A stretch of 64,000 bases of DNA. It comes from Candidatus Poribacteria bacterium. GTDB lineage: Bacteria > Poribacteria > WGA-4E > PCPOR2b. The notes under the pieces were generated by a model. The model saw only the letters and a list, made by a program, of their open reading frames with translations. It was not told the DNA's origin and ran no database searches. The stretch covers positions 2,456,491-2,520,490 of the forward strand of contig OZ242351.1 of assembly GCA_965208675.1 (NCBI GenBank). Direction: 5' to 3'. Positions 1 to 64,000 of the stretch are shown here, piece after piece (within the stretch, counting starts at the first letter, position 1; each line of letters starts with the position of its first letter). Both the position numbers and the translations under genes were made by a program.

Positions 1-193
1 CGGCAAATTGGTTCTTTGACCGTTGATAGGCAATGGTGGCACCGATAGGCGTCAACGGCGCCCATCGTAAGGTCTGCTTAAAAGAGCCGCCGCCGCTGCC
101 GAAGGTTTCTCCAATCAGATAGACGGTCGCAGCACTCGAAACGTATGCGCCCGCCAGTCCGCCGAACGCGACTTTAGGAGAGACGTGAATGAC

Positions 194-418
194 CTAAGAA
201 GAACTATAAAACTCATCGCCGAATAACAGGTTCTCAGCATAAAGTAAAGAAACTATACAAGCCAGGAAGCCCGCGGACTCACCGACAAAACCAGCCCCCA
301 CTTGACCCGCGATGACGAATGGGCCGTCGCGTTGACTCAAGTCTGTTTCGGCGAATAGCCCTTGCTTGATAAAGAGCGAAAAGCAACAGATAAGCACAAG
401 CCGCTTTTGCGTATTCAT
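194..418 (-). CDS. small hypothetical exported/membrane protein, Gly-rich (glycine-zipper-like)
   Basis: 74-aa ORF. Hydrophobic N-terminus MNTQKRLVLICCFSLFIKQG. Gly-rich stretch GQVGAGFVGESAGFLA. After its TAG stop the same frame stays open to the window edge (1..193) and again encodes Gly-rich sequence. Confidence 0.35.
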   Translation of the reverse strand: MNTQKRLVLICCFSLFIKQGLFAETDLSQRDGPFVIAGQVGAGFVGESAGFLACIVSLLYAENLLFGDEFYSSS

Positions 419-454
419 TGTTTTTCAAAGGATCCGGATTGTTCAACAATTGAA

Positions 455-730
455 TCAAAACGGCCACCAGCGACGTTTTTCAAACTCCTTGACGGCGTCC
501 AATGCTTCAGGCGTGCCAATGTCCTTTAATGCGCGGGCGGCGCGTAAACGTGCCCAAGCCGTTCGAGAACCCAACCGTTGAATATAATAGGCAACCACGG
601 CGTCCAATGCTTCAGGCGTGCCGATGTCCTGTAATGCTGCAGTGGCATGATGACGTTCCTTATAAGCCTCTGGATCGTTCAAAATTTGAATCAAAACGGG
701 AACCAGAAACTCATCATCCGCTAATGCCAC
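455..730 (-). CDS. HEAT (PBS-lyase type) repeat protein
   Basis: 91-aa ORF with two repeat units ending ALQDIGTPEALDAV and ALKDIGTPEALDAV, preceded by LIQILNDPE-type helices. Confidence 0.6.
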   Translation of the reverse strand: MALADDEFLVPVLIQILNDPEAYKERHHATAALQDIGTPEALDAVVAYYIQRLGSRTAWARLRAARALKDIGTPEALDAVKEFEKRRWWPF

Positions 731-736
731 TAACGG

Positions 737-1342
737 TCACACTGCCCGTCTTTCAATTAGCTCCTCTATCACGATGCCGCGCATAGAAGGGTCGATTTTG
801 ACAATTGCCAACCCTGCGCCGTTCCTAACATACCGCAGATACCGCTTATCATCACTACGAAAAAGCTCTGTCAAGGCAGGTATGGCTTCCGCGGCGTCAG
901 GCCCCATTTTTCCCAATGACATTAACGCCGTCCAGTGAACGCTAGGCCATTCATCATTGAGTACTGATGTTCGTCCCGTATTTTCATCCCGCAATGTTTC
1001 TATCAGTGCGGGGATGGCTGAGACGGCAGGCGGTTCTATACTACCTAACACGTCTGCGGCAGCTTCTCGAACATAGGCATATTCATCAAACAAAGCGTGC
1101 GTCAAGGCGGGAATGACTTTATCGCGCTCTTGTTGAGCCTTGCTCGCCAACAGGTAGACTGCCTTTTCTCGTAAGTTATAAAATCGATTGTTTTTGAGTT
1201 GAGTTATCAGGAAATCTACATCCTTATCCGACCAATCCGGATTGTGACACCCCATCGGGTAACACCCCATCACAGTTAAACAGCTGATGAGAAGCATGAA
1301 CACATGGATGGAAAAAAAACGACGCCCATTCCTTTTGTCCAT
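737..1342 (-). CDS. HEAT-repeat protein with signal peptide, possibly a lipoprotein
   Basis: 201-aa ORF. Hydrophobic N-terminus FFSIHVFMLLISCLTVMGC. Repeated AIPALIETLRDEN / AIPALTELFRSDD HEAT-like units. Confidence 0.65.
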   Translation of the reverse strand: MDKRNGRRFFSIHVFMLLISCLTVMGCYPMGCHNPDWSDKDVDFLITQLKNNRFYNLREKAVYLLASKAQQERDKVIPALTHALFDEYAYVREAAADVLGSIEPPAVSAIPALIETLRDENTGRTSVLNDEWPSVHWTALMSLGKMGPDAAEAIPALTELFRSDDKRYLRYVRNGAGLAIVKIDPSMRGIVIEELIERRAV

Positions 1343-1374
1343 TGGTATCCTCTAACTCGCCGTAGGGTATTTCC

Positions 1375-1977
1375 TCACTGCTCCTTTGGTTGCCGTTCAA
1401 TCACAATGGGGTTATACTGTGATTCAGGCAGATAATCCTCAATAGCGTATTCTAACCGCACTGGAGTCCCGGACGAATCGGGACGGAGAATAAATCGCAT
1501 AGCTAGTGATGGATGGCCGTCAACACCGTAAAGATATACCTTGTACACCCGATTCACTTCCAACGGTTTGGCGGGCACCAATTCTTTGTAACCGGGCGGC
1601 ACCGCCCCATACTGTATACAGTGCAATGGATGGCTCGCCCGTTTCTCTGTCGGTCGATACTGCATTCGCCAGAAACACTTGTCATGACCCCGCCAAGGGG
1701 TTTTGACGCCCAAATCCTGTTGATTGTGTTTCTCCGATTCCCAAAAACGAAATACAGCGATTTCACCAATATACAGGGGATCCGCAATTTGATGCAGATG
1801 TTCGGATTTTTCAGATTTATCATGTAAACAGAACGTGGGGCGGGAAACCTCCGAGTAGGGCGGCACCGTTGTCCAACTTAGTAATCCGTTGCCGCAACCA
1901 CTCAAGATTGCCGCTCCAGTTATTAAGCAGAAAATCAAAACAAGCCGTCTCATAATTCTCCTTTTAATCACGATCAC
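1375..1977 (-). CDS. hypothetical lipoprotein, paralog of 1964..2506
   Basis: 200-aa ORF with lipobox-like AILSGC. Shares YGAVPPGYKE and PVRLEYA blocks with the neighbouring ORF. Confidence 0.6.
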   Translation of the reverse strand: MIVIKRRIMRRLVLIFCLITGAAILSGCGNGLLSWTTVPPYSEVSRPTFCLHDKSEKSEHLHQIADPLYIGEIAVFRFWESEKHNQQDLGVKTPWRGHDKCFWRMQYRPTEKRASHPLHCIQYGAVPPGYKELVPAKPLEVNRVYKVYLYGVDGHPSLAMRFILRPDSSGTPVRLEYAIEDYLPESQYNPIVIERQPKEQ

Positions 1978-2506
1978 GATGGAGGAAGTGCCTTGAAAAG
2001 ACGTATTCCAATTTCACGGGTGTCCCGTTCTCGTCCGACCGGATAACAAAACGAATCGGACGTGATGGATAAGTATAGCTCATCCCCGAAACGTCAGCGA
2101 CATAGATTTTTTCAGGTATCAAGGGCAAAGCGGGATGTTCCTCCTTGTACCCCGGCGGTACTGTTCCGTACTCGATGGTGGTTACAGGACTCGCCGTGTG
2201 TGCCGAGGAATCAGGCTTATATTCAATAAACCAATCTATCACATCCTTGCTTCGTCCGGGTGGAAGTTCTGAATACCCCGTATCGAGATAAACTTTAATG
2301 CGTCGGATATGGTCTAGATCGTCGGTGTCACTTGCTGTATCTTTATAGTCACTGTTGTGTTTGTAAACGCAAAATACTGGGGTTGTCACTGGTGTTTCCA
2401 GTGCTGGATGCAAGCCATACACCCCGCTAGAACCCCCGTATGACACACAGCTACTCTGAAAACAACAACCAATACTGACAGCAAGCACCACAATGAAGCG
2501 TATCAT
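1964..2506 (-). CDS. hypothetical lipoprotein, paralog of 1375..1977
   Basis: 180-aa ORF with signal peptide MIRFIVVLAVSIGCC. Shares YGTVPPGYKEE and PVKLEYV blocks with the neighbour. 14-nt overlap with the downstream paralog. Confidence 0.6.
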   Translation of the reverse strand: MIRFIVVLAVSIGCCFQSSCVSYGGSSGVYGLHPALETPVTTPVFCVYKHNSDYKDTASDTDDLDHIRRIKVYLDTGYSELPPGRSKDVIDWFIEYKPDSSAHTASPVTTIEYGTVPPGYKEEHPALPLIPEKIYVADVSGMSYTYPSRPIRFVIRSDENGTPVKLEYVFSRHFLHRDRD

Positions 2507-2653
2507 TTGGAAAGCCTCCTCTAAGGTTGAGTATCCGAGCTATTCAATTCATCATGCCATTGTTTGAACTCATCTAGGAGAAATTGATAATGCTCTCTCA
2601 TCTCATCGGTCACTTTTTGACTGCCGTAATTGAAAATTTTAGCTGTCTAAAAT

Positions 2654-3436
2654 CTAATCACTAGCAGGTGCGGCTCTAGTTGTAAAGGAAAAATCAACAA
2701 CTCCGAGATTCCCCATATCATCGGTTATTGCTATGCTGACACTATATTTTGTTGCATAATTTAATTCCTGCATGTAGCCAAACTCCCAAGTAGCGATACC
2801 AGTACAGGCTCGCATACTTTCATTGTCAATACGCAGAGCAGCAACTTTTATCGGGGGACTGATCTCAAAAGATGTTGAGCCTCGCATGGCCTGTATGGGG
2901 CGGTCAAATACAACTCGCACCCCGCGTGTGGTTTTTGGGTCAACATCTTGCCCAATTGGGTGATATTCAAGGACTATCGGCGCAGCGATGTCAAATGGTG
3001 CTATCCGAAACCATCCTACATAAGGATGGGCCTGGACATCGCCATTGACGTTCTGGAAATCACGAATGACAATCGAACTTATATTGTCGTCCGGTGCAAC
3101 ATACGCAAATGTTCGAAAGCATTGATTCCATGTAATGGTATCGGTCGCTTCGGTCTCTTGAAGTTGATAAGGTGTGACGCCAAACACAATACGACCTGAA
3201 TTTGGTATGATTGGCTGGCTGAAACTGATACGAAATTCTTGCGTAGCGGTGTTCAGTTCAGCGGGTGCAGAGTGCTGAGCGCCGGGTTTTGGGCTGAATG
3301 CTATCACCCGCGGGGGATTCATCGGTTGTTCTGGTCGTATGCTATCATCCGTTGGCTCTGATGAGCAGCCAATGACCAAAAACCACCCTAAAACAAGACA
3401 AACTATAAGAAACGGCAAAATGATTTGTAGTTTCAT
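2654..3436 (-). CDS. lipoprotein with two Ig-like (SbsA/Big-like) beta-sandwich domains; candidate immunity/accessory protein of the upstream RHS toxin
   Basis: The ORF runs to 3454, but the ATG at 3436 follows GGTGGA (RBS-like) and yields MKLQIILPFLIVCLVLGWFLVIGC (lipobox). The C-terminal ...VDFSFTTR ending resembles the other Ig-like lipoproteins in the locus. Confidence 0.6.
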   Translation of the reverse strand: MKLQIILPFLIVCLVLGWFLVIGCSSEPTDDSIRPEQPMNPPRVIAFSPKPGAQHSAPAELNTATQEFRISFSQPIIPNSGRIVFGVTPYQLQETEATDTITWNQCFRTFAYVAPDDNISSIVIRDFQNVNGDVQAHPYVGWFRIAPFDIAAPIVLEYHPIGQDVDPKTTRGVRVVFDRPIQAMRGSTSFEISPPIKVAALRIDNESMRACTGIATWEFGYMQELNYATKYSVSIAITDDMGNLGVVDFSFTTRAAPASD

Positions 3437-3465
3437 ATTTTCCACCATACGCAATTACGTTTAGG

Positions 3466-6400
3466 TTACTGAATTTTTATACTGCCCCACGTAACTAGAT
3501 TATACTGAGTAATCAGAGGTTGAAACCAAGATAAAGCTGAGTGTGCGTCTTGAACACTTATAACTTGCCTGCGATACTCCTCAAACCTCATATCCATACG
3601 TAAATCAACCACCGTTCTTCCCCAAGAAAGTTGCCAGGCGATATGGAAGTAGGACTGGGTTGCCGAAGCATGTTGTTCCATGCCTAAGTTCAGGGTCGTT
3701 AATTCATGCCTATTGAACGCATAAAACGATTTGTCCGGAGGCGGATCTCGCCAAGGTGAACGTCCGCGAAAACGATTGTACTTCCGCTGCCACGCATGAG
3801 TTACTTCGTGAATCAAAATACCCAATGCGTTTGTGACATCGGCGGTAAGTGAACCGTTGCTACCAAAAGCATCGGATGTTGTCGATCCTGCATTGAGACC
3901 GGCATAGAAGTCCGGATTAACTGCGATTCTGTGCTTACCGTCTCGAAATTCTAGATACTTTCCTCTTACGGGCTTTCCTCGACTGTCAAAAAGAGGCTTT
4001 ATAGTTATATCCAACTCATCCGCAGATATGGATCCGTTAAATACCATATCCACAGCATACGACTCCAATGCACTTAGGGCTCTCAACCCCGTCGGGTCGA
4101 TAAACGCCAACGGATTGTTATTCGCATAGGCATACCAGTTGATGCCATCTCCGGCGGGATCTCGCTGATTAAACCTGCCAGTGTAGGGGTCATAGCCGAC
4201 GGGACGCCCGGGGAAATGGTATAATTTTACATCACTTTCATACTCTTTACCCGTGAACTTGCGCGCGTTGTCGGTCGTGCCGACTTCAGAGCGCACTGCG
4301 CCGAACACGTCGTACTCATACCGCACAAGCACATTCTTGTTATCGTCCGTTAAGACGATGTTGCTGCCCAAAGCGTTGGGGTGGTGGTATTCATAGCGTC
4401 CCATCTGATTGTTTGACAACTTAGTTATCTCAGCGTCGCTTAGCGCAGCGTCGTAGATGGATACATCGTCGAGATAACCGTTGAGGTGGTGGTTAGTCGC
4501 ATCATAAAATCCCATCCACAACGCCTTGGTCGTTGCCGCCAACGACGCTGTTGATGCCGTTGAAGCCGTGTCTTTGGTGCCGCCGATAAAGACGCGGAGT
4601 TCGCTGCCGTCATACCGAGCCGCCACATGCTTCCATGTGTTTAAGGGGATGGTCGTTGCACTGGTGACGGTCTTGGTTGTCCCGCTGAACAGCACCTCGA
4701 ACTGAACCGCGCCGGTGCTAGTTATCCAGAGCCGATACCCGTTAGAGGCGTTTGCCTTTTTGACCAGATTCCCGCTCGCCACAGTGGACCGCTTCACCCA
4801 ACAACTGATGGTTAGTGTATTGCCAACAAGGTCTAAGGCATCACTGTCTGCGACTTTTACGACATCGTTAGTGCCGTCAAAAAGGAGGCTACCCCCGTTT
4901 TCAGTGCTCCAAGCAGGCTTTTTGTTTTCAGTGCCGCCGCCCAGCGTGCCGTTCTGGCTGCCGTCAACGTCATGCGCCACAGTGCCGGTGCCTTCATCAA
5001 AGTGCCAATGCGCAACGGCATTGTGTTTCCGGCGATATACAACGCCGTTGCCGCCATAGAGATAGCTGGCCGTGATGTTCTTGCTTGAATCCAATTCTAG
5101 CACCGGCATCAAGCCGTCGTAAAGAAAATACCTTGTGCCCTGGCTGTCCGAGACTTTCACCCGTTTGCCCCCGCCGTCGTAGGCGTATGTGAGCGTCTGT
5201 GTCACCGTGTTGTTTCGGGTCTTCTGAATCTGTTTCAACTGCGAACCGAATCCGTAGGTAAATGCGTCCGAATCCGTGCCTTCGCTCCGTTGCGTCAGCT
5301 TCCCTTCAGCATCGTAGGTGTAATTCATCGTCGAGAAGTCGGTATCTTCAGGCACTAGTGAACGGTAGGTCAATTGGTTGCTGTTGGTGGCAACCGTGTA
5401 GGTCGTCGTGCCATCAACGCTGCTCACCTGTGTGAGCCGGTTGCCGGACTTGTCGTAGGTGTAGCTGACGGTCTCGTTCCCGTAGTTGGCGCTAGTCAAG
5501 CGTGAGATATTATCGTAACCGAATGTGAACGTCTTGCTTGACCCGCCGGCGCCGGTATCGTCTCTCACCAACTGCGTCACATTCGATTTGTCGTCGTAGG
5601 TGTAGGTTAAGGAACTGAGCGTAGTGGAAGCGTCCTTCTTGTACGTCAGCGTGCTTAAGCGGTTGACGTTATCAAGCGTTCGATGCGCGGTGATGCCGTT
5701 TGGAACCGTGACTTTCTTCAACGCCCCGATGTCGAAGTAACCGTAGCTTTCGGTCTTGTTAGCAAGCACGTCCTTAACCGTCAGCAGCCGGTTGGCTTCG
5801 TCGTAGGTATACTGGACATCGTATAACTTTGTGGTTGTGCTGCCGGTAGTTGGATTGACGTACATGCGCGTCCGCATCGAAGAATCGTCGTATTCGTAGA
5901 CGGTCTTATAACCCAAGAGCGAATCGGTGCGGTTCTTGATGCGGTTGAGTTGGTCGTGCGTGAAGGTATAGGTGTAAGTATTCGCGCCGTCGTTGGTCTT
6001 TTGGGTAAGCACGTTGTCGCCCAAGTCGTAGGTGTAGTCTACGACCTCGCCCGTCTTGTAGCTGACTTTCGAGAGGCGGTTGAGGTTGTCGTAGGTATTG
6101 CTGACGGCGGGGCTGGTTTCAGTGCCGGTTTGGCTCGTCCACGCCTTCGTAACCTGATTCAGGGTATTGTAGCGCGTCTCCACCCAATCGCCGTCGGGCA
6201 AGGTCTGCTTAGTCACTCTGCCGAGTTCATCGACGGTATAGTTGGTTATCAAGCCGCGGGGGTCTTTGGTCTGGGAAATGTCGCCGGCAATGTTGTAGAC
6301 CGTTTCGGCTGTAGCGTATGGAGTCGTCCAGTTATCCTTGAAGCTGTGGGCTTTGACGGCGCGGTTCATGGCGTCGTATTCGGTTTTGGTCTGGGCTATT

Positions 6401-8397
6401 AGCGTGCCGGTCTGCCAGTTGTTCTTGCGGACTTGGGTCTGGGTGACGTTGCCGTTCTTGTCGTAGGTTGGGATGGTGTGCATGTTATCGGCAACGCGCC
6501 GGGTGTATTTTAGCTTTCTATCTTTCCAGTAGGCGTATTCGGTGCGTCTGCCCTGCGCGTCAATGTCTGCCGTTTTCAACCCGCGGTTGACATCCCACTC
6601 GGATTTGGTCTTGATGATATGGTCTGCACCGTTTACTGTGACGGTGGTCTTGACCTCGATTGGATACGTGTGATGGGTCGCATCATAGACAGTCTCCACA
6701 ACCTTCTCTTGCGTTGTCCCCGGCATGAAGGTGGTCTTGGTTCGGTTGCCGTAGGAGTCGTAGGTGTGCTTGGTGATGATGTCGTGGTCGACGGCGTGGG
6801 GCTGTGTGCCGGTATTGGCTTTGCTGCGCTGCTCGGTGAGATTTCCCTTCGAGTCGTAGGTGAACGTCGTCTTATGCCCCATCGGGTCTATCTGCCAGAG
6901 GGGGCGGTTAAACTTTGTCTCGTAGTCCGCCGTCCATTTGCGGAAAACAGAGCCATTCGTGGTATCTATCTGTTCCCAATTCGTGGCGTTGCCCATCTGA
7001 CTGTTGTGGGTGGCATTTGTGCCCGCATAGTAGATTTTGTACAGAAAATCCAGGCTGGAAGAAGCACCGCCATGTTGCGATCTAATAAGATTTCTATTGG
7101 AGTATACCCAACGCGAATCGGCATAAGACGCCCGCGGCATTTTCACACCTTTTACATATATCCAGCGTCTGCTTCCCAAACCGTGGTGTTTAGCAATGAC
7201 GGCGCTTGAGGTGACAGTATAGCCGGCGTAATGCCGGTCGCTTCCGCTTTCTATGGCATGACGGCGGTTGTTATGTCTACTAGTAATAAAATAGTACCGG
7301 CGATATACTATGTCCCCGTGAATGCTGCCTGCCTTGGGAAGATTTCTGACGTACACAGTTGACACCTGGAGGTGCTTGAGTCCATAGTTATATAAATAGC
7401 TAATTGTGGTTCGAGAGCCCAACGGAGAGACGATTGCTGAGAGATAGCGATAGTTATTCTTGTAGTAGGTTTCGTATTCGTATTGAGTCTTTAACTCACT
7501 GCCGCGGGGGTCGCCGGTGCCAAGCGGATGTGTAACGGATTTCAGGCAAGTTCGCACAGGTCTCGCGTATCTGCCATAGCAACCGTGGCTGTATTTTACC
7601 GTCCGATAGACGGTTGTTAATGCCGTTGGCGTGCCCAAACCGAACTCAATTTTACTGATATGCCGCGTCAAATTCGTGTTATCTATCCGGACATCATAGT
7701 AGAATTTCAGTATCCGTCCGAGCGAATCTTCCACCGCGACGAGCCGGGGATATTTAGGAGCGCTAGTGCCTTGATAGCGTGTCTCAGGTGCGTTCTCATA
7801 ATGGAGTGTAAGTTTGTTGCCGTTCGGGTCTAAAATCTCTTTCAACACATACCGCGCGTAACGATCGGTGACAAGTTGCTCAAACGTGTATTTGATACCG
7901 TGCTTGGTTGTGTAGATAAATGCGCCAGCCTGTGTGCCTGACTGCACTAACTTCAAAGTGGCGCGCACCCCGGCTTTAGGGGTTAATTTTATGTTAGGTT
8001 TTCTGCCAGTTCCCGTAAAGGTATGTTTCGCGCCGCTGCCGGTGGTAATTGATACGATCTGCAGTTTGTAAGCTCTACTCCCGTAATGCCACGCCCCACC
8101 AGTGTATATATCCCATTGATAGGAATGAGACCAATCGTGTCCGATATAACTGGCGCCTTGATACCAATTACGAGAGATGCCGTTGTAAATGTAATTCCGC
8201 GTAAATTCAAGCCCCAATCCGCGCCCCGGCACAGTCAAATCGGTCTCCGAAAAAACGAGCTGAAAAGAAATCATATTGACCATGCTGTCCATCTCTTGCG
8301 GGTAATTCGGCACGGGACTTCCGAACTGGCTGGGGGCGGTGTTAGAAAAAGCGAATAGCATCAAAGTTATTAACAGATAGAAACAGATTTGCTTCAT
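3466..8397 (-). CDS. RHS/YD-repeat polymorphic toxin (RHS1) with Sec-type signal peptide, LamG/ConA-like insert and C-terminal HExxH zincin-like toxin domain
   Basis: 1643-aa ORF. N-terminus MKQICFYLLITLMLFAFS. Many YD-repeat signatures (YTYD, YEYD, G..T.Y.YD). LamG-like block ending LNGYLDDVSIYDAALSDAEI. RHS core end NWYAYANNNPLAFIDPTGL at about 4085-4099. Last roughly 205 aa contain HEVTHAWQ. Confidence 0.9.
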   Translation of the reverse strand: MKQICFYLLITLMLFAFSNTAPSQFGSPVPNYPQEMDSMVNMISFQLVFSETDLTVPGRGLGLEFTRNYIYNGISRNWYQGASYIGHDWSHSYQWDIYTGGAWHYGSRAYKLQIVSITTGSGAKHTFTGTGRKPNIKLTPKAGVRATLKLVQSGTQAGAFIYTTKHGIKYTFEQLVTDRYARYVLKEILDPNGNKLTLHYENAPETRYQGTSAPKYPRLVAVEDSLGRILKFYYDVRIDNTNLTRHISKIEFGLGTPTALTTVYRTVKYSHGCYGRYARPVRTCLKSVTHPLGTGDPRGSELKTQYEYETYYKNNYRYLSAIVSPLGSRTTISYLYNYGLKHLQVSTVYVRNLPKAGSIHGDIVYRRYYFITSRHNNRRHAIESGSDRHYAGYTVTSSAVIAKHHGLGSRRWIYVKGVKMPRASYADSRWVYSNRNLIRSQHGGASSSLDFLYKIYYAGTNATHNSQMGNATNWEQIDTTNGSVFRKWTADYETKFNRPLWQIDPMGHKTTFTYDSKGNLTEQRSKANTGTQPHAVDHDIITKHTYDSYGNRTKTTFMPGTTQEKVVETVYDATHHTYPIEVKTTVTVNGADHIIKTKSEWDVNRGLKTADIDAQGRRTEYAYWKDRKLKYTRRVADNMHTIPTYDKNGNVTQTQVRKNNWQTGTLIAQTKTEYDAMNRAVKAHSFKDNWTTPYATAETVYNIAGDISQTKDPRGLITNYTVDELGRVTKQTLPDGDWVETRYNTLNQVTKAWTSQTGTETSPAVSNTYDNLNRLSKVSYKTGEVVDYTYDLGDNVLTQKTNDGANTYTYTFTHDQLNRIKNRTDSLLGYKTVYEYDDSSMRTRMYVNPTTGSTTTKLYDVQYTYDEANRLLTVKDVLANKTESYGYFDIGALKKVTVPNGITAHRTLDNVNRLSTLTYKKDASTTLSSLTYTYDDKSNVTQLVRDDTGAGGSSKTFTFGYDNISRLTSANYGNETVSYTYDKSGNRLTQVSSVDGTTTYTVATNSNQLTYRSLVPEDTDFSTMNYTYDAEGKLTQRSEGTDSDAFTYGFGSQLKQIQKTRNNTVTQTLTYAYDGGGKRVKVSDSQGTRYFLYDGLMPVLELDSSKNITASYLYGGNGVVYRRKHNAVAHWHFDEGTGTVAHDVDGSQNGTLGGGTENKKPAWSTENGGSLLFDGTNDVVKVADSDALDLVGNTLTISCWVKRSTVASGNLVKKANASNGYRLWITSTGAVQFEVLFSGTTKTVTSATTIPLNTWKHVAARYDGSELRVFIGGTKDTASTASTASLAATTKALWMGFYDATNHHLNGYLDDVSIYDAALSDAEITKLSNNQMGRYEYHHPNALGSNIVLTDDNKNVLVRYEYDVFGAVRSEVGTTDNARKFTGKEYESDVKLYHFPGRPVGYDPYTGRFNQRDPAGDGINWYAYANNNPLAFIDPTGLRALSALESYAVDMVFNGSISADELDITIKPLFDSRGKPVRGKYLEFRDGKHRIAVNPDFYAGLNAGSTTSDAFGSNGSLTADVTNALGILIHEVTHAWQRKYNRFRGRSPWRDPPPDKSFYAFNRHELTTLNLGMEQHASATQSYFHIAWQLSWGRTVVDLRMDMRFEEYRRQVISVQDAHSALSWFQPLITQYNLVTWGSIKIQ
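4421..8210 (-). repeat. copy A of an exact 3,790-bp direct repeat (RHS core)
   Basis: Constant offset of 9,499 bp to copy B. Edges checked base by base. All shadow ORFs are duplicated at the same offset. Confidence 0.85.
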
Positions 8398-8415
8398 TGT
8401 GTGTGTCCTCCTGAG

Positions 8416-9261
8416 TTATTGACTTGTTTTGCCGTATAATTGATGAATCCATGTGGATTTGTCGAGCGCTTGTTTGGCTTCGGCGTCTCTTTTGTGTTCC
8501 TTTAGGCAGAGAGCGCGTAGACCTAGGAAGCCCGACATTTCTTCTGCCGGTGATAGCGATTTCAAAAAGCGGTTGGCTTGTTCTTCTGCTTCGGTGAATG
8601 GGTGCGGCCACTTGCGGTAATACGAATCCGGATAAGGATTCCACCCTCGCCCTGTCGCCTCAATGTTGAAACGTCCATTTTCCGACTCCCACCGCGCAAA
8701 GAGATGAGCTTTAGCGCGTACCAACTTTAACGGGTAGCCTAAGCGTCTACCGATGGCAACAACCAAGACAGGCATCGAGGCGCAAGTTCCCATGGGACGC
8801 TGAGATAACAGCCCATGAAGGAACAAATCTTTTGAATCGGCAAAAAACCGCGTCGATTTAAGGTCGTCCAATGCGCCAGTCTCAATCAGTTCGGAATTGT
8901 ATTTGACCCCCATATCCTGCGCTAAGACCGTCACCATCATCTCTATCTGGTAATATGCCAGTGAGTTGTTGTAATAGCCCTTATCTCGATGAAATAGATG
9001 TTGGTAGCGTTCGGTTTCCGACTCAATCCGCCGCACCCATTCATCGAGTTTCGCTAAAGCGGCCGGAATATCCAATGCTTCAGCGCCGGGCAGCCCCTGC
9101 GCACAAACCATGTTGATGTAGGCAATATCAAACTCTGGCAGTGCCGTTTCCAGTTCTTTTTCTGTTATAGCAAGTAACTTTTCAACCGATAGCGGCTCGG
9201 CAAATTGCGCTGAGCATAGCGCAGGCATCAAATGGAGAATTAGCACAGAGATTTTTGGCAT
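8416..9261 (-). CDS. secreted transglutaminase-like (Transglut_core2/SirB1-like) protein
   Basis: 281-aa ORF. Signal peptide MPKISVLILHLMPALCSAQ. GTCASMPVLVVAIGRRLGYPL...AHLFARWE resembles the Cys/His core of transglutaminase-like folds. Ends 18 nt upstream of the RHS1 start. Confidence 0.5.
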   Translation of the reverse strand: MPKISVLILHLMPALCSAQFAEPLSVEKLLAITEKELETALPEFDIAYINMVCAQGLPGAEALDIPAALAKLDEWVRRIESETERYQHLFHRDKGYYNNSLAYYQIEMMVTVLAQDMGVKYNSELIETGALDDLKSTRFFADSKDLFLHGLLSQRPMGTCASMPVLVVAIGRRLGYPLKLVRAKAHLFARWESENGRFNIEATGRGWNPYPDSYYRKWPHPFTEAEEQANRFLKSLSPAEEMSGFLGLRALCLKEHKRDAEAKQALDKSTWIHQLYGKTSQ

Positions 9262-9321
9262 GAGAATAAAAACAGCAAATTGAAAAGGAGGAAAAAGACA
9301 GCGGCGAGTGTTGTGAAAAAT

Positions 9322-10089
9322 TTACTCGCTCGCCGTTTGGAAGCGAATCACAATCGGGCCGTCCTCAAGCCCTCTGCCTCTATCTCCACCGATGTTATAA
9401 AGGTCTAACAGATGGATTTCATATTCATGACCCGGCAAAAGCCAATCGTCTTCGCTTGCAGGCAACAGGGTAGCAATGTCTTGATCGCTTGCCCAATCAA
9501 TTATCCAATTCAGCCTCATTTGACCGCTGTAAACTTCAATCGGGGATCGTTGGATGTCAATAAAAGTGTTAAAAGTAATCCGTATCCCTTCTCGGTTCAA
9601 CTGATCGGCATTAGCATCAGTTTGCTTATGACTTATATTTGCTTCCTGAATCGCTGGTAAGGGCCTCGAAACATGGTAAGCGCCCAGGGTCACATCAAGC
9701 GTATCTCCATGCTGGACACCGGGTTCGTCTTCGTAGACTATCCTCAAGGTCACATCCTTTTCAGGATTAAAGCCGTCTTGACTATCCCACACCTCTAGTC
9801 GGTTGGTTTCCAGCAGCCAAATCGTCGCCGCCGGTTTTTGATTTGGTCTAGCGTCTACCTCATTGATGCTAACCTGTCGGACAGGCTTGTCAAAGACAAG
9901 CTCTATTGTATCCGAATGCGAAATTATCTCACGTCCATTTAGTGGAAGGATGCTGACAACCAACTCTTGAAGGCCTCGATAGTAATAAGCACTAGCTTCT
10001 ATGAGCCGCGCTGGTTGTATTTCCTCATCCGCTGAGCAGCCAATGAGCAAACACAGCACGGCACACAGCATCACACTGTTCAACAGCAT
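9322..10089 (-). CDS. lipoprotein with tandem Ig-like domains, paralog of 10102..10899
   Basis: 255-aa ORF with lipobox LLIGCSADEE. Shared blocks IELVFDKPV, DVTLGAY, IEVYSGQ, EDDWLLPG, IVIRFQTA. Confidence 0.65.
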   Translation of the reverse strand: MLLNSVMLCAVLCLLIGCSADEEIQPARLIEASAYYYRGLQELVVSILPLNGREIISHSDTIELVFDKPVRQVSINEVDARPNQKPAATIWLLETNRLEVWDSQDGFNPEKDVTLRIVYEDEPGVQHGDTLDVTLGAYHVSRPLPAIQEANISHKQTDANADQLNREGIRITFNTFIDIQRSPIEVYSGQMRLNWIIDWASDQDIATLLPASEDDWLLPGHEYEIHLLDLYNIGGDRGRGLEDGPIVIRFQTASE

Positions 10090-10101
10090 GTCATAATTCC
10101 T

Positions 10102-10899
10102 TTAATCCGCCGTCTGGAAGCGAATCACAAGCGGCTTCTCCTCAAGCCTCTCTCCCCTTGTGCCCTTGTAATCATAAAAATCGACCACATGAACTTCATA
10201 ATCCTGCCCCGGCAGTAACCAATCATCTTCGCTTTCAGGCATCAGGATGACCGTGTGAACCGCCCCATTATCATCGTCCAATGTCCAACGATAAATACTC
10301 CAATCAAGCATTTCTTGACCGCTGTAAACTTCAATCTTGGTTCGGTATGGGCGGTTATCCATCTCCTTATCAAAACCAATCTTTATCCCTTCTTGGTTCA
10401 ACCGATTGGCATCTACATCAACCTCACCACTCCATGGATCCAAGAACACAATGAGCGGGGGGAACACGTCAAGACTGTATGCGCCTAAAGTTACATCCAG
10501 CGTGTCTTTATGGATGCCAGCTTCATCTTCATAGATTACCATCAAGGTTACATCTCGTTCCGGATTCCATCCAATTTGGAGATTCCACACATCTTCTAGG
10601 TGGTTGCTTTCCAGTTTCCAAATTGTCGTCGGCGGCATTTCATCGGGTTGGGCTTTAGCACTATAATTGATGCTTACTTCCAGAACAGGTTTATCAAAGA
10701 CAAGCTCAATTGTTGTAGTAGTCCCAATTACGCCAGGAAGCGGAAATGAACTCTGTGGAGTATCCTCATCATAGCCACGGGCTTCTATCAACTGCGCCGG
10801 TTGTAATTCCTCATCCGCTGAGCAGCCAATGAGCAAGCACAATCCACAAAACAGCATTGAACCTCTCGTCAGTGCATCGTAAAACCTTGCTAACTTCAT
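10102..10899 (-). CDS. lipoprotein with tandem Ig-like domains, paralog of 9322..10089
   Basis: The ORF extends to 10986, but the ATG at 10899 is preceded by AAGGAGG and gives MKLARFYDALTRGSMLFCGLCLLIGCSADEE (lipobox). This start also removes the 85-nt overlap with the upstream gene. Confidence 0.65.
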   Translation of the reverse strand: MKLARFYDALTRGSMLFCGLCLLIGCSADEELQPAQLIEARGYDEDTPQSSFPLPGVIGTTTTIELVFDKPVLEVSINYSAKAQPDEMPPTTIWKLESNHLEDVWNLQIGWNPERDVTLMVIYEDEAGIHKDTLDVTLGAYSLDVFPPLIVFLDPWSGEVDVDANRLNQEGIKIGFDKEMDNRPYRTKIEVYSGQEMLDWSIYRWTLDDDNGAVHTVILMPESEDDWLLPGQDYEVHVVDFYDYKGTRGERLEEKPLVIRFQTAD

Positions 10900-10901
10900 T
10901 G

Positions 10902-11702
10902 CTATAGACCTCCTTTGATACCCCCCAATGTTGTTGCTTTGAGGATGGGTGCACGAATCACATTCAGTAATGGTTCGTATCGCCATGACGAAGCTATATC
11001 CACTAGGTCTTGTCTGCTAAGTGTATCCTCTGATGCCGCCAAATCGCCATAATGACTAGCGTACCACTTGAAAGCCCCACCTGCGGGAAATGCTCCAGCA
11101 GCGTGCATGGCGTAGTAATGTTCTTGAACGGCTTTTGCCATCTGTTCTCGATTCAGTTGCACGTAATATAGTTGATAAAGAGTATGTTCATATCTATCAT
11201 CAGGGTTTGGAGAGCCAGACCCAACAGGATCCTGATAGCCCGTCATATCTTGCCAAGCGTGAGTAAGTTCATGCACGAAAGTGCTTAGGCGCGATGGATG
11301 AAGATTGACGTTATCTATATCTATTGCATAGAGCACTATTATACGGTCTCGGAACAGCCACTCCCCGTCTTTACCTGGGCTTTCATCGTGCGTTGCGAAT
11401 CGTACCGCCGTGACAAAGTTCATCAGTATATTCGCATTGCTTTCTCCAAAAGAGAAGTTTGCAGCTCCTCGGAGCGTTTCGAGTTCTGCGTTAGTTGCTA
11501 ATCTGTTAAGTAACCCCGTCGGATCAATAAACTTCAGCGGATTATTATAGGCATAAATGTACCAGTTGATGCCGTCTCCGGCGGGGTCACGCTGTAAAAA
11601 GTGTCCGGCGTGGGGGTGGTAGTAGGCTTCTAAAGCGGGTGCAGCGATAAGGGTCAGCAGCAGTATTGCAAGGGTAAATCTAAAAACTGTGTTCATAGTC
11701 AT
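10902..11702 (-). CDS. orphan RHS C-terminal tip: signal-like peptide + RHS core end + HExxH zincin-like toxin domain
   Basis: 266-aa ORF. MTMNTVFRFTLAILLLTLIAAPALEA, then YYHPHAGHFLQRDPAGDGINWYIYAYNNPLKFIDPTGL (RHS core end), then a domain with HELTHAWQ, the same motif family as the RHS1 tip. ATGA start/stop overlap with the upstream gene. Confidence 0.8.
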   Translation of the reverse strand: MTMNTVFRFTLAILLLTLIAAPALEAYYHPHAGHFLQRDPAGDGINWYIYAYNNPLKFIDPTGLLNRLATNAELETLRGAANFSFGESNANILMNFVTAVRFATHDESPGKDGEWLFRDRIIVLYAIDIDNVNLHPSRLSTFVHELTHAWQDMTGYQDPVGSGSPNPDDRYEHTLYQLYYVQLNREQMAKAVQEHYYAMHAAGAFPAGGAFKWYASHYGDLAASEDTLSRQDLVDIASSWRYEPLLNVIRAPILKATTLGGIKGGL

Positions 11703-12817
11703 TGCGTGTTCGGGCGTTTTATTCGATTGCTCCTTTTTGTTGAGAACTCGATTTCGGCATCGACTTGATTCCCCGCAACATCCATAAAATCCCTGAGTTG
11801 AATCGTATAGCGCTGACCTTCCACCAGTTCTTTGCCTTCCGGAGGGGTTATGGTCACTGAATGACTGCTCCTTTCAACATTCCAACCCAGCGGTTCACTA
11901 TCATCGGAACTGATTGTAATCTCGCCCCCGCCAGTTGAACGGTTGAATTTGAAAGTAATGCCATCGGTATTTAATGAATCGAGAGCATCGGGATCCCTAA
12001 ATCGCTGCCTATCTTTGATGGTTTGGGATATGATACCGAAGGGCGGCAATGCTTCAAGCGCTTTTGCCGCTTCGCCAATGCGACACGATTGGAGGCGCTT
12101 CAAGACCTCAGCCGCTTCTTCTCGCGTCCTCCAATCTGGATGGGATAATCCTTCAGCTAATCTAGGAACCACCGCTGGGGGGAGAGTCCCCACTTTCAGC
12201 TCCGGCTTATTGCACGCATATTCAAAACCATATCCATAAGCGATAGCGGTACCGAAACTAAGCGCCCAATTGCTACTGTGCAACGCCTCGATTAAGGCGG
12301 AACGCCCGTGATGTCCCATACGCGGGAGCAAAACTTGGGCTGCATCTGGGGAAAAGATGGGAGAACCATAATAGAATAACCGGATAAAACCCGCAATTTC
12401 TTCCGGTGTGAGTTCTTCGCGCCCTGTGTAACCTATGAAGCCACCTATCGCTGAATAACGCATAACCGAATCTTCAGCTTTTAGGGCTTTAACCAACCCA
12501 CGGACGATGTGTTTGTAATACGGGGTGCTCGTGTCCTTGTCTAGAAGCTGATGAAACTGATCTCTCATATCATGCAGTGTATTCAAAGCCCACGCCTGCA
12601 CCCCGGTATCTTCGTGGTCTAATGCCGCAATCAATGCCGGCACTGCTGCTTCACCTATTTCGGTGAGGGCTTTACTTGCACTGTCTTGGACATCCACATC
12701 CGCATGTTCAAATTGCTGAATCAACGATGCGATGTTCTCATTGTGAGCATGAGACACTATGCTTGCCATGCTCACCAAATATAGACAGATAAGCAGGGTT
12801 CGTTTGTGTTTGTTCAC
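11699..12817 (-). CDS. secreted HEAT-repeat protein with C-terminal Ig-like domain; candidate immunity/accessory protein of RHS2
   Basis: 372-aa ORF. Signal peptide MNKHKRTLLICLYLVSMASIVSHA. HEAT-like AVPALIAALDHEDTGVQAWAL. C-terminal beta-sandwich-like ITISSDD...YTIQLRDFMDVAGNQVDAEIEFSTK. Confidence 0.6.
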   Translation of the reverse strand: MNKHKRTLLICLYLVSMASIVSHAHNENIASLIQQFEHADVDVQDSASKALTEIGEAAVPALIAALDHEDTGVQAWALNTLHDMRDQFHQLLDKDTSTPYYKHIVRGLVKALKAEDSVMRYSAIGGFIGYTGREELTPEEIAGFIRLFYYGSPIFSPDAAQVLLPRMGHHGRSALIEALHSSNWALSFGTAIAYGYGFEYACNKPELKVGTLPPAVVPRLAEGLSHPDWRTREEAAEVLKRLQSCRIGEAAKALEALPPFGIISQTIKDRQRFRDPDALDSLNTDGITFKFNRSTGGGEITISSDDSEPLGWNVERSSHSVTITPPEGKELVEGQRYTIQLRDFMDVAGNQVDAEIEFSTKRSNRIKRPNTQ

Positions 12818-12943
12818 GGTATATCCTCCTGTATTTTTAAGGTATGATTATCAGACTAAAGCCACTGAACTTTCAGTGTGGAGAACCGTCTGATACAACA
12901 CCCCATCGACGTTTTATCTCAGTTAAAACAGTTGGGCGCCCGA

Positions 12944-15900
12944 TTATCTAGGGAAATAGTTGGAGGCCGTAGCTGCTAAATTACGAAGTTGTTCGGTATA
13001 GTCCGCAGACCCATACGTGTTGAGTTGTCCTTCTGTAAAGCGACTATAACCAACATACCAGCGGCCAAGTTTACTTTTGCCCACTACCCAATCCATATTT
13101 TCTATTGCGAACCGGGCGCCTAAATCGAAAGCCATCAGTTCCATGACATAAAGATAAAAATCTTTATCATAACTAGAGCTGCCATGCAGAAATACACTAG
13201 GATACATGATAAAGTTATGGACATGAGAAAATTCATGAACCAGATCCGTTGTTAATCTAATAAGTTGGCCCACAAATTGGGGATTCGGTGTGTTTTTAAC
13301 ATTTACCGTAATACCGCTGTTGTGGAAGTCAGTTGGATCAGTATTAGCATCCGATGCGAGGTTTTTATCAAACTTTATGTTCACTTGCACATCACTTTCA
13401 ATTATATCGGTCAGAATACCACCCGCAGCGCCACTTCCAGCAATTCCTGTGCCGTTTATTCCCCCTGTGAATATTGCATCCCAAACCAGACCACCGTCGT
13501 CTGTCAAACCCGCCGGCCTTATATAGTTACCATCAGCATCTGTTTTAGGGACGCTTCTTATTTCGGTGCCGCCCGGCAGGACGATATACATCCCCGTCGG
13601 ATCGACAAATCCAAGCGGGTTATTATACGCATAGGCGTACCAATTCACGCCTTGACCGGCAGGGTCGCGCTGATTAAACGTGCCGGTGTAGGGGTCATAG
13701 TATCTCGCTGCGAAGTAGTAGAGTTTTACATCGCTCTCATACTCTTTGCCCGTGAATTTGCGCGGGTTGTCGCTGGTGCCGACTTCGGAGCGAACTGCGC
13801 CGAACACGTCGTACTCATACCGCACAAGCACATTCTTGTTATCGTCCGTTAAGACGATGTTGCTGCCCAAAGCGTTGGTGTGGTGGTATTCATAGCGTCC
13901 CATCTGATTGTTCGACAATTTAGTTATCTCAGCGTCGCTTAGCGCAGCGTCGTAGATGGATACATCGTCGAGATAACCGTTGAGGTGGTGGTTAGTCGCA
14001 TCATAAAATCCCATCCACAACGCCTTGGTCGTTGCCGCCAACGACGCTGTTGATGCCGTTGAAGCCGTGTCTTTGGTGCCGCCGATAAAGACGCGGAGTT
14101 CGCTGCCGTCATACCGAGCCGCCACATGCTTCCATGTGTTTAAGGGGATGGTCGTTGCACTGGTGACGGTCTTGGTTGTCCCGCTGAACAGCACCTCGAA
14201 CTGAACCGCGCCGGTGCTAGTTATCCAGAGCCGATACCCGTTAGAGGCGTTTGCCTTTTTGACCAGATTCCCGCTCGCCACAGTGGACCGCTTCACCCAA
14301 CAACTGATGGTTAGTGTATTGCCAACAAGGTCTAAGGCATCACTGTCTGCGACTTTTACGACATCGTTAGTGCCGTCAAAAAGGAGGCTACCCCCGTTTT
14401 CAGTGCTCCAAGCAGGCTTTTTGTTTTCAGTGCCGCCGCCCAGCGTGCCGTTCTGGCTGCCGTCAACGTCATGCGCCACAGTGCCGGTGCCTTCATCAAA
14501 GTGCCAATGCGCAACGGCATTGTGTTTCCGGCGATATACAACGCCGTTGCCGCCATAGAGATAGCTGGCCGTGATGTTCTTGCTTGAATCCAATTCTAGC
14601 ACCGGCATCAAGCCGTCGTAAAGAAAATACCTTGTGCCCTGGCTGTCCGAGACTTTCACCCGTTTGCCCCCGCCGTCGTAGGCGTATGTGAGCGTCTGTG
14701 TCACCGTGTTGTTTCGGGTCTTCTGAATCTGTTTCAACTGCGAACCGAATCCGTAGGTAAATGCGTCCGAATCCGTGCCTTCGCTCCGTTGCGTCAGCTT
14801 CCCTTCAGCATCGTAGGTGTAATTCATCGTCGAGAAGTCGGTATCTTCAGGCACTAGTGAACGGTAGGTCAATTGGTTGCTGTTGGTGGCAACCGTGTAG
14901 GTCGTCGTGCCATCAACGCTGCTCACCTGTGTGAGCCGGTTGCCGGACTTGTCGTAGGTGTAGCTGACGGTCTCGTTCCCGTAGTTGGCGCTAGTCAAGC
15001 GTGAGATATTATCGTAACCGAATGTGAACGTCTTGCTTGACCCGCCGGCGCCGGTATCGTCTCTCACCAACTGCGTCACATTCGATTTGTCGTCGTAGGT
15101 GTAGGTTAAGGAACTGAGCGTAGTGGAAGCGTCCTTCTTGTACGTCAGCGTGCTTAAGCGGTTGACGTTATCAAGCGTTCGATGCGCGGTGATGCCGTTT
15201 GGAACCGTGACTTTCTTCAACGCCCCGATGTCGAAGTAACCGTAGCTTTCGGTCTTGTTAGCAAGCACGTCCTTAACCGTCAGCAGCCGGTTGGCTTCGT
15301 CGTAGGTATACTGGACATCGTATAACTTTGTGGTTGTGCTGCCGGTAGTTGGATTGACGTACATGCGCGTCCGCATCGAAGAATCGTCGTATTCGTAGAC
15401 GGTCTTATAACCCAAGAGCGAATCGGTGCGGTTCTTGATGCGGTTGAGTTGGTCGTGCGTGAAGGTATAGGTGTAAGTATTCGCGCCGTCGTTGGTCTTT
15501 TGGGTAAGCACGTTGTCGCCCAAGTCGTAGGTGTAGTCTACGACCTCGCCCGTCTTGTAGCTGACTTTCGAGAGGCGGTTGAGGTTGTCGTAGGTATTGC
15601 TGACGGCGGGGCTGGTTTCAGTGCCGGTTTGGCTCGTCCACGCCTTCGTAACCTGATTCAGGGTATTGTAGCGCGTCTCCACCCAATCGCCGTCGGGCAA
15701 GGTCTGCTTAGTCACTCTGCCGAGTTCATCGACGGTATAGTTGGTTATCAAGCCGCGGGGGTCTTTGGTCTGGGAAATGTCGCCGGCAATGTTGTAGACC
15801 GTTTCGGCTGTAGCGTATGGAGTCGTCCAGTTATCCTTGAAGCTGTGGGCTTTGACGGCGCGGTTCATGGCGTCGTATTCGGTTTTGGTCTGGGCTATTA

Positions 15901-17899
15901 GCGTGCCGGTCTGCCAGTTGTTCTTGCGGACTTGGGTCTGGGTGACGTTGCCGTTCTTGTCGTAGGTTGGGATGGTGTGCATGTTATCGGCAACGCGCCG
16001 GGTGTATTTTAGCTTTCTATCTTTCCAGTAGGCGTATTCGGTGCGTCTGCCCTGCGCGTCAATGTCTGCCGTTTTCAACCCGCGGTTGACATCCCACTCG
16101 GATTTGGTCTTGATGATATGGTCTGCACCGTTTACTGTGACGGTGGTCTTGACCTCGATTGGATACGTGTGATGGGTCGCATCATAGACAGTCTCCACAA
16201 CCTTCTCTTGCGTTGTCCCCGGCATGAAGGTGGTCTTGGTTCGGTTGCCGTAGGAGTCGTAGGTGTGCTTGGTGATGATGTCGTGGTCGACGGCGTGGGG
16301 CTGTGTGCCGGTATTGGCTTTGCTGCGCTGCTCGGTGAGATTTCCCTTCGAGTCGTAGGTGAACGTCGTCTTATGCCCCATCGGGTCTATCTGCCAGAGG
16401 GGGCGGTTAAACTTTGTCTCGTAGTCCGCCGTCCATTTGCGGAAAACAGAGCCATTCGTGGTATCTATCTGTTCCCAATTCGTGGCGTTGCCCATCTGAC
16501 TGTTGTGGGTGGCATTTGTGCCCGCATAGTAGATTTTGTACAGAAAATCCAGGCTGGAAGAAGCACCGCCATGTTGCGATCTAATAAGATTTCTATTGGA
16601 GTATACCCAACGCGAATCGGCATAAGACGCCCGCGGCATTTTCACACCTTTTACATATATCCAGCGTCTGCTTCCCAAACCGTGGTGTTTAGCAATGACG
16701 GCGCTTGAGGTGACAGTATAGCCGGCGTAATGCCGGTCGCTTCCGCTTTCTATGGCATGACGGCGGTTGTTATGTCTACTAGTAATAAAATAGTACCGGC
16801 GATATACTATGTCCCCGTGAATGCTGCCTGCCTTGGGAAGATTTCTGACGTACACAGTTGACACCTGGAGGTGCTTGAGTCCATAGTTATATAAATAGCT
16901 AATTGTGGTTCGAGAGCCCAACGGAGAGACGATTGCTGAGAGATAGCGATAGTTATTCTTGTAGTAGGTTTCGTATTCGTATTGAGTCTTTAACTCACTG
17001 CCGCGGGGGTCGCCGGTGCCAAGCGGATGTGTAACGGATTTCAGGCAAGTTCGCACAGGTCTCGCGTATCTGCCATAGCAACCGTGGCTGTATTTTACCG
17101 TCCGATAGACGGTTGTTAATGCCGTTGGCGTGCCCAAACCGAACTCAATTTTACTGATATGCCGCGTCAAATTCGTGTTATCTATCCGGACATCATAGTA
17201 GAATTTCAGTATCCGTCCGAGCGAATCTTCCACCGCGACGAGCCGGGGATATTTAGGAGCGCTAGTGCCTTGATAGCGTGTCTCAGGTGCGTTCTCATAA
17301 TGGAGTGTAAGTTTGTTGCCGTTCGGGTCTAAAATCTCTTTCAACACATACCGCGCGTAACGATCGGTGACAAGTTGCTCAAACGTGTATTTGATACCGT
17401 GCTTGGTTGTGTAGATAAATGCGCCAGCCTGTGTGCCTGACTGCACTAACTTCAAAGTGGCGCGCACCCCGGCTTTAGGGGTTAATTTTATGTTAGGTTT
17501 TCTGCCAGTTCCCGTAAAGGTATGTTTCGCGCCGCTGCCGGTGGTAATTGATACGATCTGCAGTTTGTAAGCTCTACTCCCGTAATGCCACGCCCCACCA
17601 GTGTATATATCCCATTGATAGGAATGAGACCAATCGTGTCCGATATAACTGGCGCCTTGATACCAATTACGAGAGATGCCGTTGTAAATGTAATTCCGCG
17701 TAAATTCAATCCCTAATCCGCGCCCCGGAACAACCAAATCGGTCTCCGAGTGAATGCTCCCAAAGGTAATCATATTGACCATGCCGTCCATCTCTTGCGG
17801 GTGACGCGGCACCGGACTCCCGAACTGGCTTACGGCGGCGCTAGAGAAAGCGAATACCATCAGACTTATTAACATACAAAAACAGAAATTTCTTTTCAT
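12944..17899 (-). CDS. RHS/YD-repeat polymorphic toxin (RHS2) with Sec-type signal peptide, LamG-like insert and a different C-terminal HExxH domain
   Basis: 1651-aa ORF. N-terminus MKRNFCFCMLISLMVFAFS. Residues from about 64 to 1327 (the exact DNA repeat) are identical to RHS1, with only scattered substitutions on to the core end. Core end NWYAYAYNNPLGFVDPTGM at about 13586-13600. Unrelated roughly 213-aa tip with HEFSHVH. Confidence 0.9.
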   Translation of the reverse strand: MKRNFCFCMLISLMVFAFSSAAVSQFGSPVPRHPQEMDGMVNMITFGSIHSETDLVVPGRGLGIEFTRNYIYNGISRNWYQGASYIGHDWSHSYQWDIYTGGAWHYGSRAYKLQIVSITTGSGAKHTFTGTGRKPNIKLTPKAGVRATLKLVQSGTQAGAFIYTTKHGIKYTFEQLVTDRYARYVLKEILDPNGNKLTLHYENAPETRYQGTSAPKYPRLVAVEDSLGRILKFYYDVRIDNTNLTRHISKIEFGLGTPTALTTVYRTVKYSHGCYGRYARPVRTCLKSVTHPLGTGDPRGSELKTQYEYETYYKNNYRYLSAIVSPLGSRTTISYLYNYGLKHLQVSTVYVRNLPKAGSIHGDIVYRRYYFITSRHNNRRHAIESGSDRHYAGYTVTSSAVIAKHHGLGSRRWIYVKGVKMPRASYADSRWVYSNRNLIRSQHGGASSSLDFLYKIYYAGTNATHNSQMGNATNWEQIDTTNGSVFRKWTADYETKFNRPLWQIDPMGHKTTFTYDSKGNLTEQRSKANTGTQPHAVDHDIITKHTYDSYGNRTKTTFMPGTTQEKVVETVYDATHHTYPIEVKTTVTVNGADHIIKTKSEWDVNRGLKTADIDAQGRRTEYAYWKDRKLKYTRRVADNMHTIPTYDKNGNVTQTQVRKNNWQTGTLIAQTKTEYDAMNRAVKAHSFKDNWTTPYATAETVYNIAGDISQTKDPRGLITNYTVDELGRVTKQTLPDGDWVETRYNTLNQVTKAWTSQTGTETSPAVSNTYDNLNRLSKVSYKTGEVVDYTYDLGDNVLTQKTNDGANTYTYTFTHDQLNRIKNRTDSLLGYKTVYEYDDSSMRTRMYVNPTTGSTTTKLYDVQYTYDEANRLLTVKDVLANKTESYGYFDIGALKKVTVPNGITAHRTLDNVNRLSTLTYKKDASTTLSSLTYTYDDKSNVTQLVRDDTGAGGSSKTFTFGYDNISRLTSANYGNETVSYTYDKSGNRLTQVSSVDGTTTYTVATNSNQLTYRSLVPEDTDFSTMNYTYDAEGKLTQRSEGTDSDAFTYGFGSQLKQIQKTRNNTVTQTLTYAYDGGGKRVKVSDSQGTRYFLYDGLMPVLELDSSKNITASYLYGGNGVVYRRKHNAVAHWHFDEGTGTVAHDVDGSQNGTLGGGTENKKPAWSTENGGSLLFDGTNDVVKVADSDALDLVGNTLTISCWVKRSTVASGNLVKKANASNGYRLWITSTGAVQFEVLFSGTTKTVTSATTIPLNTWKHVAARYDGSELRVFIGGTKDTASTASTASLAATTKALWMGFYDATNHHLNGYLDDVSIYDAALSDAEITKLSNNQMGRYEYHHTNALGSNIVLTDDNKNVLVRYEYDVFGAVRSEVGTSDNPRKFTGKEYESDVKLYYFAARYYDPYTGTFNQRDPAGQGVNWYAYAYNNPLGFVDPTGMYIVLPGGTEIRSVPKTDADGNYIRPAGLTDDGGLVWDAIFTGGINGTGIAGSGAAGGILTDIIESDVQVNIKFDKNLASDANTDPTDFHNSGITVNVKNTPNPQFVGQLIRLTTDLVHEFSHVHNFIMYPSVFLHGSSSYDKDFYLYVMELMAFDLGARFAIENMDWVVGKSKLGRWYVGYSRFTEGQLNTYGSADYTEQLRNLAATASNYFPR
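13920..17709 (-). repeat. copy B of an exact 3,790-bp direct repeat (RHS core)
   Basis: See copy A. Mismatches appear at 13879, 13913 and 13919 on one side and from 17710 on the other. Confidence 0.85.
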
Positions 17900-17920
17900 G
17901 ATACTTTCCTCCTTTAGATG

Positions 17921-17987
17921 CAGTGCCAGTAGCCAGTGGTCAGTGACCAGAATGAAGCTTTTACTGGCGACTGGGCACTAGCCACTG
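17921..17987. repeat. REP-like long imperfect hairpin (CAGTGCCAGT.GCCAGTGG family)
   Basis: Left arm cagtgccagtagccagtggtcagtgaccag and right arm ctggcgactgggcactagccactg, in the gap between the CBM-like gene and RHS2. Confidence 0.6.
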
Positions 17988-17989
17988 CT

Positions 17990-19126
17990 TTATTCCGGTA
18001 TCGGGGGACTTGTGTCACCGTTTGCGTCGTTGGCTCCCGTTGTTCCAACCGGTCCTATGTCTGCGCCCCGATCCTCAAGTATTGATAGATACTCCTTCGC
18101 TTTTTCCGAATCGCCTCCGGCTTCAGACGTCTGCACAGCATGCCACAACGATTCGTCAATCAAACCGTCAAACCGTGCCTTTGCCGCCGCCAATGCCTCA
18201 GCACGCTCTTTCGCGCCGTCAAACAGAGCGGAGAACACATTCGCAAACACCGTATCCTTACGCGTTATACCCGCCGCTTCCGCGTATAACCGAGAAGCAC
18301 TAAGCTGCCCATCGGAGTTGTAGAAGTCTTCTTCCTTCGTCCACTTCGCCTTGGTCGCTAATTCCTGTACCTGCATCACATTGGCTTCAATGGCTAAAAG
18401 GTGTGTTGGGTAGTCTATCAGGAATTGCGCGTAGGATACCGTGTTGTCGGTGGTGAAGGCGGTCCGCGTCAGTTCTAATGCGTCGAACCACGTCTGACCG
18501 GCGTTGTGGTTGGAGATGCACCACACGCTCAACTTCACCGCTCCATCGGGCGGCAAAGCACTGACGGTGACTGTCCCCCAGTCGTTTTCGCCGGCGGGCA
18601 GCATAGGTGAGTCAGACGTGCTTATCATATCTCCATCTTTATTGAACCAGGCTATCAAGAGGTAGACTTCACCGTTGTTGCCTAGGGTCTTGACCTTCCC
18701 GGTCAGGGTGTACCACTGAAAACCGTCTCTCTCAACTGTAAGCTCGTCGCTTGACCATCGACCGTAGTTCCAGCGCGAGCTGTGGATGGAGATGCTGTGG
18801 CTGCCGGCGGATTTGACCTCGGAATCCCAGATGTAGTTGTCACCGACAAACAAGGTCAGGGGCGTCCAGTTGTTCGGACCTGGGAGTTCCTCATTGTTGT
18901 TGCTTTCATCAAACGACGGGTTAGCGAGCGCGACAGTGACGGCGGCTGCAGGCTGCTCGTCATCACCAGGCCCCACACCAGGGCCGCCGCCGGTTCCGCC
19001 AGTACCGCCGGTTTCACCAGTGCCCCCGGTGTCGTCGTTTCCGCCGGGGATAGGTGACGCGTGGAGAAATGAAGTGGATAACAACAGGAAAAGAATCGTA
19101 ATTGCGCTTATGAAATACCTTGACAT
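17990..19126 (-). CDS. secreted protein with Gly/Thr-rich linker, CBM4_9/galactose-binding-like jelly-roll domain and helical C-terminal domain
   Basis: The ORF extends to 19261, but the ATG at 19126 follows TAGGAGGTC (strong RBS) and yields the signal peptide MSRYFISAITILFLLLSTSFLHA. GGTGETGGTGGTGGGPG linker. NPSFDES...W...FDALEL pattern is typical of CBM-like sandwiches. Confidence 0.6.
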   Translation of the reverse strand: MSRYFISAITILFLLLSTSFLHASPIPGGNDDTGGTGETGGTGGTGGGPGVGPGDDEQPAAAVTVALANPSFDESNNNEELPGPNNWTPLTLFVGDNYIWDSEVKSAGSHSISIHSSRWNYGRWSSDELTVERDGFQWYTLTGKVKTLGNNGEVYLLIAWFNKDGDMISTSDSPMLPAGENDWGTVTVSALPPDGAVKLSVWCISNHNAGQTWFDALELTRTAFTTDNTVSYAQFLIDYPTHLLAIEANVMQVQELATKAKWTKEEDFYNSDGQLSASRLYAEAAGITRKDTVFANVFSALFDGAKERAEALAAAKARFDGLIDESLWHAVQTSEAGGDSEKAKEYLSILEDRGADIGPVGTTGANDANGDTSPPIPE

Positions 19127-19502
19127 GTTTTGACCTCCTAAGAGTTTGTTTGATAAAGTCATTTGATACGTTTGCGTATCAAAAATGTGGAAGCTATTCA
19201 ACATCGCTAAGAACTTGTTTGAAAAGTCCTTCCTTTCCCGACGAAAAGGGACTGTAGGCATCGCGTAACCCTGCTGCCGTCTTCTGCCGCGGGAAGGATT
19301 AAAAGATGCATCAATCTCTAGAGCCAGCCGGATTAGAGAAAGACAATCTGCCTCCCCTGTACTATGGCAAAAACCGTGCCAATGGTCGGTTTAAGGAGGA
19401 GTTCAACTCTGTAGAGACGGATAAATTCAGTGGTAGCCTAGGTTCGATGGATATGCGAAGGAGTCAGAAGGACGGTAGCGTGACAGGGTGCGGGTTGAAA
19501 AA

Positions 19503-19606
19503 GTCCCATATTGGGACTGACAAGATTGGCAGAAATAGCGGATAAGCCTGTAATGACGCGGGATGGGGGCGTTTTCCCAATATGGGAATTTGTCCCATAT
19601 TGGGAC
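19503..19606. promoter_or_regulatory. three copies of a 15-bp palindromic motif (candidate operator set)
   Basis: GTCCCATATTGGGAC at 19503-19517 and 19592-19606. TTCCCAATATGGGAA at 19574-19588. Confidence 0.35.
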
Positions 19607-20088
19607 GAAAGAAGAAGGTTTAAGGGCGGATTAGTTCATTCAATTGATAATTTTTTTTGTAGGACAGGATTTTTTTCAAGATTTAAATAATTTTTCGGTA
19701 AATTCCGAGTGATGTCCGGTGCGGTTGGGGAACCGAATCTACCGAGTTGGACGGAATTCGCTGTAGTTGGGAAATCGCACCTACCGCCGTGAAAGGAGGT
19801 TATACGACTTCAATTTCCGATACAGTGTTGATTAACCAATCTTCAACGCGTACACCCTAATGGACGCGCATCACTGTCTACACATTGGGGGTAAGTCAGG
19901 GCACGAGGAGGTGGGGACTTTTTTTTGAAACTGTCCGACATGGTTAGGAGCGAGGTTGCATTGCCCATTAAGCAACGCAATCAAACAGTGCAATAGTATG
20001 ACCGGATTCATCGGGGGCATCGGAACGGAATACGTCTATATTCGTACCTCGATACCGAAATTGTAAAGCGGCGAGCATAGACAATTCT

Positions 20089-20976
20089 TTACTCGCCGCT
20101 CTCCTCTACTTTCAATTTCCACAACTTCAGCTTTTGTTGCTGTGTGCTGCGCATAACAACGACCTGCTGCGGTCCAATGGAGTGGATAGTTGCGCCAGCA
20201 ATAACGTCTCCCACACGCGCCGTTTGTGCCCCAAATATGGCAATCGGGTTCGCTTCGTCCCACAGGATTCCTGTCAGTTGCGGTAAAGTCGACTCGGTCA
20301 CCGAGATTTTGGCTGTGATCGATTGCGGTGCAGTTGCGTCAAAAACAAACGGGTTGCGTTTGACGGAAAATCTTCGTATTGCTGGCATCTCAATCAGTGG
20401 CGAGTGACTAGTGGAGAGTGGAGAGTTAAGGAATTGCTCTCCACTCATCACTCTCCACTCTCCACTGTCTCTTTTGTGCATCGGCGAAAGTGTCAGACTC
20501 ATCCACAAGGTGTCTTTTTGCATTTTTCGTCGATAGAGCCGCACTTCCTCAATTCGTACCGTCGGGACTATCCGTTCCACAACTGACAAAAAAGTTATAA
20601 ATCCGTTATAGTTACCTGAAAGCGTCAGTTGAATCGGGAGCGCGCCATAATCGCCGCGATGCCATTCTCGGAGTTCCTCAACGCCGACGAGGAATGGGGA
20701 TAACCTATCGGAAATTTTTCCTAGCTCCGGCAAAAGTGCATCGGGTTCACGCCAGAGGAGTTGCTTTTCTATTCGATGGCGTTTCTCCTCTGCATCGGCG
20801 ACCTGTTTCATCCACTTTTGGTGGACAGTAGAAGCAGTGTCAGTGGTCTGTGATTTGTGACCAGTAGAAGACAAGTCCTTCTCTGTCGCCGTGGCACGCT
20901 TCCATTGGGCGAGTTGTACCACTAGCGCGGCAAACAGTATGAAGACTAGAAAGTAGAGTAATCGTATCATAATCAA
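20089..20976 (-). CDS. PilO-like / PilP-like fusion protein (type IV pilus or secretin alignment subcomplex)
   Basis: 295-aa ORF. N-terminal TM segment LLYFLVFILFAALVVQLA, coiled coil, PilO-like middle region. C-terminal KRNPFVF...LPQLTGILWDE..IAIF....ARVGDVI.GATIHSIGPQQVVV matches the PilP/GspC-HR beta-domain pattern. Confidence 0.55.
   Translation of the reverse strand: MIMIRLLYFLVFILFAALVVQLAQWKRATATEKDLSSTGHKSQTTDTASTVHQKWMKQVADAEEKRHRIEKQLLWREPDALLPELGKISDRLSPFLVGVEELREWHRGDYGALPIQLTLSGNYNGFITFLSVVERIVPTVRIEEVRLYRRKMQKDTLWMSLTLSPMHKRDSGEWRVMSGEQFLNSPLSTSHSPLIEMPAIRRFSVKRNPFVFDATAPQSITAKISVTESTLPQLTGILWDEANPIAIFGAQTARVGDVIAGATIHSIGPQQVVVMRSTQQQKLKLWKLKVEESGE
20395..20467. repeat. REP-like hairpin of the same family, inside the PilO/P-like ORF
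   Basis: cagtggcgagtgactagtggagagtggagag ... ctctccactcatcactctccactctccactg. Translated in frame as SGEWRVMSGEQFLNSPLSTSHSPL. Confidence 0.6.
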
Positions 20977-21028
20977 AAGGCAGTGGCGAGTGGAGAGTTA
21001 AAACTATCGCCTGAGATTTCTATGAAGA

Positions 21029-21165
21029 ACTATCGTACTCAACTATTCGTTCGATCGATCGTTTCCTTCTGTTACTGTAGGAGGGACATCCCTGTCCCGA
21101 CCATCGGGGCTAGGAAGCTAAGCAGGACTATCGCCCTCTCTATTCGGTCGGTTGATCCTACAGAT
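21029..21165. repeat. composite intergenic repeat: two ACTATCG..TATTCG.TCG.TGATC units flanking a TGTAGG-GGGACA/TGTCCC hairpin
   Basis: Units at 21029-21060 and 21127-21158. CTGTAGG (21073) and CCTACAG (21159) are reverse complements. Confidence 0.55.
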
Positions 21166-21169
21166 ATTG

Positions 21170-22804
21170 TCATTCAACTGCTTCTAACGAGGTGAGAGCT
21201 AATGTAAACTCCAGCCATCGCTTCCCGCCAATCAAGGTTTGTTCGGTCTCGACCTGTCGGACAGATGAGAATTCCGGTTGTGTGACTAAAGCGGCTCGGA
21301 ACGCATTTATCTCCGATTGAGCCGGTGCAACCCCGATAACCAATAGTGCGCGGCGGGCATCAAAGGTGACATCCGCTTTTGTCGCTTGAGATGGTAAAAC
21401 AGTGCGTATCTCTGTTAGCCGCACAGTAGCGGGACACCGATTGGAAATTTGCACCAAACGCTCCGCCAACGTCGGGAAACGACGCTCGCCCCAAGCGAGA
21501 TGCGCGAGCGCGTCTTCGATTTCGGTGTGACGTTCTTGCAGCGATTTGGTTTCCGTCTGCAATGTTTTTTCATGTGCGCGGGCACGACGAAGCGTATCAA
21601 TACGCTCGCTCTTCGATTCGATTGTATCAAAGAGTTTCACGTTAGCACCCAACAGCAGGAGCAGCGCGGCTATCGGAATCATCCGCATCAGCAACCGCTT
21701 TCGCCGCAATTTTCGTTTTACGGCTCTTTCGGCAAGCACCGGGGACAGCAGATTCAGGATAAAACCAGAGCCAGCGGTCAGTAACCTGTTGCCAGTGAAG
21801 GACGATTTTGCTGACCACCGGTCACTGGAAATTGGCCTCTGAATTGGTTTCAATAACGCCGTATGCCAATCGAAGGTGGATTCCGCAACCTCCGCAACCC
21901 CCAACTGTGAAGCAGTGCCAGTGGCTAGTGACCAGTAGCCAGCATTAGAAGCACTACTCTCACTGTTCACTGGCGCATGACCACTGGCACTGCCTTTGCT
22001 ACTTTCGGCAGCATGGAGCAGGACAATCCTTTTCAGCGGTGTTCCCGTTGGGTTAGGACAGTTGGCTAGGCTATGCCGAACCGTTCGCCACAGTTGATCG
22101 GCGTTTTCGATAACAAAGCTGCGCCCGAAGCAGATTTGAGCTTCCCTTTCTGGTCGGTCGGTTAATCCCGCCTCGACGACCACTAAATCGCACAGCTGTC
22201 CGTCGATATGTACGCCACATACCCGTTCCGAACCGTCCCAATGCGAAAGAAGTTGGTTGGCTAACACGACTGACTGCGGGGCTAGGTACGCCAATTCCAC
22301 TCCCGAAAGCTGTGCTAAGACCGAAACTAACTTTCTCTTAAGCATCCAACCGACCAACAGCGTCGTCGGCGACAGTAACTGAAAATCGTAAGCGGCTGAA
22401 TTCAAAGCGATGGGAATGTGATTCTCGTTCTCCAGTGCGGTCTCAATCGCCACTTTTTGCAGTTCAACCGTGGCTTGGGGAACGGCATCCGACATTTGAA
22501 TCCATTTGAGCAGCACCTCGTTGCTGGATATGGAGGCAAATACTGGCTGCGACTTTATGTCCGCAAGGAGGTAACGTACGGTTTCTGCGAGGGCGGGATG
22601 AGACAGCGGGTCAACGACTTGTCCCCTAAGACTATCGCACTCACTATCCGTTCGCTTGATCCCACCGTGGTAAGGGGGAGAACTCTCTGATGCCGGTAAC
22701 GGTCGTGAATCTTCCCGGACACACGTCCAGCTCCCGCCGCGCCAAACCATATCCGCTCGGCGGACTGCCGCGTGAGTTATCTGCAAACAGGTACAGCTTT
22801 TCAT
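21170..22804 (-). CDS. PilM-like / PilN-like fusion protein
   Basis: 544-aa ORF. Degenerate actin-like PilM-type N-terminal half, then basic stretch + TM segment (KRKLRRKRLLMRMIPIAALLLLLGANV), coiled coil and a PilN-like C-terminal domain. Confidence 0.5.
   Translation of the reverse strand: MKSCTCLQITHAAVRRADMVWRGGSWTCVREDSRPLPASESSPPYHGGIKRTDSECDSLRGQVVDPLSHPALAETVRYLLADIKSQPVFASISSNEVLLKWIQMSDAVPQATVELQKVAIETALENENHIPIALNSAAYDFQLLSPTTLLVGWMLKRKLVSVLAQLSGVELAYLAPQSVVLANQLLSHWDGSERVCGVHIDGQLCDLVVVEAGLTDRPEREAQICFGRSFVIENADQLWRTVRHSLANCPNPTGTPLKRIVLLHAAESSKGSASGHAPVNSESSASNAGYWSLATGTASQLGVAEVAESTFDWHTALLKPIQRPISSDRWSAKSSFTGNRLLTAGSGFILNLLSPVLAERAVKRKLRRKRLLMRMIPIAALLLLLGANVKLFDTIESKSERIDTLRRARAHEKTLQTETKSLQERHTEIEDALAHLAWGERRFPTLAERLVQISNRCPATVRLTEIRTVLPSQATKADVTFDARRALLVIGVAPAQSEINAFRAALVTQPEFSSVRQVETEQTLIGGKRWLEFTLALTSLEAVE
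21912..21993. repeat. REP-like hairpin of the same family, inside the PilM/N-like ORF
   Basis: gcagtgccagtggctagtgaccagtagccag ... cactggcgcatgaccactggcactgc. Translated in frame as a Ser/Ala/Gly-rich linker. Confidence 0.6.
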
Positions 22805-22854
22805 CTTTTAGAAAAAGCGTTGGGTTTCGAAATCCTGTTCAACCCAACTTACAA

Positions 22855-22990
22855 TCTGTCGCCCCGCTGGGGCTTAGGTGGGTGGGGTTGCGGTATTTCT
22901 ATACACCTTCCGCCCCGCTGGGGCTTTTGGCTTGATTGTTGGGTTTCGCAGAAAACTATCGCCCTCGTTATTCACTCGGTTGATCGCTCG
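22855..22990. repeat. intergenic repeat cluster: two GCCCCGCTGGGGC hairpins plus one ACTATCGCCCTC..TCGGTTGATC unit
   Basis: Hairpins at 22861-22873 and 22912-22924. Unit at 22955-22986. Lies between the PilM/N-like start and the secretin stop. Confidence 0.55.
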
Positions 22991-23004
22991 ACCCAATCTA
23001 CAGT

Positions 23005-25392
23005 TTATTCGGTTGGTCGATCATTGCTTTTAATCACTGTCGGTTGAATGATTACAATTAACTCCGTCTGTTCGACGGTTGTTTCTTTTGAGGAGAATAG
23101 GAGACCTCCAAGCAGCGGAATGCGGCCCAGGATTGGGACTCGGCTGACTTTCTGAATCTCCTTCTCCTGGAGCAACCCTCCAATCACAACGACGCCCTGA
23201 TCGGGGACGTTGATGGTGGTCTGTATCAGGCGCTGATCTAACGACGATTCTTCGCGTGACAGTTGGTCGGCATTTCGGATAGCGAGTTGTATTTGCATCG
23301 TGACCTCGCCGGAGGCGCCGATGGCGGGCGTCAATTCTAACAGAATTCCTGTTTCAATCGTGAAGTAGCTGCGGTAACTCGACGGCGGGTATCCGCCGAA
23401 CGCCGTTACCTGCGACGAAGATTCACCGACAACCCCGCCTATCGACGTGTAAATCGGGTTGTTGGTCTCGAACAGATGCTTCCCGCCAATATCGATCGAT
23501 GCCTTCTCGCCGTTCACGACAGCAAGCGAGGGATTAGCCAGCAGCTTACCGCGATTTTTTTCGACCAACGCGGATAGTTTCGCGCTGAACGCCGGCGGCA
23601 CACTCACCAACGAGTCGAAACTCACCACGCTTCTATCGTTTATCTGAACCGCAGCTCGGTTTTCGGCGGCTTCGACGGCCAGTCCCAATTCGTCACGGTT
23701 GCCTTTCGTCAACTCCAGCAGGTAGAGTTGAATCATCGCCTGCGGCTGAGGCACATCAACGGTTTGCAGATACTCACGAAATGCGCTAATTTTCGCACCG
23801 GAGCCCACGACTAGCAAGGCGCTCCGCTCCGGCAGTGGGCTGATGTTCACATTGAGCGGGGCAGGCAGCAGTTCCATTGCCTTCGGCACATCCAGATAGT
23901 TTAAGGCAATCAGTTCCTCCTCCACAAATGGCGCATTCATTTCGGATCCGATAATCAGCATCGGCTTTTCGTCAGGCGTCGTTTTGACCCATTTGTATGC
24001 GTAGCCCGAACCCAAAAACAGTGCCGACAGAACCGATTCTAAAGTGGCGTCTGTTTGGCGCAAGGTAACGGTCTCGGTTGATGAAATGGGCTGGGGGTCT
24101 GGGGTTGCACGTTGGGACGCAGTTGGCGATGTGGTTGACGGCTCCGGCGCTGTTCCATCTAAGAACACTATATCAATTCCGGTTTCAATGGAGAGCTGAC
24201 GTACCGCATCGAAGCGCGGCGCGTTTAATAGGTCAACGCTCAGCCGTCCCGTTCCGCTGTCCGAATTGATGGCAATCGCGCCGCTGCCCTGATATCCACG
24301 AATAGCATCGTCTGTGGTGTCCAGTTCACCAAGGAATTGTGCTGCCTCTTGAATCAACTTCCGTGATCCGACGATAGTGACCGTGTTGTGCGTCTGGGAG
24401 ACAACGACATTTTGCTTGGGGATATGAATCGGGAGTAGGTTGAGAACCGTGTTTGCCTCAAGGTGGCGTAGCCATATGGTCTTGCGTTCGATTAACGGGT
24501 TCAGTTCATCCGCTTTTATCTCAGGTCTGCCAAAGAAGTGGAGGTCATCGGTTTGACGATAGGTATAGCCGGTCATTTTCGCCAAATCCATTAATATCTC
24601 CGTAACGGTTCTGTTATCGAGCCGCAACGTGATTTTTTGGCGCTCAATATCCCCCACTATCGACAGGTTGATCTTTGCACGCTCCGCCAACTCCGTCAGC
24701 AGTAGAGTCAAACTCGCCTCGTGGGCTGTTACTGAGATGCGACCGTCGGATATCAATAGCGTTAAACCAGCTTGCTGCAAAGGTGCCGGAGGCTCAACTC
24801 GGTAGATGTCATCGGAAACGTGCAGGGTGAAGTCGGCGAATAGTACGGGCAGGGCCTTGTCAAGCGGTTGGTCTCGGAGATGTGACGTGACTTGACCCGT
24901 CAGGTTGGAGTCGCTAGTTATATTCATGCCGGCTTGAGCTAAAGCACGAACCACCTGATTCACTTCAACCCCGTTCGCATCAACAGCGAGTTTCCCTTCG
25001 GAGATGTTGAGCGAAAGGCGTTGGCTCTCAGGGAGGCTTTGTCCAATGAAATAGATTTCGCCGCGCTTTTCAAGCGTGAACCCGTTCGGTTCTAACAGTG
25101 CTAACAGCCCGGTTTCTATCGACACGGCGTTTAGGTTGGTCGTGACAGTGGTGGTCGCGGGGATAATATCAAGCCCCGCTACGCTGATGCTTTTCTGCGC
25201 GGCAAGATTGCCTAACACGTCGCGCAAGCTGGCGTCCCGGCAACTTAGGCTGAAAACGGAGTCATGGTTTTGGGCGTGGCTTGAGCAAGGAAGGATGTTA
25301 TCATGCGCAAGAGACAAGAAAAAGAGCAGCAATACGGTTCGAGGCACTGGGGTAATCTTTTCCATTCGGAATACGCATTGCAGGAACTTCAA
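23005..25392 (-). CDS. outer-membrane secretin (PilQ/GspD family) with multiple N-terminal STN/secretin-N-like repeats
   Basis: 795-aa ORF. Repeated short domains (ASLRDVLGNLAAQKSISV, ASLTLLLTELAERAKINL, RTVTEILMDLAKMTGYTY, ATLESVLSALFLGSGYAY). C-terminal secretin signature VSRVPILGRIPLLGGLLFSSKETTVEQTELIVIIQPTVI. Confidence 0.85.
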   Translation of the reverse strand: MKFLQCVFRMEKITPVPRTVLLLFFLSLAHDNILPCSSHAQNHDSVFSLSCRDASLRDVLGNLAAQKSISVAGLDIIPATTTVTTNLNAVSIETGLLALLEPNGFTLEKRGEIYFIGQSLPESQRLSLNISEGKLAVDANGVEVNQVVRALAQAGMNITSDSNLTGQVTSHLRDQPLDKALPVLFADFTLHVSDDIYRVEPPAPLQQAGLTLLISDGRISVTAHEASLTLLLTELAERAKINLSIVGDIERQKITLRLDNRTVTEILMDLAKMTGYTYRQTDDLHFFGRPEIKADELNPLIERKTIWLRHLEANTVLNLLPIHIPKQNVVVSQTHNTVTIVGSRKLIQEAAQFLGELDTTDDAIRGYQGSGAIAINSDSGTGRLSVDLLNAPRFDAVRQLSIETGIDIVFLDGTAPEPSTTSPTASQRATPDPQPISSTETVTLRQTDATLESVLSALFLGSGYAYKWVKTTPDEKPMLIIGSEMNAPFVEEELIALNYLDVPKAMELLPAPLNVNISPLPERSALLVVGSGAKISAFREYLQTVDVPQPQAMIQLYLLELTKGNRDELGLAVEAAENRAAVQINDRSVVSFDSLVSVPPAFSAKLSALVEKNRGKLLANPSLAVVNGEKASIDIGGKHLFETNNPIYTSIGGVVGESSSQVTAFGGYPPSSYRSYFTIETGILLELTPAIGASGEVTMQIQLAIRNADQLSREESSLDQRLIQTTINVPDQGVVVIGGLLQEKEIQKVSRVPILGRIPLLGGLLFSSKETTVEQTELIVIIQPTVIKSNDRPTE

Positions 25393-26050
25393 AGCGCCCG
25401 TTAGCAGTTTGCAACCTGAAACAAAAACACAAAAATGGGCTGCCTACTCAAGCCACGTTGCCCTTTTGTCCCGATTGAAGTTGAAACTGAAATTGAAGGC
25501 TGTAATGGATTATACAATTTGTTTAAGCGATTTGAGCGTGCGCTCGGGTGGTTTTAGGCGGATTCGAGTTCAGGCTTGGATTCCTAGACTCACAAACACT
25601 TTAAATCATCTGAAAAAACCTGTCAACACTTTTTCCAAGCCTCGAAATGCTCACCCGCGCCAATAGACAAATCCAAAAGATCGGAATTGCTTGCCCCGAA
25701 GCGTTGACGAGATGTTCATTTCGGCTCATAAAAACTTTCTCTTTCGCGCAGTCAGGTAAAAGGATGCTAAGCATTTTTTTCCCTAAAGGAAAATGTAGTC
25801 TCGTTTTTATTGCAACCCGCTTGTCACGGCAAAAGAACTAAGCGATTAACCCGAAACATCATCCAGCCCCCAAGTTCCTAGTTCGCCAGTTGCAACCTCC
25901 CGTATCGTAAAAAGTAACAGCATATTTTTTCTTAAGACTCCTATCATCCTTATCTAGATTGACTTTGATACGCCCCAACGGTACCGGAATTTACTGTAAT
26001 TTCGGTATCAGCTAGGAATGTACTTCAGATGAATTCGCCATTTTTTCGCG

Positions 26051-26080
26051 TTGAAGTTTGCATAAGTGGTATGATATACT
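26051..26080 (+). promoter_or_regulatory. candidate promoter with extended -10
   Basis: TTGAAG (26051-26056), 18 nt, TATACT (26075-26080) with TGa immediately upstream. About 300 nt upstream of the DUF4432-like gene. Confidence 0.35.
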
Positions 26081-26386
26081 GTTGTTGAGTAAAGACGGCA
26101 GTCGTGCAACTCATCCTGAATACATTCACAGGACAGGCGCTTCCTCATCCGGCATTAGAATTCCAATAAAATTTCGCTGCCTCACGGTACGATACCGCCG
26201 CATCTGCAACGATTTAAAACGCGAAATACCGCCCGGCGTTACCACGGCGGTTAAAGCGCATGAACCTGTTTACTCGAAGATGGATTGTACGCTTCGTGGA
26301 AATCAGCGATTGAGCAGAACTGTAATTTGCTAGGGTGCTGCGATTTCCGTCTTTATGGTTTTTCACCTCATAAGGGGAGGGTTAAT

Positions 26387-27490
26387 TTGATTAACCTATA
26401 TGGAAGAGAATTCGACAGGATCGAATTGCTTCGCCATGTCGGTGACATTTCGCAGATTGCCGGCGTCAAACAATTTGAATTAACCGCAGGCAATGAAAAG
26501 GGGGTTGAGGCGGTCAAGTTTTGGACAGGCGCTGGGTTAAATTTTACGGTGTTGCTGGATCGGGGATTGGATATATCCCATGCATCGTACAAGGACATCC
26601 CGTTAAGCTGGCAGTCGAGTACAGGAGATGTCGCTCCCACCTATTACGAGCCGGAAGGATTCGGTTGGCTGCGGGGGTTTTTCGGAGGATTGCTGACAAC
26701 CTGCGGTATGATGTATGCTGGCGCACCCTGTGAGGATGAGGGAGAGGAGCTAGGACAGCACGGACGCGTATCTTATATCCCCGCAAAGAACGTCTGGGTA
26801 GATAGCCGATGGGAAGGCAATCGGTATACTTTATGGGTGCAGGGTAAAGTGACTGAGACTACAGTATTCGGCGGCACGCTCTGCCGAACGCGCCGCATTT
26901 GGACGGAGCTAGGGGCGGCGAGTCTACACATTGAGGATGTCGTTGAAAACCTCGGGTATCAAGACACACCTCACATGTACCTGTTCCATATCAACGCTGG
27001 ATTTCCCGTTGTAGCTGAGGGTACTGAATTAATTGCGCCATCGAAAGAAGTCCTCCCAATTGATGAGCATTCCGCTGGAGGCTTGAGCAATCACGCCCGG
27101 TGTGAACCGCCGACAGCCGATTTTGGCCAACTGGTTTATTACCATGATATGCAGGCGGACAACAATAACCACATTCATGTCGCACTCGCGAATCGATCGT
27201 TCAACAACGGGCAAGGATTGGGGCTATACATACGGTATCACAAGACCCAGCTACCCAAATTTAACCAGTGGAAGATGAACGGTGAAGGAACATACGTCAT
27301 CGGTTTGGAACCCGCTAATTGTTGGGTTGAGGGACGTGCGAAAGAGCGAAAACAGGGCACATTACAGTATATCGAACCGGGTGGACGTCGGCATTATGAG
27401 GTGGAAATCGGTGTACTTGCCACTAATGCAGAGATTGATAGTTTCGCGGAAAAGATAGAAGCGATTAAAGTTCAAACCTCCTCCGCGTAG
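26387..27490 (+). CDS. aldose-1-epimerase-like (DUF4432 family) protein
   Basis: The ORF is open from 26285. The TTG at 26387 follows AAGGGGAGGG, so it is the likely start. Blocks GLDISHASYKDIPLSW, GGLLTTCG, LGQHGR and HMYLFHINAGFP fit the galactose-mutarotase-like DUF4432 pattern. Confidence 0.55.
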   Translation: MINLYGREFDRIELLRHVGDISQIAGVKQFELTAGNEKGVEAVKFWTGAGLNFTVLLDRGLDISHASYKDIPLSWQSSTGDVAPTYYEPEGFGWLRGFFGGLLTTCGMMYAGAPCEDEGEELGQHGRVSYIPAKNVWVDSRWEGNRYTLWVQGKVTETTVFGGTLCRTRRIWTELGAASLHIEDVVENLGYQDTPHMYLFHINAGFPVVAEGTELIAPSKEVLPIDEHSAGGLSNHARCEPPTADFGQLVYYHDMQADNNNHIHVALANRSFNNGQGLGLYIRYHKTQLPKFNQWKMNGEGTYVIGLEPANCWVEGRAKERKQGTLQYIEPGGRRHYEVEIGVLATNAEIDSFAEKIEAIKVQTSSA

Positions 27491-27638
27491 ACTCAGGCAC
27501 AACAACTGGATCGAGTACAAATTTTTTGAAGAGAGTCAAAAACTCTAAATTAACCGTCTCCGCGAGGCATTATCCTCCATAATAGTCAAGATAAATTAAA
27601 CGGAAGACTGTAAAACTCATTAGTGAGGAGAATAGATC

Positions 27639-29486
27639 ATGAAAACGCAGGTGTTGTCAGCAAACGTTACTCTGATTCTGACCATTTTGATAATGCTATT
27701 CGGTTGCGGCGGCAAGGAAGTTGCCGTTGGTACTCCCGCGGAAATGGACGACGTTTTGGACGTGGTTCCTGCAGGTGTTGCTGGGTTCGTTTACACCCCT
27801 AGTTTTCAGGCGTTAAACTATGAAATCAAAGCCCTCGTCACGGAGTTGACGCCCAATAATCCGCCGCAGGAAGACCTCGCCATGGGATTGGTAGATTTCT
27901 TCGGGGCGGAATTTGAAATGCTGCAGAAGCTCGGTTTATTTGATTTAAGCAAAAGTTTTGCTATATTTTTTACCGGTGTGAATCCCTCGGTTCCTTCTGC
28001 CGCCGCTTACCTGAAGGATTCGGAGACAGTTCAACAGCTTATCGAAACTGCAGCATTGGACCGTAGGTCTGTGAACCATAATGATGTGCGATATTACATC
28101 ACAAGCGATGGAACCATGTTTGTACCCATGGGAGATTTCATCGTCTTTTCGGGTTCTGCGGAAGCTATTGAAAATGCGATTGATACCTATAAAAACACCA
28201 TGCCTTCAATTGCTAGGGATGTCACCTACACCTCGTTTGAACTCGATAGGAAATCTGGCATTAACGATCTCGTTGGATACGTTGAAATGGAATCGGTTAT
28301 GCCAGTCATCCGTGAATGGCTGACGGACTTTGCGGAAATGACGGCTGCAGGAACGCAAGACATGGGTGAAATGACCCCGCAAGTCGGATCAACTTTAGAG
28401 TTTACGGCAAAGATGGTTGACGGGGTTGACTGGGTGCTCAATCAAGCCGACGCATTGAGTTTCGCGCTCGAACTCAATGAAGGTGCATTACAGATTTCAC
28501 CAGTCCTAAAGTTCAAAGCCGACAGCGAAATTAACGAATATATTCATGCGGCGCAGGTGAACCTGACACAACTCAAATATCTTCCGCCGGGAGCTATGGC
28601 AAACAGCGCGATGCGATTTCAAAAAGAGGACTTGATTAAGTTAAGCACAGCCATGATGACATTTTTCAGTTCGTCGGATTCAGAAGCCGGTGAAGACGAA
28701 AGCGAAGAAGCAACACAGGAAGTTACTGAATGGATGGCAAAGTTTTACGAACCCCTTGGAGAGGAAGTCGCTTTTTCCGCCGACTACAGCGGTAGCTTGA
28801 TGCCCGACATGCTGTATATTTATGATGTAGTCAACGAAGACAAGCTCAAGCGTTTCATGGATGAAGATTTTATCTCCTACCTTGAAGCCTCTAATTTGAT
28901 GCTGCGCGCCATTATGCCGGGCGAATTCTCAAACATGTACGCGGATGCGTCATTGGGACCGTCTGAGATATATAACGGTGTGGAAATTAAATATTTCACA
29001 CTGCCGAATTTTCTCTCCTTTTTCGCCCAATTTTCGACACAAATGGAAGGCTTGGAAGGACTCGCGCCGAAAGAATTGAACATTTACTACGCTATTTCAG
29101 ATGGAAAACTAATTTATGCTATGAGCGCTGATGCGCAGCCGGTCAGGGATACAATCGATCGAATTGCGGGAGTAGCAACAGGCTTCGATAGCGCTGCAGG
29201 TTACGAAAATATCACCGGCGCGTTGACGCTGAAGAACAATTTCCTTATTGCAATCTCCCCGCTCACAGCGATCAAACGTACTGTAGAAATGGCTGCTCAA
29301 ATTGAGCCTGCCGCCGGTATGGCAATGATGGTTCTAGCAAGTATGCCTGAGACCTACAGCATTGGAATCTCCAGTCAAGGGCATGCAGGCAGCGTTGAAG
29401 TGAACCTGTTTGTTTCGATCGTTGATTTTAAGGAGCTGATCGAATTGTTGACAACCTTTGAAAGCAGCATGCAAGGGATGCCTTAA
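27639..29486 (+). CDS. hypothetical lipoprotein
   Basis: 615-aa ORF. GAGGAG RBS 8 nt upstream. Lipobox LFGCGGKE. Confidence 0.6.
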   Translation: MKTQVLSANVTLILTILIMLFGCGGKEVAVGTPAEMDDVLDVVPAGVAGFVYTPSFQALNYEIKALVTELTPNNPPQEDLAMGLVDFFGAEFEMLQKLGLFDLSKSFAIFFTGVNPSVPSAAAYLKDSETVQQLIETAALDRRSVNHNDVRYYITSDGTMFVPMGDFIVFSGSAEAIENAIDTYKNTMPSIARDVTYTSFELDRKSGINDLVGYVEMESVMPVIREWLTDFAEMTAAGTQDMGEMTPQVGSTLEFTAKMVDGVDWVLNQADALSFALELNEGALQISPVLKFKADSEINEYIHAAQVNLTQLKYLPPGAMANSAMRFQKEDLIKLSTAMMTFFSSSDSEAGEDESEEATQEVTEWMAKFYEPLGEEVAFSADYSGSLMPDMLYIYDVVNEDKLKRFMDEDFISYLEASNLMLRAIMPGEFSNMYADASLGPSEIYNGVEIKYFTLPNFLSFFAQFSTQMEGLEGLAPKELNIYYAISDGKLIYAMSADAQPVRDTIDRIAGVATGFDSAAGYENITGALTLKNNFLIAISPLTAIKRTVEMAAQIEPAAGMAMMVLASMPETYSIGISSQGHAGSVEVNLFVSIVDFKELIELLTTFESSMQGMP

Positions 29487-29583
29487 AGCGTGACTTGGAG
29501 CAAATTGTCGACTCGAGGAACACCTTTTGAGTAATCCCACGGTTAACCTGCTTCGGTCAACAGGTATCAAGTAAAGGTTTCAG

Positions 29584-30582
29584 ATGAACATCCTCGGCAT
29601 TGATACTTCGTGTGATGAGACCGCTGCTGCGGTTGTCGCTGACGGCAAAAAAATCCTCTCTAACATCGTGGCTTCACAGGTTGACCTGCACCAGAAATAC
29701 GGTGGGATTGTTCCTGAACTCGCTTCCCGTAAACATGTCGAATCAATTAACTACATCATCGATCAGGCGGTGACTGATGCGGGCATATCTTTCGACGATA
29801 TCGGAGCAATTGCTGTAACAAATCGTCCCGGTTTAATTGGTGCGCTTCTCGTGGGCGTGTCGGCTGCTAAGTCGCTAGCATACTGTTATAAGCTTCCGTT
29901 TATGGGGATTAACCACATCGAAGGTCATGTTTATGCAAACTTTATTGCGCATGATAATCTGCCTTTCCCCAATATATGCTTGACCGTTGCCGGCGGACAT
30001 ACACTGCTGATTGAAGTACATGAGGGGTGGAAATACAGCTTGCTCGGCACCACGCAGGATGACGCGGCCGGCGAGGCTTACGACAAGGTTTCTCAATACC
30101 TCGGGCTCGGTTTTCCCGGTGGACGCATTATTGATGAATATGCTAGTAAGGGCAAGGACACGGCAATTGGCTTTCCGCGTCCGCTTCTCAACAGCAGCGA
30201 CTATCAGTTCAGTTTCAGCGGGCTTAAAACTGCCGTCCGATATTTTGTTGACAAAGCGGGGGAGAAGCTGCCGCCAATCGAGGATATCGCAGCTAGTTTC
30301 CAAACTGCCGTAGTGGACGTGCTTGTACAAAAGACCATTCGGGCGGCGAAGGAGAAAAACGCAAAAGCAATCACGTTGACGGGCGGGGTTGCGGCAAATA
30401 GCCAACTCCGTCAAACTATGCACGAAACGGGCGTGGATCTTGGCGTGGAGGTTTACTACCCACCGATTCAACTCTGCACAGATAATGCGGCAATGATTGC
30501 GGGCATTGGCTATCACAAGTATCGAGAAGGATTGCGGGATGGGCTAGATCTTAACGCCTATGCTACGGCTTCTATAGCATGA
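29584..30582 (+). CDS. tsaD: tRNA N6-adenosine threonylcarbamoyltransferase TsaD (Kae1/Gcp)
   Basis: MNILGIDTSCDETAAAVV..., GINHIEGH, GGVAAN and CTDNAAMIA are hallmark TsaD blocks. Confidence 0.9.
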   Translation: MNILGIDTSCDETAAAVVADGKKILSNIVASQVDLHQKYGGIVPELASRKHVESINYIIDQAVTDAGISFDDIGAIAVTNRPGLIGALLVGVSAAKSLAYCYKLPFMGINHIEGHVYANFIAHDNLPFPNICLTVAGGHTLLIEVHEGWKYSLLGTTQDDAAGEAYDKVSQYLGLGFPGGRIIDEYASKGKDTAIGFPRPLLNSSDYQFSFSGLKTAVRYFVDKAGEKLPPIEDIAASFQTAVVDVLVQKTIRAAKEKNAKAITLTGGVAANSQLRQTMHETGVDLGVEVYYPPIQLCTDNAAMIAGIGYHKYREGLRDGLDLNAYATASIA

Positions 30583-30642
30583 GATGCTCTAATACCCATT
30601 TCGCCAAAAGTCAACATTCAGGAATTTATTGATTTTTTCTCT

Positions 30643-31260
30643 ATGTCCTTTATGACCCCAGCCAAGGATTCACTTATTGATCGAGCCGTTTCGATTCTGA
30701 ACCGCGGCGGGGTAGTCGCTTTTCCCACCGATACGGTATACGGTATCGGCGCCCATCCATGCCGCCCGGAAGCTGTACGCAAACTCTATCAGGTCAAGGG
30801 ACGCCCCATTGATAAACCTATCCCTATCCTCCTCGGATCTATTGGAGATGTCGAGCAGGTCGCTCAGAACGTCCCGGAGAGTTTCTTTCAACTCGCAAAT
30901 CGATACTGGCCGGGTGAGTTGACCCTGATTGTCGAGGCGAAAAACCTACCGCCTGAAGTCACCGCCGGGGGGAAGACCGTAGGTGTGCGAATGCCGAATC
31001 ATGCGCTTGCTCTGAAACTGTTGCACAGTTTCGGTAGACCGATTGCAACAACGAGCGCGAATAAATCCGATGAAATGCCGGCGACTTCGTCGGAGGAAGT
31101 ACGGGACAATCTTGGGAAACTGGTCGATCTGATTTTGGACGGTGGACAGACGTTTACGAAAACTGCTTCAACAGTCTTGGATCTCTCCGTCTGTCCCCCG
31201 CAGATACGACGGCATGGAGGCATCCCGGCCGACGGACTCATGCCATACCTTGAGGCGTAA
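30643..31260 (+). CDS. tsaC: L-threonylcarbamoyladenylate synthase, YrdC/TsaC type
   Basis: 205 aa. VAFPTDTVYGIGA, GRPIDKPIPIL and TTSANKS are typical of the YrdC/Sua5 domain. Confidence 0.85.
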   Translation: MSFMTPAKDSLIDRAVSILNRGGVVAFPTDTVYGIGAHPCRPEAVRKLYQVKGRPIDKPIPILLGSIGDVEQVAQNVPESFFQLANRYWPGELTLIVEAKNLPPEVTAGGKTVGVRMPNHALALKLLHSFGRPIATTSANKSDEMPATSSEEVRDNLGKLVDLILDGGQTFTKTASTVLDLSVCPPQIRRHGGIPADGLMPYLEA

Positions 31261-31334
31261 CCGCAATAATCGAACGTTCGACCGTTGAGCACTGATGAGG
31301 AGGAGTAATTCAATTTGTACTCGGAGGTAACTGA

Positions 31335-32654
31335 ATGAGCAACAGGCGCAAACCTTATATCTATGTTACACTGCAAGGCCCCGAAGATGGCGGGGATTTT
31401 GGCCCCAACACGCCGGGAACCAAAACCAGCGGAATCCAGGAAGCGATTGACTTTGCGCACGAAAATTGTAGAGACGTTCACATCTTTGGCGGCAGAGGCG
31501 GCATGCACGATGGAAAAGGGTTGCCGGATAACGTGTATACGTTAAATGAGACACTAAGAGTCCCTTGGAGCCAGGACCTCAAAGTGGATGGCGGCAATTA
31601 CGTATTATCGTATACAAAAAATACCGGGCACGCAATCCAGATTGACAGCCAGATGAATTGCCGGTACAAATTCGGACTTATCGGTTCTCAATCTCGCGAC
31701 GCTGTGGTTTGCATCAAACCAGAAACGCCGGGACCGGACGATTTCGTTGTTATCACCGCCTGCATTTTTGATTTTTCAGCGATTGTCTCACATCATCCGG
31801 ATAGCACCGCGATGTTAATAGACTCGTCCAAAGGGTTGATTATCAACAGCAAGATTGTGGCAGAAGAGACAAACTCAATGGGCACGGGAGTTCATGTGAC
31901 TGATGGCGCCGGCACAGGGCACTGGATTAGCAACAATGAGATTGAAGTGAGGTACGGCAATCAATACCACGCTAGGGAAAGGTGCGTGGGTCTCCGATTG
32001 GGCGATCCCGGTTCGACGAAGATAGTCCATAACAGTTTTGATATGTCATACCATGCACCAAAAGGCGTGCATTGGGACGAACAGACAGGACGGTACGTTA
32101 CGGCTGAAGATTTTGTGCCGGAAGAAGCTATCGGGGTGGACATCTTCGCGCAAAGGAACTTACTGAACCTTTCGTTTTACGGCAAACGAGCGCAGGGGCA
32201 CGACGTTGTCTTTGAGCAAGACGCCCGAGACAACACCATTTTTGCCTTCAACTTGCCAAACGGTATCACAAACAACGCTGCAACCCCGACAAATCGAATT
32301 ATCGCGAATTGGCCAATCGGGTTTGATGTTTCCACGCCGCCGGTGCCCGGCTCCGGCGAATCCATGATGAACACAACGCCTTATACGGTGCAAATCATTA
32401 TCCTCACGCCGGGCATTGTGTCAAGCTGGGCCATTACGGATGCCGGCAGTACCCAGCAGACCTATCCGCGAAGCTTGAGCCTGGCGGATAATCTCAAGCG
32501 GCCGCAACTCACACCGCCGACTCCACGGCCGCCAAGCACGCAAACTATCGCCGCCGGACTTTTCGCTGGCCAGACAGTCATATTAGAACCGGGCGAAGAG
32601 ATACAGTTCACCTATTCAAACGCCCCAACTTGGAGATGGAAAGCGCTCCGATAA
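31335..32654 (+). CDS. hypothetical protein, possibly a right-handed beta-helix (pectin-lyase-fold) protein
   Basis: 439-aa ORF. SGIQEAIDFAHEN... followed by repetitive short beta-strand-like segments. The function call is weak. Confidence 0.4.
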   Translation: MSNRRKPYIYVTLQGPEDGGDFGPNTPGTKTSGIQEAIDFAHENCRDVHIFGGRGGMHDGKGLPDNVYTLNETLRVPWSQDLKVDGGNYVLSYTKNTGHAIQIDSQMNCRYKFGLIGSQSRDAVVCIKPETPGPDDFVVITACIFDFSAIVSHHPDSTAMLIDSSKGLIINSKIVAEETNSMGTGVHVTDGAGTGHWISNNEIEVRYGNQYHARERCVGLRLGDPGSTKIVHNSFDMSYHAPKGVHWDEQTGRYVTAEDFVPEEAIGVDIFAQRNLLNLSFYGKRAQGHDVVFEQDARDNTIFAFNLPNGITNNAATPTNRIIANWPIGFDVSTPPVPGSGESMMNTTPYTVQIIILTPGIVSSWAITDAGSTQQTYPRSLSLADNLKRPQLTPPTPRPPSTQTIAAGLFAGQTVILEPGEEIQFTYSNAPTWRWKALR

Positions 32655-32708
32655 CATCTATACATAACCTCAAAACTAAAGAAAAGGAAATCACGGAAAA
32701 AACAACTA

Positions 32709-33287
32709 ATGGACTTACAACAGATTAACATTAAGGTCTTCGTTACGGAAGACAGTCATATCAGTTACGAGAACTTCATTAAAGTTTTCAACCGGTGGAT
32801 GGAGGAAGCAGATCAAGACGACTACTTGAACTACGCCGACTATTCCTTTACACATGCAGGCCCCGGCGTGCTGTTGATTTCCAAACGTGCGAATTATAGC
32901 ATTGATAACGCCCATAACCGCCACGGTTTACTCTACAACCGGAAGCACAAATCGGAAGGGAATAATTCCCAAAAACTGCATCGTGCGTTTGTCGAGACGC
33001 TTCAAAAGTGCCGCCGTTTAGAAGAAGCCGAAGAACTTGAGAATGAAGTTCGGTTCAATGGTGATGACATCCTGTTTATGGTAAATAATCGACATATCGC
33101 CCCGAATACGGATGAGTCATTTCAGGGAATTAGGCAGGAATTGAGTCTTGTGCTTCAGCAGATGTACGGCGGTGATGATTTCACGTTGGAACGCGCATCC
33201 GAGGACACACGAGAGCGGTTTATGATTCGAATTTCTGCGAATGCACAAAAAAGCGTATCGGAGCTTCTCGCAAATCTGGAGGAGTAG
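32709..33287 (+). CDS. hypothetical protein
   Basis: 192-aa ORF in a codirectional gene string. No recognised motifs. Confidence 0.5.
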   Translation: MDLQQINIKVFVTEDSHISYENFIKVFNRWMEEADQDDYLNYADYSFTHAGPGVLLISKRANYSIDNAHNRHGLLYNRKHKSEGNNSQKLHRAFVETLQKCRRLEEAEELENEVRFNGDDILFMVNNRHIAPNTDESFQGIRQELSLVLQQMYGGDDFTLERASEDTRERFMIRISANAQKSVSELLANLEE

Positions 33288-33330
33288 TTTTAGCGCCTAT
33301 TGAGATGTTTCACCAGGGAGTGATTTTCAG

Positions 33331-34137
33331 ATGTTTAAGTTCAGCAACGAACAGATTGAGCGGTACAGCCGACACATTGTCCTTCCAGAAGTTGGCGGTA
33401 TGGGACAAACCAAGCTCCTCGAATCGAAAGTCCTGCTCATCGGCGCAGGCGGTTTGGGTTCACCGGCGGGGCTATATCTAGCGGCGGCTGGCATCGGAAC
33501 GTTGGGAATTATCGATCAAGACGTCGTTGATCTGAGCAACCTTCAACGACAAATTCTGCACGGTATGAGTGATATTGGCCGTCTAAAAGTTGAATCCGCG
33601 AAGGAGACGATTGCGGATATTAATCCTGATGTACAAGTTATCACTCACACCGAACGCCTATCATCGGAAAATGCACTTGAAATTATTGGGCAGTACGATT
33701 TGGTCGTTGATGGATGTGATAATTTCCCCACCCGCTATCTGATAAATGACGCTTGCGTAATGCTGGGCAAGCCGAACGTACACGGCAGCATATTTCAGTT
33801 TGAAGGGCAAGCGACTGTGTTCTACCCGGGAAAAGGACCGTGTTACCGCTGCCTCTATCCCATGCCTCCGCCGCCCGGTATGGCGCCAAGTTGCCAAGAG
33901 GCAGGCGTATTTGGTGTATTGCCGGGAATTATCGGGAACATACAAGCGTTTGAGGCTATCAAGATTTTGCTCGATATTGGCGAGCCGCTTATCGGCCGGT
34001 TAAAACTATTCAACGGGTTAACAGCAGAATTCAAAGAACTGAAACTACGGCAAGATTCAGAATGTCCGATGTGCGGAGAAAATCCCACCATCCATGAACT
34101 GATTGACTACGAGGAATTCTGTCGAGTGCAATGGTGA
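33331..34137 (+). CDS. moeB: MoeB/ThiF/HesA-family adenylyltransferase (E1-like)
   Basis: RYSRHIVLPEVGGMGQTKL..VLLIGAGGLGSP, DNFPTRYLINDAC, and C-terminal CYRC / CPMC zinc motifs. Confidence 0.85.
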   Translation: MFKFSNEQIERYSRHIVLPEVGGMGQTKLLESKVLLIGAGGLGSPAGLYLAAAGIGTLGIIDQDVVDLSNLQRQILHGMSDIGRLKVESAKETIADINPDVQVITHTERLSSENALEIIGQYDLVVDGCDNFPTRYLINDACVMLGKPNVHGSIFQFEGQATVFYPGKGPCYRCLYPMPPPPGMAPSCQEAGVFGVLPGIIGNIQAFEAIKILLDIGEPLIGRLKLFNGLTAEFKELKLRQDSECPMCGENPTIHELIDYEEFCRVQW

Positions 34138-34299
34138 CTTCATTGATAGTGCGCCGTCGGTAAACACGCCGCTTTTAAAGGGTAATGTGGAAAATACTTG
34201 CCTAGCGCAGAATATTCATGTAGAATTGTAATTCATCAGATTGGGTAATGTTCTAATGACCTAAATGTTAGGGAAATTGACTGCATAGGAGGATTCGCA

Positions 34300-34530
34300 A
34301 TGAATCTACAAATTGAATATTGCACGGCTTGAGGCTATTTACCCACAGCCGTCAGTTTGACGCAAGAACTATTGGATAAATACAAGACAGATATTAAGGG
34401 ACTCACCCTTGTCCCGGGCAGCGGCGGCTGCTTTGAAGTGACGAGTAATGGAGACCTAATCTACTCTAAACTCCAAACAGGCGAGTTTCCAACCACGAAG
34501 CAGATTACTTCGGCAATTGAAGCGAACTAA
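34300..34530 (+). CDS. Rdx/SelW-like selenoprotein with in-frame UGA (Sec) in a CxxU motif
   Basis: AGGAGG lies 7 nt before the ATG at 34300. Translation: MNLQIEYCTA-U(TGA 34330-34332)-GYLPTAVSLTQELLDKYKTDIKGLTLVPGSGGCFEVTSNGDLIYSKLQTGEFPTTKQITSAIEAN-stop. This matches the Rdx pattern IEYCxx[CU]...L.PG.GG.FEV...G.LI.SK...G.FP. Hairpins lie around and after the UGA. Confidence 0.8.
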
Positions 34531-34691
34531 GAAACAGGTGTGTGATTGTACAAGTCCAGTGGAACGTATGGATCTCTCCCTGCGTTCCACAAACATCCAC
34601 GCCCTTACTCTCCCTACCTATTTCCTCAACTCCAGCAGATATCTCCCATCCCCATGATTACAGGTGCAAAGCGCTACTTTTAACTCCTACT

Positions 34692-35495
34692 TTACTCCAC
34701 TGCGACGATGGACACATTCCATAGATCGGCTTGCCTGCAGAGCGCTTCCTGATTTACCACAAATGTACGCTTCGCTTCAACAGCGAGAACGCTGCCGTTG
34801 ACTTCATGCAGCGCTTTCAGAGTTTCACTGCCGACAGTCGGCACGTCAATTCGGAAATCGTGATTCGAAGCGGCGGCTTTAGCAACAACTATCCCTTTAC
34901 CCCCAAGTGCCCCGCCCCGTTGAATCGCCTCGTCGGTTCCTTCAATAGCTTCTATAGCGATTGGCAGCAACGATTTGACGATTACGGTTTGTCCAATGTC
35001 CAAGTTTGCAACTTGGCGAGCTAACTGCATACCGTACTTCAAATCCTTCCATTCCGATGCCGTTGGCTGCTTTTTCGACAATACTCCCGCTTTAGGCATT
35101 AAACCCTTGAGGAAACGGTGTTGCTCAATGACAGATAGCCCTTTCGATTCAAACCTATCGATAATCGCAGCGATGCTGGCGCGGATACCCTTGCTGCGTG
35201 TACTCGCAAGAATTTTTGCCGCTGTTGAATCTAATAGAAAGGGACGAAGGAGCACGCTTTTATGGATTTTTCCAATAATCACAATTTCCCGGACGCCTGA
35301 ATCGAGAAATATTCGCGTAACCTTTTGGATTTGTCCAATTCCAGCCGGAAATATTTCGGAAGAGACATCCGCCAATCGCTCGGAGGGATTTTTCGTGATA
35401 GGGACGACAACTGGCACGCGGCCGTAATCGATCGCGGCTTGCGCCATCAAAACGGGCAACTCTCCCATGCCGGCAATTATCCCGAGTTTCTCCAT
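34692..35495 (-). CDS. lpxI: UDP-2,3-diacylglucosamine pyrophosphatase LpxI (DUF1009 family)
   Basis: 267 aa. LGIIAGMGELPV N-terminus and KAAASNHDFRIDVPTVGSETL match the LpxI pattern. Adjacent to lpxA. Confidence 0.7.
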   Translation of the reverse strand: MEKLGIIAGMGELPVLMAQAAIDYGRVPVVVPITKNPSERLADVSSEIFPAGIGQIQKVTRIFLDSGVREIVIIGKIHKSVLLRPFLLDSTAAKILASTRSKGIRASIAAIIDRFESKGLSVIEQHRFLKGLMPKAGVLSKKQPTASEWKDLKYGMQLARQVANLDIGQTVIVKSLLPIAIEAIEGTDEAIQRGGALGGKGIVVAKAAASNHDFRIDVPTVGSETLKALHEVNGSVLAVEAKRTFVVNQEALCRQADLWNVSIVAVE

Positions 35496-35544
35496 CCCGG
35501 CTCCCCTGCGTCAATATTTTAACCGCTATCTGATGCTTGTCGGT

Positions 35545-36336
35545 CTAAACCCCGATACCTCGTTGAGAGTTCTCAATAAAATTCAGGAGATATTCCACTT
35601 CCTCATCCGGTTTGACTTCACTTCTGACCCGCGCAATTGCTTGGGTGAAATCAACCTTAGAACGAAAAAGAATACGGTGTGCCTGTTTGAGATGCTTAAT
35701 TGTTTCCGGCGAGACGGATGCCATAGGATGGATTCCAGAGGAGCCGAGACCAACTACATTCAATGCACGGACACGCGCAGGGTGGCCATCGGAAATGGTG
35801 AACGGCGGCACGTCCTGCACAAATTTCGAACATGCACCAGCCATTGCCATTTTTCCAACCCGCACAAATTGATGAAATGCAGCGTGGGCACCGATTCGCG
35901 CGTCGTCTTCGATTATCACATGTCCGCCCAGCGTGGCGAAATTCGCCATAATCGTTCGATTTCCAACAACGGTGTCATGGGCGATATTCACCCAGTTCAT
36001 TAGCAAGTTGTCATTTCCAACAATCGTTGCGCCATCCTCAACCGTAGATCTGGAAATTGAAACGTACTCTCGCAATACATTCCGATCGCCAACTCGGACA
36101 TAGCTTCGCCAACCCCCGTATTTAAGATCTTTTGAAGGATTGCCGATGGAACACCCGAAGAAGATTTGGCACTCTTCGCCAATGATTGTCCAGCGATCAA
36201 TTTGAACATGCGGGCCAATCACGGTTCCACGACCGATTTGGACCTCATCGCTGATAATTGAGAAGGGACCGACTTCGACGTTCGCTCCGAACTTTGCCGT
36301 TGGCGAAACAATTGCGGTAGGGTGAATATTGCTCAC
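35545..36336 (-). CDS. lpxA: acyl-ACP--UDP-N-acetylglucosamine O-acyltransferase LpxA
   Basis: 263 aa. MSNIHPTAIVSPTAKFGANVEVGPFSII hexapeptide repeats and typical LpxA length. Confidence 0.9.
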   Translation of the reverse strand: MSNIHPTAIVSPTAKFGANVEVGPFSIISDEVQIGRGTVIGPHVQIDRWTIIGEECQIFFGCSIGNPSKDLKYGGWRSYVRVGDRNVLREYVSISRSTVEDGATIVGNDNLLMNWVNIAHDTVVGNRTIMANFATLGGHVIIEDDARIGAHAAFHQFVRVGKMAMAGACSKFVQDVPPFTISDGHPARVRALNVVGLGSSGIHPMASVSPETIKHLKQAHRILFRSKVDFTQAIARVRSEVKPDEEVEYLLNFIENSQRGIGV

Positions 36337-36472
36337 TCATCTTCTCCCTAATGGTAACAGCCGCGAATGCGCAGCGTGGATGTTTCTCTCCCTTAGAATC
36401 AGTGACCATCAGTTGCGGCAAGTGCTATGCGGCGCACTCCAAAGATAAGTTTGCTTCATTAAGGTCACGCCC

Positions 36473-37783
36473 CTACGCCGCTGCGTTCTGGTTGAGCGCG
36501 ATTGCTAACTCTCCCTCGGCTGCAAGCGTTCCTTCGACATACGCTTTACCACCGATGCGCGCCCATGTGCGGCGCCTCCGTAGAATTTCAACTTCCAACC
36601 TGAGTTGGTCCCCCGGAATAACAGGGCGCCGGAATTTTGCGTCCTTAATCGACGCAAAATATCCAAGTTGCCCCTCAACAGATTGTTCTTGCAGTAACAA
36701 CCAGGCGCCAAGTTGCGCTAACGCCTCCATCTGCAATACGCCCGGCATCACCGGCTGCTCAGGAAAATGGCCCTGAAAAAATTGCTCGTTGATTGTGAGA
36801 TTCTTGATACCAACTGCCCGTTTTCCCGGTTCAAATTCAATAACCCGATCGAGCATGCACATTGGATAACGGTGCGGTAGAATCCGATAAATCTCTAGGG
36901 ATTCCACCGGGTCTTGCAATGGTTCTCCAATTAGTCTCTTTTCCGCTAGATTTTGAATCAGCTGCGCGTGTAAAGCGTGGCCAGATCGAATCGCAATAAC
37001 TTGTGATTTAGGAAGTTGACCGCCCAAGTAGAGATCGCCAATCAGATCCAAAATTTTGTGCCGCACGAATTCATCTTCAAACCTTAGCGCACCACTGGTG
37101 CGTCCACCTTCATCAACAACAACCACGTTTTCATGAGTCGCTCCTTTACCGATCCCCTGATTTTTGAGCGCCTCAACTTCATCGGCGAAACAGAAACTGC
37201 GTGCAGGCGCAATCTCTTTTTCATAAATCTCTGGCTGGATGGTGTAGGTTGCAACTTGAGACGGTATTTGGGGGTGATCGTACGCGAAGGAGACTTGCAT
37301 TGAATCCGAAGGAAGTAAAATTAGTTGCTTATCATTGTCATAAACAGCGAACGGTTCTGACAGTTCAACCGAGTACCGCGGTGCGTTCTGTTGAATAATT
37401 CCCGCTTCTTTGATGAGATTTACATATTGCAACGCACTTCCATCTAGCGCAGGCGGCTCCGGCGCATTGATGTCAATGCTCACATTATCAATCCTCATAC
37501 CCGCCAATGCCGACAATAGGTGTTCAACGCTGCTGATTGTAGCATCACCGCTGCGTAAGCTAGTACAGCGGGGAACCGCATCTTCATAGTTATCGGGGCA
37601 AACTTTAATCGAGGGGTTGCCGGGGAGATCGATTCGGTGAAAAACAACCCCGTAATCTTCCGGCGCCGATTTAAAGGTTAGCTCAACTGCTTCGCCCAGC
37701 ATCAAACCACACCCCGAAATCGCCGCTTCATTTTGAATCGTCTGTTGCCGCTCCAAATCGAAGTCTCCCTTCCTTGTACGCAC
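36473..37783 (-). CDS. lpxC-fabZ: bifunctional LpxC deacetylase / FabZ dehydratase
   Basis: 436 aa. N-terminal LpxC-like half (GCGLMLGE...HRID...VEHLLSAL). C-terminal FabZ half (LPHRYPMCMLDRV...FFQGHFPEQPVMPGVL). Confidence 0.9.
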   Translation of the reverse strand: MRTRKGDFDLERQQTIQNEAAISGCGLMLGEAVELTFKSAPEDYGVVFHRIDLPGNPSIKVCPDNYEDAVPRCTSLRSGDATISSVEHLLSALAGMRIDNVSIDINAPEPPALDGSALQYVNLIKEAGIIQQNAPRYSVELSEPFAVYDNDKQLILLPSDSMQVSFAYDHPQIPSQVATYTIQPEIYEKEIAPARSFCFADEVEALKNQGIGKGATHENVVVVDEGGRTSGALRFEDEFVRHKILDLIGDLYLGGQLPKSQVIAIRSGHALHAQLIQNLAEKRLIGEPLQDPVESLEIYRILPHRYPMCMLDRVIEFEPGKRAVGIKNLTINEQFFQGHFPEQPVMPGVLQMEALAQLGAWLLLQEQSVEGQLGYFASIKDAKFRRPVIPGDQLRLEVEILRRRRTWARIGGKAYVEGTLAAEGELAIALNQNAAA

Positions 37784-37798
37784 GTAGGCTTGAGCCTG

Positions 37799-38836
37799 TC
37801 AGTCCGCACCTTGTGCTTTTATTTTGCGAATCATCTTTTGGTGTTCCTTTAAAGTATTCGAGAAGTGGTGTTTGCCGCCGTCAATGGCGACAAAGTAAAG
37901 ATGAGACGTGGAAACGGGACGTAAGGCAGCAAGGATCGAATCCAACCCCGGATTACAAATAGGCCCAGGCGGTAAACCCTTATGACGGTATGTATTGTAA
38001 AGAGAGTCTACTTCAAGATCCGCCCTTGTCAATTGGTGTTCGGGGTTGCCAAGCGCATAAAGAACGGTTGGATCTGCTTCCAGCCGCCAACCTCGACGTA
38101 AGCGGTTGTGGTAAACGCCTGAAATTAATGGGCGTTCATGCGCGTGTTTTGCTTCCTTTTCGATAATTGACGCCAATGTAACCACCTCGTGCCTAGACAA
38201 TTGCAGCGATTCGGCTTCGTCGCTCAACTTAGATGTCCACAACCGGTCAAAAATCTTAAGCATCAACTCGATTTGTACCTCGGGTGGTGTTCCATCAGCC
38301 AATTGGAAAGTATTCGGGAAAAGATATCCTTCCAACGTTTCCGCTTCGATCTTGTATTTCGTTCGCCACAGCGGAGAACTAGCTGCCCGCGCAAACGCCT
38401 CCGCGGATCCAAATCCCTCGCTCTCCCAAAGCTGCCCAATTTGAGCAATTGTCAAACCTTCGGGTACAACAAATCGGCGCGTCTCTACCCTTCCCGCTTT
38501 TAGCTTTTCGATAATGTTCATGGGAGTCATCGAACCGCTCAACCGGTAGATTCCCGCTTTCAAATCGCGGCTAGCACCACTGAACCGGGCCATCAACTGA
38601 AACATCACCGCACTGCGGATAAGATTTTCACGCGCAAGCTGTTTTGCTATGGCTTTTGAACTCATCCCGGTAGAAATGGAGGATAATCGCGGTTTAGCAT
38701 CTCGACTGACCGGCCTCAAGCACATCACCGCAAAAATCGCCGCAATTGCGCCCGAGATAGACAAACTGAATATTGCAACGTAGATAATTGCAGGGGCATT
38801 CCGCGCCGCGTATTTATAAAGAATGCGTGAATTCAT
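37799..38836 (-). CDS. mltG: endolytic murein transglycosylase MltG (YceG-like)
   Basis: 345 aa. N-terminal TM segment. ASIIEKEA and YNTYRHKGLPPGPICNPG motifs. Confidence 0.9.
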   Translation of the reverse strand: MNSRILYKYAARNAPAIIYVAIFSLSISGAIAAIFAVMCLRPVSRDAKPRLSSISTGMSSKAIAKQLARENLIRSAVMFQLMARFSGASRDLKAGIYRLSGSMTPMNIIEKLKAGRVETRRFVVPEGLTIAQIGQLWESEGFGSAEAFARAASSPLWRTKYKIEAETLEGYLFPNTFQLADGTPPEVQIELMLKIFDRLWTSKLSDEAESLQLSRHEVVTLASIIEKEAKHAHERPLISGVYHNRLRRGWRLEADPTVLYALGNPEHQLTRADLEVDSLYNTYRHKGLPPGPICNPGLDSILAALRPVSTSHLYFVAIDGGKHHFSNTLKEHQKMIRKIKAQGAD

Positions 38837-38886
38837 CGTATTTTATTTTGACACTTAAACCAGTAATCGTTACTTGGCATTCCCAG

Positions 38887-39309
38887 CTATGGGCGGTTTC
38901 GTAATTGCTCTAGGTAGCTCTCAAGTATCAACACGGCTGCCACCTGATCGATGATTCTCTTCTGCTTCTTTCGACGCTTTTTGGTTTGCTGAAGTATCTG
39001 TTCCGCCTCTACCGTAGTGAAACTTTCATCCCAGAATGAAATTGGTAGATTGGATGCGCGCTCTAAAAACGCAGCGAATTTTTTGACCTTCTGCGCTTGA
39101 ATCCCAACTTCACCATTGAGCCGAAGCGGCAGCCCGATGACAATCTGGTCTACACCGTGCGCATCAATTAGGGCATTTAGCGCTGCGAGATCGACCTTAC
39201 GATTCTTCCGCGTAATTGTGCAGAGCGGGTGCGCTGCAATACCGAGTTCATCGCTTATCGCGGCGCCGATTCGTACATCCCCGATGTCTAATCCAAGAAT
39301 GACTGCCAT
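38887..39309 (-). CDS. ruvX: YqgF/RuvX putative pre-16S rRNA nuclease / Holliday junction resolvase-like
   Basis: 140 aa. ILGLDIGDVRIGAAISD and VIGLPLRLNG motifs. Confidence 0.9.
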   Translation of the reverse strand: MAVILGLDIGDVRIGAAISDELGIAAHPLCTITRKNRKVDLAALNALIDAHGVDQIVIGLPLRLNGEVGIQAQKVKKFAAFLERASNLPISFWDESFTTVEAEQILQQTKKRRKKQKRIIDQVAAVLILESYLEQLRNRP

Positions 39310-40056
39310 GATGAGTTATACCTGCCTCAAAATCGAACAAAACCAGAGATAGACAGACCGATTCTGCCGCTTTCAATTAAGGTTTCCCCCACGTTTCTTA
39401 TCGATTTGATGGACATGTTCAGCATGACAATCATCGCATCGGGGGAACCTGAATCGTCATCTGCTTCAGGTGAGAAGGGGTGGATAAATGTCTATCGCTT
39501 TGGACGTTGTTATTCAGGACGCAAGCCCGTCTTGACGCAACCTTGACCGCTTAAGATGATAGCATTGGTGAGAATTGATGTCAAGTACAAACTGCTGCTA
39601 TCAGCGCCCTTTCGAGCCCAATAGAATGGCGAGGCGGCTTCAACGCCGGGGCTTATGTTAAAACCGTAAACTCAGGTTTGATGGGGGACGTACAGTCATT
39701 TCAACAGCCCGCTGAATCTATTCGCAGCCGAATTCGTGGGAAATTCTATATGGGTTGTAGAACGAAAACTCCCACGGCTTCGGTTGCGGCAATTCAAGTA
39801 GTACCTAGGAATGAATATTGGCGCGAAATGACACGCCTCCCTACAAAAATTGAGATTATGTAATAGGTTCTGTTGACATTTTGAGGCTACTGATTCGGCA
39901 AACGTTGTCACCATTGGATAATCTGATATAAGTAGCGCAAACTGTTAGTTTGCGGGCTCGGATCGCAATCTAAACAGATTGTGTTACAAAAGATTCCTTT
40001 GTACTTGATAAAGACTGCCGTTTAACCGTTCAATTCAACCTACGGGATGCCAAATG

Positions 40057-42660
40057 TCAACACGCCCTAGCTTCGCGGAAAACAAATTTCGCATCGCCGC
40101 CCTCATCGTCAAAGTCGACTTCAACGGTGCTGCCTTCGCGGAACTCGCCTTCAAGTATCTCAACAGCCAACGGGTTCAAGATATCCCGCTGGATGGTACG
40201 GCGGAGCGGCCGTGCGCCGTATACCTCATCATAACCGCGAACGGCGATCTCTTCTTTGGCAGTCTCCGAGAGATTCAAGTTGATATTTTTCTCAGCGAGG
40301 CGTGCGCTGAGTTGATTCAATTCGAGCGAAACAATCCTTTTTATCTCTTTGACACCAAGCCGATTGAAAATAATCAAATCGTCAATACGGTTGAGGAATT
40401 CAGGGCGGAATTGCTGCTGCGTCGCTTCGGTGACTCGATGCCGCATTTCGTCAACGTCTAAGTTCCCCGCGCTAATCCACTGGCTGCCGACGTTCGATGT
40501 CATGATTACAACCGTGTTTTTGAAATCGACAGTGCGTCCTTGTCCATCGGTCAGCCGTCCATCGTCAAGCAGTTGCAACAGCACATTGAACACATCCGCG
40601 TGCGCTTTCTCAATCTCGTCAAAAAGCACCACGCCGTATGGGTGGCGCCGGACAGCCTCCGTGAGCTGCCCGCCCTCATCATAGCCAACATAACCCGGCG
40701 GTGCGCCGATAAGCCTTGACACCGTGTGTTTCTCCATGTATTCGCTCATATCAATCCGAACCATTGCGCTTTGGTCGTCAAACAGGAATTCCGCCAGCGC
40801 CTTTGCGAGGTGGGTTTTGCCAACCCCGGTCGGACCCATAAAGACAAAAGAACCGATGGGGCGGCTGGGGTCTTGCAACCCAACACGGGAGCGCCGGATC
40901 GCATTGGAGACCGCCTCGACAGCCTCATCTTGCCCAATCACCTCTTCTTTGAGGCGTTCTTCCATGTGAATTAGCTTCTGAACTTCGCCCTCCATCATAC
41001 GCGCGACGGGGATGCCCGTCCATCTAGCCACGATCTCAGCGATAGCTTCGCGATCGATTTTCTCTTTGAGCATCTGATTTGACTGCTGCAACGACTCCAA
41101 GCTCTCTTTGGCGTTCTGGAATTGCGTCTCAAGCTCGAAAAGTTCTCCATACCGAATCTGCGAGGCTCTGGTGAGGTTCCCGGTGCGTGTCGCCTGTTCC
41201 TCCTCAGTCTTCAGGGCTTCAATCTGCGCCATAATTTCTCGCATGCGGTCGATGGTTTCCTTTTCGTTCTGCCACCGCGCTTTAAGCTGATTGCGCTTCT
41301 CTTCCAGACCGGCAAGCTCCTCGGCGATTTTCGCCAACCGGTCTTTGGAGGTATCATCCTCCTCCTTCTCAAGCGCCTGCCGTTCAATCTCCAACTGAAT
41401 GATGCGGCGTTCAACTTCGTCAATCTCCTCCGGGACGCTGTCAATCTCGATTCTTCGGCGCGACGCGGCTTCGTCGATTAGGTCGACAGCTTTATCCGGC
41501 AGGAACCTATCCGAGATATACCGGTGCGAAAGCGCCGCTGCAGCCACAATCGCATTATCCTGAATCTGGACGCCGTGATGGGTCTCGTAACGCTCTTTCA
41601 AGCCGCGAAGAATGGCGATTGTGTTCTCGACAGACGGTTCTTCCACCATGACCGGCTGGAAACGCCGTTCTAATGCCGCGTCCTTTTCGACGTGCTTCCG
41701 ATACTCATCCAGCGTGGTTGCCCCGATACACCGAAGCTCGCCGCGCGCCAGCGCGGGCTTGAGCATATTCGAGGCGTCAACGGCACCCTCCGCCGCGCCG
41801 GCGCCGACGATTGTGTGCAGTTCGTCGATAAAGAGGATTATTTGTCCGTCAGACTGTTCAATATCTTTGAGCACCGCTTTGAGCCGGTCTTCAAATTCGC
41901 CACGGTATTTGGATCCCGCGATAAGCCCCCCGAGATCCAGCGCCACTAGTCGTTTATGTGCCAGATTTTCCGGGACATCGCTGTTGACGATGCGCTGTGC
42001 AAGCCCTTCAACGATTGCCGTTTTTCCAACGCCCGGTTCACCGATTAACACCGGATTGTTCTTTCTACGGCGCGACAGCACTTGCATCAGGCGGCGGATT
42101 TCATCGTCCCGCCCGATGACCGGATCCAGCTTGCCCGCCATCGCCTCGTGCGTCAAATCCCGGCTAAACCGCGTCAGCGCTTGATATTTGTCTTCAGCGT
42201 TCGGATCGGTGACGCGCTGACCGCCGCGGATTTCCACCAACGCCTTGAGAATCTTGTCTTTAGTGACGCCGTGCGCACTGAGTATTTTCCCCGCGGCGCT
42301 CCGCTTTTCCTGCACGCAGCCAATGAGCAGGTGTTCCGTACTCAGGTATTCATCCTTTAGGTTCGCCGCCTCCTTCCACGCGGTATCAAAGACCGTTCTG
42401 AGTTCGGTTGAAAGGTGAAGTTCACTGCCGTTGCCGCGCACCTTGGGTGCGCTTTCAAACTCCTGATTCAGATCTGAACGTATGGCGTGCACATCCGCGC
42501 CGACTTTTTGTAGGATTGGCGTGACTACACCATCTGCCTGGTCTATCAGCGCGGCTAGTAGATGCCCTGCGCCAATCTCAGGGTTTTCTGCTTGACTTGC
42601 GCAGTCTTGAGCGGCTTGTACCGCTTCCTGCGCCTTTATGGTGAATTTATCATATCTCAT
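40057..42660 (-). CDS. clpB: ATP-dependent chaperone ClpB
   Basis: Two AAA+ modules ([15 protein letters not shown] and [15 protein letters not shown]) and a long middle coiled coil. The ATG at 42660 ([13 protein letters not shown]) follows AGGAGAGG. The longer ORF to 42723 is unlikely to be real. Confidence 0.93.
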
Positions 42661-42965
42661 TTTTGTCCTCTCCTGTTGTGCGGTTAGGTTTTTGTTATTG
42701 TCATCTTGCAGGATGAATGCCAACGCGCTAGCGTGGGTAATTACGGCGTTTCATTGGTTGCAAACAACCGGCAATCGTGCCAGACTGACAAAATGGCATC
42801 TGTTATGTACGTAAGTTGCCGAATTGGCATTTGGCTAGGATGACGCCGAAGAAAGGCCCCAAGAAATTCCGAAGCACACATTTACAGAATTTTTCGAAGA
42901 CAATAAAATTACCGGTTTTATTTCGGCACGGCGTAATGACGTGCCAATTTATGTGCATGACCGTG

Positions 42966-43766
42966 TTAATACAACCTCCTAGACGGAGATTTCGGAAACT
43001 TAACTGGACGGAACTCTACACCTTTTAGCAAACCGAGTGCGGCTTTCAATCGCACCTGAGAATCTTTGTCCTCGAGCAGTTCTTCGACCACTTTGAAAGC
43101 CTTTGAAATTGCAGTGGATAATGCCTGAAGCTGTGATTCCTGAAGATACGTGCGTGCTTCTAGCAATTCTTCAGCGAACGAGGAATTCTGGCGCCATGAA
43201 ATAATTGTGTACCGCGAAACACCAATCATGTCACCCACCTCTTGATCTGTTTTCCCCGATAACATCAGCGGGATTGCAAGGGACTGTTTTTCGGTAATCT
43301 CACGCTTTTCAGCCTCGAATTCCTTCCGATTTTTCTCTGTTTTTGGGTCGGTTTCGCAGGCGGCATTTTGTGCAGATATGAAAATATCTCCGTCGTAAGG
43401 ATTGTCATCCCCATCGTCGTCTTCATCCTCTTCGTGATTGGCATCTACGTCCAACCACTTTAGCAATATGCCGCTTTCAAGCTCAAGGCGCGTTTCGATA
43501 TCCTCATAACGATAACCTTGATGAACCAAGAAACCTGCACAAACTTCGGGCATATGGGATTCAAAGTTACCGCGAGTTACCGGATCGCCTTCTTCCGTCA
43601 GCGCTTCTATGGTTCGAAAAAGTGCATCGTTTTGCCAAGTATCGAATTCGCATGAGTTGATTCCGAGCCCTTCAAGCGTAGCGTAGTGTGTGCTTCGCAG
43701 ATATAGCAATTGTTGTTCGGACAACTCAAGATTTACAGATGCAATGTCTTTTTTGCGGGGTGCCAT
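42966..43766 (-). CDS. acidic protein with C-terminal helix-turn-helix (terminase-small-subunit-like / phage-type HTH)
   Basis: The ORF is open to 43775. The ATG at 43766 has better spacing to GAAAGGAA. HTH-like LSGKTDQEVGDMIGVSRYTIISWRQN. Acidic stretch EEDEDDDGDD. Confidence 0.45.
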   Translation of the reverse strand: MAPRKKDIASVNLELSEQQLLYLRSTHYATLEGLGINSCEFDTWQNDALFRTIEALTEEGDPVTRGNFESHMPEVCAGFLVHQGYRYEDIETRLELESGILLKWLDVDANHEEDEDDDGDDNPYDGDIFISAQNAACETDPKTEKNRKEFEAEKREITEKQSLAIPLMLSGKTDQEVGDMIGVSRYTIISWRQNSSFAEELLEARTYLQESQLQALSTAISKAFKVVEELLEDKDSQVRLKAALGLLKGVEFRPVKFPKSPSRRLY

Positions 43767-43846
43767 ATGGTGCATTCCTTTCTAAATTCAACAAAACTCA
43801 ACAATTTTCAACAGTTTTTTGTTTGATCCGGCTGCCACTGCTATCC

Positions 43847-44461
43847 TTATTTCGCGGCGGCATGTTCAAACATACGAATTAGATTGTCATCAAAAGGGGG
43901 GTTTAGCCTATCGTTCGCCAGTAGTTTTACAACGCGATGAGCAGTTTTAAAAACATGCGGATCGACTTTTTTGTCCGGCATAGTTATGGCTTTAGTGTGG
44001 GCAGCCTTGAGCGCCAGAAAATTTTTCATGAGTCTACCGAAGACATTGACGGAATCCAGAAGCGCTTTTCCTTCATCAACAGGGTGTTTAAATGTTACGC
44101 GCGGCCAGTTTGAATCTTCGAGGCTTTCTCGGTGTTGCTGGACACCTTTGGACAATGAAAATGCGAGCATGCAAATGACCTGCGGAATGAGCCGGTTGTA
44201 CGCTGTTCTGACGATCGCGCCGTATTTCTGCTCGTCAAATTCGGGACGCATCCAATCGAGCATCTGGATTATGTTTGCAATCTCAACGCGGTCCTGATGC
44301 ACGCAGATTGGGTCGTCTCGACGACGATGGCAATCGGGGTAACGATCGTAAAGTTCGTCAACAACGTTGTCGCGAGAAGCCGGCAACGCAAGATTCCACA
44401 CAATGTCCTGTCTGAGCCCTATTGGCCGCAACTTGTTTTTCCACTCAATTCGTTTGTGCAT
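43847..44461 (-). CDS. hypothetical protein
   Basis: 204-aa ORF with no recognised motif and no obvious SD. Preceded by a long structured leader. Confidence 0.45.
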   Translation of the reverse strand: MHKRIEWKNKLRPIGLRQDIVWNLALPASRDNVVDELYDRYPDCHRRRDDPICVHQDRVEIANIIQMLDWMRPEFDEQKYGAIVRTAYNRLIPQVICMLAFSLSKGVQQHRESLEDSNWPRVTFKHPVDEGKALLDSVNVFGRLMKNFLALKAAHTKAITMPDKKVDPHVFKTAHRVVKLLANDRLNPPFDDNLIRMFEHAAAK

Positions 44462-44578
44462 ATAAAAACACCAAGTTCAATTGTGCGAAGGTTAGGAGTC
44501 GGGGGTCGGGGGTTGTTTTGGGCAATCGAAAGCCCATGGACATTTTTTCTTGCTATCGAATGTCCATTGTGATAAAAT

Positions 44579-44700
44579 AAAAAAAGGCGTTAATTCAAAC
44601 ACTTCGCCTACCTAATCTCTGGTAGCTTGGTCGGCGTCAGAGATTGGTCTTGATTGTGATTATCATAAGGGGATAGTTGCTAGCTATCCCCTTTTTCATT
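44579..44700 (-). ncRNA. candidate small RNA or attenuator-type leader
   Basis: Minus-strand TTGACA (44736-44731), 18 nt, TATAAT (44712-44707). The transcript would contain GGGGATAG/CTATCCCC (44669-44691) and AATCTCTG/CAGAGATT hairpins, and end at AGGCG-loop-CGCCT followed by a U7 run (44585-44579). Confidence 0.3.
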
Positions 44701-44706
44701 TGTCAG

Positions 44707-44736
44707 ATTATAACATCCGTTATAATTGTTTGTCAA
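44707..44736 (-). promoter_or_regulatory. sigma70-consensus-like promoter
   Basis: TTGACA-N18-TATAAT read on the minus strand. Confidence 0.5.
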
Positions 44737-45090
44737 GCAGTTGAATTGATTAGAATTCGTCTAATAACTTTATTAAATTGAAAACTGTTTCCTCGCATTT
44801 TTCAGGCGGGGGTTTCTCATCATTATCCAACCCAAGTTCCTTAAGGCACGCCTCTACGCCAGTAGCATTGAAAGAGTCAATGTGATATTGGTTAGTTGCA
44901 TCCACGCCAGTACCGCCACCAACCCCCCCATAGCTCGCTTACGCGCTCCAACTTCATTTCATCAATGGCGCTACAATCCATTGAGGACATAATGTTTCTG
45001 ATTTTGCTCTTAATTTCTTTACGCAATAAGTAGATGTAGACTATTTGTGTTTTTGGTAGTTAAAATCGTAAAAGTATAGATGGGATAGAA

Positions 45091-45120
45091 ATAAAAAAGC
45101 CCCCGAATTAACGAGGGCTC
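45091..45120 (-). terminator. intrinsic terminator downstream of the protease gene
   Basis: Minus strand: AGCCCTCG-loop-CGGGGGCT (7 bp plus 1 mismatch), then UUUUUUAUUU. It begins 19 nt after the stop at 45139. Confidence 0.6.
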
Positions 45121-45138
45121 AGATGCAAAAAAACAAAT

Positions 45139-46206
45139 CTACTCATCTATCAATTCATCAAACTCTCTATTAAGAAACGCCCTAAAGTTCTTAAGATTTG
45201 CAATTTCCGCAACAGCAGAAGTCGCTTCGTGTTTATGCCTAAAACTGTAGATTGTATGTCCAAGATGATTTTCTATAATCTTACCTAAACCCTCATTATC
45301 TAAAAACGTATGTTCGCATGTATGGTGATATGAAAGCAAAGCACTTTTCATAAAATCATAATCATTGGTGCCGTCACCGGCAAGGTTAACAACATTGTCA
45401 CCAAACCCAATCTCATTTTTGCATTCATTCATTGATATATGTCTGTCATGAGATTTAAACTTACTATAATTGGACAATTCCCTAACAATCTCACTCGCCT
45501 TTTTTTCTCTATCTATGCTTTTGAGGTCGCCAAACATTCCGCTTTCGCGATTAAGCCATTTTTTGGCAACCGAAGCAGACAGCTGATTCAAAACGTTGCA
45601 CTCAGAAACTATACCAACGCTATATTTTTGCAAAATGGGAAGCCAAACCAAATAGTTTGATTCGTTTATTGCAATATCTCTCTTAGCCTCTTTAAAATCT
45701 TCAAGTATTGACCAAACTGGGGTGCTCCCTATATGAGGGTCAATCGGACCAAGGCTAGAATAAGTACCCATGTGTATTTTCTTTGCACCACACGCCATTA
45801 TAGTACCCGCAGACAAAGCAACTTGCGGCACAAACACCTCAACGTCACCGTGATACAAATCAAGCAAAAAATCCATTATAGACTCGGCGGCTGCAATGTT
45901 TCCGCCTCCAGTATGCAGAATTAAATCAAGGCCTTTTTCATGAACAACGCCCTCTCTTGCTTTTCCTGTGGGCGAATCCTCGGGTTTACGCTTGCCAATC
46001 GACAAAGACATGAAGGCGGTTTTATCTTTATCTTCAATACTTGTGCCTTCTCTATTGCTGCCATTATGCAACCAGCCAGAGGCATAAGAAATCACGTTTC
46101 TTCCACCTCGCAATTCATGAAATTTCTTAAGATATTTATGGCGCACTTGCTCATATCCATCACGTGCTTCTCTAATTTCGTCAGAAATTTCATTCCAGCT
46201 AGCCAT
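45139..46206 (-). CDS. SDH-family / S49 (SppA-like) Clp-fold serine protease
   Basis: 355 aa. LDLILHTGGGNIAAAESI....VFVPQVALSAGTIMACGAKKIHMG..SSLGPIDP matches the Clp/crotonase-fold serine-dehydrogenase-proteinase pattern. Confidence 0.6.
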   Translation of the reverse strand: MASWNEISDEIREARDGYEQVRHKYLKKFHELRGGRNVISYASGWLHNGSNREGTSIEDKDKTAFMSLSIGKRKPEDSPTGKAREGVVHEKGLDLILHTGGGNIAAAESIMDFLLDLYHGDVEVFVPQVALSAGTIMACGAKKIHMGTYSSLGPIDPHIGSTPVWSILEDFKEAKRDIAINESNYLVWLPILQKYSVGIVSECNVLNQLSASVAKKWLNRESGMFGDLKSIDREKKASEIVRELSNYSKFKSHDRHISMNECKNEIGFGDNVVNLAGDGTNDYDFMKSALLSYHHTCEHTFLDNEGLGKIIENHLGHTIYSFRHKHEATSAVAEIANLKNFRAFLNREFDELIDE

Positions 46207-46321
46207 GAGTACAATTCTTCCTGCGTTTTCTCGCCAGCGTTAATCTGATGCGGTTTCTTTCAACTCTTCAGCAGTGTCTGCGGACCTCTATCAATACCCC
46301 CAAAACGCTTCGCAATTACCT

Positions 46322-46516
46322 TTATACTTTTATACTTTGCTTAACCTCAGACACGTCATCAGTGTCAGAAATATAATCGTGGAACTTGCTCATCATTTCA
46401 CGCAATGATTGAACTTTGCTCGCGACGCTACCCGTAACTCCATTTCTAATTTTTTCTGGCATTTCACCTTCTAGTAGCAAACTTACTAAGCTCTGATGGG
46501 AGGTCTTGAATGGCAT
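46322..46516 (-). CDS. small hypothetical protein
   Basis: 64-aa ORF from an ATG, codirectional with and upstream of the protease gene. Confidence 0.35.
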   Translation of the reverse strand: MPFKTSHQSLVSLLLEGEMPEKIRNGVTGSVASKVQSLREMMSKFHDYISDTDDVSEVKQSIKV

Positions 46517-46687
46517 CAATGAAATCCTGCTAAGTGAGAAAATCCTCCCGAGTCATCACTGTTTTGCCCTTTCTGCGTTTAAAGGCGCCACTTAGCCCAT
46601 GTAGGATACCATACATTATCGCCATTATACAAACAATTTCACCCACAAAAACAATTGTTTGTCAATTTAAAGATTAGAACTATACCA

Positions 46688-46716
46688 TTGACTTAACCAA
46701 AATTCCAATCTAAAAT
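46688..46716 (+). promoter_or_regulatory. sigma70-like promoter
   Basis: TTGACT (46688-46693), 17 nt, TAAAAT (46711-46716). Confidence 0.45.
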
Positions 46717-46722
46717 TAACAC

Positions 46723-46901
46723 ATCAGGAAAAAAGATGCCTTTATTTCTGAAAACCTAAATCGTATAAGTCGATAGTAGCAACTATCAGCTTCAAAAAGG
46801 CTGCTCTATAGACATTTTCTCCGAAATATAGCCAATTAATTGAGTGTTCATATCTGGTAAAATTCTCTTTACAGCCGAGAGCATGTGTTCTCGGCTTTTT
46901 T
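46723..46901 (+). ncRNA. candidate ~180-nt small RNA, antisense-oriented relative to all neighbouring genes
   Basis: Runs from the promoter at 46688-46716 to a strong terminator at 46873-46901. The only internal ORF is a 7-codon one (ATG CCT TTA TTT CTG AAA ACC TAA). Contains conserved hairpin motif A (46762-46811). Confidence 0.35.
46873..46901 (+). terminator. intrinsic terminator
   Basis: AGCCGAGA-gcatgtgt-TCTCGGCT followed by TTTTTT. Confidence 0.6.
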
Positions 46902-46961
46902 ATTGCTCATTCCACGGTGGTAAAGTGTATATCATTTTCAAAATAATACTCCATTCGATTT

Positions 46962-47228
46962 TCAAAATGGAACAACAGTGATTTTATCCGATAAGTCTAT
47001 ATCAGTCAAACCACCAAGTTGCTCCACAACAGCTTTCCAAACCTCAGCTGCCTCATCATGTTTTGGCGTACTAAACAACTCAACCGGGGCATGTGGATAG
47101 TATACAATAATTTTAGCTAGTTTGGATTGGTCTTTTGATGTTTCAATACGAAATTCAAGCTGATAAATCATATTCGGATTTAACACTTTTACCAAAGGCG
47201 GATTGTGAGAAAATACAATGCGAATCAC
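46962..47228 (-). CDS. small hypothetical protein
   Basis: 88-aa ORF. GTG start preceded by AAGGAG at 7 nt. Confidence 0.55.
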   Translation of the reverse strand: MIRIVFSHNPPLVKVLNPNMIYQLEFRIETSKDQSKLAKIIVYYPHAPVELFSTPKHDEAAEVWKAVVEQLGGLTDIDLSDKITVVPF

Positions 47229-47258
47229 TTAAATCTCCTTTCTAGTTAGCTTACGTTT

Positions 47259-47606
47259 TTATGTATGATAAAGGGGGTATACCCGAACATTAGGCATTTT
47301 TTTACCCATTATCTTGCGCTCGCGGGATTTGTACACAAGAGACTTTTCTTTAGGAACTATAAATAGGGGAATATCGCCCAAGTCAAGCTCAAAGATTTTT
47401 CTGCACGTCTCCTCATCGTCTTTTACAACAATGGCATACTCCTCTGGTATGGAAATAACTGTGCCGTCGATAATTGGATGATTGCGGTCATACTCTACCC
47501 AATCAGTATCATGAATCAACGACGCCGCAAATGTTGTGAAAATTCCACTTAGCTCGATCTCAACCTTTACTTCTTGCAACCCTTCTAAATCCTTAATGTG
47601 CGACAT
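47259..47606 (-). CDS. small hypothetical protein
   Basis: 115-aa ORF. ATG preceded by GGAG at about 8 nt. Confidence 0.55.
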   Translation of the reverse strand: MSHIKDLEGLQEVKVEIELSGIFTTFAASLIHDTDWVEYDRNHPIIDGTVISIPEEYAIVVKDDEETCRKIFELDLGDIPLFIVPKEKSLVYKSRERKIMGKKMPNVRVYPLYHT

Positions 47607-47741
47607 CTTAAAACTCCATGCGTTTGCTCGCCAGCATTATTGTTTTGGCACAACGATTAGAGAGGTAAAAAGCCCCCTACTTAATTGCGTCTTATTTTCT
47701 GCCAATTGTAAAGTTATTCGCAGTAAGTGATTTATGTCACT

Positions 47742-48008
47742 CTACCCAACATACATACCAGACTCATCACAATCTAAGGTAGGGGGATAATCTCTACCTC
47801 TTGAATCATCTAATTCCGCCCAAAGATCATCGACTCTTTTCTGAAGTTTTTTGACTTCCGATTCAAGAATTTGGTTGCTATCAACAAGGTTTTTATTATC
47901 AAAATCTAAACTCTTATTTTCAGCACGCAACACCTCGCACATGCTTCGCTCGCTTTTAATCGTTTCACAGAGAGACTCAATTAAAATATCTTGATATTCA
48001 GAGTTCAT
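47742..48008 (-). CDS. small coiled-coil hypothetical protein
   Basis: 88-aa ORF with a heptad-like charged sequence (LESEVKKLQKRVDDLWAELDD). Confidence 0.45.
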   Translation of the reverse strand: MNSEYQDILIESLCETIKSERSMCEVLRAENKSLDFDNKNLVDSNQILESEVKKLQKRVDDLWAELDDSRGRDYPPTLDCDESGMYVG

Positions 48009-48051
48009 TATGCTAAAATGTCCTTTCTTGCAATTTAAACTTTAGTTTTAT

Positions 48052-48080
48052 TTGACACAGACGGCAATCTGTGTTATCCT
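48052..48080 (+). promoter_or_regulatory. promoter with extended -10 and embedded palindromic operator
   Basis: TTGACA (48052-48057), 17 nt, TATCCT (48075-48080) with TGT immediately upstream. The spacer contains CACAGA-cggcaa-TCTGTG. Confidence 0.45.
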
Positions 48081-48086
48081 AAAAAA

Positions 48087-48172
48087 ACGGCGCAACAAGA
48101 CTTACCATCTGTGCGTCATTTCGACTATAGATTTTGTTGCATTTAGGGGCAGCCTGACACTGCCCCTTTTTT
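48087..48172 (+). ncRNA. candidate ~85-nt small RNA
   Basis: Runs from the promoter at 48052-48080 to the terminator GGGGCAG-cctgaca-CTGCCCC + TTTTTT (48146-48172). No ORF. Confidence 0.35.
48146..48172 (+). terminator. intrinsic terminator
   Basis: 7-bp GC-rich stem, 7-nt loop, T6 run. Confidence 0.6.
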
Positions 48173-48403
48173 GTTACGTTAATTTAGTTTAACATATTTG
48201 GTCTACAAAGTCAATCTTTTTTCATTCCTTAAAACGCATAAGTCCATAGGAGCACAATTCAGTTTCAAAAAGGACTGCTATGGGAATTATGGAATAATCG
48301 CAGGGAGTGTTAAAGCCAAAAACAACCGTATATTTTTTGAATTCACAACCGACGGCTTGGCGGTTGGCAAATTTTCCAATGTTCATTATTTATTGATTTC
48401 TTT

Positions 48404-49180
48404 TCAACATATACACTTCATTCGCTCTTCGGCAATTTTTACATAATTTTTATCCTTTTCAATCCCAATCCATCTTCGACCAAATTTATTCGCAACATAG
48501 GAAGTTGTACCACTCCCCAAAAAAGGATCGAGAACAATGTCACCCTCATTTGAACTTGCGAGAATAATTCGCTTCAACATTTCTTCGGGTTTTTGTGTTG
48601 GGTGAAGTGCACGCCCCCCTTCACCTCGCAAACGCTCCTTGCCCTGAACGAGAGGCAACCCCCAAAAATCACGCATTTGCTTCAAACTTCCGTCCTTTTG
48701 TTTGTCGGGGTTTATTTTCTTTATTTCTTCGTAATTGAATGTCCAACCACTTCCATTTACCGCCCAAACGACAAATTCCGTTGAATGTGTGAATACTCGC
48801 TTTGTCATGTTTGGCATTGCGTTTGTTTTGTGCCAAGTGATGATGTTGTTTATCTTGTAGGCAAGCTGCTTTAAGACGATCATCACTTCCGCTATGTTGT
48901 GGTAACTACAAGCAACATAGATTGCTCCCTTATCTTTCAAGATCGTATCGCATGCGCCAAGCCATTTTCTTGTGAATTGCAGATATTCTGGCGCAGACAT
49001 CTTGTCCCATTCCTCGTTTACCATGTACCAGTCCCCGCCAGTTTTGTTGCCTTTCCATTGCAGTCCATTGCGAGACAAATTATATGGAGGATCGGAAAAA
49101 ATCAAGTCGATGGATTTCTTATCAACTTTCTTGTTGAGTGTTTCGATACAATCTCCGTGGTAGATGACATTTGTTTTCAT
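48404..49180 (-). CDS. DNA methyltransferase, beta-class (N6-adenine or N4-cytosine), M2 of the R-M system
   Basis: 258 aa. Motif IV IFSDPPYNL near the N-terminus and motif I VLDPFLGSGTT near the C-terminus (beta-class order). Confidence 0.85.
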   Translation of the reverse strand: MKTNVIYHGDCIETLNKKVDKKSIDLIFSDPPYNLSRNGLQWKGNKTGGDWYMVNEEWDKMSAPEYLQFTRKWLGACDTILKDKGAIYVACSYHNIAEVMIVLKQLAYKINNIITWHKTNAMPNMTKRVFTHSTEFVVWAVNGSGWTFNYEEIKKINPDKQKDGSLKQMRDFWGLPLVQGKERLRGEGGRALHPTQKPEEMLKRIILASSNEGDIVLDPFLGSGTTSYVANKFGRRWIGIEKDKNYVKIAEERMKCIC

Positions 49181-49184
49181 ATTG

Positions 49185-51008
49185 TTATGATTTGGTTACA
49201 AGAGTTTCTCCCCATGTTGAGATTGTTTCCGAGATACTTCTTATCCATTTTCCAGAATCACTGTATGAGGTTGAAGACTGAAGAATCTCGTCGTATAAAC
49301 GAGAAATATCTGAATGTTTCAATAACTTTTTTTCGTTTTTCATTTGGAGCAATTTTTTTAGGATCGAAACAAATTGATCTATTGAGAGAGGAACAATCTT
49401 CTGTGGCTTGCCCTCATACTCATATTTGATTGCTGTCCAAAATGTATTGATTGTATCTCTGTGTAATCTTGGTGCAATAAATAGGCAATAAGAGGGTTTG
49501 TCGCCATTTTTATTCTCAAAATCCCGCAAATGCCTCATGACCGGCTGTCCCTCGTTATACCATTGATTACGACCTGTAAGAATTGTTACTTCACAAATTG
49601 CGTTGAAATCTTCGTAGAAACATTCAATATCGGGTGTATTTGCGGGAGCAGTAAAGGTTGGTTCGTTATCGTCTCCAACTGGATGATTTGGCTGGATTTT
49701 TAAAGCGGCATTAAGTGCATGCAGTCCGAGCGCAGAATATTTTTCAAGTAAAATTGGACCATCCTCTACGTTGTAAATATTTTCGAGTGATTCGATGTAT
49801 GACTCAATGTGCTCGATTGATTGAGATTTTTTTTGATTTTCTTCCTCTTGGAGTTGCCGTCTATATCTCCGAAGCTCCGCAAGATATTCCTTCAATTCGC
49901 TGTCCTGCAGTATTTCTATTGTCTTTAAAGTAGTAGTGTCTTTGTCTAGGTCTGCTTCATATTGATGTATTTCGTTAATGAGTTTTTTCGCAATTTCGGA
50001 ATACTTTTCTTTTGTCTCCCACGGTAGCTGCGGTTGAGCAATATCTGAAATATATGAAAAATACTCTTTTTTTGATTCAAACTTCTGTGCTTTAGCATTA
50101 TCGTAAGCTAATAAGGAATTGATTTCGACTAATCGTCTTGGTTCGAGGTCAACATAAAAACCACCGCCGCGGATATGAATATATCGAGTTAGGCGGAAAT
50201 AACGGATTGCGTTGTCTCCGTAATCGTGAAGGTTGTTTAGTAAGCGATCAATATCTTTTTTAATGCCAGTATGAAGAAAATCACCAGCAAATCTTGTTTT
50301 GTAGGCCTCCAAAATCTGTCTTTGTCTTTGTTTGGTTTTTCCGTTTAGCTCTTCCCTAAGTGATATGATTGATTCGGCATACCTTTCTATGTCGTTATAG
50401 TTAACGAGAGTAGGGGCAAAAAGAGAGAATTCCTTTTTGCTTATACCCTTTGGTGCATTACCAATAGACTTTTCTATCTGATTGACAGAGTTAATCAAAT
50501 GAAGCGTTCCAATAAATGGCTTTATGTCATAGGTGCCATTATCGGGATAGTCTCGACTATCTGGGTTTGGTAGTTGCCATTTCAAGAAACTTTTGAAGTA
50601 GATTTCTCCGAAATCGAAGTCTTCGTTTAGAAAAAGTCTTCCTAGTTCTGTTATTCTTAACTTTCCATTTTCAATAAGGACAAACCCAAACTTTTTAAGT
50701 GGGTTTAACGATTGCCTGCCGCGCATTGCAGGATCTTCATATGCTTTGGCGTTGAATATCTCTTGTGCCTGTTCAAATGAGATTTCTTGCGATGAATCAT
50801 CAACCAGATCAATCATTGCTTGTGGTAATCCATTGTAAAACTGAGTTTTTCCATAACCATACACTCGGTTTTGGATCAAACGTATTTGATACTCCATCTG
50901 GCTTTCTGCGTCCCAATCTGAATTCTGAAGTTGCTTCACAACAAGCAAGAAATCTCTTAACCTTTCGGGATTCCTCAATGTTGTTGTAATTGACCAAGGT
51001 TTCTTCAT
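49185..51008 (-). CDS. type IIS restriction (or nicking) endonuclease of the AlwI / BstNBI / MlyI / PleI family
   Basis: 607 aa. N-terminus KPWSITTTLRNPERL. Blocks LKKFGFVLIENGKLRITELG, FLKWQLPNP, AIRYFRLTRYI. Catalytic-region-like PDIECFYEDFNAICEVT and CLFIAPRL..TINTF resemble what I recall of N.BspD6I/N.BstNBI. Confidence 0.7.
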   Translation of the reverse strand: MKKPWSITTTLRNPERLRDFLLVVKQLQNSDWDAESQMEYQIRLIQNRVYGYGKTQFYNGLPQAMIDLVDDSSQEISFEQAQEIFNAKAYEDPAMRGRQSLNPLKKFGFVLIENGKLRITELGRLFLNEDFDFGEIYFKSFLKWQLPNPDSRDYPDNGTYDIKPFIGTLHLINSVNQIEKSIGNAPKGISKKEFSLFAPTLVNYNDIERYAESIISLREELNGKTKQRQRQILEAYKTRFAGDFLHTGIKKDIDRLLNNLHDYGDNAIRYFRLTRYIHIRGGGFYVDLEPRRLVEINSLLAYDNAKAQKFESKKEYFSYISDIAQPQLPWETKEKYSEIAKKLINEIHQYEADLDKDTTTLKTIEILQDSELKEYLAELRRYRRQLQEEENQKKSQSIEHIESYIESLENIYNVEDGPILLEKYSALGLHALNAALKIQPNHPVGDDNEPTFTAPANTPDIECFYEDFNAICEVTILTGRNQWYNEGQPVMRHLRDFENKNGDKPSYCLFIAPRLHRDTINTFWTAIKYEYEGKPQKIVPLSIDQFVSILKKLLQMKNEKKLLKHSDISRLYDEILQSSTSYSDSGKWIRSISETISTWGETLVTKS

Positions 51009-51010
51009 CG

Positions 51011-52831
51011 CTATTTTGTTGCTCTACAATAGAAAATGCGTTCCGTATTACCTTCGCCGTTGCTTTTGCCTGTGGTAAAGGCTTGATAGAACTTTTCAAA
51101 AATTTCGACCTCGCCCTTATTTCGTAAAATTCGCAAGATTTCGTCGTCGCTCATTCGTGCATTTGAACGCCCATCTTTTGAGTCTCCTGTATTGTTGTAG
51201 GAAAGAAGAATGTGTTTGCAATCTGCATTCTTGATTAAATCTTCAAATGCACTTGTTGCGTTCTTAAGGCAATAATTGCTTTTGATATGCGAACGATCCA
51301 TTTTTTTGCCGATACCAACAACTTCTGGCATTTCCCATTCTGCAAGATTTTCTAAAAGGTGATACGCATCTGAATATTGCCGTGAATTGTACGGCGGATC
51401 AATGTATAAGGCATCGGAAGAGATTTTTCTGATGAGCGCATTTGCGTCCTCTCGGTAAATCTCATTGTTGGTGTTGTTTGAATGATTAACATCTGGAATG
51501 AGTAGTTTTATCGGCTGAAGCATATCCATTTTTTTTCGGAAAGCGTCATAGTGACCAACTGTATTTGCAACTCTGTCCACCGCATAGAGTAAAGAACAAA
51601 TCAAAATGTTCTTATCACTCTCCCTTGTTGCAATCGTATCGATCTCTTCTCTAATTGCTCCTATTTTTCTTGCGTTTTCTTGTGTAAAATATGTGCCGCC
51701 GAAATGTTTTGAGAAATAATTGTCTTTGTCGTTCGGCAGATTATTAAGATGTTCAATTTTTTTTGAAACGATTGTTCGTAGATCTTTGTTCGTTCCCAAA
51801 AAAGCATGTAGGCAAGCATAATTTGCAAAGAGGAAATCATTGGAAATGACTTTTATATCAGGACTATTAAATCTCTCTCCAACAACTCCAGTGCCAGCAA
51901 AAATATCGCAAAGTGAATTTACGGATCCGCATTTGTCAGAAATTATATCCTCAATGAATCCAAGGAGTTTATATTTATTCCCCAAGTAACGTCGATTTTG
52001 TAACTGGAAGTAACCCGTTTTCGATTCTCGCGGTTGAAAAAGATGTTTATCAATTTTCTGAATATTGACTTGATAATTTGGCTTTTCAAATTCTAGCAAA
52101 TCAAAAAGCGTTTTTTGTATTCCGTCCGCAACATAGTCAAGGCCATTGAGCTGATTCTTTAACTTTTCATTAAAGCTATAGTTCCCTTTTTCGGAAATGA
52201 TCACGAAGTCAATCACCGGGATTCCCATTATTTCTCCGGCGTGAGCTATCCTTTCAACGATTTGAACATCCTTCTCGCTGGGTGATGTCTCACCGGACGG
52301 GTGATTGTGAACGATAACCACGCTTGCAGCGTTTAATTCTGTTGCGGGATAGAAAATTTCCCTTGGATGTAGCAATGTCTTGTCTAAGAGTCCAACACTA
52401 ACAATCTCTTTTTTCAACAAGACATTTCGTGCATTTAGATACAAACCAACTAAATGCTCTTTTTTCTTATCTCTCAAATCATAAGTTACAGAAACAACGT
52501 CTTGAGAATTTTTGATCACAACTTCGTTAGTTTGATCTTCGGTGTAAAATCTTTTTACCAAGGAAACTGCTGACGCGACTTGCAATGCTTTTGCTTCGCC
52601 AATACCAGCAATCCCTTTTAAATCGTCCACCGTAACATTCAGAAAATCTTTTCCAAACTTTTTTATAATTTGTTGCGATAGCTGTTGGACATTTTTCCCC
52701 TTGATTCCACTTCCTAGCAAAATCGCCAATAAATCGACTTTTGAAAGTGCGTCCGGACCTTTTTTCAGGAACCTTTCGCGAGGTCTGTCTATTCTTGGAA
52801 TATCCTTAATCTTTGCCATCACAGTTTCCAA
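51011..52831 (-). CDS. fusion protein: RadC-like JAB/MPN domain (N-terminal) + D12-class (Dam-like, alpha-class) N6-adenine DNA methyltransferase (C-terminal), M1 of the R-M system
   Basis: 606 aa. RadC part: RPRERF, LLAILLGSG, HhH-like GIGEAKA, HNHPSGETSPSEKD. MTase part: RYLGNKYKLL, DIFAGTGVVG (motif I), then LYIDPPYNSRQY (motif IV). Confidence 0.8.
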   Translation of the reverse strand: METVMAKIKDIPRIDRPRERFLKKGPDALSKVDLLAILLGSGIKGKNVQQLSQQIIKKFGKDFLNVTVDDLKGIAGIGEAKALQVASAVSLVKRFYTEDQTNEVVIKNSQDVVSVTYDLRDKKKEHLVGLYLNARNVLLKKEIVSVGLLDKTLLHPREIFYPATELNAASVVIVHNHPSGETSPSEKDVQIVERIAHAGEIMGIPVIDFVIISEKGNYSFNEKLKNQLNGLDYVADGIQKTLFDLLEFEKPNYQVNIQKIDKHLFQPRESKTGYFQLQNRRYLGNKYKLLGFIEDIISDKCGSVNSLCDIFAGTGVVGERFNSPDIKVISNDFLFANYACLHAFLGTNKDLRTIVSKKIEHLNNLPNDKDNYFSKHFGGTYFTQENARKIGAIREEIDTIATRESDKNILICSLLYAVDRVANTVGHYDAFRKKMDMLQPIKLLIPDVNHSNNTNNEIYREDANALIRKISSDALYIDPPYNSRQYSDAYHLLENLAEWEMPEVVGIGKKMDRSHIKSNYCLKNATSAFEDLIKNADCKHILLSYNNTGDSKDGRSNARMSDDEILRILRNKGEVEIFEKFYQAFTTGKSNGEGNTERIFYCRATK

Positions 52832-53274
52832 GTTTTATCTACGCTCACGTTGAACCTATTACTTACCCCCATCCTTTAGACAGCAACTAACGAGATTTAA
52901 GTAATAATGTCCGACTAATTCTGGTCAATTTTCAACACCTGAAGTTAGTGAAAATACACCTCGTAAGGTGTTCGGTATTCGAGCGATTGATGTGACCGCT
53001 CTCGGTTGAAATGTTGAAATAATCCCTCAAGCGACGTTAAGGCAACCATACTCTTCGACAACACGTGTACGTATGTGCTGCTCTATCTGCCAATCATACC
53101 AAAAGGTACCTCTACTGTCAATTGCATTTTCGTTGCAAATTTATTTTTGAAAATGTTATAATCGGAGAAAATACGGACGTAATGCGTAATTTTATTAAAT
53201 GATTCCCAAGGCGGCGTGCCGGGACTGCCGGCATCTTGAGCGAGTTTGGCGTGATTAGGATAGGAGCGGTACTT

Positions 53275-54852
53275 ATGAGAATTATACAAAGAGCGCGGGA
53301 ATTCCGGATAATCGCCTTGGCGATTATAACGCTGCTTGCATTTGGCGCCGTAGTTGAGGCGCGCATCTCCACGAGTACGAAGCACCTGGATGAATATATT
53401 AACACCACCTTGAAAGAAGAGGGGATTAAGCCGTCGAAGCGGTCAAAAGACGCCGAGTTTTTGAGGCGCGTGCATCTCGATCTGAACGGAAAGATTCCCA
53501 ATGTTGACGAGGTAGTGAGGTTCCTCGACGATGGATCGAAGAACAAGCGCGAGAAAAAGATTGACGAGTTGCTCGGCAGCGAACCTTTTCTTGACAACTG
53601 GACACGGATTTGGGTGAACTGGTTGGTTGGGCGGGGCAATAGCGACCGCCGTTTTGAGTTGACGAACTGGGTTCGCGAGGCGCTGGCGCGCAATCTGACA
53701 TACGACCGGTTTGTTGCCGCGTTAATCACGGCGGATGGGAAGATTACGGAGAACGGCGCCGGCGGTTTTTTGCTTCGATACGACCTATCGCCGATAGACT
53801 TGACCGCTCAGACGTCGCGGTTATTTCTTGGCTTGCCGATGCAGTGCGCGCAGTGCCACGACCATAAGAGCGAGGAGTGGCTGCAGGAAGATTTCTATAG
53901 CATCGCGGCGTTCTTTGCGAGTACGGAATATGAGCGAATCTACGAGAAGGACGAAAACGGCGAAGAAGAGGAGATTGATGTCGTTTTGAGGAATATTCCG
54001 CGCGGTTCCGTGTACATTCCGGACGCCGAACAAGAAACGCCGGCGCGCTTCTTGGATGGCGAACGCTACAAGGGTTCCCCTATGCTGCGCCGCCGTGCAT
54101 TGAGCGAATGGATGACATCGAAAGAGAATCCGTACTTCAGCCGCGCACTCGTGAATCGGATTTGGGCGCATTTTATGGGCAAAGGGTTCGTGGAACCGCT
54201 CGACGGATTTGGAGAAGAGTACCCCCCGACGCATCCGGAGTTGCTCGATTGGTTGGCGGATGATTTTGCGGCGCACAATTACGACCTGCGGTATCTCATG
54301 CGAACGATACTAAATTCGCAAGCGTACCAGCGAACATCCGCGGCGAATAAGCACAACGCAGACGACGAGACCCACTATTCGCACGCTTATGTCAAGCCGT
54401 TGAACGCAGAGCAGTTCTTCTATTCGATGATTGAAGCCACGGGTTTTGATCGGCTTCAGAAACGGCGGGACCGGGGGGCGCTCGAACACATGAAACGCCG
54501 GTACCTCGAACGCTTCATATTCTTGCTAGCCAACGGCGAAATGGAGGAGCTTGAGGCGTTCAACGGCACCGTGCCGCAAGCGTTGATGATGATTAACGGA
54601 CCGTTGGTGAACGATAGCGGCGATCACAAAGCCCGCGGCAGTCTAATCAATGACATACTCAAACGGTGGCGCACCACAGCGGATCGGGTAGATCAAATTT
54701 ATCTCAGGACGCTTTCACGCCCGGCGACAGCTTCAGAACAATCCTATTTCAAACGTTACGAGGACACGAGCCTGTACCGCGACAAGGAATTACCGTATGA
54801 AGACCTCTATTGGGCGTTGCTGAACTCGGCGGAGTTCTCGTTAAACCACTAG
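53275..54852 (+). CDS. DUF1549/DUF1553 (PSCyt2/PSD1-type) domain protein
   Basis: The ATG at 53275 follows TAGGAG and gives the signal/TM segment MRIIQRAREFRIIALAIITLLAFGAV. VHLDLNGKIP (DUF1549), CAQCHDHK, then a DUF1553-like C-terminal half. Confidence 0.8.
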   Translation: MRIIQRAREFRIIALAIITLLAFGAVVEARISTSTKHLDEYINTTLKEEGIKPSKRSKDAEFLRRVHLDLNGKIPNVDEVVRFLDDGSKNKREKKIDELLGSEPFLDNWTRIWVNWLVGRGNSDRRFELTNWVREALARNLTYDRFVAALITADGKITENGAGGFLLRYDLSPIDLTAQTSRLFLGLPMQCAQCHDHKSEEWLQEDFYSIAAFFASTEYERIYEKDENGEEEEIDVVLRNIPRGSVYIPDAEQETPARFLDGERYKGSPMLRRRALSEWMTSKENPYFSRALVNRIWAHFMGKGFVEPLDGFGEEYPPTHPELLDWLADDFAAHNYDLRYLMRTILNSQAYQRTSAANKHNADDETHYSHAYVKPLNAEQFFYSMIEATGFDRLQKRRDRGALEHMKRRYLERFIFLLANGEMEELEAFNGTVPQALMMINGPLVNDSGDHKARGSLINDILKRWRTTADRVDQIYLRTLSRPATASEQSYFKRYEDTSLYRDKELPYEDLYWALLNSAEFSLNH

Positions 54853-54908
54853 TAGACTTACGGCGTTTGGAGCTGTAAGCCGTGAACTGTTGACGAAAGG
54901 AAGAGGAC

Positions 54909-56213
54909 ATGAACACACAGCTATGGTTTCCGGAAAATAAAAGCCCTGAACAATACGATAAAGATATGTCGCGGCGCAGTTTTCTCAAATTCGGCACGAG
55001 CAGTTTTTTGGGGCTGATAGCCATGCAGCATCTGCAACTGCCGGCACTTTCCGCGATCGATGCGCTGCCGTCGCAAGCGGAACACTGCATTGTTCTGTTC
55101 ATGAACGGCGGTCCGAGTCAATTGGACACGTTTGATCCAAAAGCGGGTACGGCGAACGGTGGGCCTTTCAAGGCGATATCGACAAGTGCGAAAGGCATCG
55201 AGTTTTCTGAAAATTTGCCGCTGCTCGCCGAGCAAGCCCATCACCTCTCCATTATCCGATCGATGGTATCGGGCGAAGGGAATCATGAAAGGGCGCGATT
55301 CCTGCTGCATACCGGCTACGCGCCGACGGGATCCGTGCAGCACCCGACTCTGGGTTCAATCGCCTCCTACTATATGGATGACGACGATTTTGAATTGCCG
55401 AGTTGTGTGAACATCAACTCGCCAACTTTTACGGGCGGATTTCTAGGTGCGGCGCACGATCCGTTCTTGGTCAGCAATCCGATGGAACCGCTTGAGGATC
55501 TCAAGTACCCGCCGCAAATGGACCGCCATAGATTTCGCCAACGTCTCCGTATGTTGAAGGATTTGGAGAAGGATTTCCTCAAGAAGCGAGACACACGCAG
55601 CACTGAAGCCCATCAAGCTATCTACAAAAAGGCGGATAAACTGATAAACTCGCCGCACGCAGAGGCGTTCAGCCTCAATGAAGAGCCGTTAGCGTTAAGA
55701 GAATCCTACGGAATGAACCAATTCGGGCAAGGCTGCCTGATGGCGCGCCGGTTGGTTGAGGCGGGCGTGAAGTTTGTTGAGGTTTCGCTTGACGGTTGGG
55801 ATACCCACTCGAACAACTTTGAATCAGTGAAGAACCTACTTAGTGTAGTTGATCCGGCGTTCTCGGCGCTGGTGAAAGATCTTGCCGATCGAGAAATATT
55901 GGACAAGACGGTGGTGTTATGGCTCGGGGAGTTTGGACGGACTCCCAGGATTAACGAGAATGACGGGCGCGACCACTACCCGAACGGCTGGTCTGCGGTT
56001 CTCGCCGGCGGCGGTGTTCGAGGCGGACAGGCGGTCGGAGCGACGGATGCGGATGGGATAGAGGTTGTTGACCGCGCGGTTTCCGTGCCCGACCTATTTG
56101 CGTCGCTCTGCTTTGCGCTAGGGATAGACTATCACACCGAAAATTATTCTCGAATGGGTCGCCCGATTCGAGTCGTTGACAACGGTGCGGTGGTCAAAGA
56201 GTTATTTGCATGA
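54909..56213 (+). CDS. DUF1501 (sulfatase-fold) protein with Tat-type signal
   Basis: 434 aa. SRRSFLKFGTSS twin-arginine motif. FMNGGPSQLDTFDPK and GEFGRTPRIN....GRDHYP are hallmark blocks. Confidence 0.85.
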   Translation: MNTQLWFPENKSPEQYDKDMSRRSFLKFGTSSFLGLIAMQHLQLPALSAIDALPSQAEHCIVLFMNGGPSQLDTFDPKAGTANGGPFKAISTSAKGIEFSENLPLLAEQAHHLSIIRSMVSGEGNHERARFLLHTGYAPTGSVQHPTLGSIASYYMDDDDFELPSCVNINSPTFTGGFLGAAHDPFLVSNPMEPLEDLKYPPQMDRHRFRQRLRMLKDLEKDFLKKRDTRSTEAHQAIYKKADKLINSPHAEAFSLNEEPLALRESYGMNQFGQGCLMARRLVEAGVKFVEVSLDGWDTHSNNFESVKNLLSVVDPAFSALVKDLADREILDKTVVLWLGEFGRTPRINENDGRDHYPNGWSAVLAGGGVRGGQAVGATDADGIEVVDRAVSVPDLFASLCFALGIDYHTENYSRMGRPIRVVDNGAVVKELFA

Positions 56214-56359
56214 AGCGTAATACGGCGTTGAAAGTGCCTCGGGATACGTGTATCGGCAGCTTCGCATTTTTCGATATTTACCGTGTGCGCAACGAAGCTT
56301 GAGTCTACGTGATTTTGTGAAATTCTAAATCGCAGCGATTTGATACGGAGAGCACATCT

Positions 56360-57259
56360 ATGAAAGTCCTCGTGACTGGTTCAACGGGTCTCATCGGTTC
56401 GGCGTTGGTTAGCACCCTCACCGAGCAGGGACACGAGGTTAAGAAACTCGTCCGCACCGAGCCCGCGTCCGGAGAAGATGAGGTTCACTGGTCGCCTGAA
56501 TCGAGAAACATTGATAAGGGCGGGTTGGAAGGATTGGATGCGGTCGTGCATCTCGCCGGAGAAAACATTGCCAGCGGGAAATGGACGGCAGAGAAAAAAG
56601 CCAGAATACGCGACAGCCGTGTCGAAGGAACGCGTCTGCTATGCGAGACGATCGCCCAACTTGAACGGCCGCCCAAGGTAGCGGTTTGCTCGTCTGCTAT
56701 CGGTTTTTACGGCGACCGCGGCGGTGCGGCAGTCGACGAGGCAGCCTTTTCGGGATCGGGGTTTCTCCCCGATGTCTGCCAGGAATGGGAGGAAGCCACG
56801 GGATCGGCGGCGGAAGCAGGCATCCGAGTTGTAAACCTTCGGATTGGCGTTGTATTTAGTCTGGACGGCGGCGCATTGGCACGAATGCTTCCCCCATTCA
56901 AGATGGGTTCCGGAGGAAAATTGGGGAATGGGAAACAGTACATTAGTTGGATCGCGTTAGACGATGTCGTTGGTGCAATCAATCACGTTCTTACGCAAGA
57001 CGGTTTGCACGGTCCGGTAAATGCGGTATCCCCGCAGGCGGTCACCAATAGCGAACTTACAAAAACCTTGGGGCGCGTGCTGAACCGCCCTACCCTCTTT
57101 GGCATGCCCGCCTTTATGGTTCGTTCCGTCTTCGGCGAAATGGCGGACGAAATGCTGCTCGTAAGCACCCGCGTGGAGCCTGCCCGATTGTCTGAAACTG
57201 GCTACACATTCCAGTATCCCGAACTCGAAAGCGCGCTGCGGTACCTTTTGGGAAAATGA
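56360..57259 (+). CDS. TIGR01777/YfcH-like NAD-dependent epimerase family protein (with DUF1731 C-terminus)
   Basis: 299 aa. MKVLVTGSTGLIGSAL Rossmann motif. C-terminal RVEPARLSETGYTFQYPELESALR. Confidence 0.8.
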   Translation: MKVLVTGSTGLIGSALVSTLTEQGHEVKKLVRTEPASGEDEVHWSPESRNIDKGGLEGLDAVVHLAGENIASGKWTAEKKARIRDSRVEGTRLLCETIAQLERPPKVAVCSSAIGFYGDRGGAAVDEAAFSGSGFLPDVCQEWEEATGSAAEAGIRVVNLRIGVVFSLDGGALARMLPPFKMGSGGKLGNGKQYISWIALDDVVGAINHVLTQDGLHGPVNAVSPQAVTNSELTKTLGRVLNRPTLFGMPAFMVRSVFGEMADEMLLVSTRVEPARLSETGYTFQYPELESALRYLLGK

Positions 57260-57576
57260 ACAGTTCAGAAGAATCAATGCTACTACGCTGACACACGCTT
57301 ACCCATTCGACCTTTGCTTCGTCCAACGATTACCACGACGCAACAACACCTCTGATGTGTCCCACGAAATACCGTTTCGCCGATTGAGGCGAATATTCAA
57401 TATCCTGCTCTCGTTACAATCTCGCCCCGCGCACCTTCCTTAACATTCGCGCCTAAATATCTGCATGACATCTTTCCCAATCATATCTATCCTTGCCCAT
57501 AGACACCGCCAGAACCGAACCATAGGGTGATTTCAAAGGCATGAAAAAATAAATGCAGATTTATTAGCATTTTGTC

Positions 57577-57606
57577 TTGACATGCTGAATCAGGTAATGC
57601 TATAAT
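57577..57606 (+). promoter_or_regulatory. sigma70-consensus-like promoter
   Basis: TTGACA (57577-57582), 18 nt, TATAAT (57601-57606). Confidence 0.5.
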
Positions 57607-57828
57607 TCTCGCAGTGATGCTGTTTCTTTGCGTGAGTCAATCATCTACCTAACAGAACGGTAGTGTGCGAGAATCTACAGTAGGTGATTAGTTTGGGTGC
57701 CGTTCTTTACTTTATCGAAACGGTTTGTGGTGCGCTGGTTAGGGTTCAAATAGGAAACAGGCCGATTACCTCTACATTGAACTTACACCATTCCTTTGAT
57801 AGCATGAGGAGGTTCGACGATACTGACT

Positions 57829-59688
57829 ATGAGGAAATGCAACCAACCAGCTAAAACGTTCGATGCGAATCGTTACTTGTTAGCAAGAATCGAAGTGGGC
57901 ACGCATTACGCTTTATTTTTTCTATTATTGCTACTGCATTTCAGTGTTATTTCCGCAAATTCTCAATGGCAGCGGGAGCAAATTGTGTTTGTGGCTCAAG
58001 AGGCGGATCTCCGACAAATACGCCTCACAAATGGTTTAGGCGGTCAAGTTAAAAAGCTTACATTGCAAGGACGCTGCGCCACGCCATCATTATCGTTTGA
58101 TGGAAAACGGGTTGCATTTGCCTGGTTAGCCCATCGACGGCAAAACTATGAAATTTATTTAATGGATATTCAGTCAGGTGAGCAGCGTCGAGTGACATTT
58201 TCACAAAATAGAAATATTCATAGTCTTTACCCTTCTTGGGCGCCGGACGGAAGTCGGATTGTGTTCGCTTCAAATTTTGATGGTGATTACGACCTCTACA
58301 CTGTGGATGAAAAAGGGAATAATCGCACCCCGCTGACGGATAGTGAGGGAGACGATGTGCAACCTGACTGGTCTCCGGACGGGCGTGAAATCGTGTTCGC
58401 TTCTGATCAAGCCCAGGGGTATTTTCAGATATACCGGATAGATGTCAGAACGGGACACCAACAGACTCTTGCCAATAACGATTTTCATGCCGCCTATCCG
58501 AGATGGTCGCCTGACGGCACTCAGGTAGCATACCATTCTGCAGTGGTTGATGTGGCGCTAACCGGCGGCTGGCAGATTTGGCAAGTCAGAACTGATGGAA
58601 CGGACGTAAAACACCTGATTGTAGAAGGTGAAAGTGGTAGCCCCGCCATTTCTCCCGACGGGAAGCAGATTGCATTTTCATCTTGGAGAGATGATAACTT
58701 GGACATTTACATCTTGGACAGGGATTCTCTGGAAACTCGCCGTCTTACTCGCGACCCGTCTCTCGATTCGAGTCCGGGTTGGTCACCGGACGGCAAACAC
58801 TTAGTTTTTGTTTCCAAGAGAACGGGCAATCCAGACATTCATAAGATTAACGCAGATGGCGGTGGGATTGTGAATTTGACTCGGAGTGAAACGTCCGAAT
58901 ATAGTCCAGCTTGGTCTCCCGGAGGGGATAGGATTAGCTTCGCTCGAGTTGTAGATGGAAGGTGGGAGATTCATGTGATGGACAGCGGCGGAAACCGTCA
59001 AAGGCGGTTGGATAATAGTCCTGTTTTCAACGGATCTCCGTCATGGTCGCCGCAAGGGGATAAGATTGCCTTTGTGAATTCGCCCGAAGAGGATTCAAAA
59101 GTGAGACGCATTTACATAATTGATCCGGAGGGGCAGAATAAGCGATTATTATATGAATCATTAAGCGTGAGAATAAGTAGACCCAGTTGGTCTCCGGATG
59201 GCAGAAAAATGCTGTTTGTCAATTTAAGCAAATTGGACAATGGGATTTCAGAAATCCGCATACTTGATGTGATGACACGAAAGGTGGTCAACTCGATTCA
59301 TTTGATAGATGTATCGATTGACAATGCAGTTTGGTCGTCCGTTGGTAGGAATATTGTCTTTACAGCGCTTTCAGTAGACGTGCAGCGTATCCTCCAGTAC
59401 GGTGTTTTCTTGGTGGACGCCGACGGCAATAATCAAGAGCCCCTTTTGCATACCTTCAGTCCTCAGGCGGTTGATTACGGCGAGGAACGTCTTTCGTGGT
59501 CGCCCGAAGGACAAAGCCTCCTGTTTAGCCGCGGCACTGGACACCTCTACGTAACCGGGATAAACGGAGGAGGCGTCAGCCTTTTTCTCAGAAATGCGCA
59601 TTCACCGGATTGGAAACAGCCTGTATCCCGCGAGAGAGTAACAGCCGAGAACAAGCTGCATACGACTTGGGGCGAAGTCAAGAAGTAA
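57829..59688 (+). CDS. TolB-like WD40/PD40 beta-propeller repeat protein, paralog 1
   Basis: 619 aa. More than 8 repeats with the SWSPDG / DWSPDG signature. Hydrophobic N-terminal segment. Confidence 0.8.
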   Translation: MRKCNQPAKTFDANRYLLARIEVGTHYALFFLLLLLHFSVISANSQWQREQIVFVAQEADLRQIRLTNGLGGQVKKLTLQGRCATPSLSFDGKRVAFAWLAHRRQNYEIYLMDIQSGEQRRVTFSQNRNIHSLYPSWAPDGSRIVFASNFDGDYDLYTVDEKGNNRTPLTDSEGDDVQPDWSPDGREIVFASDQAQGYFQIYRIDVRTGHQQTLANNDFHAAYPRWSPDGTQVAYHSAVVDVALTGGWQIWQVRTDGTDVKHLIVEGESGSPAISPDGKQIAFSSWRDDNLDIYILDRDSLETRRLTRDPSLDSSPGWSPDGKHLVFVSKRTGNPDIHKINADGGGIVNLTRSETSEYSPAWSPGGDRISFARVVDGRWEIHVMDSGGNRQRRLDNSPVFNGSPSWSPQGDKIAFVNSPEEDSKVRRIYIIDPEGQNKRLLYESLSVRISRPSWSPDGRKMLFVNLSKLDNGISEIRILDVMTRKVVNSIHLIDVSIDNAVWSSVGRNIVFTALSVDVQRILQYGVFLVDADGNNQEPLLHTFSPQAVDYGEERLSWSPEGQSLLFSRGTGHLYVTGINGGGVSLFLRNAHSPDWKQPVSRERVTAENKLHTTWGEVKK

Positions 59689-59803
59689 ACCGTGCCCAGA
59701 TCGAACCCGTGCAAATATCTTGACCGACTCCGATTGTAGCCTGAAATTCAACCATAGTAACCAACTTGCTCAGCGCTGTATTGCATGAGGAGGCTCGACG
59801 ATA

Positions 59804-61585
59804 ATGACAATGAGGAAATGCCATCAACCAGCTAAAACGTGCGATTCAAACCGTTACTTGTTAGCAAGAATTGAAGTGGACACGCGGTATATTTTATTTT
59901 TTCTATTATTACTACTGATAAATTTCAGTGTTTTTTCCGCAAATGCCCAATGGCAGCGGGAGCAAATTGTGTTTGTGTCACAAGAGGCGGATCTCCGACA
60001 AATACGCCTCACAAATGGTTTAGGCGGCCAGGTCAAAAAGCTTACATTGCAAGGACGCTGCGCCACGCCATCATTATCGTATGATGGAAAAAGGGTTGCA
60101 TTTTCTTGGTCAGCCCATCGCCGGCAAAACTATGAAATTTTTTTGATGGACATTCAGTCAGGTCAGCAACGTAGAGTGACACTTTCACAAAATAGAAATA
60201 TCCATAGTCTTTATCCTTCTTGGGCACCTGACGGAAGTAGGATTGTGTTCGCTTCAAATTTTGATGGTGATTACGACCTCTACACCGTCGATGAAAAAGG
60301 GAATAATCGCACCCCGTTGACGGATAGTGAGGGAGACGATGTTCAACCTGACTGGTCTTCGGACGGGCGTGAAATCGTGTTTGCTTCCGATCAAGCCCAG
60401 GGTTTTTTTCAGATATACCGGGTAGATTTAAAAACAGGACACCAACAGACTCTTGCGAATAACGATTTTCATGCTGCCTACCCGAGATGGTCGCCTGATG
60501 GAACTCAGGTGGCATACCATTCTGCAGTGGTTGATGTGGCGCTAACCGGCGGCCGGCAGATTTGGCAAGTCAGAACTGATGGAACGGACGTGAAACGCCT
60601 GATTGTAGAAGGTGAAAGCAATAGCCCCGCCATTTCTCCCGACGGGAAGCAGATAGCATTTTCATCTAGGAGAGATGATAACTGGGACATTTACGTCTTC
60701 GATAGGGATTCCCTGCAAACTGTCCGCCTAACGCGTGACCCATCTATCGATTCGAGTCCGAGTTGGTCACCTGATGGCAGGCATATTGTTTTTAATTCCA
60801 AAAGAACGGGCAATCCTGACATTCATAAGATGGATGCCGAAGGCGGCGGGATTGTGAATTTGACTCGGAGTGAGACTTCCGAATATGGTGCAGTTTGGTC
60901 TCCCGGAGGGGATAAGATTAGTTTTGCGCGAGTTGTAGACGGAAGGTGGGAGATTCATGTAATGGACAGCGGCGGGAACCGCCAAATGCGGCTGGATAAT
61001 GGTCCTGTTTACAACGGCTATCCGTCATGGTCGCCGCAAGGAGATAAGATTGCCTTTGTGAATTCGCCCGAAGAGGATTCAAAGGTTGGGCGTATTTATA
61101 CAATTGATCCGGATGGGCAGAATAAGCAATTATTATATGAAACATTAAGCGTGAGAATAAGTAGACCTAGTTGGTCTCCAAATGGCAGAAAAATGCTGTT
61201 TGTCAATCTAGACAAATTGGACTTAGGGATCACAGAAATCCGCATACTTGATGTAATGACAGGAAAGGTGGTCAACTCAATTCGTTTGAAGGACGTTCCG
61301 ATTGACAACGCAGTTTGGGGACCTAATGGTAGGACCATTATCTTTTCAGCGCTTTCAACAGACGTGCGGCGTGTCCTCCGGTACGGTGTTTTCTTAGTGG
61401 ACGCCGACGGCAATAATCAAGAACCGCTTTGGCATACTTTAATTGCCCACGACCTTTATTACGGAGGAGGCGTCAACCTATTTCTCAGAAATGCGCATTC
61501 GCCGGATTGGAAAACGCCTCGTATCTGGCAGAACGTAACCCCAAAAAACAAGCTGCAGACGACGTGGGGAGAGGTCAAAAACTAG
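59804..61585 (+). CDS. TolB-like WD40/PD40 beta-propeller repeat protein, paralog 2
   Basis: 593 aa. Collinear with paralog 1, including the leader peptide and upstream RBS region. Lacks a short C-terminal segment. Confidence 0.8.
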   Translation: MTMRKCHQPAKTCDSNRYLLARIEVDTRYILFFLLLLLINFSVFSANAQWQREQIVFVSQEADLRQIRLTNGLGGQVKKLTLQGRCATPSLSYDGKRVAFSWSAHRRQNYEIFLMDIQSGQQRRVTLSQNRNIHSLYPSWAPDGSRIVFASNFDGDYDLYTVDEKGNNRTPLTDSEGDDVQPDWSSDGREIVFASDQAQGFFQIYRVDLKTGHQQTLANNDFHAAYPRWSPDGTQVAYHSAVVDVALTGGRQIWQVRTDGTDVKRLIVEGESNSPAISPDGKQIAFSSRRDDNWDIYVFDRDSLQTVRLTRDPSIDSSPSWSPDGRHIVFNSKRTGNPDIHKMDAEGGGIVNLTRSETSEYGAVWSPGGDKISFARVVDGRWEIHVMDSGGNRQMRLDNGPVYNGYPSWSPQGDKIAFVNSPEEDSKVGRIYTIDPDGQNKQLLYETLSVRISRPSWSPNGRKMLFVNLDKLDLGITEIRILDVMTGKVVNSIRLKDVPIDNAVWGPNGRTIIFSALSTDVRRVLRYGVFLVDADGNNQEPLWHTLIAHDLYYGGGVNLFLRNAHSPDWKTPRIWQNVTPKNKLQTTWGEVKN

Positions 61586-61979
61586 TCCGTAGATTGACAG
61601 ATACCCCACTTATACAGCCAGTTTTTCCTCTCTGAGCTGGCGGACTCCTAATTACCTACTTTGTACCGCGTCGGTTCTCATTGCTTTTTGTTTCAGATTG
61701 CCAATGCGATCGCGTTTGATATACCGCTACAATTCCGATCGCTGTTCCTTCCGAAGATTACCCTAGAATAGTTTGCATCTCGCACTATCCCCCTGGAGTT
61801 CAACTTCGCTGATTGCGCAGATGTAAAATTAGTGCGTTCTCGGCACTCTCGCCTAAACACCAACATGTGAATATATCCATTCACAGAATTACTTACCCAT
61901 AGTTTAGACGGTACGTCAGTCAAATTAACGAAATTGTAAAGGAATCTGCATAATAATGCAGGTATTTTAGCAATTTCAC

Positions 61980-62009
61980 TTGACATGCCGTATTAACGAA
62001 TACTACAAT
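61980..62009 (+). promoter_or_regulatory. sigma70-like promoter with GTATT-N4-AATAC inverted repeat in the spacer
   Basis: TTGACA (61980-61985), 18 nt, TACAAT (62004-62009). Confidence 0.45.
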
Positions 62010-62064
62010 TCTAGCATTAATGATTATTGGATGTCGAATTCAATGTACCTTTAGGGAAGGAAAT

Positions 62065-62466
62065 ATGTCTATCAACAAACCACCTCGTGACCTAAGTCGC
62101 CGCGAACGACAGATTATGAACATCGTCTACCGCAGAGGCCGGGCTTCGGTCGCAGAAGTATTGGATGAATTGGAAGTCTCTCCATCCTATTCAGCCGTCC
62201 GGGCGATGATGCGAATTCTAGAAGAGAAGAGCCATCTTCGGCATGATAAAGAGGGAGCGCGATTCATCTACACGCCGGTTTACCCGCGTCAGGATGCCGG
62301 AGAATCGGCTCTTAAACAAGTGTTTCAGACTTTTTTCGATAATTCGGTTGAGAAAACCATCGCCGCACTGTTGAATGTCTCTGATACTGCATTGTCCGAC
62401 GAGGAATCCAATCGTTTGGCGGCACTCATCGAACAAACCAAGTCAGAACAAGACGAAAATCCATGA
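62065..62466 (+). CDS. BlaI/MecI/CopY-family winged-helix transcriptional repressor
   Basis: The ATG at 62065 follows GGAAGGAAAT. LSRRERQIMNIVYRRGRASVAEVLDEL....YSAVRAMMRILEEKSHL is the typical N-terminal wHTH. Confidence 0.8.
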   Translation: MSINKPPRDLSRRERQIMNIVYRRGRASVAEVLDELEVSPSYSAVRAMMRILEEKSHLRHDKEGARFIYTPVYPRQDAGESALKQVFQTFFDNSVEKTIAALLNVSDTALSDEESNRLAALIEQTKSEQDENP

Positions 62467-62527
62467 TGGTACTGTACGTTGATCGAATTAATTCCGCCGT
62501 AACATACCATTACAAGGAGTAAACCCC

Positions 62528-63697
62528 ATGATGTCCCTAATTTCGCTCTTCGAGGTTTCCGAACATTCGAGTCGTTGGCTAGCGGTGTTTTTGGCGGCGT
62601 CCGTAAAGGGATTTATTGTGCTTGCAATGGCTGCCGGGTTGAATCTTGTGTTGCGGCGCAGTTCTTCGGCGATCCGCCACCTGATATGGTTACTGGCAAT
62701 TTCCAGTTGCCTCTGCCTACCCGTCATTTCTGTGATTTTGCCAAGCTGGCGGTTGCCAGTTGTCCCACAGATGCACACTTGGACCGACGCAACGCCCGGT
62801 TTGGAAAGGAATCTGGACGATGCAAAATTTCCATCCGTAGATAGCCGGTCCGTCACGCCGGGCGCAGCGATTTCTCAAAACGATTCCAACCCCGAAACAG
62901 CAAGATTGCCTAGCACGGTTCGAGAAACATCCGAAAATTTCACACTGCAGAAGCCGGGATGGTGGACAATGCCAGCCCTTTGGACCTTTATCGGGATTGC
63001 TTGGTGCATCGGTATGTTGATTGTCCTCGTTCCACTGTTGACAGGGTTGGCAGGCATTTGGAAAATTGCACAGCGAAGTCAACGTGTAACCGATGGCCAC
63101 TTGGCAGCGTTGATGCGTGAACTCCGGCAAAAAATCGGCTTGAAGCGCAGTGTTTCGCTCTTACGGAGCGAGGTGAAGATGCCGATGACTTGGGGCATCA
63201 TTCGTCCCCAAGTGCTGATTCCCGCTGATGCGCAAAACTGGCCGATAAACCGTCAGCGCGCCGTGTTGCTGCACGAACTCGCACACGTCCAACGGTGGGA
63301 TTGGGTAACGCAAACGCTTGCCCATATCTCCTGCGCCGTCTATTGGTTTAACCCATTGGTCTGGATGGCTGATCGACGCATGCGCCTAGAACGTGAGCGC
63401 GCCTGCGACGACCATGTCTTGATCGGCGGCTTCCGCGCGGCAGACTATGCCGAGCACTTGCTAGAAATTGCCCGGGAAACGTTGCCGCGTGCATTTACTG
63501 CACGCGCTGCGGTAGCTATGGCGCAGCCCTCGTGGATTGAAAAGCGGCTGCGGGTCATTCTGGCGGCAGACCGCAATCGGCGGCCTGTGACGAGAGCCGC
63601 AGTTTCAGTCGGCGTATTGACCGTCGCCTGTCTCGTCCTTCCGCTCGGAATCATGCATATTGCCGAAGCACTTGACGACGAATATTTACTTCAATAG
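62528..63697 (+). CDS. BlaR1/MecR1-like M56 membrane metalloprotease without a recognisable sensor domain
   Basis: 389 aa with several TM segments. LLHELAHVQRWDW HExxH motif. Immediately downstream of the BlaI-like gene. Confidence 0.8.
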   Translation: MMSLISLFEVSEHSSRWLAVFLAASVKGFIVLAMAAGLNLVLRRSSSAIRHLIWLLAISSCLCLPVISVILPSWRLPVVPQMHTWTDATPGLERNLDDAKFPSVDSRSVTPGAAISQNDSNPETARLPSTVRETSENFTLQKPGWWTMPALWTFIGIAWCIGMLIVLVPLLTGLAGIWKIAQRSQRVTDGHLAALMRELRQKIGLKRSVSLLRSEVKMPMTWGIIRPQVLIPADAQNWPINRQRAVLLHELAHVQRWDWVTQTLAHISCAVYWFNPLVWMADRRMRLERERACDDHVLIGGFRAADYAEHLLEIARETLPRAFTARAAVAMAQPSWIEKRLRVILAADRNRRPVTRAAVSVGVLTVACLVLPLGIMHIAEALDDEYLLQ

Positions 63698-63709
63698 ATT
63701 AGGGAAGCT

Positions 63710-64000
63710 ATGCTATGGAGGCCAAGCCGTTCTGAAAGTACGCCAACCGTTGCCGAAAGGGAGGCGATGATGGAACAACTCACGAAACGGCGCGAAAAAG
63801 GGTTTGAACTCAGCGAACGATTTCTGCGCACCTACCCCGAAAGCGATAAGCGCGATGAGGCATGGATGTATAAGATTCAAGGTCTATCGAGGCTCCGAAG
63901 GCAAGAGGAAGCCAAAACTGAAATCGAAATCTTCCTGAAAACTTTTCCCGAATCGAAATACGCCTTTGACATACGGTCATTCAAGATCGGTTATTTTGAA
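63710..64000 (+). CDS. partial ORF running off the window (possibly TPR-like)
   Basis: Open frame from the ATG at 63710 (or 63767/63770 after GGGAGG) to the window end. Helical, charged sequence. Confidence 0.35.
   Translation, partial: MLWRPSRSESTPTVAEREAMMEQLTKRREKGFELSERFLRTYPESDKRDEAWMYKIQGLSRLRRQEEAKTEIEIFLKTFPESKYAFDIRSFKIGYFE

Follow-up and report, generated by a model that had tools for sequence, protein, structure and literature searches.

The locus lies within a 64-kb stretch of DNA (the window) from a Candidatus Poribacteria bacterium, a sponge symbiont, and extends over positions 455-25392. ORF listing together with Pfam and NCBIfam scans revealed 16 co-directional minus-strand ORFs of at least 90 aa in this interval (Table 1). 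The gene order and common orientation given in the preliminary description were confirmed, and its count of 17 genes is corrected to 16. Below position 455, there is one more small ORF with a signal peptide. The two HEAT-repeat proteins at the end of the string match HEAT_2 at E=1e-18 and 1e-9, and similar proteins follow RHS in L008, one of the related loci (designated L below).

Table 1. Features of the RHS locus in the window, in order of transcription.
Feature	Coordinates	Strand	Evidence
Secretin	23005-25392	-	PF00263 E=4e-33, STN, Secretin_N
PilM-PilN fusion (PilMN)	21170-22804	-	profile and predicted fold
PilO fused to PilP/GspC homology-region (HR) beta domain (PilOP)	20089-20976	-	PF04350 23.9 bits (cutoff 22)
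960-bp non-coding gap between secretin module and lectin/RHS genes	19127-20088	.	
Secreted lectin-like protein	17990-19126	-	true start ATG at 19126, preceded by AGGAGG
RHS2	12944-17899	-	DUF6531, RHS repeats, Laminin_G_3, TIGR03696
Exported HEAT-repeat protein, Ig-like C-terminus	11699-12817	-	HEAT_2 E=5e-14, signal peptide
Orphan RHS tip	10902-11702	-	TIGR03696, positions 37-76 only
Ig-like lipoprotein	10102-10899	-	lipobox LIGC, weak Big_5
Ig-like lipoprotein	9322-10089	-	lipobox LIGC, weak Big_5
Exported transglutaminase-like protein (Transglut_core2)	8416-9261	-	PF13369 E=2.7e-6, signal peptide
RHS1	3466-8397	-	DUF6531, RHS repeats, Laminin_G_3, TIGR03696
Big_5 lipoprotein	2654-3454	-	PF13205 E=9e-10, lipobox VIGC
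lipoB, cell-envelope protein	1964-2506	-	no Pfam match
lipoA, cell-envelope protein, lipoB paralogue	1375-1977	-	no Pfam match
HEAT-repeat protein with lipobox	737-1342	-	HEAT_2
HEAT-repeat protein	455-730	-	HEAT_2

The secretin includes a signal peptide, several STN/N0-like repeats, a Secretin_N domain and a C-terminal secretin domain; its start is uncertain by ~9 codons. It does not reach the equivalog cutoffs for GspD, PilQ, SctC and MshL and lies at about the same distance from solved GspD as from solved PilQ; its identity with the secretins of L001, L003-L005, L007-L010 and L015 is 54-77%. The PilM-PilN fusion has an actin-like domain in the cytoplasm, a long transmembrane/coiled-coil helix and a ferredoxin-like domain in the periplasm, and its 544-aa start is supported by the invariance of residues 6-10 among relatives. 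Pfam matches to PilN and PilM_2 are weak; the family profile matches Pseudomonas aeruginosa PilM (E=9e-7), and the best folds found with an AF2 model (pLDDT 73) were those of PilM (E=1e-11), followed by FtsA and EpsL/GspL (~5e-9). Among 1.84 billion representatives, searched exhaustively, only 19 matched the PilMN profile at E<=1e-30. The PilO fusion is a bitopic inner-membrane protein, and its profile matches Myxococcus xanthus PilO (E=1.3e-4) and the GspC HR domains 2lnv/7oio (E=2e-3). In T2SS and T4P, contact with the secretin N0 domain is made by the HR domain. The HR-like part is encoded by a separate gene in the distant homologue L017. As judged by these sequence and fold comparisons, the module is derived from the type IV pilus/type II secretion family.

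RHS1 and RHS2 share a Sec signal, an RHS/YD shell with a LamG_3 insertion, and a common core that in RHS2 ends in DPTGM. The core DNA is 98.1% identical over 4305 bp, and divergence begins exactly after the DPxG motif, beyond which RHS2 carries a 215-aa tip with an HEFSH motif and RHS1 a 206-aa tip with HEVTHAWQ. The Sec-type signals proposed previously are supported by recognisable n, h and c regions, small residues at -3/-1 and a conserved mature N-terminus, QFG(D/S)PVP, shared by seven homologous RHS proteins. Also in agreement with the preliminary description, no hcp, vgrG, PAAR, tssB/C, TcA, TpsB or T7SS gene was detected among the ORFs of at least 120 aa across the 64-kb window.

In the lectin-like protein, a signal peptide is accompanied by a linker rich in Gly and Thr, a beta jelly-roll and a helical bundle. 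It has no sequence match in Pfam or PDB. Foldseek with an AF2 model, the core of which has pLDDT >90, retrieved CBM16/CBM4/CBM22, a hyaluronan-binding module and phage tailspike receptor modules (E=1e-6 to 1e-4). A homologue lies directly upstream of RHS in L003, L007-L010 and L013-L016, where the RHS start and upstream flank are visible, and upstream at a distance of 1.0-1.2 kb in L001 and L004. The RHS start of L005 is outside the fetched stretch, and a homologue (P0107) is found on a contig of equal size; at least 12 of 19 PilMN contigs of at least 10 kb likewise equal in size a contig carrying the lectin-like protein. By gene position, the lectin-like protein is a constant partner of RHS. 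At RHS1 in the window, the corresponding position is held by the transglutaminase-like gene, directly upstream of RHS1.

The RHS1 tip matches PDB 6H56 through profile A5 (E=2e-13), and 6H56 was the sole match (E=1.1e-6) of the subgroup profile A6, from which L013-type tips are excluded. Searched alone, the RHS1 tip sequence gave no match, and the Pfam match to Peptidase_M91 (E=1.3e-3) is below the cutoff. The orphan-tip ORF opens with a signal-peptide-like segment and encodes the C-terminal half of an RHS core followed by a VgrG2b-like zinc-metallopeptidase tip (HELTH) that belongs to profile A6. On this profile evidence, the RHS1 and orphan tips are members of the VgrG2b C-terminal zinc-metallopeptidase family. 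The RHS2 tip matched no family and no PDB entry.

The genes after the tips encode lipoproteins or exported proteins, and lipoboxes LIGC, VIGC, LSGC and VMGC were found among the accessory proteins. The Big_5 lipoprotein directly follows RHS1, has homologues after related tips in L003 and L013, and is a candidate cognate immunity protein for RHS1. The two Ig-like lipoproteins are paralogues with homologues in L013 and, from their position, are candidates for immunity to the orphan tip. A similar role for the RHS2 tip may be assigned to the HEAT-repeat protein whose gene immediately follows the RHS2 stop codon; in L008, too, RHS is followed by HEAT proteins. Homologues of lipoA and lipoB, the DNA of which is 88.8% identical to L013, lie directly after RHS or an orphan tip in L009, L010, L013, L014 and L015, and in relatives this family directly follows tips of the LIHELVHVWQ type; hence lipoA and lipoB in the window are probably displaced immunity genes. 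The VgrG2b C-terminal domain exerts its toxicity in the periplasm, where a periplasmic or lipoprotein immunity protein neutralises it (PMC6899460). Lipoprotein immunity candidates fit this periplasm-acting antibacterial toxin family, which supports the earlier proposal that immunity is exerted in the periplasm.

Recurrence in relatives, suggested previously as a check on the secretin-rhs linkage, was observed: the lectin-like gene and RHS adjoin the module in all ten loci that have intact secretin, PilMN and PilOP genes and enough flank. These loci represent eight lineages at <80% secretin identity. The order secretin, PilMN, PilOP, lectin, RHS is co-directional in the window, L001, L003, L004, L007 and L008; lectin, RHS and immunity genes are convergent with the module in L009, L010 and L015; and in L005 RHS lies upstream, followed by a SUKH immunity gene, orphan tips and the module. 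The secretin, PilMN, PilOP and lectin-like genes of L003 overlap in an operon-like manner, with RHS 120 bp further on, and the compact clusters of L010 and L015 adjoin an integrase. Genes flanking the cluster on the far side differ in every lineage. The lectin-like and RHS genes occur without the module in L013 and L014. L013 (OZ242326) is orthologous to the window, the module having been deleted down to a 237-bp secretin remnant. The module copy in L002 (OZ244587) is a pseudogene.

The gap between the module and the lectin/RHS genes in the window includes an exact sigma-54 -24/-12 consensus at 19367-19381 on the minus strand and three copies of TCCCAATATGGGA at 19504-19605. The gap has no Rfam match and no terminator signal above chance, and the sigma-54 site is kept in none of the related loci. 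The lectin/RHS genes beyond it may possibly have their own promoter.

We consider the chances evenly balanced that the locus encodes Sec-dependent RHS polymorphic toxins and is coupled in function to a dedicated envelope-spanning module of T4P/T2SS derivation. RHS and the lectin-like protein would be exported by Sec, and the RHS shell would fold in the periplasm with the tip enclosed. The gene arrangement suggests export through the secretin: the shell would pass through it or be mounted on it, while the PilMN and PilOP proteins would align it with the inner membrane. The lectin-like partner may help to recognise the secretin or, alternatively, a glycan on the target cell. The tip would attack the envelope of neighbouring bacteria, with periplasmic lipoproteins shielding the producer and its kin, and several RHS loci would probably be served in trans by one module. 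At ~180 kDa, the folded RHS shell may be too large for passage through the secretin. Coupling is weakened by the distance of 960 bp between module and lectin/RHS genes in the window, with a separate promoter possible, and by the lectin/RHS loci that lack a module.

The preliminary description overstated the case in calling this an undescribed RHS delivery route. Zhang et al. 2012 (PMC3482391) assigned RHS toxins with signal peptides to a 'T2SS' class, and the activity of Bcn-A, an RHS bacteriocin of Xanthomonas, is abolished in a mutant of the T2SS secretin gene xpsD (PMC7259588); hence a route via a secretin is not wholly undescribed. How Sec-dependent polymorphic toxins cross the outer membrane is a recognised gap in knowledge, and for MafB export through a secretin was proposed, with PilQ excluded (PMC4287609). 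The module is a candidate for this step in the export of signal-peptide RHS toxins.

A less probable but still tenable reading is that the module is an ordinary T4P (or T2SS) alignment subcomplex and RHS an inherited neighbour or co-resident of the same island, leaving the cell via vesicles, lysis or an unknown outer-membrane factor. No ATPase (PilB/T), platform protein (PilC), pilin or prepilin peptidase was found among the other window ORFs of at least 120 aa, all of which were scanned, or in any fetched flank of the related loci, which counts against coupling. pilMNOPQ operons normally lie apart from pilin and ATPase genes, so the module may simply be the pilus subcomplex of the cell. Its parts are of standard T4aP type, with PilM as both top fold and profile match and with PilO and the HR domain matched; a relative is named 'pilus assembly protein PilM' by NCBI; and in the nearest outgroup tier (L017/L018), secretin and RHS are missing from what is an ordinary PilMN-PilO-PilP operon. 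Moreover, the linked loci all belong to one phylum and their RHS genes are orthologous, of the same family, so part of the conservation is inheritance; RHS also persists after module deletion (L013) or occurs without a module (L014). On the other hand, adjacency has outlived at least two rearrangements (inversion and transposition, both of the RHS block) while the outer flanks changed in each lineage, and no intact module with sufficient flank is without RHS. In L003, PilOP overlaps at its end with the lectin-like gene, otherwise a companion of RHS, and for a housekeeping component of a pilus the PilMN family is very narrow.

It is improbable that module and RHS cooperate for a purpose other than the killing of bacteria or release; in this reading, the secretin would present RHS and its lectin-like partner at the surface, where they would serve as an adhesin or as an effector directed at the host and act on sponge cells or particles. 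The symbiotic lifestyle, the glycan-binding fold shared by the partner with phage receptor-binding modules, the LamG insertion in RHS and the weak matches to Peptidase_M91, the family of the host-targeting effector NleD, are consistent with such display, and VgrG2b has been reported as active on eukaryotic cells too (PMC6899460). However, the loci have a classic polymorphic-toxin layout, with variable tips exactly after DPxG, orphan tips, and small exported genes that come after the tips and co-vary with their type; L005 has SUKH immunity genes. Such a layout indicates self-protection against an antibacterial toxin.

Chance juxtaposition in the window, which the preliminary description allowed and with which the gap and possible separate promoter would agree, is very unlikely, because the lectin-like gene and RHS accompany all ten intact modules with enough flank, in three arrangements with unrelated outer flanks, and the comparative data from the eight lineages contradict it.

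The gene string was found to be unbroken on the minus strand from 25392 down to 455, based on an ORF map and scans with Pfam and NCBIfam models (Table). The gene order and strand given in the preliminary description were reproduced, except that 16 genes were counted instead of 17, with a small additional ORF lying below 455. As stated previously, no T6SS (hcp), Tc, two-partner or T7SS gene is present among the scanned ORFs of the window, and a pilin, PilB/T/C or prepilin peptidase was likewise not found among its ORFs of at least 120 aa. The other ORFs in this size range include those for the housekeeping proteins TsaD, Sua5, ThiF, LpxI/A/C-FabZ, YceG, RuvX and ClpB, as well as a low-GC restriction-modification island, a PSCyt2/PSD1/DUF1501 group, PD40 propellers and BlaI/BlaR1. 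The contig carrying the window is 4,892,038 bp in length. A secretin scan of the genome collection recovered four loci, all in Candidatus Poribacteria MAGs, three of which are complete chromosomes.

Table. Features of the gene string and of the remainder of the window.
Feature	Coordinates	Strand	Basis or remark
Secretin	23005-25392	-	PF00263 E=4e-33, STN, Secretin_N
544-aa predicted PilM-PilN fusion (PilMN)	21170-22804	-	No confident Pfam match
295-aa putative PilO-HR fusion (PilOP)	20089-20976	-	Marginal PilO match
Three palindromic copies of TCCCAATATGGGA	19504-19605
Sigma-54 -24/-12 consensus TGGCACGGTTTTTGC	19367-19381	-	Exact match
378-aa secreted lectin-like protein	17990-19126	-	Start is ATG at 19126 behind AGGAGG
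RHS2	12944-17899	-	Pfam/NCBIfam
Exported HEAT protein	11699-12817	-	Pfam/NCBIfam
Orphan RHS tip	10902-11702	-	TIGR03696 matched in C-terminal half only
Two Ig-like lipoproteins		-	Between orphan tip and RHS1
Transglutaminase-like protein	8416-9261	-	After the Ig-like lipoproteins
RHS1	3466-8397	-	Pfam/NCBIfam
Big_5 lipoprotein, two paralogous lipoproteins, HEAT proteins	to 455	-	After RHS1
LpxC-FabZ fusion	36473-37783	-
Low-GC island	~44000-53000		38-44% GC, ~50% elsewhere
SDH/ClpP-like protease	45139-46206		Low-GC island
N6/N4 DNA methylase	48404-49180		Low-GC island
AlwI-type restriction endonuclease	49185-51008		Low-GC island
RadC-JAB/D12-methylase fusion	51011-52831		Low-GC island
PSCyt2/PSD1 gene, then DUF1501 gene	53236-56213	+

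The first protein of the secretin-PilMN-PilOP module belongs to the secretin superfamily, with PF00263 at 114.7 bits (cutoff 27.5) and further matches to Secretin_N and STN. It is approximately equidistant from the solved GspD and PilQ proteins and scores under every NCBIfam equivalog cutoff, including that for GspD (TIGR02517, 153.8 bits against a cutoff of 351). The N-terminal 500 residues constitute an unusually long periplasmic part with several STN/N0-like repeats of ~100 residues each, recognised when the sequence was read and from internal similarity, as tblastn against the related locus L010 gave a second segment.

A profile of the 544-aa protein family matched PilM of P. aeruginosa, M. 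xanthus and T. thermophilus in the PDB (best E=9e-7), and PF11104 is recorded on several relatives. The AlphaFold model (pLDDT 73) includes an actin-like domain, an ~80-residue helix and an alpha-beta-beta repeat domain. Foldseek ranked PilM first (E=1e-11), with FtsA and the EpsL/GspL cytoplasmic domain next (~5e-9). Given the profile matches, the modelled domains and this ranking, the protein is predicted to be a PilM-PilN fusion. Its PilN part, modelled as the helix and the alpha-beta-beta repeat domain, gave a weak Pfam match (E=0.04), and a distant homologue carries PF05137. In the 295-aa protein, the PilO part matched PF04350 above the cutoff and the family profile matched M. xanthus PilO (3jc8, E=1.3e-4). 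The C-termini of the PilOP family matched GspC HR structures (E=2e-3) and, weakly, the NCBIfam model GspC_delta (E=4e-3). The HR domain in T2SS and T4P binds the secretin N0 domain. Matches to Pfam GspL or GspM were not found in the module proteins.

Exhaustive profile searching against 1.84 billion representative proteins gave only 19 PilMN relatives at E<=1e-30. The next tier (L017 and L018) consists of a PilMN-PilO-PilP-like operon of ordinary type that lacks both a secretin and an RHS gene. These protein comparisons place the module as a narrow offshoot derived from the alignment machinery of type IV pili and the T2SS. When JGI metagenomes were scanned with the PilMN alignment, no relatives were detected. 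A word-indexed protein search, which is blind to secretin paralogues within a genome, was made with the secretin and recovered just 29 proteins, all close members of its family.

Both RHS proteins contain DUF6531, RHS/YD repeats (PF05593, E=5e-21 and 3e-21; TIGR01643), a Laminin_G_3 insertion, and a TIGR03696 core (63.9 and 73.0 bits; cutoff 32.5) that ends FIDPTGL and FVDPTGM, respectively. The RHS1 and RHS2 genes share 98.1% DNA identity over 4305 bp, and their last 618 and 645 nt are unrelated, with the divergence point located exactly after DPTG(L/M). An abrupt divergence at this point is, on the sequence level, a hallmark of tip replacement. The repeats, the core, a variable tip with an adjacent candidate immunity gene, and an orphan tip together identify the locus as one of the RHS/YD polymorphic toxin type.

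At the RHS N-termini, the n-region is positively charged, and the core is hydrophobic with a Kyte-Doolittle mean of ~2.7 over 12 residues. In seven RHS homologues, the hydrophobic stretch is followed by small residues at -3/-1 and a conserved mature QFG(D/S)PVP segment, which argues for a predicted cleaved Sec signal. Hence, both proteins begin with a predicted signal and then DUF6531, in agreement with the earlier view that Sec-type signal peptides replace PAAR or VgrG-binding domains. Like T6SS Rhs effectors and Tc toxins (TcB/TcC), these proteins have the RHS shell and a TIGR03696 core with the DPxG motif for autoproteolysis, and their variable tip would likewise be encapsulated. However, no PAAR, VgrG, Hcp, EagR, TcA or SpvB was found in the window, where a predicted Sec signal is present instead; neither a PAAR/VgrG-binding N-terminus with vgrG, hcp or EagR neighbours among the window ORFs, nor a TcA partner or SpvB/beta-propeller N-terminus of TcB type by Pfam in the window or the RHS proteins, was detected.

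The tips carry the motifs HEVTH (RHS1), HELTH (orphan tip) and HEFSH (RHS2). A profile of HExxH tips (A5), including those of RHS1 and the orphan tip, found the VgrG2b effector domain (6H56, E=2e-13) as the sole significant family in the PDB, and 6H56 was also the sole match (E=1.1e-6) of profile A6, from which tips of the L013 type are absent. Thus, by profile comparison, the RHS1 and orphan tips belong to the VgrG2b C-terminal zinc-metallopeptidase family. This assignment is based on the family profile because the RHS1 tip by itself found no match and the Pfam matches of the tips were sub-threshold zincins only (M91, M76, M78, BSP, DUF6782 and eCIS_core). The best score to PF13699 (eCIS_core, formerly DUF4157) was 15.8 bits against a cutoff of 22, for the L013 tip, with the window tips unmatched. 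The search gave no family for the RHS2 tip.

The C-terminal domain of VgrG2b is a zinc metallopeptidase toxic in the bacterial periplasm, and is neutralised by periplasmic or lipoprotein immunity (PMC6899460). The genes downstream of the RHS genes, which encode candidate immunity proteins, carry lipoboxes or predicted signal peptides that place the products in the envelope, and this fits periplasmic immunity of the VgrG2b type. The periplasmic immunity proposed in the preliminary description is therefore supported, as read from sequence. The system resembles VgrG2b C-ter/PA0261 (6H56; PMC6899460) in the HExxHxWQ tip family, the periplasmic site and the predicted periplasmic or lipoprotein immunity. 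It differs in that VgrG2b is delivered on a T6SS spike, whereas here the tip is predicted to end a Sec-exported RHS shell; further, the candidate immunity proteins were not placed as PA0261 homologues and the Pfam eCIS_core/DUF4157 threshold was not reached.

Across loci, the genes following RHS co-vary with the tip type. The lipoA/lipoB family lies directly after tips of the LIHELVHVWQ type in L009, L010, L013, L014 and L015. The lipoB/lipoA genes of the window (1375-2641) share 88.8% DNA identity with L013 16089-17348, where they directly follow RHS. In the window, they stand behind a different tip type and the Big_5 lipoprotein gene, and hence look like displaced immunity genes, orphaned by a tip/immunity insertion. 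L005 includes SUKH immunity genes and PT-TG orphan tips, both typical of polymorphic toxin systems (PMC3482391). The orphan tip ORF of the window opens with its own signal-peptide-like segment, MTMNTVFRFTLAILLLTLIAAPALEA, and for this reason the tip might be produced and exported as a short toxin in its own right rather than being a silent cassette.

The 378-aa protein had no sequence match in Pfam, NCBIfam or the PDB. Its model (core pLDDT >90) shows a beta jelly-roll followed by a helical bundle, and the jelly-roll resembles CBM16/4/22, a hyaluronan-binding module and phage tailspike receptor modules in Foldseek comparisons. As no sequence match was informative, the lectin-like reading is drawn from the predicted fold. 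A homologue is found upstream of RHS wherever the RHS start and the upstream flank are in view, and immediately so save in L001 and L004, which have a gap of 1.0-1.2 kb between the two genes. The RHS start of L005 is outside the fetched stretch, and a lectin-like homologue is on a contig of equal size. In the window, the gene directly upstream of RHS1 encodes the exported transglutaminase-like protein, in the place taken by the lectin-like gene at RHS2 and at the related RHS genes.

The lectin-like and RHS gene pair adjoins every intact module with enough flank, in three arrangements. In the first, the order is secretin, PilMN, PilOP, lectin-like and RHS (the window, L001, L003, L004, L007 and L008); the module and the lectin/RHS genes are 960 bp apart in the window, and in L003 the genes from secretin through lectin-like overlap, with RHS 120 bp further on. 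In the second (L009, L010 and L015/L016), lectin-like, RHS and immunity genes are convergent with secretin, PilMN and PilOP. The third, in L005, has RHS, immunity genes and orphan tips followed by secretin, PilMN and PilOP. The linked loci represent eight lineages at <80% secretin identity, and the genes on the outer side of the clusters are unrelated between lineages. Two intermediate PilMN relatives (L019 and L020) are on contigs too short for scoring RHS linkage. At least 12 of the 19 PilMN contigs of at least 10 kb equal in size a contig bearing a lectin-like gene, a proxy that suggests co-residence. The neighbourhood is therefore conserved, and recurrence of the secretin-rhs linkage in relatives, which had been proposed as a check, was seen in every intact module with enough flank.

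A phage-type integrase gene is directly beside the lectin-like gene in convergent-type loci (L010 10798-11460, L015 5483-6451 and L016 8615-9583). Hence, the whole lectin-RHS-immunity-PilOP-PilMN-secretin block may be on a mobile island. The NCBI record of the L015 lectin-like protein is labelled 'Gammaproteobacteria bacterium', but a cross-phylum transfer was not accepted because the label may reflect mis-binning.

RHS loci that lack the module were also found. L014 includes lectin-like and RHS genes with no module within 10 kb. L013, at ~2.36 Mb in the Poribacteria chromosome OZ242326, is the ortholog of the window locus with flanks 94.4% identical over 9.4 kb. It keeps the lectin-like, RHS, lipoB and lipoA genes, and the secretin gene is reduced to a 237-bp remnant (9375-9611; 76% DNA identity to window 24685-24921) between DUF4432 and the lectin-like gene. 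From this comparison, the module appears to have been deleted at L013, with the lectin-like, RHS and immunity genes retained. Another cluster on this chromosome, L003, is intact. In chromosome OZ244587, L002 9935-11768 is a truncated and frameshifted secretin pseudogene comprising the first ~600 codons split in three ORFs, with no PilMN, PilOP, lectin-like or RHS gene within 10 kb. Taken together, these loci fit a single module acting in trans for several RHS loci, and show that an individual locus can do without the module.

In the mechanism proposed, the RHS protein, perhaps with its lectin-like partner, would be exported via Sec, fold, and then pass through or be mounted on the secretin, which PilMN and PilOP would link to the inner membrane. 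We give RHS export via the module an even chance. The preliminary hypothesis that the secretin exports RHS holds with respect to the linkage, which is real and conserved, but the function is inferred. Export of folded periplasmic proteins through a secretin, as suggested here, is the mechanism of the T2SS. GspL is itself a fusion of PilM-like and PilN-like parts, and the PilOP C-terminus may have its counterpart in the HR domain of GspC. The module differs from GspC-D-L-M of the T2SS in the GspD score far under the cutoff, a GspL fold match weaker than that to PilM, and the lack of adjacent gspE-K; no GspE ATPase, GspF platform or GspG-K pseudopilin was found in the 64-kb window or any fetched flank.

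Alternatively, the genes could encode ordinary pilus or T2SS parts whose synteny with RHS is inherited, which we regard as somewhat unlikely. The module has the same five parts as T4aP PilMNOPQ (actin-like PilM, PilN, PilO, a putative PilP-type beta domain and the secretin), with the actin-like domain of PilM cytoplasmic and the ferredoxin-like domains of PilN and PilO periplasmic after a transmembrane helix. Moreover, genes for pilins and ATPases usually lie outside the pilMNOPQ locus, as is the case here. However, the five parts are in three genes by virtue of the MN and OP fusions, the secretin gene is first and not last, in place of the five-gene order pilM-N-O-P-Q, and the intact module is always beside RHS, with no pilin, PilB/PilT, PilC or PilD gene in any fetched DNA. 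A surface or host-directed role for these proteins is improbable. Chance linkage is very improbable for genes kept together in eight lineages.

Secretin-dependent release of an RHS protein has a precedent, since the supernatant activity of Bcn-A, an RHS-family bacteriocin of Xanthomonas perforans, is lost in a mutant in xpsD, encoding the Xps T2SS secretin (PMC7259588). Like the proteins described here, Bcn-A is an RHS/YD toxin of a diderm with no T6SS involvement, a downstream immunity gene and accessory ORFs. In contrast, it uses the general T2SS of the cell, encoded elsewhere with its ATPase and pseudopilins, and the evidence is solely a loss-of-activity phenotype in a mutant of that general secretin (PMC7259588). 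Here, the secretin, PilMN and PilOP genes are linked to RHS, the PilM-like part is not GspL-like, and no ATPase or pilin genes are nearby in the window and fetched flanks.

RHS toxins with signal peptides are a recognised class, labelled 'T2SS' by Zhang et al. 2012 (PMC3482391), and Rhs4/Rhs5 of M. xanthus are T6SS-independent (PMC10433427). The Sec-dependent RHS/WapA toxins, which include B. subtilis WapA, resemble those of the window in having a signal peptide in place of PAAR, a variable tip after the RHS core, immunity genes, orphan tips and T6SS independence (PMC10433427; PMC3482391). They differ in that a candidate outer-membrane machine is genetically linked here and a lectin-like partner gene is constant. 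With this class (PMC3482391) and the Bcn-A/xpsD result (PMC7259588) on record, 'undescribed RHS delivery route' was an overstatement. What is new is the compact PilM-type three-gene secretin module and its linkage to RHS and a lectin-like partner, kept through rearrangements. The literature search found no paper reporting a secretin module linked to RHS and a lectin-like partner, and nothing usable on the T4P, T2SS or T6SS content of Poribacteria.

The module bears on how RHS toxins with signal peptides, independent of the T6SS, and other polymorphic toxins of the Sec-dependent kind get across the outer membrane in diderms; for Neisseria MafB, a secretin was proposed for export and PilQ excluded (PMC4287609). 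A module that stays beside its presumed RHS cargo through several rearrangements provides a small, defined gene set that is reconstitutable and testable, and suggests a second use, in toxin delivery, for the alignment parts of pili and the T2SS. It is conceivable, though quite unlikely, that the secretin, PilMN and PilO-HR proteins form a self-sufficient minimal export machine for Sec-delivered RHS shells and the lectin-like partner, without a pseudopilus or a GspE/PilB-type ATPase. If true, this would be a distinct secretin-based secretion system and not a borrowed pilus or T2SS part. By sequence, these abundant sponge symbionts would carry periplasm-acting antibacterial weapons with diversifying tips, which bears on competition in sponge microbiomes.

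No Rfam family was found in window 1-27000, sigma-70 promoter and terminator signals in the string were not above chance, and tRNA genes were not found beside the clusters. The sigma-54 consensus is ~255 bp upstream of the lectin-like gene, and the palindromic copies, 125-225 bp further upstream, look like enhancer-binding-protein sites in sequence. A dedicated promoter formed by these elements was rejected, as they are absent upstream of the lectin-like and secretin genes in every relative. L008 6039-6353, 1.3 kb upstream of the secretin gene, encodes a 104-aa sigma-54 activator fragment (AAA_lid_14 and HTH_8) that may be related to the sigma-54 site of the window.

Elsewhere in the window, the low-GC island was probably acquired horizontally. 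LpxC and FabZ are encoded by a fused gene, and the PSCyt2/PSD1 and DUF1501 genes form a grouping typical of Planctomycetes-like genomes.

Follow-up and report, generated by a model that had tools for sequence, protein, structure and literature searches.

A SelW-like gene of Candidatus Poribacteria with an in-frame UGA that almost certainly encodes selenocysteine

The window analyzed here is a stretch of 64,000 nucleotides from a Candidatus Poribacteria metagenome-assembled genome, and positions 34300-34530 of its forward strand are a genuine gene of 76 codons that encodes a small redox protein of the SelW-like type, with an internal TGA at codon 11 that almost certainly encodes selenocysteine. 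The features of the locus and those found elsewhere in the host genome are collected in Table 1. With the TGA read as U, the frame translates into 76 residues (MNLQIEYCTAUGYLPTAVSLTQELLDKYKTDIKGLTLVPGSGGCFEVTSNGDLIYSKLQTGEFPTTKQITSAIEAN). A sequence-only reading of the window had noted that no full ORF is called across the in-frame TGA at 34330-34332, and under translation table 11 the frame indeed yields just a 57-amino acid piece with a TTG start. The same reading had quoted the 76-residue read-through protein, an AGGAGG ribosome-binding site ahead of the ATG, and two inverted repeats (ACGGCT at 34324-34329 with AGCCGT at 34347-34352, and CGTCA at 34350-34354 with TGACG at 34358-34362 on either side of gtt), all of which were recovered as described. 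The TGA is not a sequencing or assembly error, because the locus sequence is reproduced exactly in Logan contigs of three runs on the same sample and a contig from another sample, which carries nine nearby differences including a synonymous change at 34320, has none at 34330-34332. The public runs found are of uncertain library type, and as contigs they bear on the sequence of the locus and not on its transcription.

The SelW-like gene is intact and probably monocistronic. It is placed between a MoeB/ThiF-type adenylyltransferase gene on the same strand and a group of genes on the opposite strand that includes lpxA. A weak promoter-like site is listed in Table 1 because transcription may start separately here, given the 162-nucleotide gap after moeB and the gene's own Shine-Dalgarno sequence; scans for promoters and terminators around the gene returned candidates at chance level. 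A functional link to the MoeB-type neighbor was considered and rejected, as the order DUF protein, moeB, lpxI, and lpxA occurs only in the four genomes of the genus, and conservation of neighbors within the genus alone gives no evidence for such a link. No conserved operon around the SelW-like gene was found in the other genera or phyla compared.

Table 1. Features at the SelW-like locus and in the host genome. Positions are those of the window unless marked genome.
Feature	Positions	Strand	Remark
192-amino acid protein	32709-33287	+	Precedes moeB-like gene; no significant Pfam match
MoeB/ThiF-type adenylyltransferase	33331-34137	+	PF00899, 283 bits; upstream of SelW-like gene
Promoter-like site, TTGCCT-17-TAGAAT	34198-34226	+	Weak candidate; one site found, shuffles average 1.1
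Shine-Dalgarno sequence, AGGAGG	34287-34292	+	7 nucleotides 5' of ATG 34300
SelW-like (Rdx family) selenoprotein CDS, complete	34300-34530	+	76 codons + TAA; Sec at codon 11
CxxU redox motif codons, Cys8-Thr-Ala-Sec11	34321-34332	+	TGC (Cys8) at 34321-34323
UGA selenocysteine codon (codon 11)	34330-34332	+	Sole in-frame TGA between ATG 34300 and TAA 34528-34530
Bacterial SECIS hairpin, stem CGUCA/UGACG, loop GUU	34350-34362	+	Covariation; synonymous freeze
Truncated 57-amino acid ORF, TTG start	34357-34530	+	Table 11; only ORF in the SelW-like frame
LpxI-like gene	34692-35495	-	By reading of translation
lpxA	35545-36336	-	By reading of translation
436-amino acid ORF, LpxC-FabZ fusion-like, adjoins lpxA	36473-37783	-	By reading of translation
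selA + selB + tRNA-Sec, one compact cluster	genome 2131409-2134883	-	Profile matches
selD, itself a selenoprotein gene	genome 4649434-4650483	-	375.8 bits; in-frame TGA in KCAGUASK
DUF3179 protein, TWUPLC (candidate)	genome 4074884-4075957	+	270 bits; Pfam domain spans TGA
HMA metal-binding domain protein, GLTUGGC (candidate)	genome 3086812-3087204	-	53 bits; Pfam domain spans TGA
Tandem rhodanese, CYUQGGYRS (candidate)	genome 2700124-2700966	-	124 bits; Pfam domain spans TGA
DESCU(G/A)(S/N)GK family copy (candidate)	genome 903704-904945	+	One in-frame TGA
DESCU(G/A)(S/N)GK family copy (candidate)	genome 2539513-2540646	+	One in-frame TGA
DESCU(G/A)(S/N)GK family copy, core only (candidate)	genome 2541666-2542115	+	One in-frame TGA
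DESCU(G/A)(S/N)GK family copy (candidate)	genome 2542694-2544232	+	One in-frame TGA
DESCU(G/A)(S/N)GK family copy (candidate)	genome 3422177-3423817	+	One in-frame TGA

Profile searches of the read-through product were run with Cys substituted for U. The product matches the Pfam Rdx family (PF10262) with 82.3 bits (cutoff 22.6), with residues 3-74 aligned on profile positions 2-73 of 74, and the NCBIfam model TIGR02174 (CXXU_selWTH) with 76.5 bits (cutoff 34.2). The NCBIfam equivalog NF041051 (SelTWH_Campy) scored 81.8 bits, below its cutoff of 88, and by these profile scores the product is a member of the Rdx family that falls outside this specific equivalog. When a profile of 41 homologues was compared with the PDB, the best match was 2fa8 (E 6e-19) followed by 3dex, 2p0g, 2oka, 2obk, and 2ojl; MIEN1 (2ljk) and mouse SelW (2npb, E 8e-8) were also matched. 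In 2fa8 and 3dex the residue aligned with the UGA is the second Cys of CxxC ('YCTQCNW' in 2fa8 against 'YCvaCnY'). Cys-8 and position 11 are invariant among the 41 diverse homologues, and Tyr-7 is nearly invariant or invariant across phyla.

The AlphaFold2 model calculated on the homologue alignment (pLDDT 94.7, pTM 0.81) has the element order β1 (2-8)-α1 (14-28)-β2 (34-40)-β3 (45-49)-β4 (52-56)-α2 (66-75), with the CxxU motif (Cys-8-Thr-Ala-Sec-11) in the loop between β1 and α1. The predicted fold of the SelW-like product is accordingly of the thioredoxin-like β1-α1-β2-β3-β4-α2 type with Cys8-x-x-Sec11 between β1 and α1. A Foldseek search with the model ranks crystal structures of bacterial SelW-related proteins highest (TM 0.90-0.93, rmsd about 1 Å, 33-36% identity), among them 2fa8 with a TM of 0.92 and an rmsd of 1.0 Å; MIEN1 (TM 0.77) and mouse SelW 2npb (TM 0.74) come next and ordinary thioredoxins thereafter, the top 23 matches all being Rdx-family structures. 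Pfam, TIGR02174, the PDB profile search, and Foldseek therefore agree with the Rdx (SelW/SelT/SelH) identity that had been proposed for the read-through product, and the alignment with the second Cys of the CxxC homologues bears out the proposal that the UGA occupies the second redox position.

The Cys-form Rdx structures (Atu0228, 2fa8; SAV_2001, 3dex; VcR75, 2p0g; 2oka; 2obk; 2ojl) share the fold and the position of the motif with the predicted SelW-like product, but have a CxxC motif with a Cys codon, need no SECIS, and are about 20-30 residues longer. Mouse SelW (2npb) and MIEN1 (2ljk) share the thioredoxin-like β1-α1-β2-β3-β4-α2 arrangement with CxxU or CxxC in the β1-α1 loop and are more distant (TM 0.74-0.77, 29-34% identity). 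In eukaryotic SelW the SECIS is located in the 3'-UTR and bound by SBP2, whereas in the bacterial type it is a hairpin in the coding region bound by SelB.

The conservation of the TGA was followed in 61 genomes of the same order, covering 15 genera and 4 families. A single orthologue is present in 60 of these 61 genomes and all 60 contain exactly one in-frame TGA. In the 50 orthologues that were read, U is at codon 11 in every case within the motif EYC-x-x-U-(N/G)-Y, a pattern that argues against a chance TGA, and the start codon is ATG with one GTG, preceded in nearly all by an AGGAG-type Shine-Dalgarno sequence. The residues 5' of the TGA are fixed and their codons vary (Tyr-7 TAC 26/TAT 24, Cys-8 TGC 42/TGT 8, Glu-6 GAA 36/GAG 13), which indicates that the 10 codons before the TGA are translated; the residues flanking the TGA on both sides show purifying selection with synonymous variation. 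A wider scan with one genome per species across bacteria gave 68 loci from Poribacteria, Planctomycetota, Latescibacterota, Chloroflexota, Gemmatimonadota, Actinomycetota, and others, and the 66 of these that could be parsed all have a TGA at the homologous position, with TGT or TGC in none.

Two inverted repeats had been proposed as SECIS candidates, and the comparison separates them: the hairpin at 34350-34362 is conserved and covarying, and the stem that encloses the UGA pairs at the level of shuffled sequences. The conserved hairpin starts 17 nucleotides after the UGA with its loop G (34355) 25 nucleotides after the U of the UGA. Forty-five distinct Poribacteria sequences align without gaps, and in this alignment the hairpin formed by 34349-34354 and 34358-34363 is 91.5% paired, compared with just 18-43% for control registers slid by 1-3 columns, and its core of 4 base pairs is paired in 45/45 sequences and recovered by RNAalifold. 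The pair 34352/34360 occurs as U-A (22 sequences), U-G (9), and C-G (14) with no broken case. In the 68-sequence alignment of at least five phyla, compensatory double changes are found at 4 stem pairs, with 31 double-change cells compared with 3.7 in shuffles (none of 500 shuffles as high) and much lower values in the slid controls. Neither G34355 nor U34356 varies among the 45 Poribacteria sequences, and across phyla 68/68 sequences have the loop G. E. coli fdhF has a SelB-binding SECIS hairpin with the loop context CA-GGUC-UG; like it, the present hairpin (CA-GUU-UG) lies in the coding region just 3' of the UGA and has an apical loop G-U, and it differs in having a shorter stem, no bulged U, and a loop G about one codon further from the UGA.

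The hairpin is weakest, among the examples folded, in the genus of the window, where it has 5 base pairs (-4.3 kcal/mol, z -1.2, with 28/200 shuffles folding as well) and a C-C mismatch at the sixth stem pair; the hairpins of other lineages folded singly reach -7.6 to -11.5 kcal/mol (z between -2.3 and -4.2). The segment 34318-34400 folded alone has a z of -0.47, and since single-sequence folding is close to the shuffles in both cases the assignment of the SECIS in this genus rests on comparison. A Rfam search gave no match at the gathering threshold in the window and nothing relevant at E≤10 in 34250-34600, a result that is uninformative because to our knowledge Rfam holds no SECIS model for the short bacterial type. 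The alternative structure that RNAalifold proposes for the cross-phylum alignment has near-zero energy (-0.15 kcal/mol) and was disregarded. The UGA-enclosing stem ACGGCT/AGCCGT was rejected as the SECIS, being 68.5% paired, a value reached by 144/500 shuffles; it does surpass the shuffles in covariation score and in double-change cells, but one slid register has a higher covariation score (0.175 against 0.125), and the stem shares three bases with the conserved hairpin.

The location of the SECIS inside the coding region determines which codons, and in part which residues, make up the segment Ala-17-Val-Ser-Leu-Thr-21 in helix α1. Synonymous variation is nearly absent in codons 18-21 (GTC 36/36, AGT 50/50, TTG 40/42, ACG 27/27), compared with 1.4-2.0 bits of synonymous entropy in the flanking four- and six-fold codons and 22% AGT for Ser elsewhere in the same genes. 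The replacements Val-18 to Ala and Thr-21 to Ala correspond to the two sides of a change from a U-A to a C-G pair (GUC..ACG against GCC..GCG), so that Val-18/Thr-21 and Ala-18/Ala-21 covary as the two sides of a single SECIS base pair and RNA pairing shapes the protein sequence. Codons 17-21 (34349-34363) show cleanly, in a natural gene, how a SECIS constrains the protein sequence that it lies in.

The host genome (4.89 Mb, a single contig) contains the machinery for selenocysteine insertion. Profile matches above the curated cutoffs were obtained for selB (367.5 bits), for selA (595.6 bits), which directly adjoins selB, and for the tRNA-Sec (77.5 bits), which is about 80 nucleotides from selB on the same strand. 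selD likewise scores above its curated cutoff, and the in-frame TGA in its KCAGUASK motif is at the known Sec/Cys site. Aragorn reports 48 tRNAs, among which the anticodon UCA is carried by the tRNA-SeC only and the tRNA-Trp has CCA. The presence of selA, selB, selC, and selD, which had been predicted from the locus, is thus confirmed by the genome search. The moeB-like gene ends at a TGA (34135-34137) where the MoeB profile also ends, and no internal in-frame TGA was found in selA or selB; a general reassignment of TGA is excluded on these grounds.

These observations bear on the ways in which the locus could be read other than as a selenoprotein gene. That the UGA is read as Trp, Gly, or Cys, or mostly terminates translation so that the locus is chiefly a selenium-sensing leader of 10 residues, we consider very unlikely. 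Two database entries show W at the homologous TGA, and some termination is expected at the codon, as bacterial Sec insertion competes with termination by release factor 2; however, the only UCA anticodon belongs to the tRNA-SeC and the tRNA-Trp is CCA, TGA serves as an ordinary stop in moeB and does not occur in frame within selA and selB, the UGA stands where Cys-form homologues have their second redox Cys, and it is followed by a conserved SECIS-type hairpin. Still less probable is that the gene proper is the 57-amino acid ORF from TTG 34357, with the 30 upstream nucleotides and the TGA forming a 5' leader or a small uORF. Gene callers do give such products of 56-63 amino acids in relatives, but the Pfam Rdx alignment begins at residue 3, the first 10 residues form strand β1 in the model with a pLDDT of about 97, Tyr-7 and Cys-8 are conserved across phyla, the conserved ATG and Shine-Dalgarno sequence are at 34300 and not at 34357, and a product started at 34357 is without β1 and the entire CxxU center. 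A dead Rdx pseudogene, with the TGA as a nonsense mutation or assembly error, has a negligible probability: under table 11 the frame stops at codon 11, and the exact truncated product is absent from a collection of 15 billion proteins, but independent read assemblies agree on the TGA, both of its sides are under purifying selection with synonymous variation, and its conservation at homologous positions in 60/61 related genomes and in 66 homologues of other phyla, with a Cys codon in none, effectively refutes this reading.

The best explanation, which we hold with high confidence, is that of an intact SelW-like Rdx gene in Candidatus Poribacteria whose UGA codon 11 is decoded as selenocysteine through SelB and the downstream hairpin. 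By analogy with the established bacterial pathway, SelA would make Sec-tRNA from Ser-tRNA(Sec) using selenophosphate provided by SelD, and SelB carrying Sec-tRNA(Sec) would bind the hairpin at 34350-34362 via the conserved loop G-U and deliver selenocysteine at the UGA, where release factor 2 would otherwise act. The product may be a thiol/selenol oxidoreductase, as its motif and fold and the literature on eukaryotic SelW suggest. In such a mechanism, Sec-11 would attack an oxidized substrate (a disulfide, sulfenic acid, or glutathionylated thiol), Cys-8 would resolve the adduct to give an intramolecular Cys8-Sec11 selenenylsulfide, and a cellular thiol system could then re-reduce it. A redox function and an interaction with glutathione have been suggested for SelW (PMC1088965), and in the literature no demonstration of an oxidoreductase mechanism was found for any bacterial SelW-like member.

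Bacterial SelW-like selenoproteins with a CxxU motif have long been described and are abundant (Zhang, Fomenko and Gladyshev 2005, PMC1088965; Zhang and Gladyshev 2008, PMC2398784). The GOS data contain 427 Sec forms of the SelW-like family, the most abundant in the marine samples (PMC2398784), and Cys homologues of the family are scarce in organisms that use Sec (Zhang et al. 2006, PMC1794560), with which the all-TGA pattern of the homologues examined here agrees. The Poribacteria gene belongs with these proteins (Pfam PF10262, formerly PF05169; TIGR02174) by profile score and shares with them the place of the CxxU motif, a length of about 75 residues with the UGA near the N terminus, a small hairpin after the UGA whose apical loop contains a G, the marine setting, and the large excess of Sec over Cys forms. 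Nothing essential is different, the distinguishing features being the Poribacteria host and a SECIS stem of just 5 base pairs in the genus. Poribacteria are among the listed sources of Sec-containing [NiFeSe] hydrogenases (PMC13582414), and no paper was found in the literature that mentions the SelW-like gene of Candidatus Poribacteria. The gene is a correctly identified, unannotated member of a well-known family and will not surprise a specialist; it supports selenocysteine decoding in an uncultured sponge-symbiont lineage, and its main value is for annotation, with the knowledge of selenoproteins unchanged.

The annotation gap claimed for the locus is real, as the gene is missed or truncated by gene callers. 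Public protein collections contain pieces of 56-63 amino acids that start after the TGA, some of which are labeled 'selenoprotein W-related protein' in IMG. Two public entries of 76 amino acids have W at the Sec position, probably through application of a table with TGA as Trp to short contigs. Trp at the Sec position is a second route, besides truncation, by which selenoproteins are mis-recorded. A simple rule that combines the Rdx profile, a TGA at codon 11, and a hairpin with a GUN loop 17 nucleotides downstream would be enough to find the gene in 60 or more Poribacteria genomes, as well as in many of the Planctomycetota, Chloroflexota, Latescibacterota, and Gemmatimonadota.

The genome was also scanned crudely for ORFs that become complete when a single TGA beside a Cys is read through. 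Most of the 344 raw candidates were false, and those retained were backed by paralogy or by a Pfam domain that extends across the TGA. The scan also recovered the SelW-like gene and SelD. The candidates with a spanning domain are a DUF3179 protein, an HMA metal-binding domain protein, and a tandem rhodanese in which the U is presumably at the position of the active-site Cys. It is possible, with the balance tipped slightly against, that the SelW-like gene is one visible part of a Poribacteria selenoproteome that is unusually large, lacks annotation almost entirely, and includes these three proteins and the DESCUGSGK family described below. If so, a single-copy gene present in 60/61 genomes and never found with Cys would suggest that the sponge symbionts have a core redox function specific to Sec, and the DESCUGSGK family may be an undescribed selenoprotein family.

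The proteins with the DESCU(G/A)(S/N)GK motif form a paralogous family of about 380-550 amino acids with adjacent Cys and Sec residues and no Pfam match, and from their sequences are a candidate lineage-amplified selenoprotein family. Four of the five copies listed in Table 1 came from the genome scan and the fifth from the search in relatives. Of 41 related genomes, 20 encode the family, and a genome may have as many as eight copies, often in tandem; one in-frame TGA is found in 69 of 71 matches. The TGA is followed by a hairpin of the form GAGGGC-loop-GCUCUC, and a minority of the full-length homologues carry Gly instead of U at this position.
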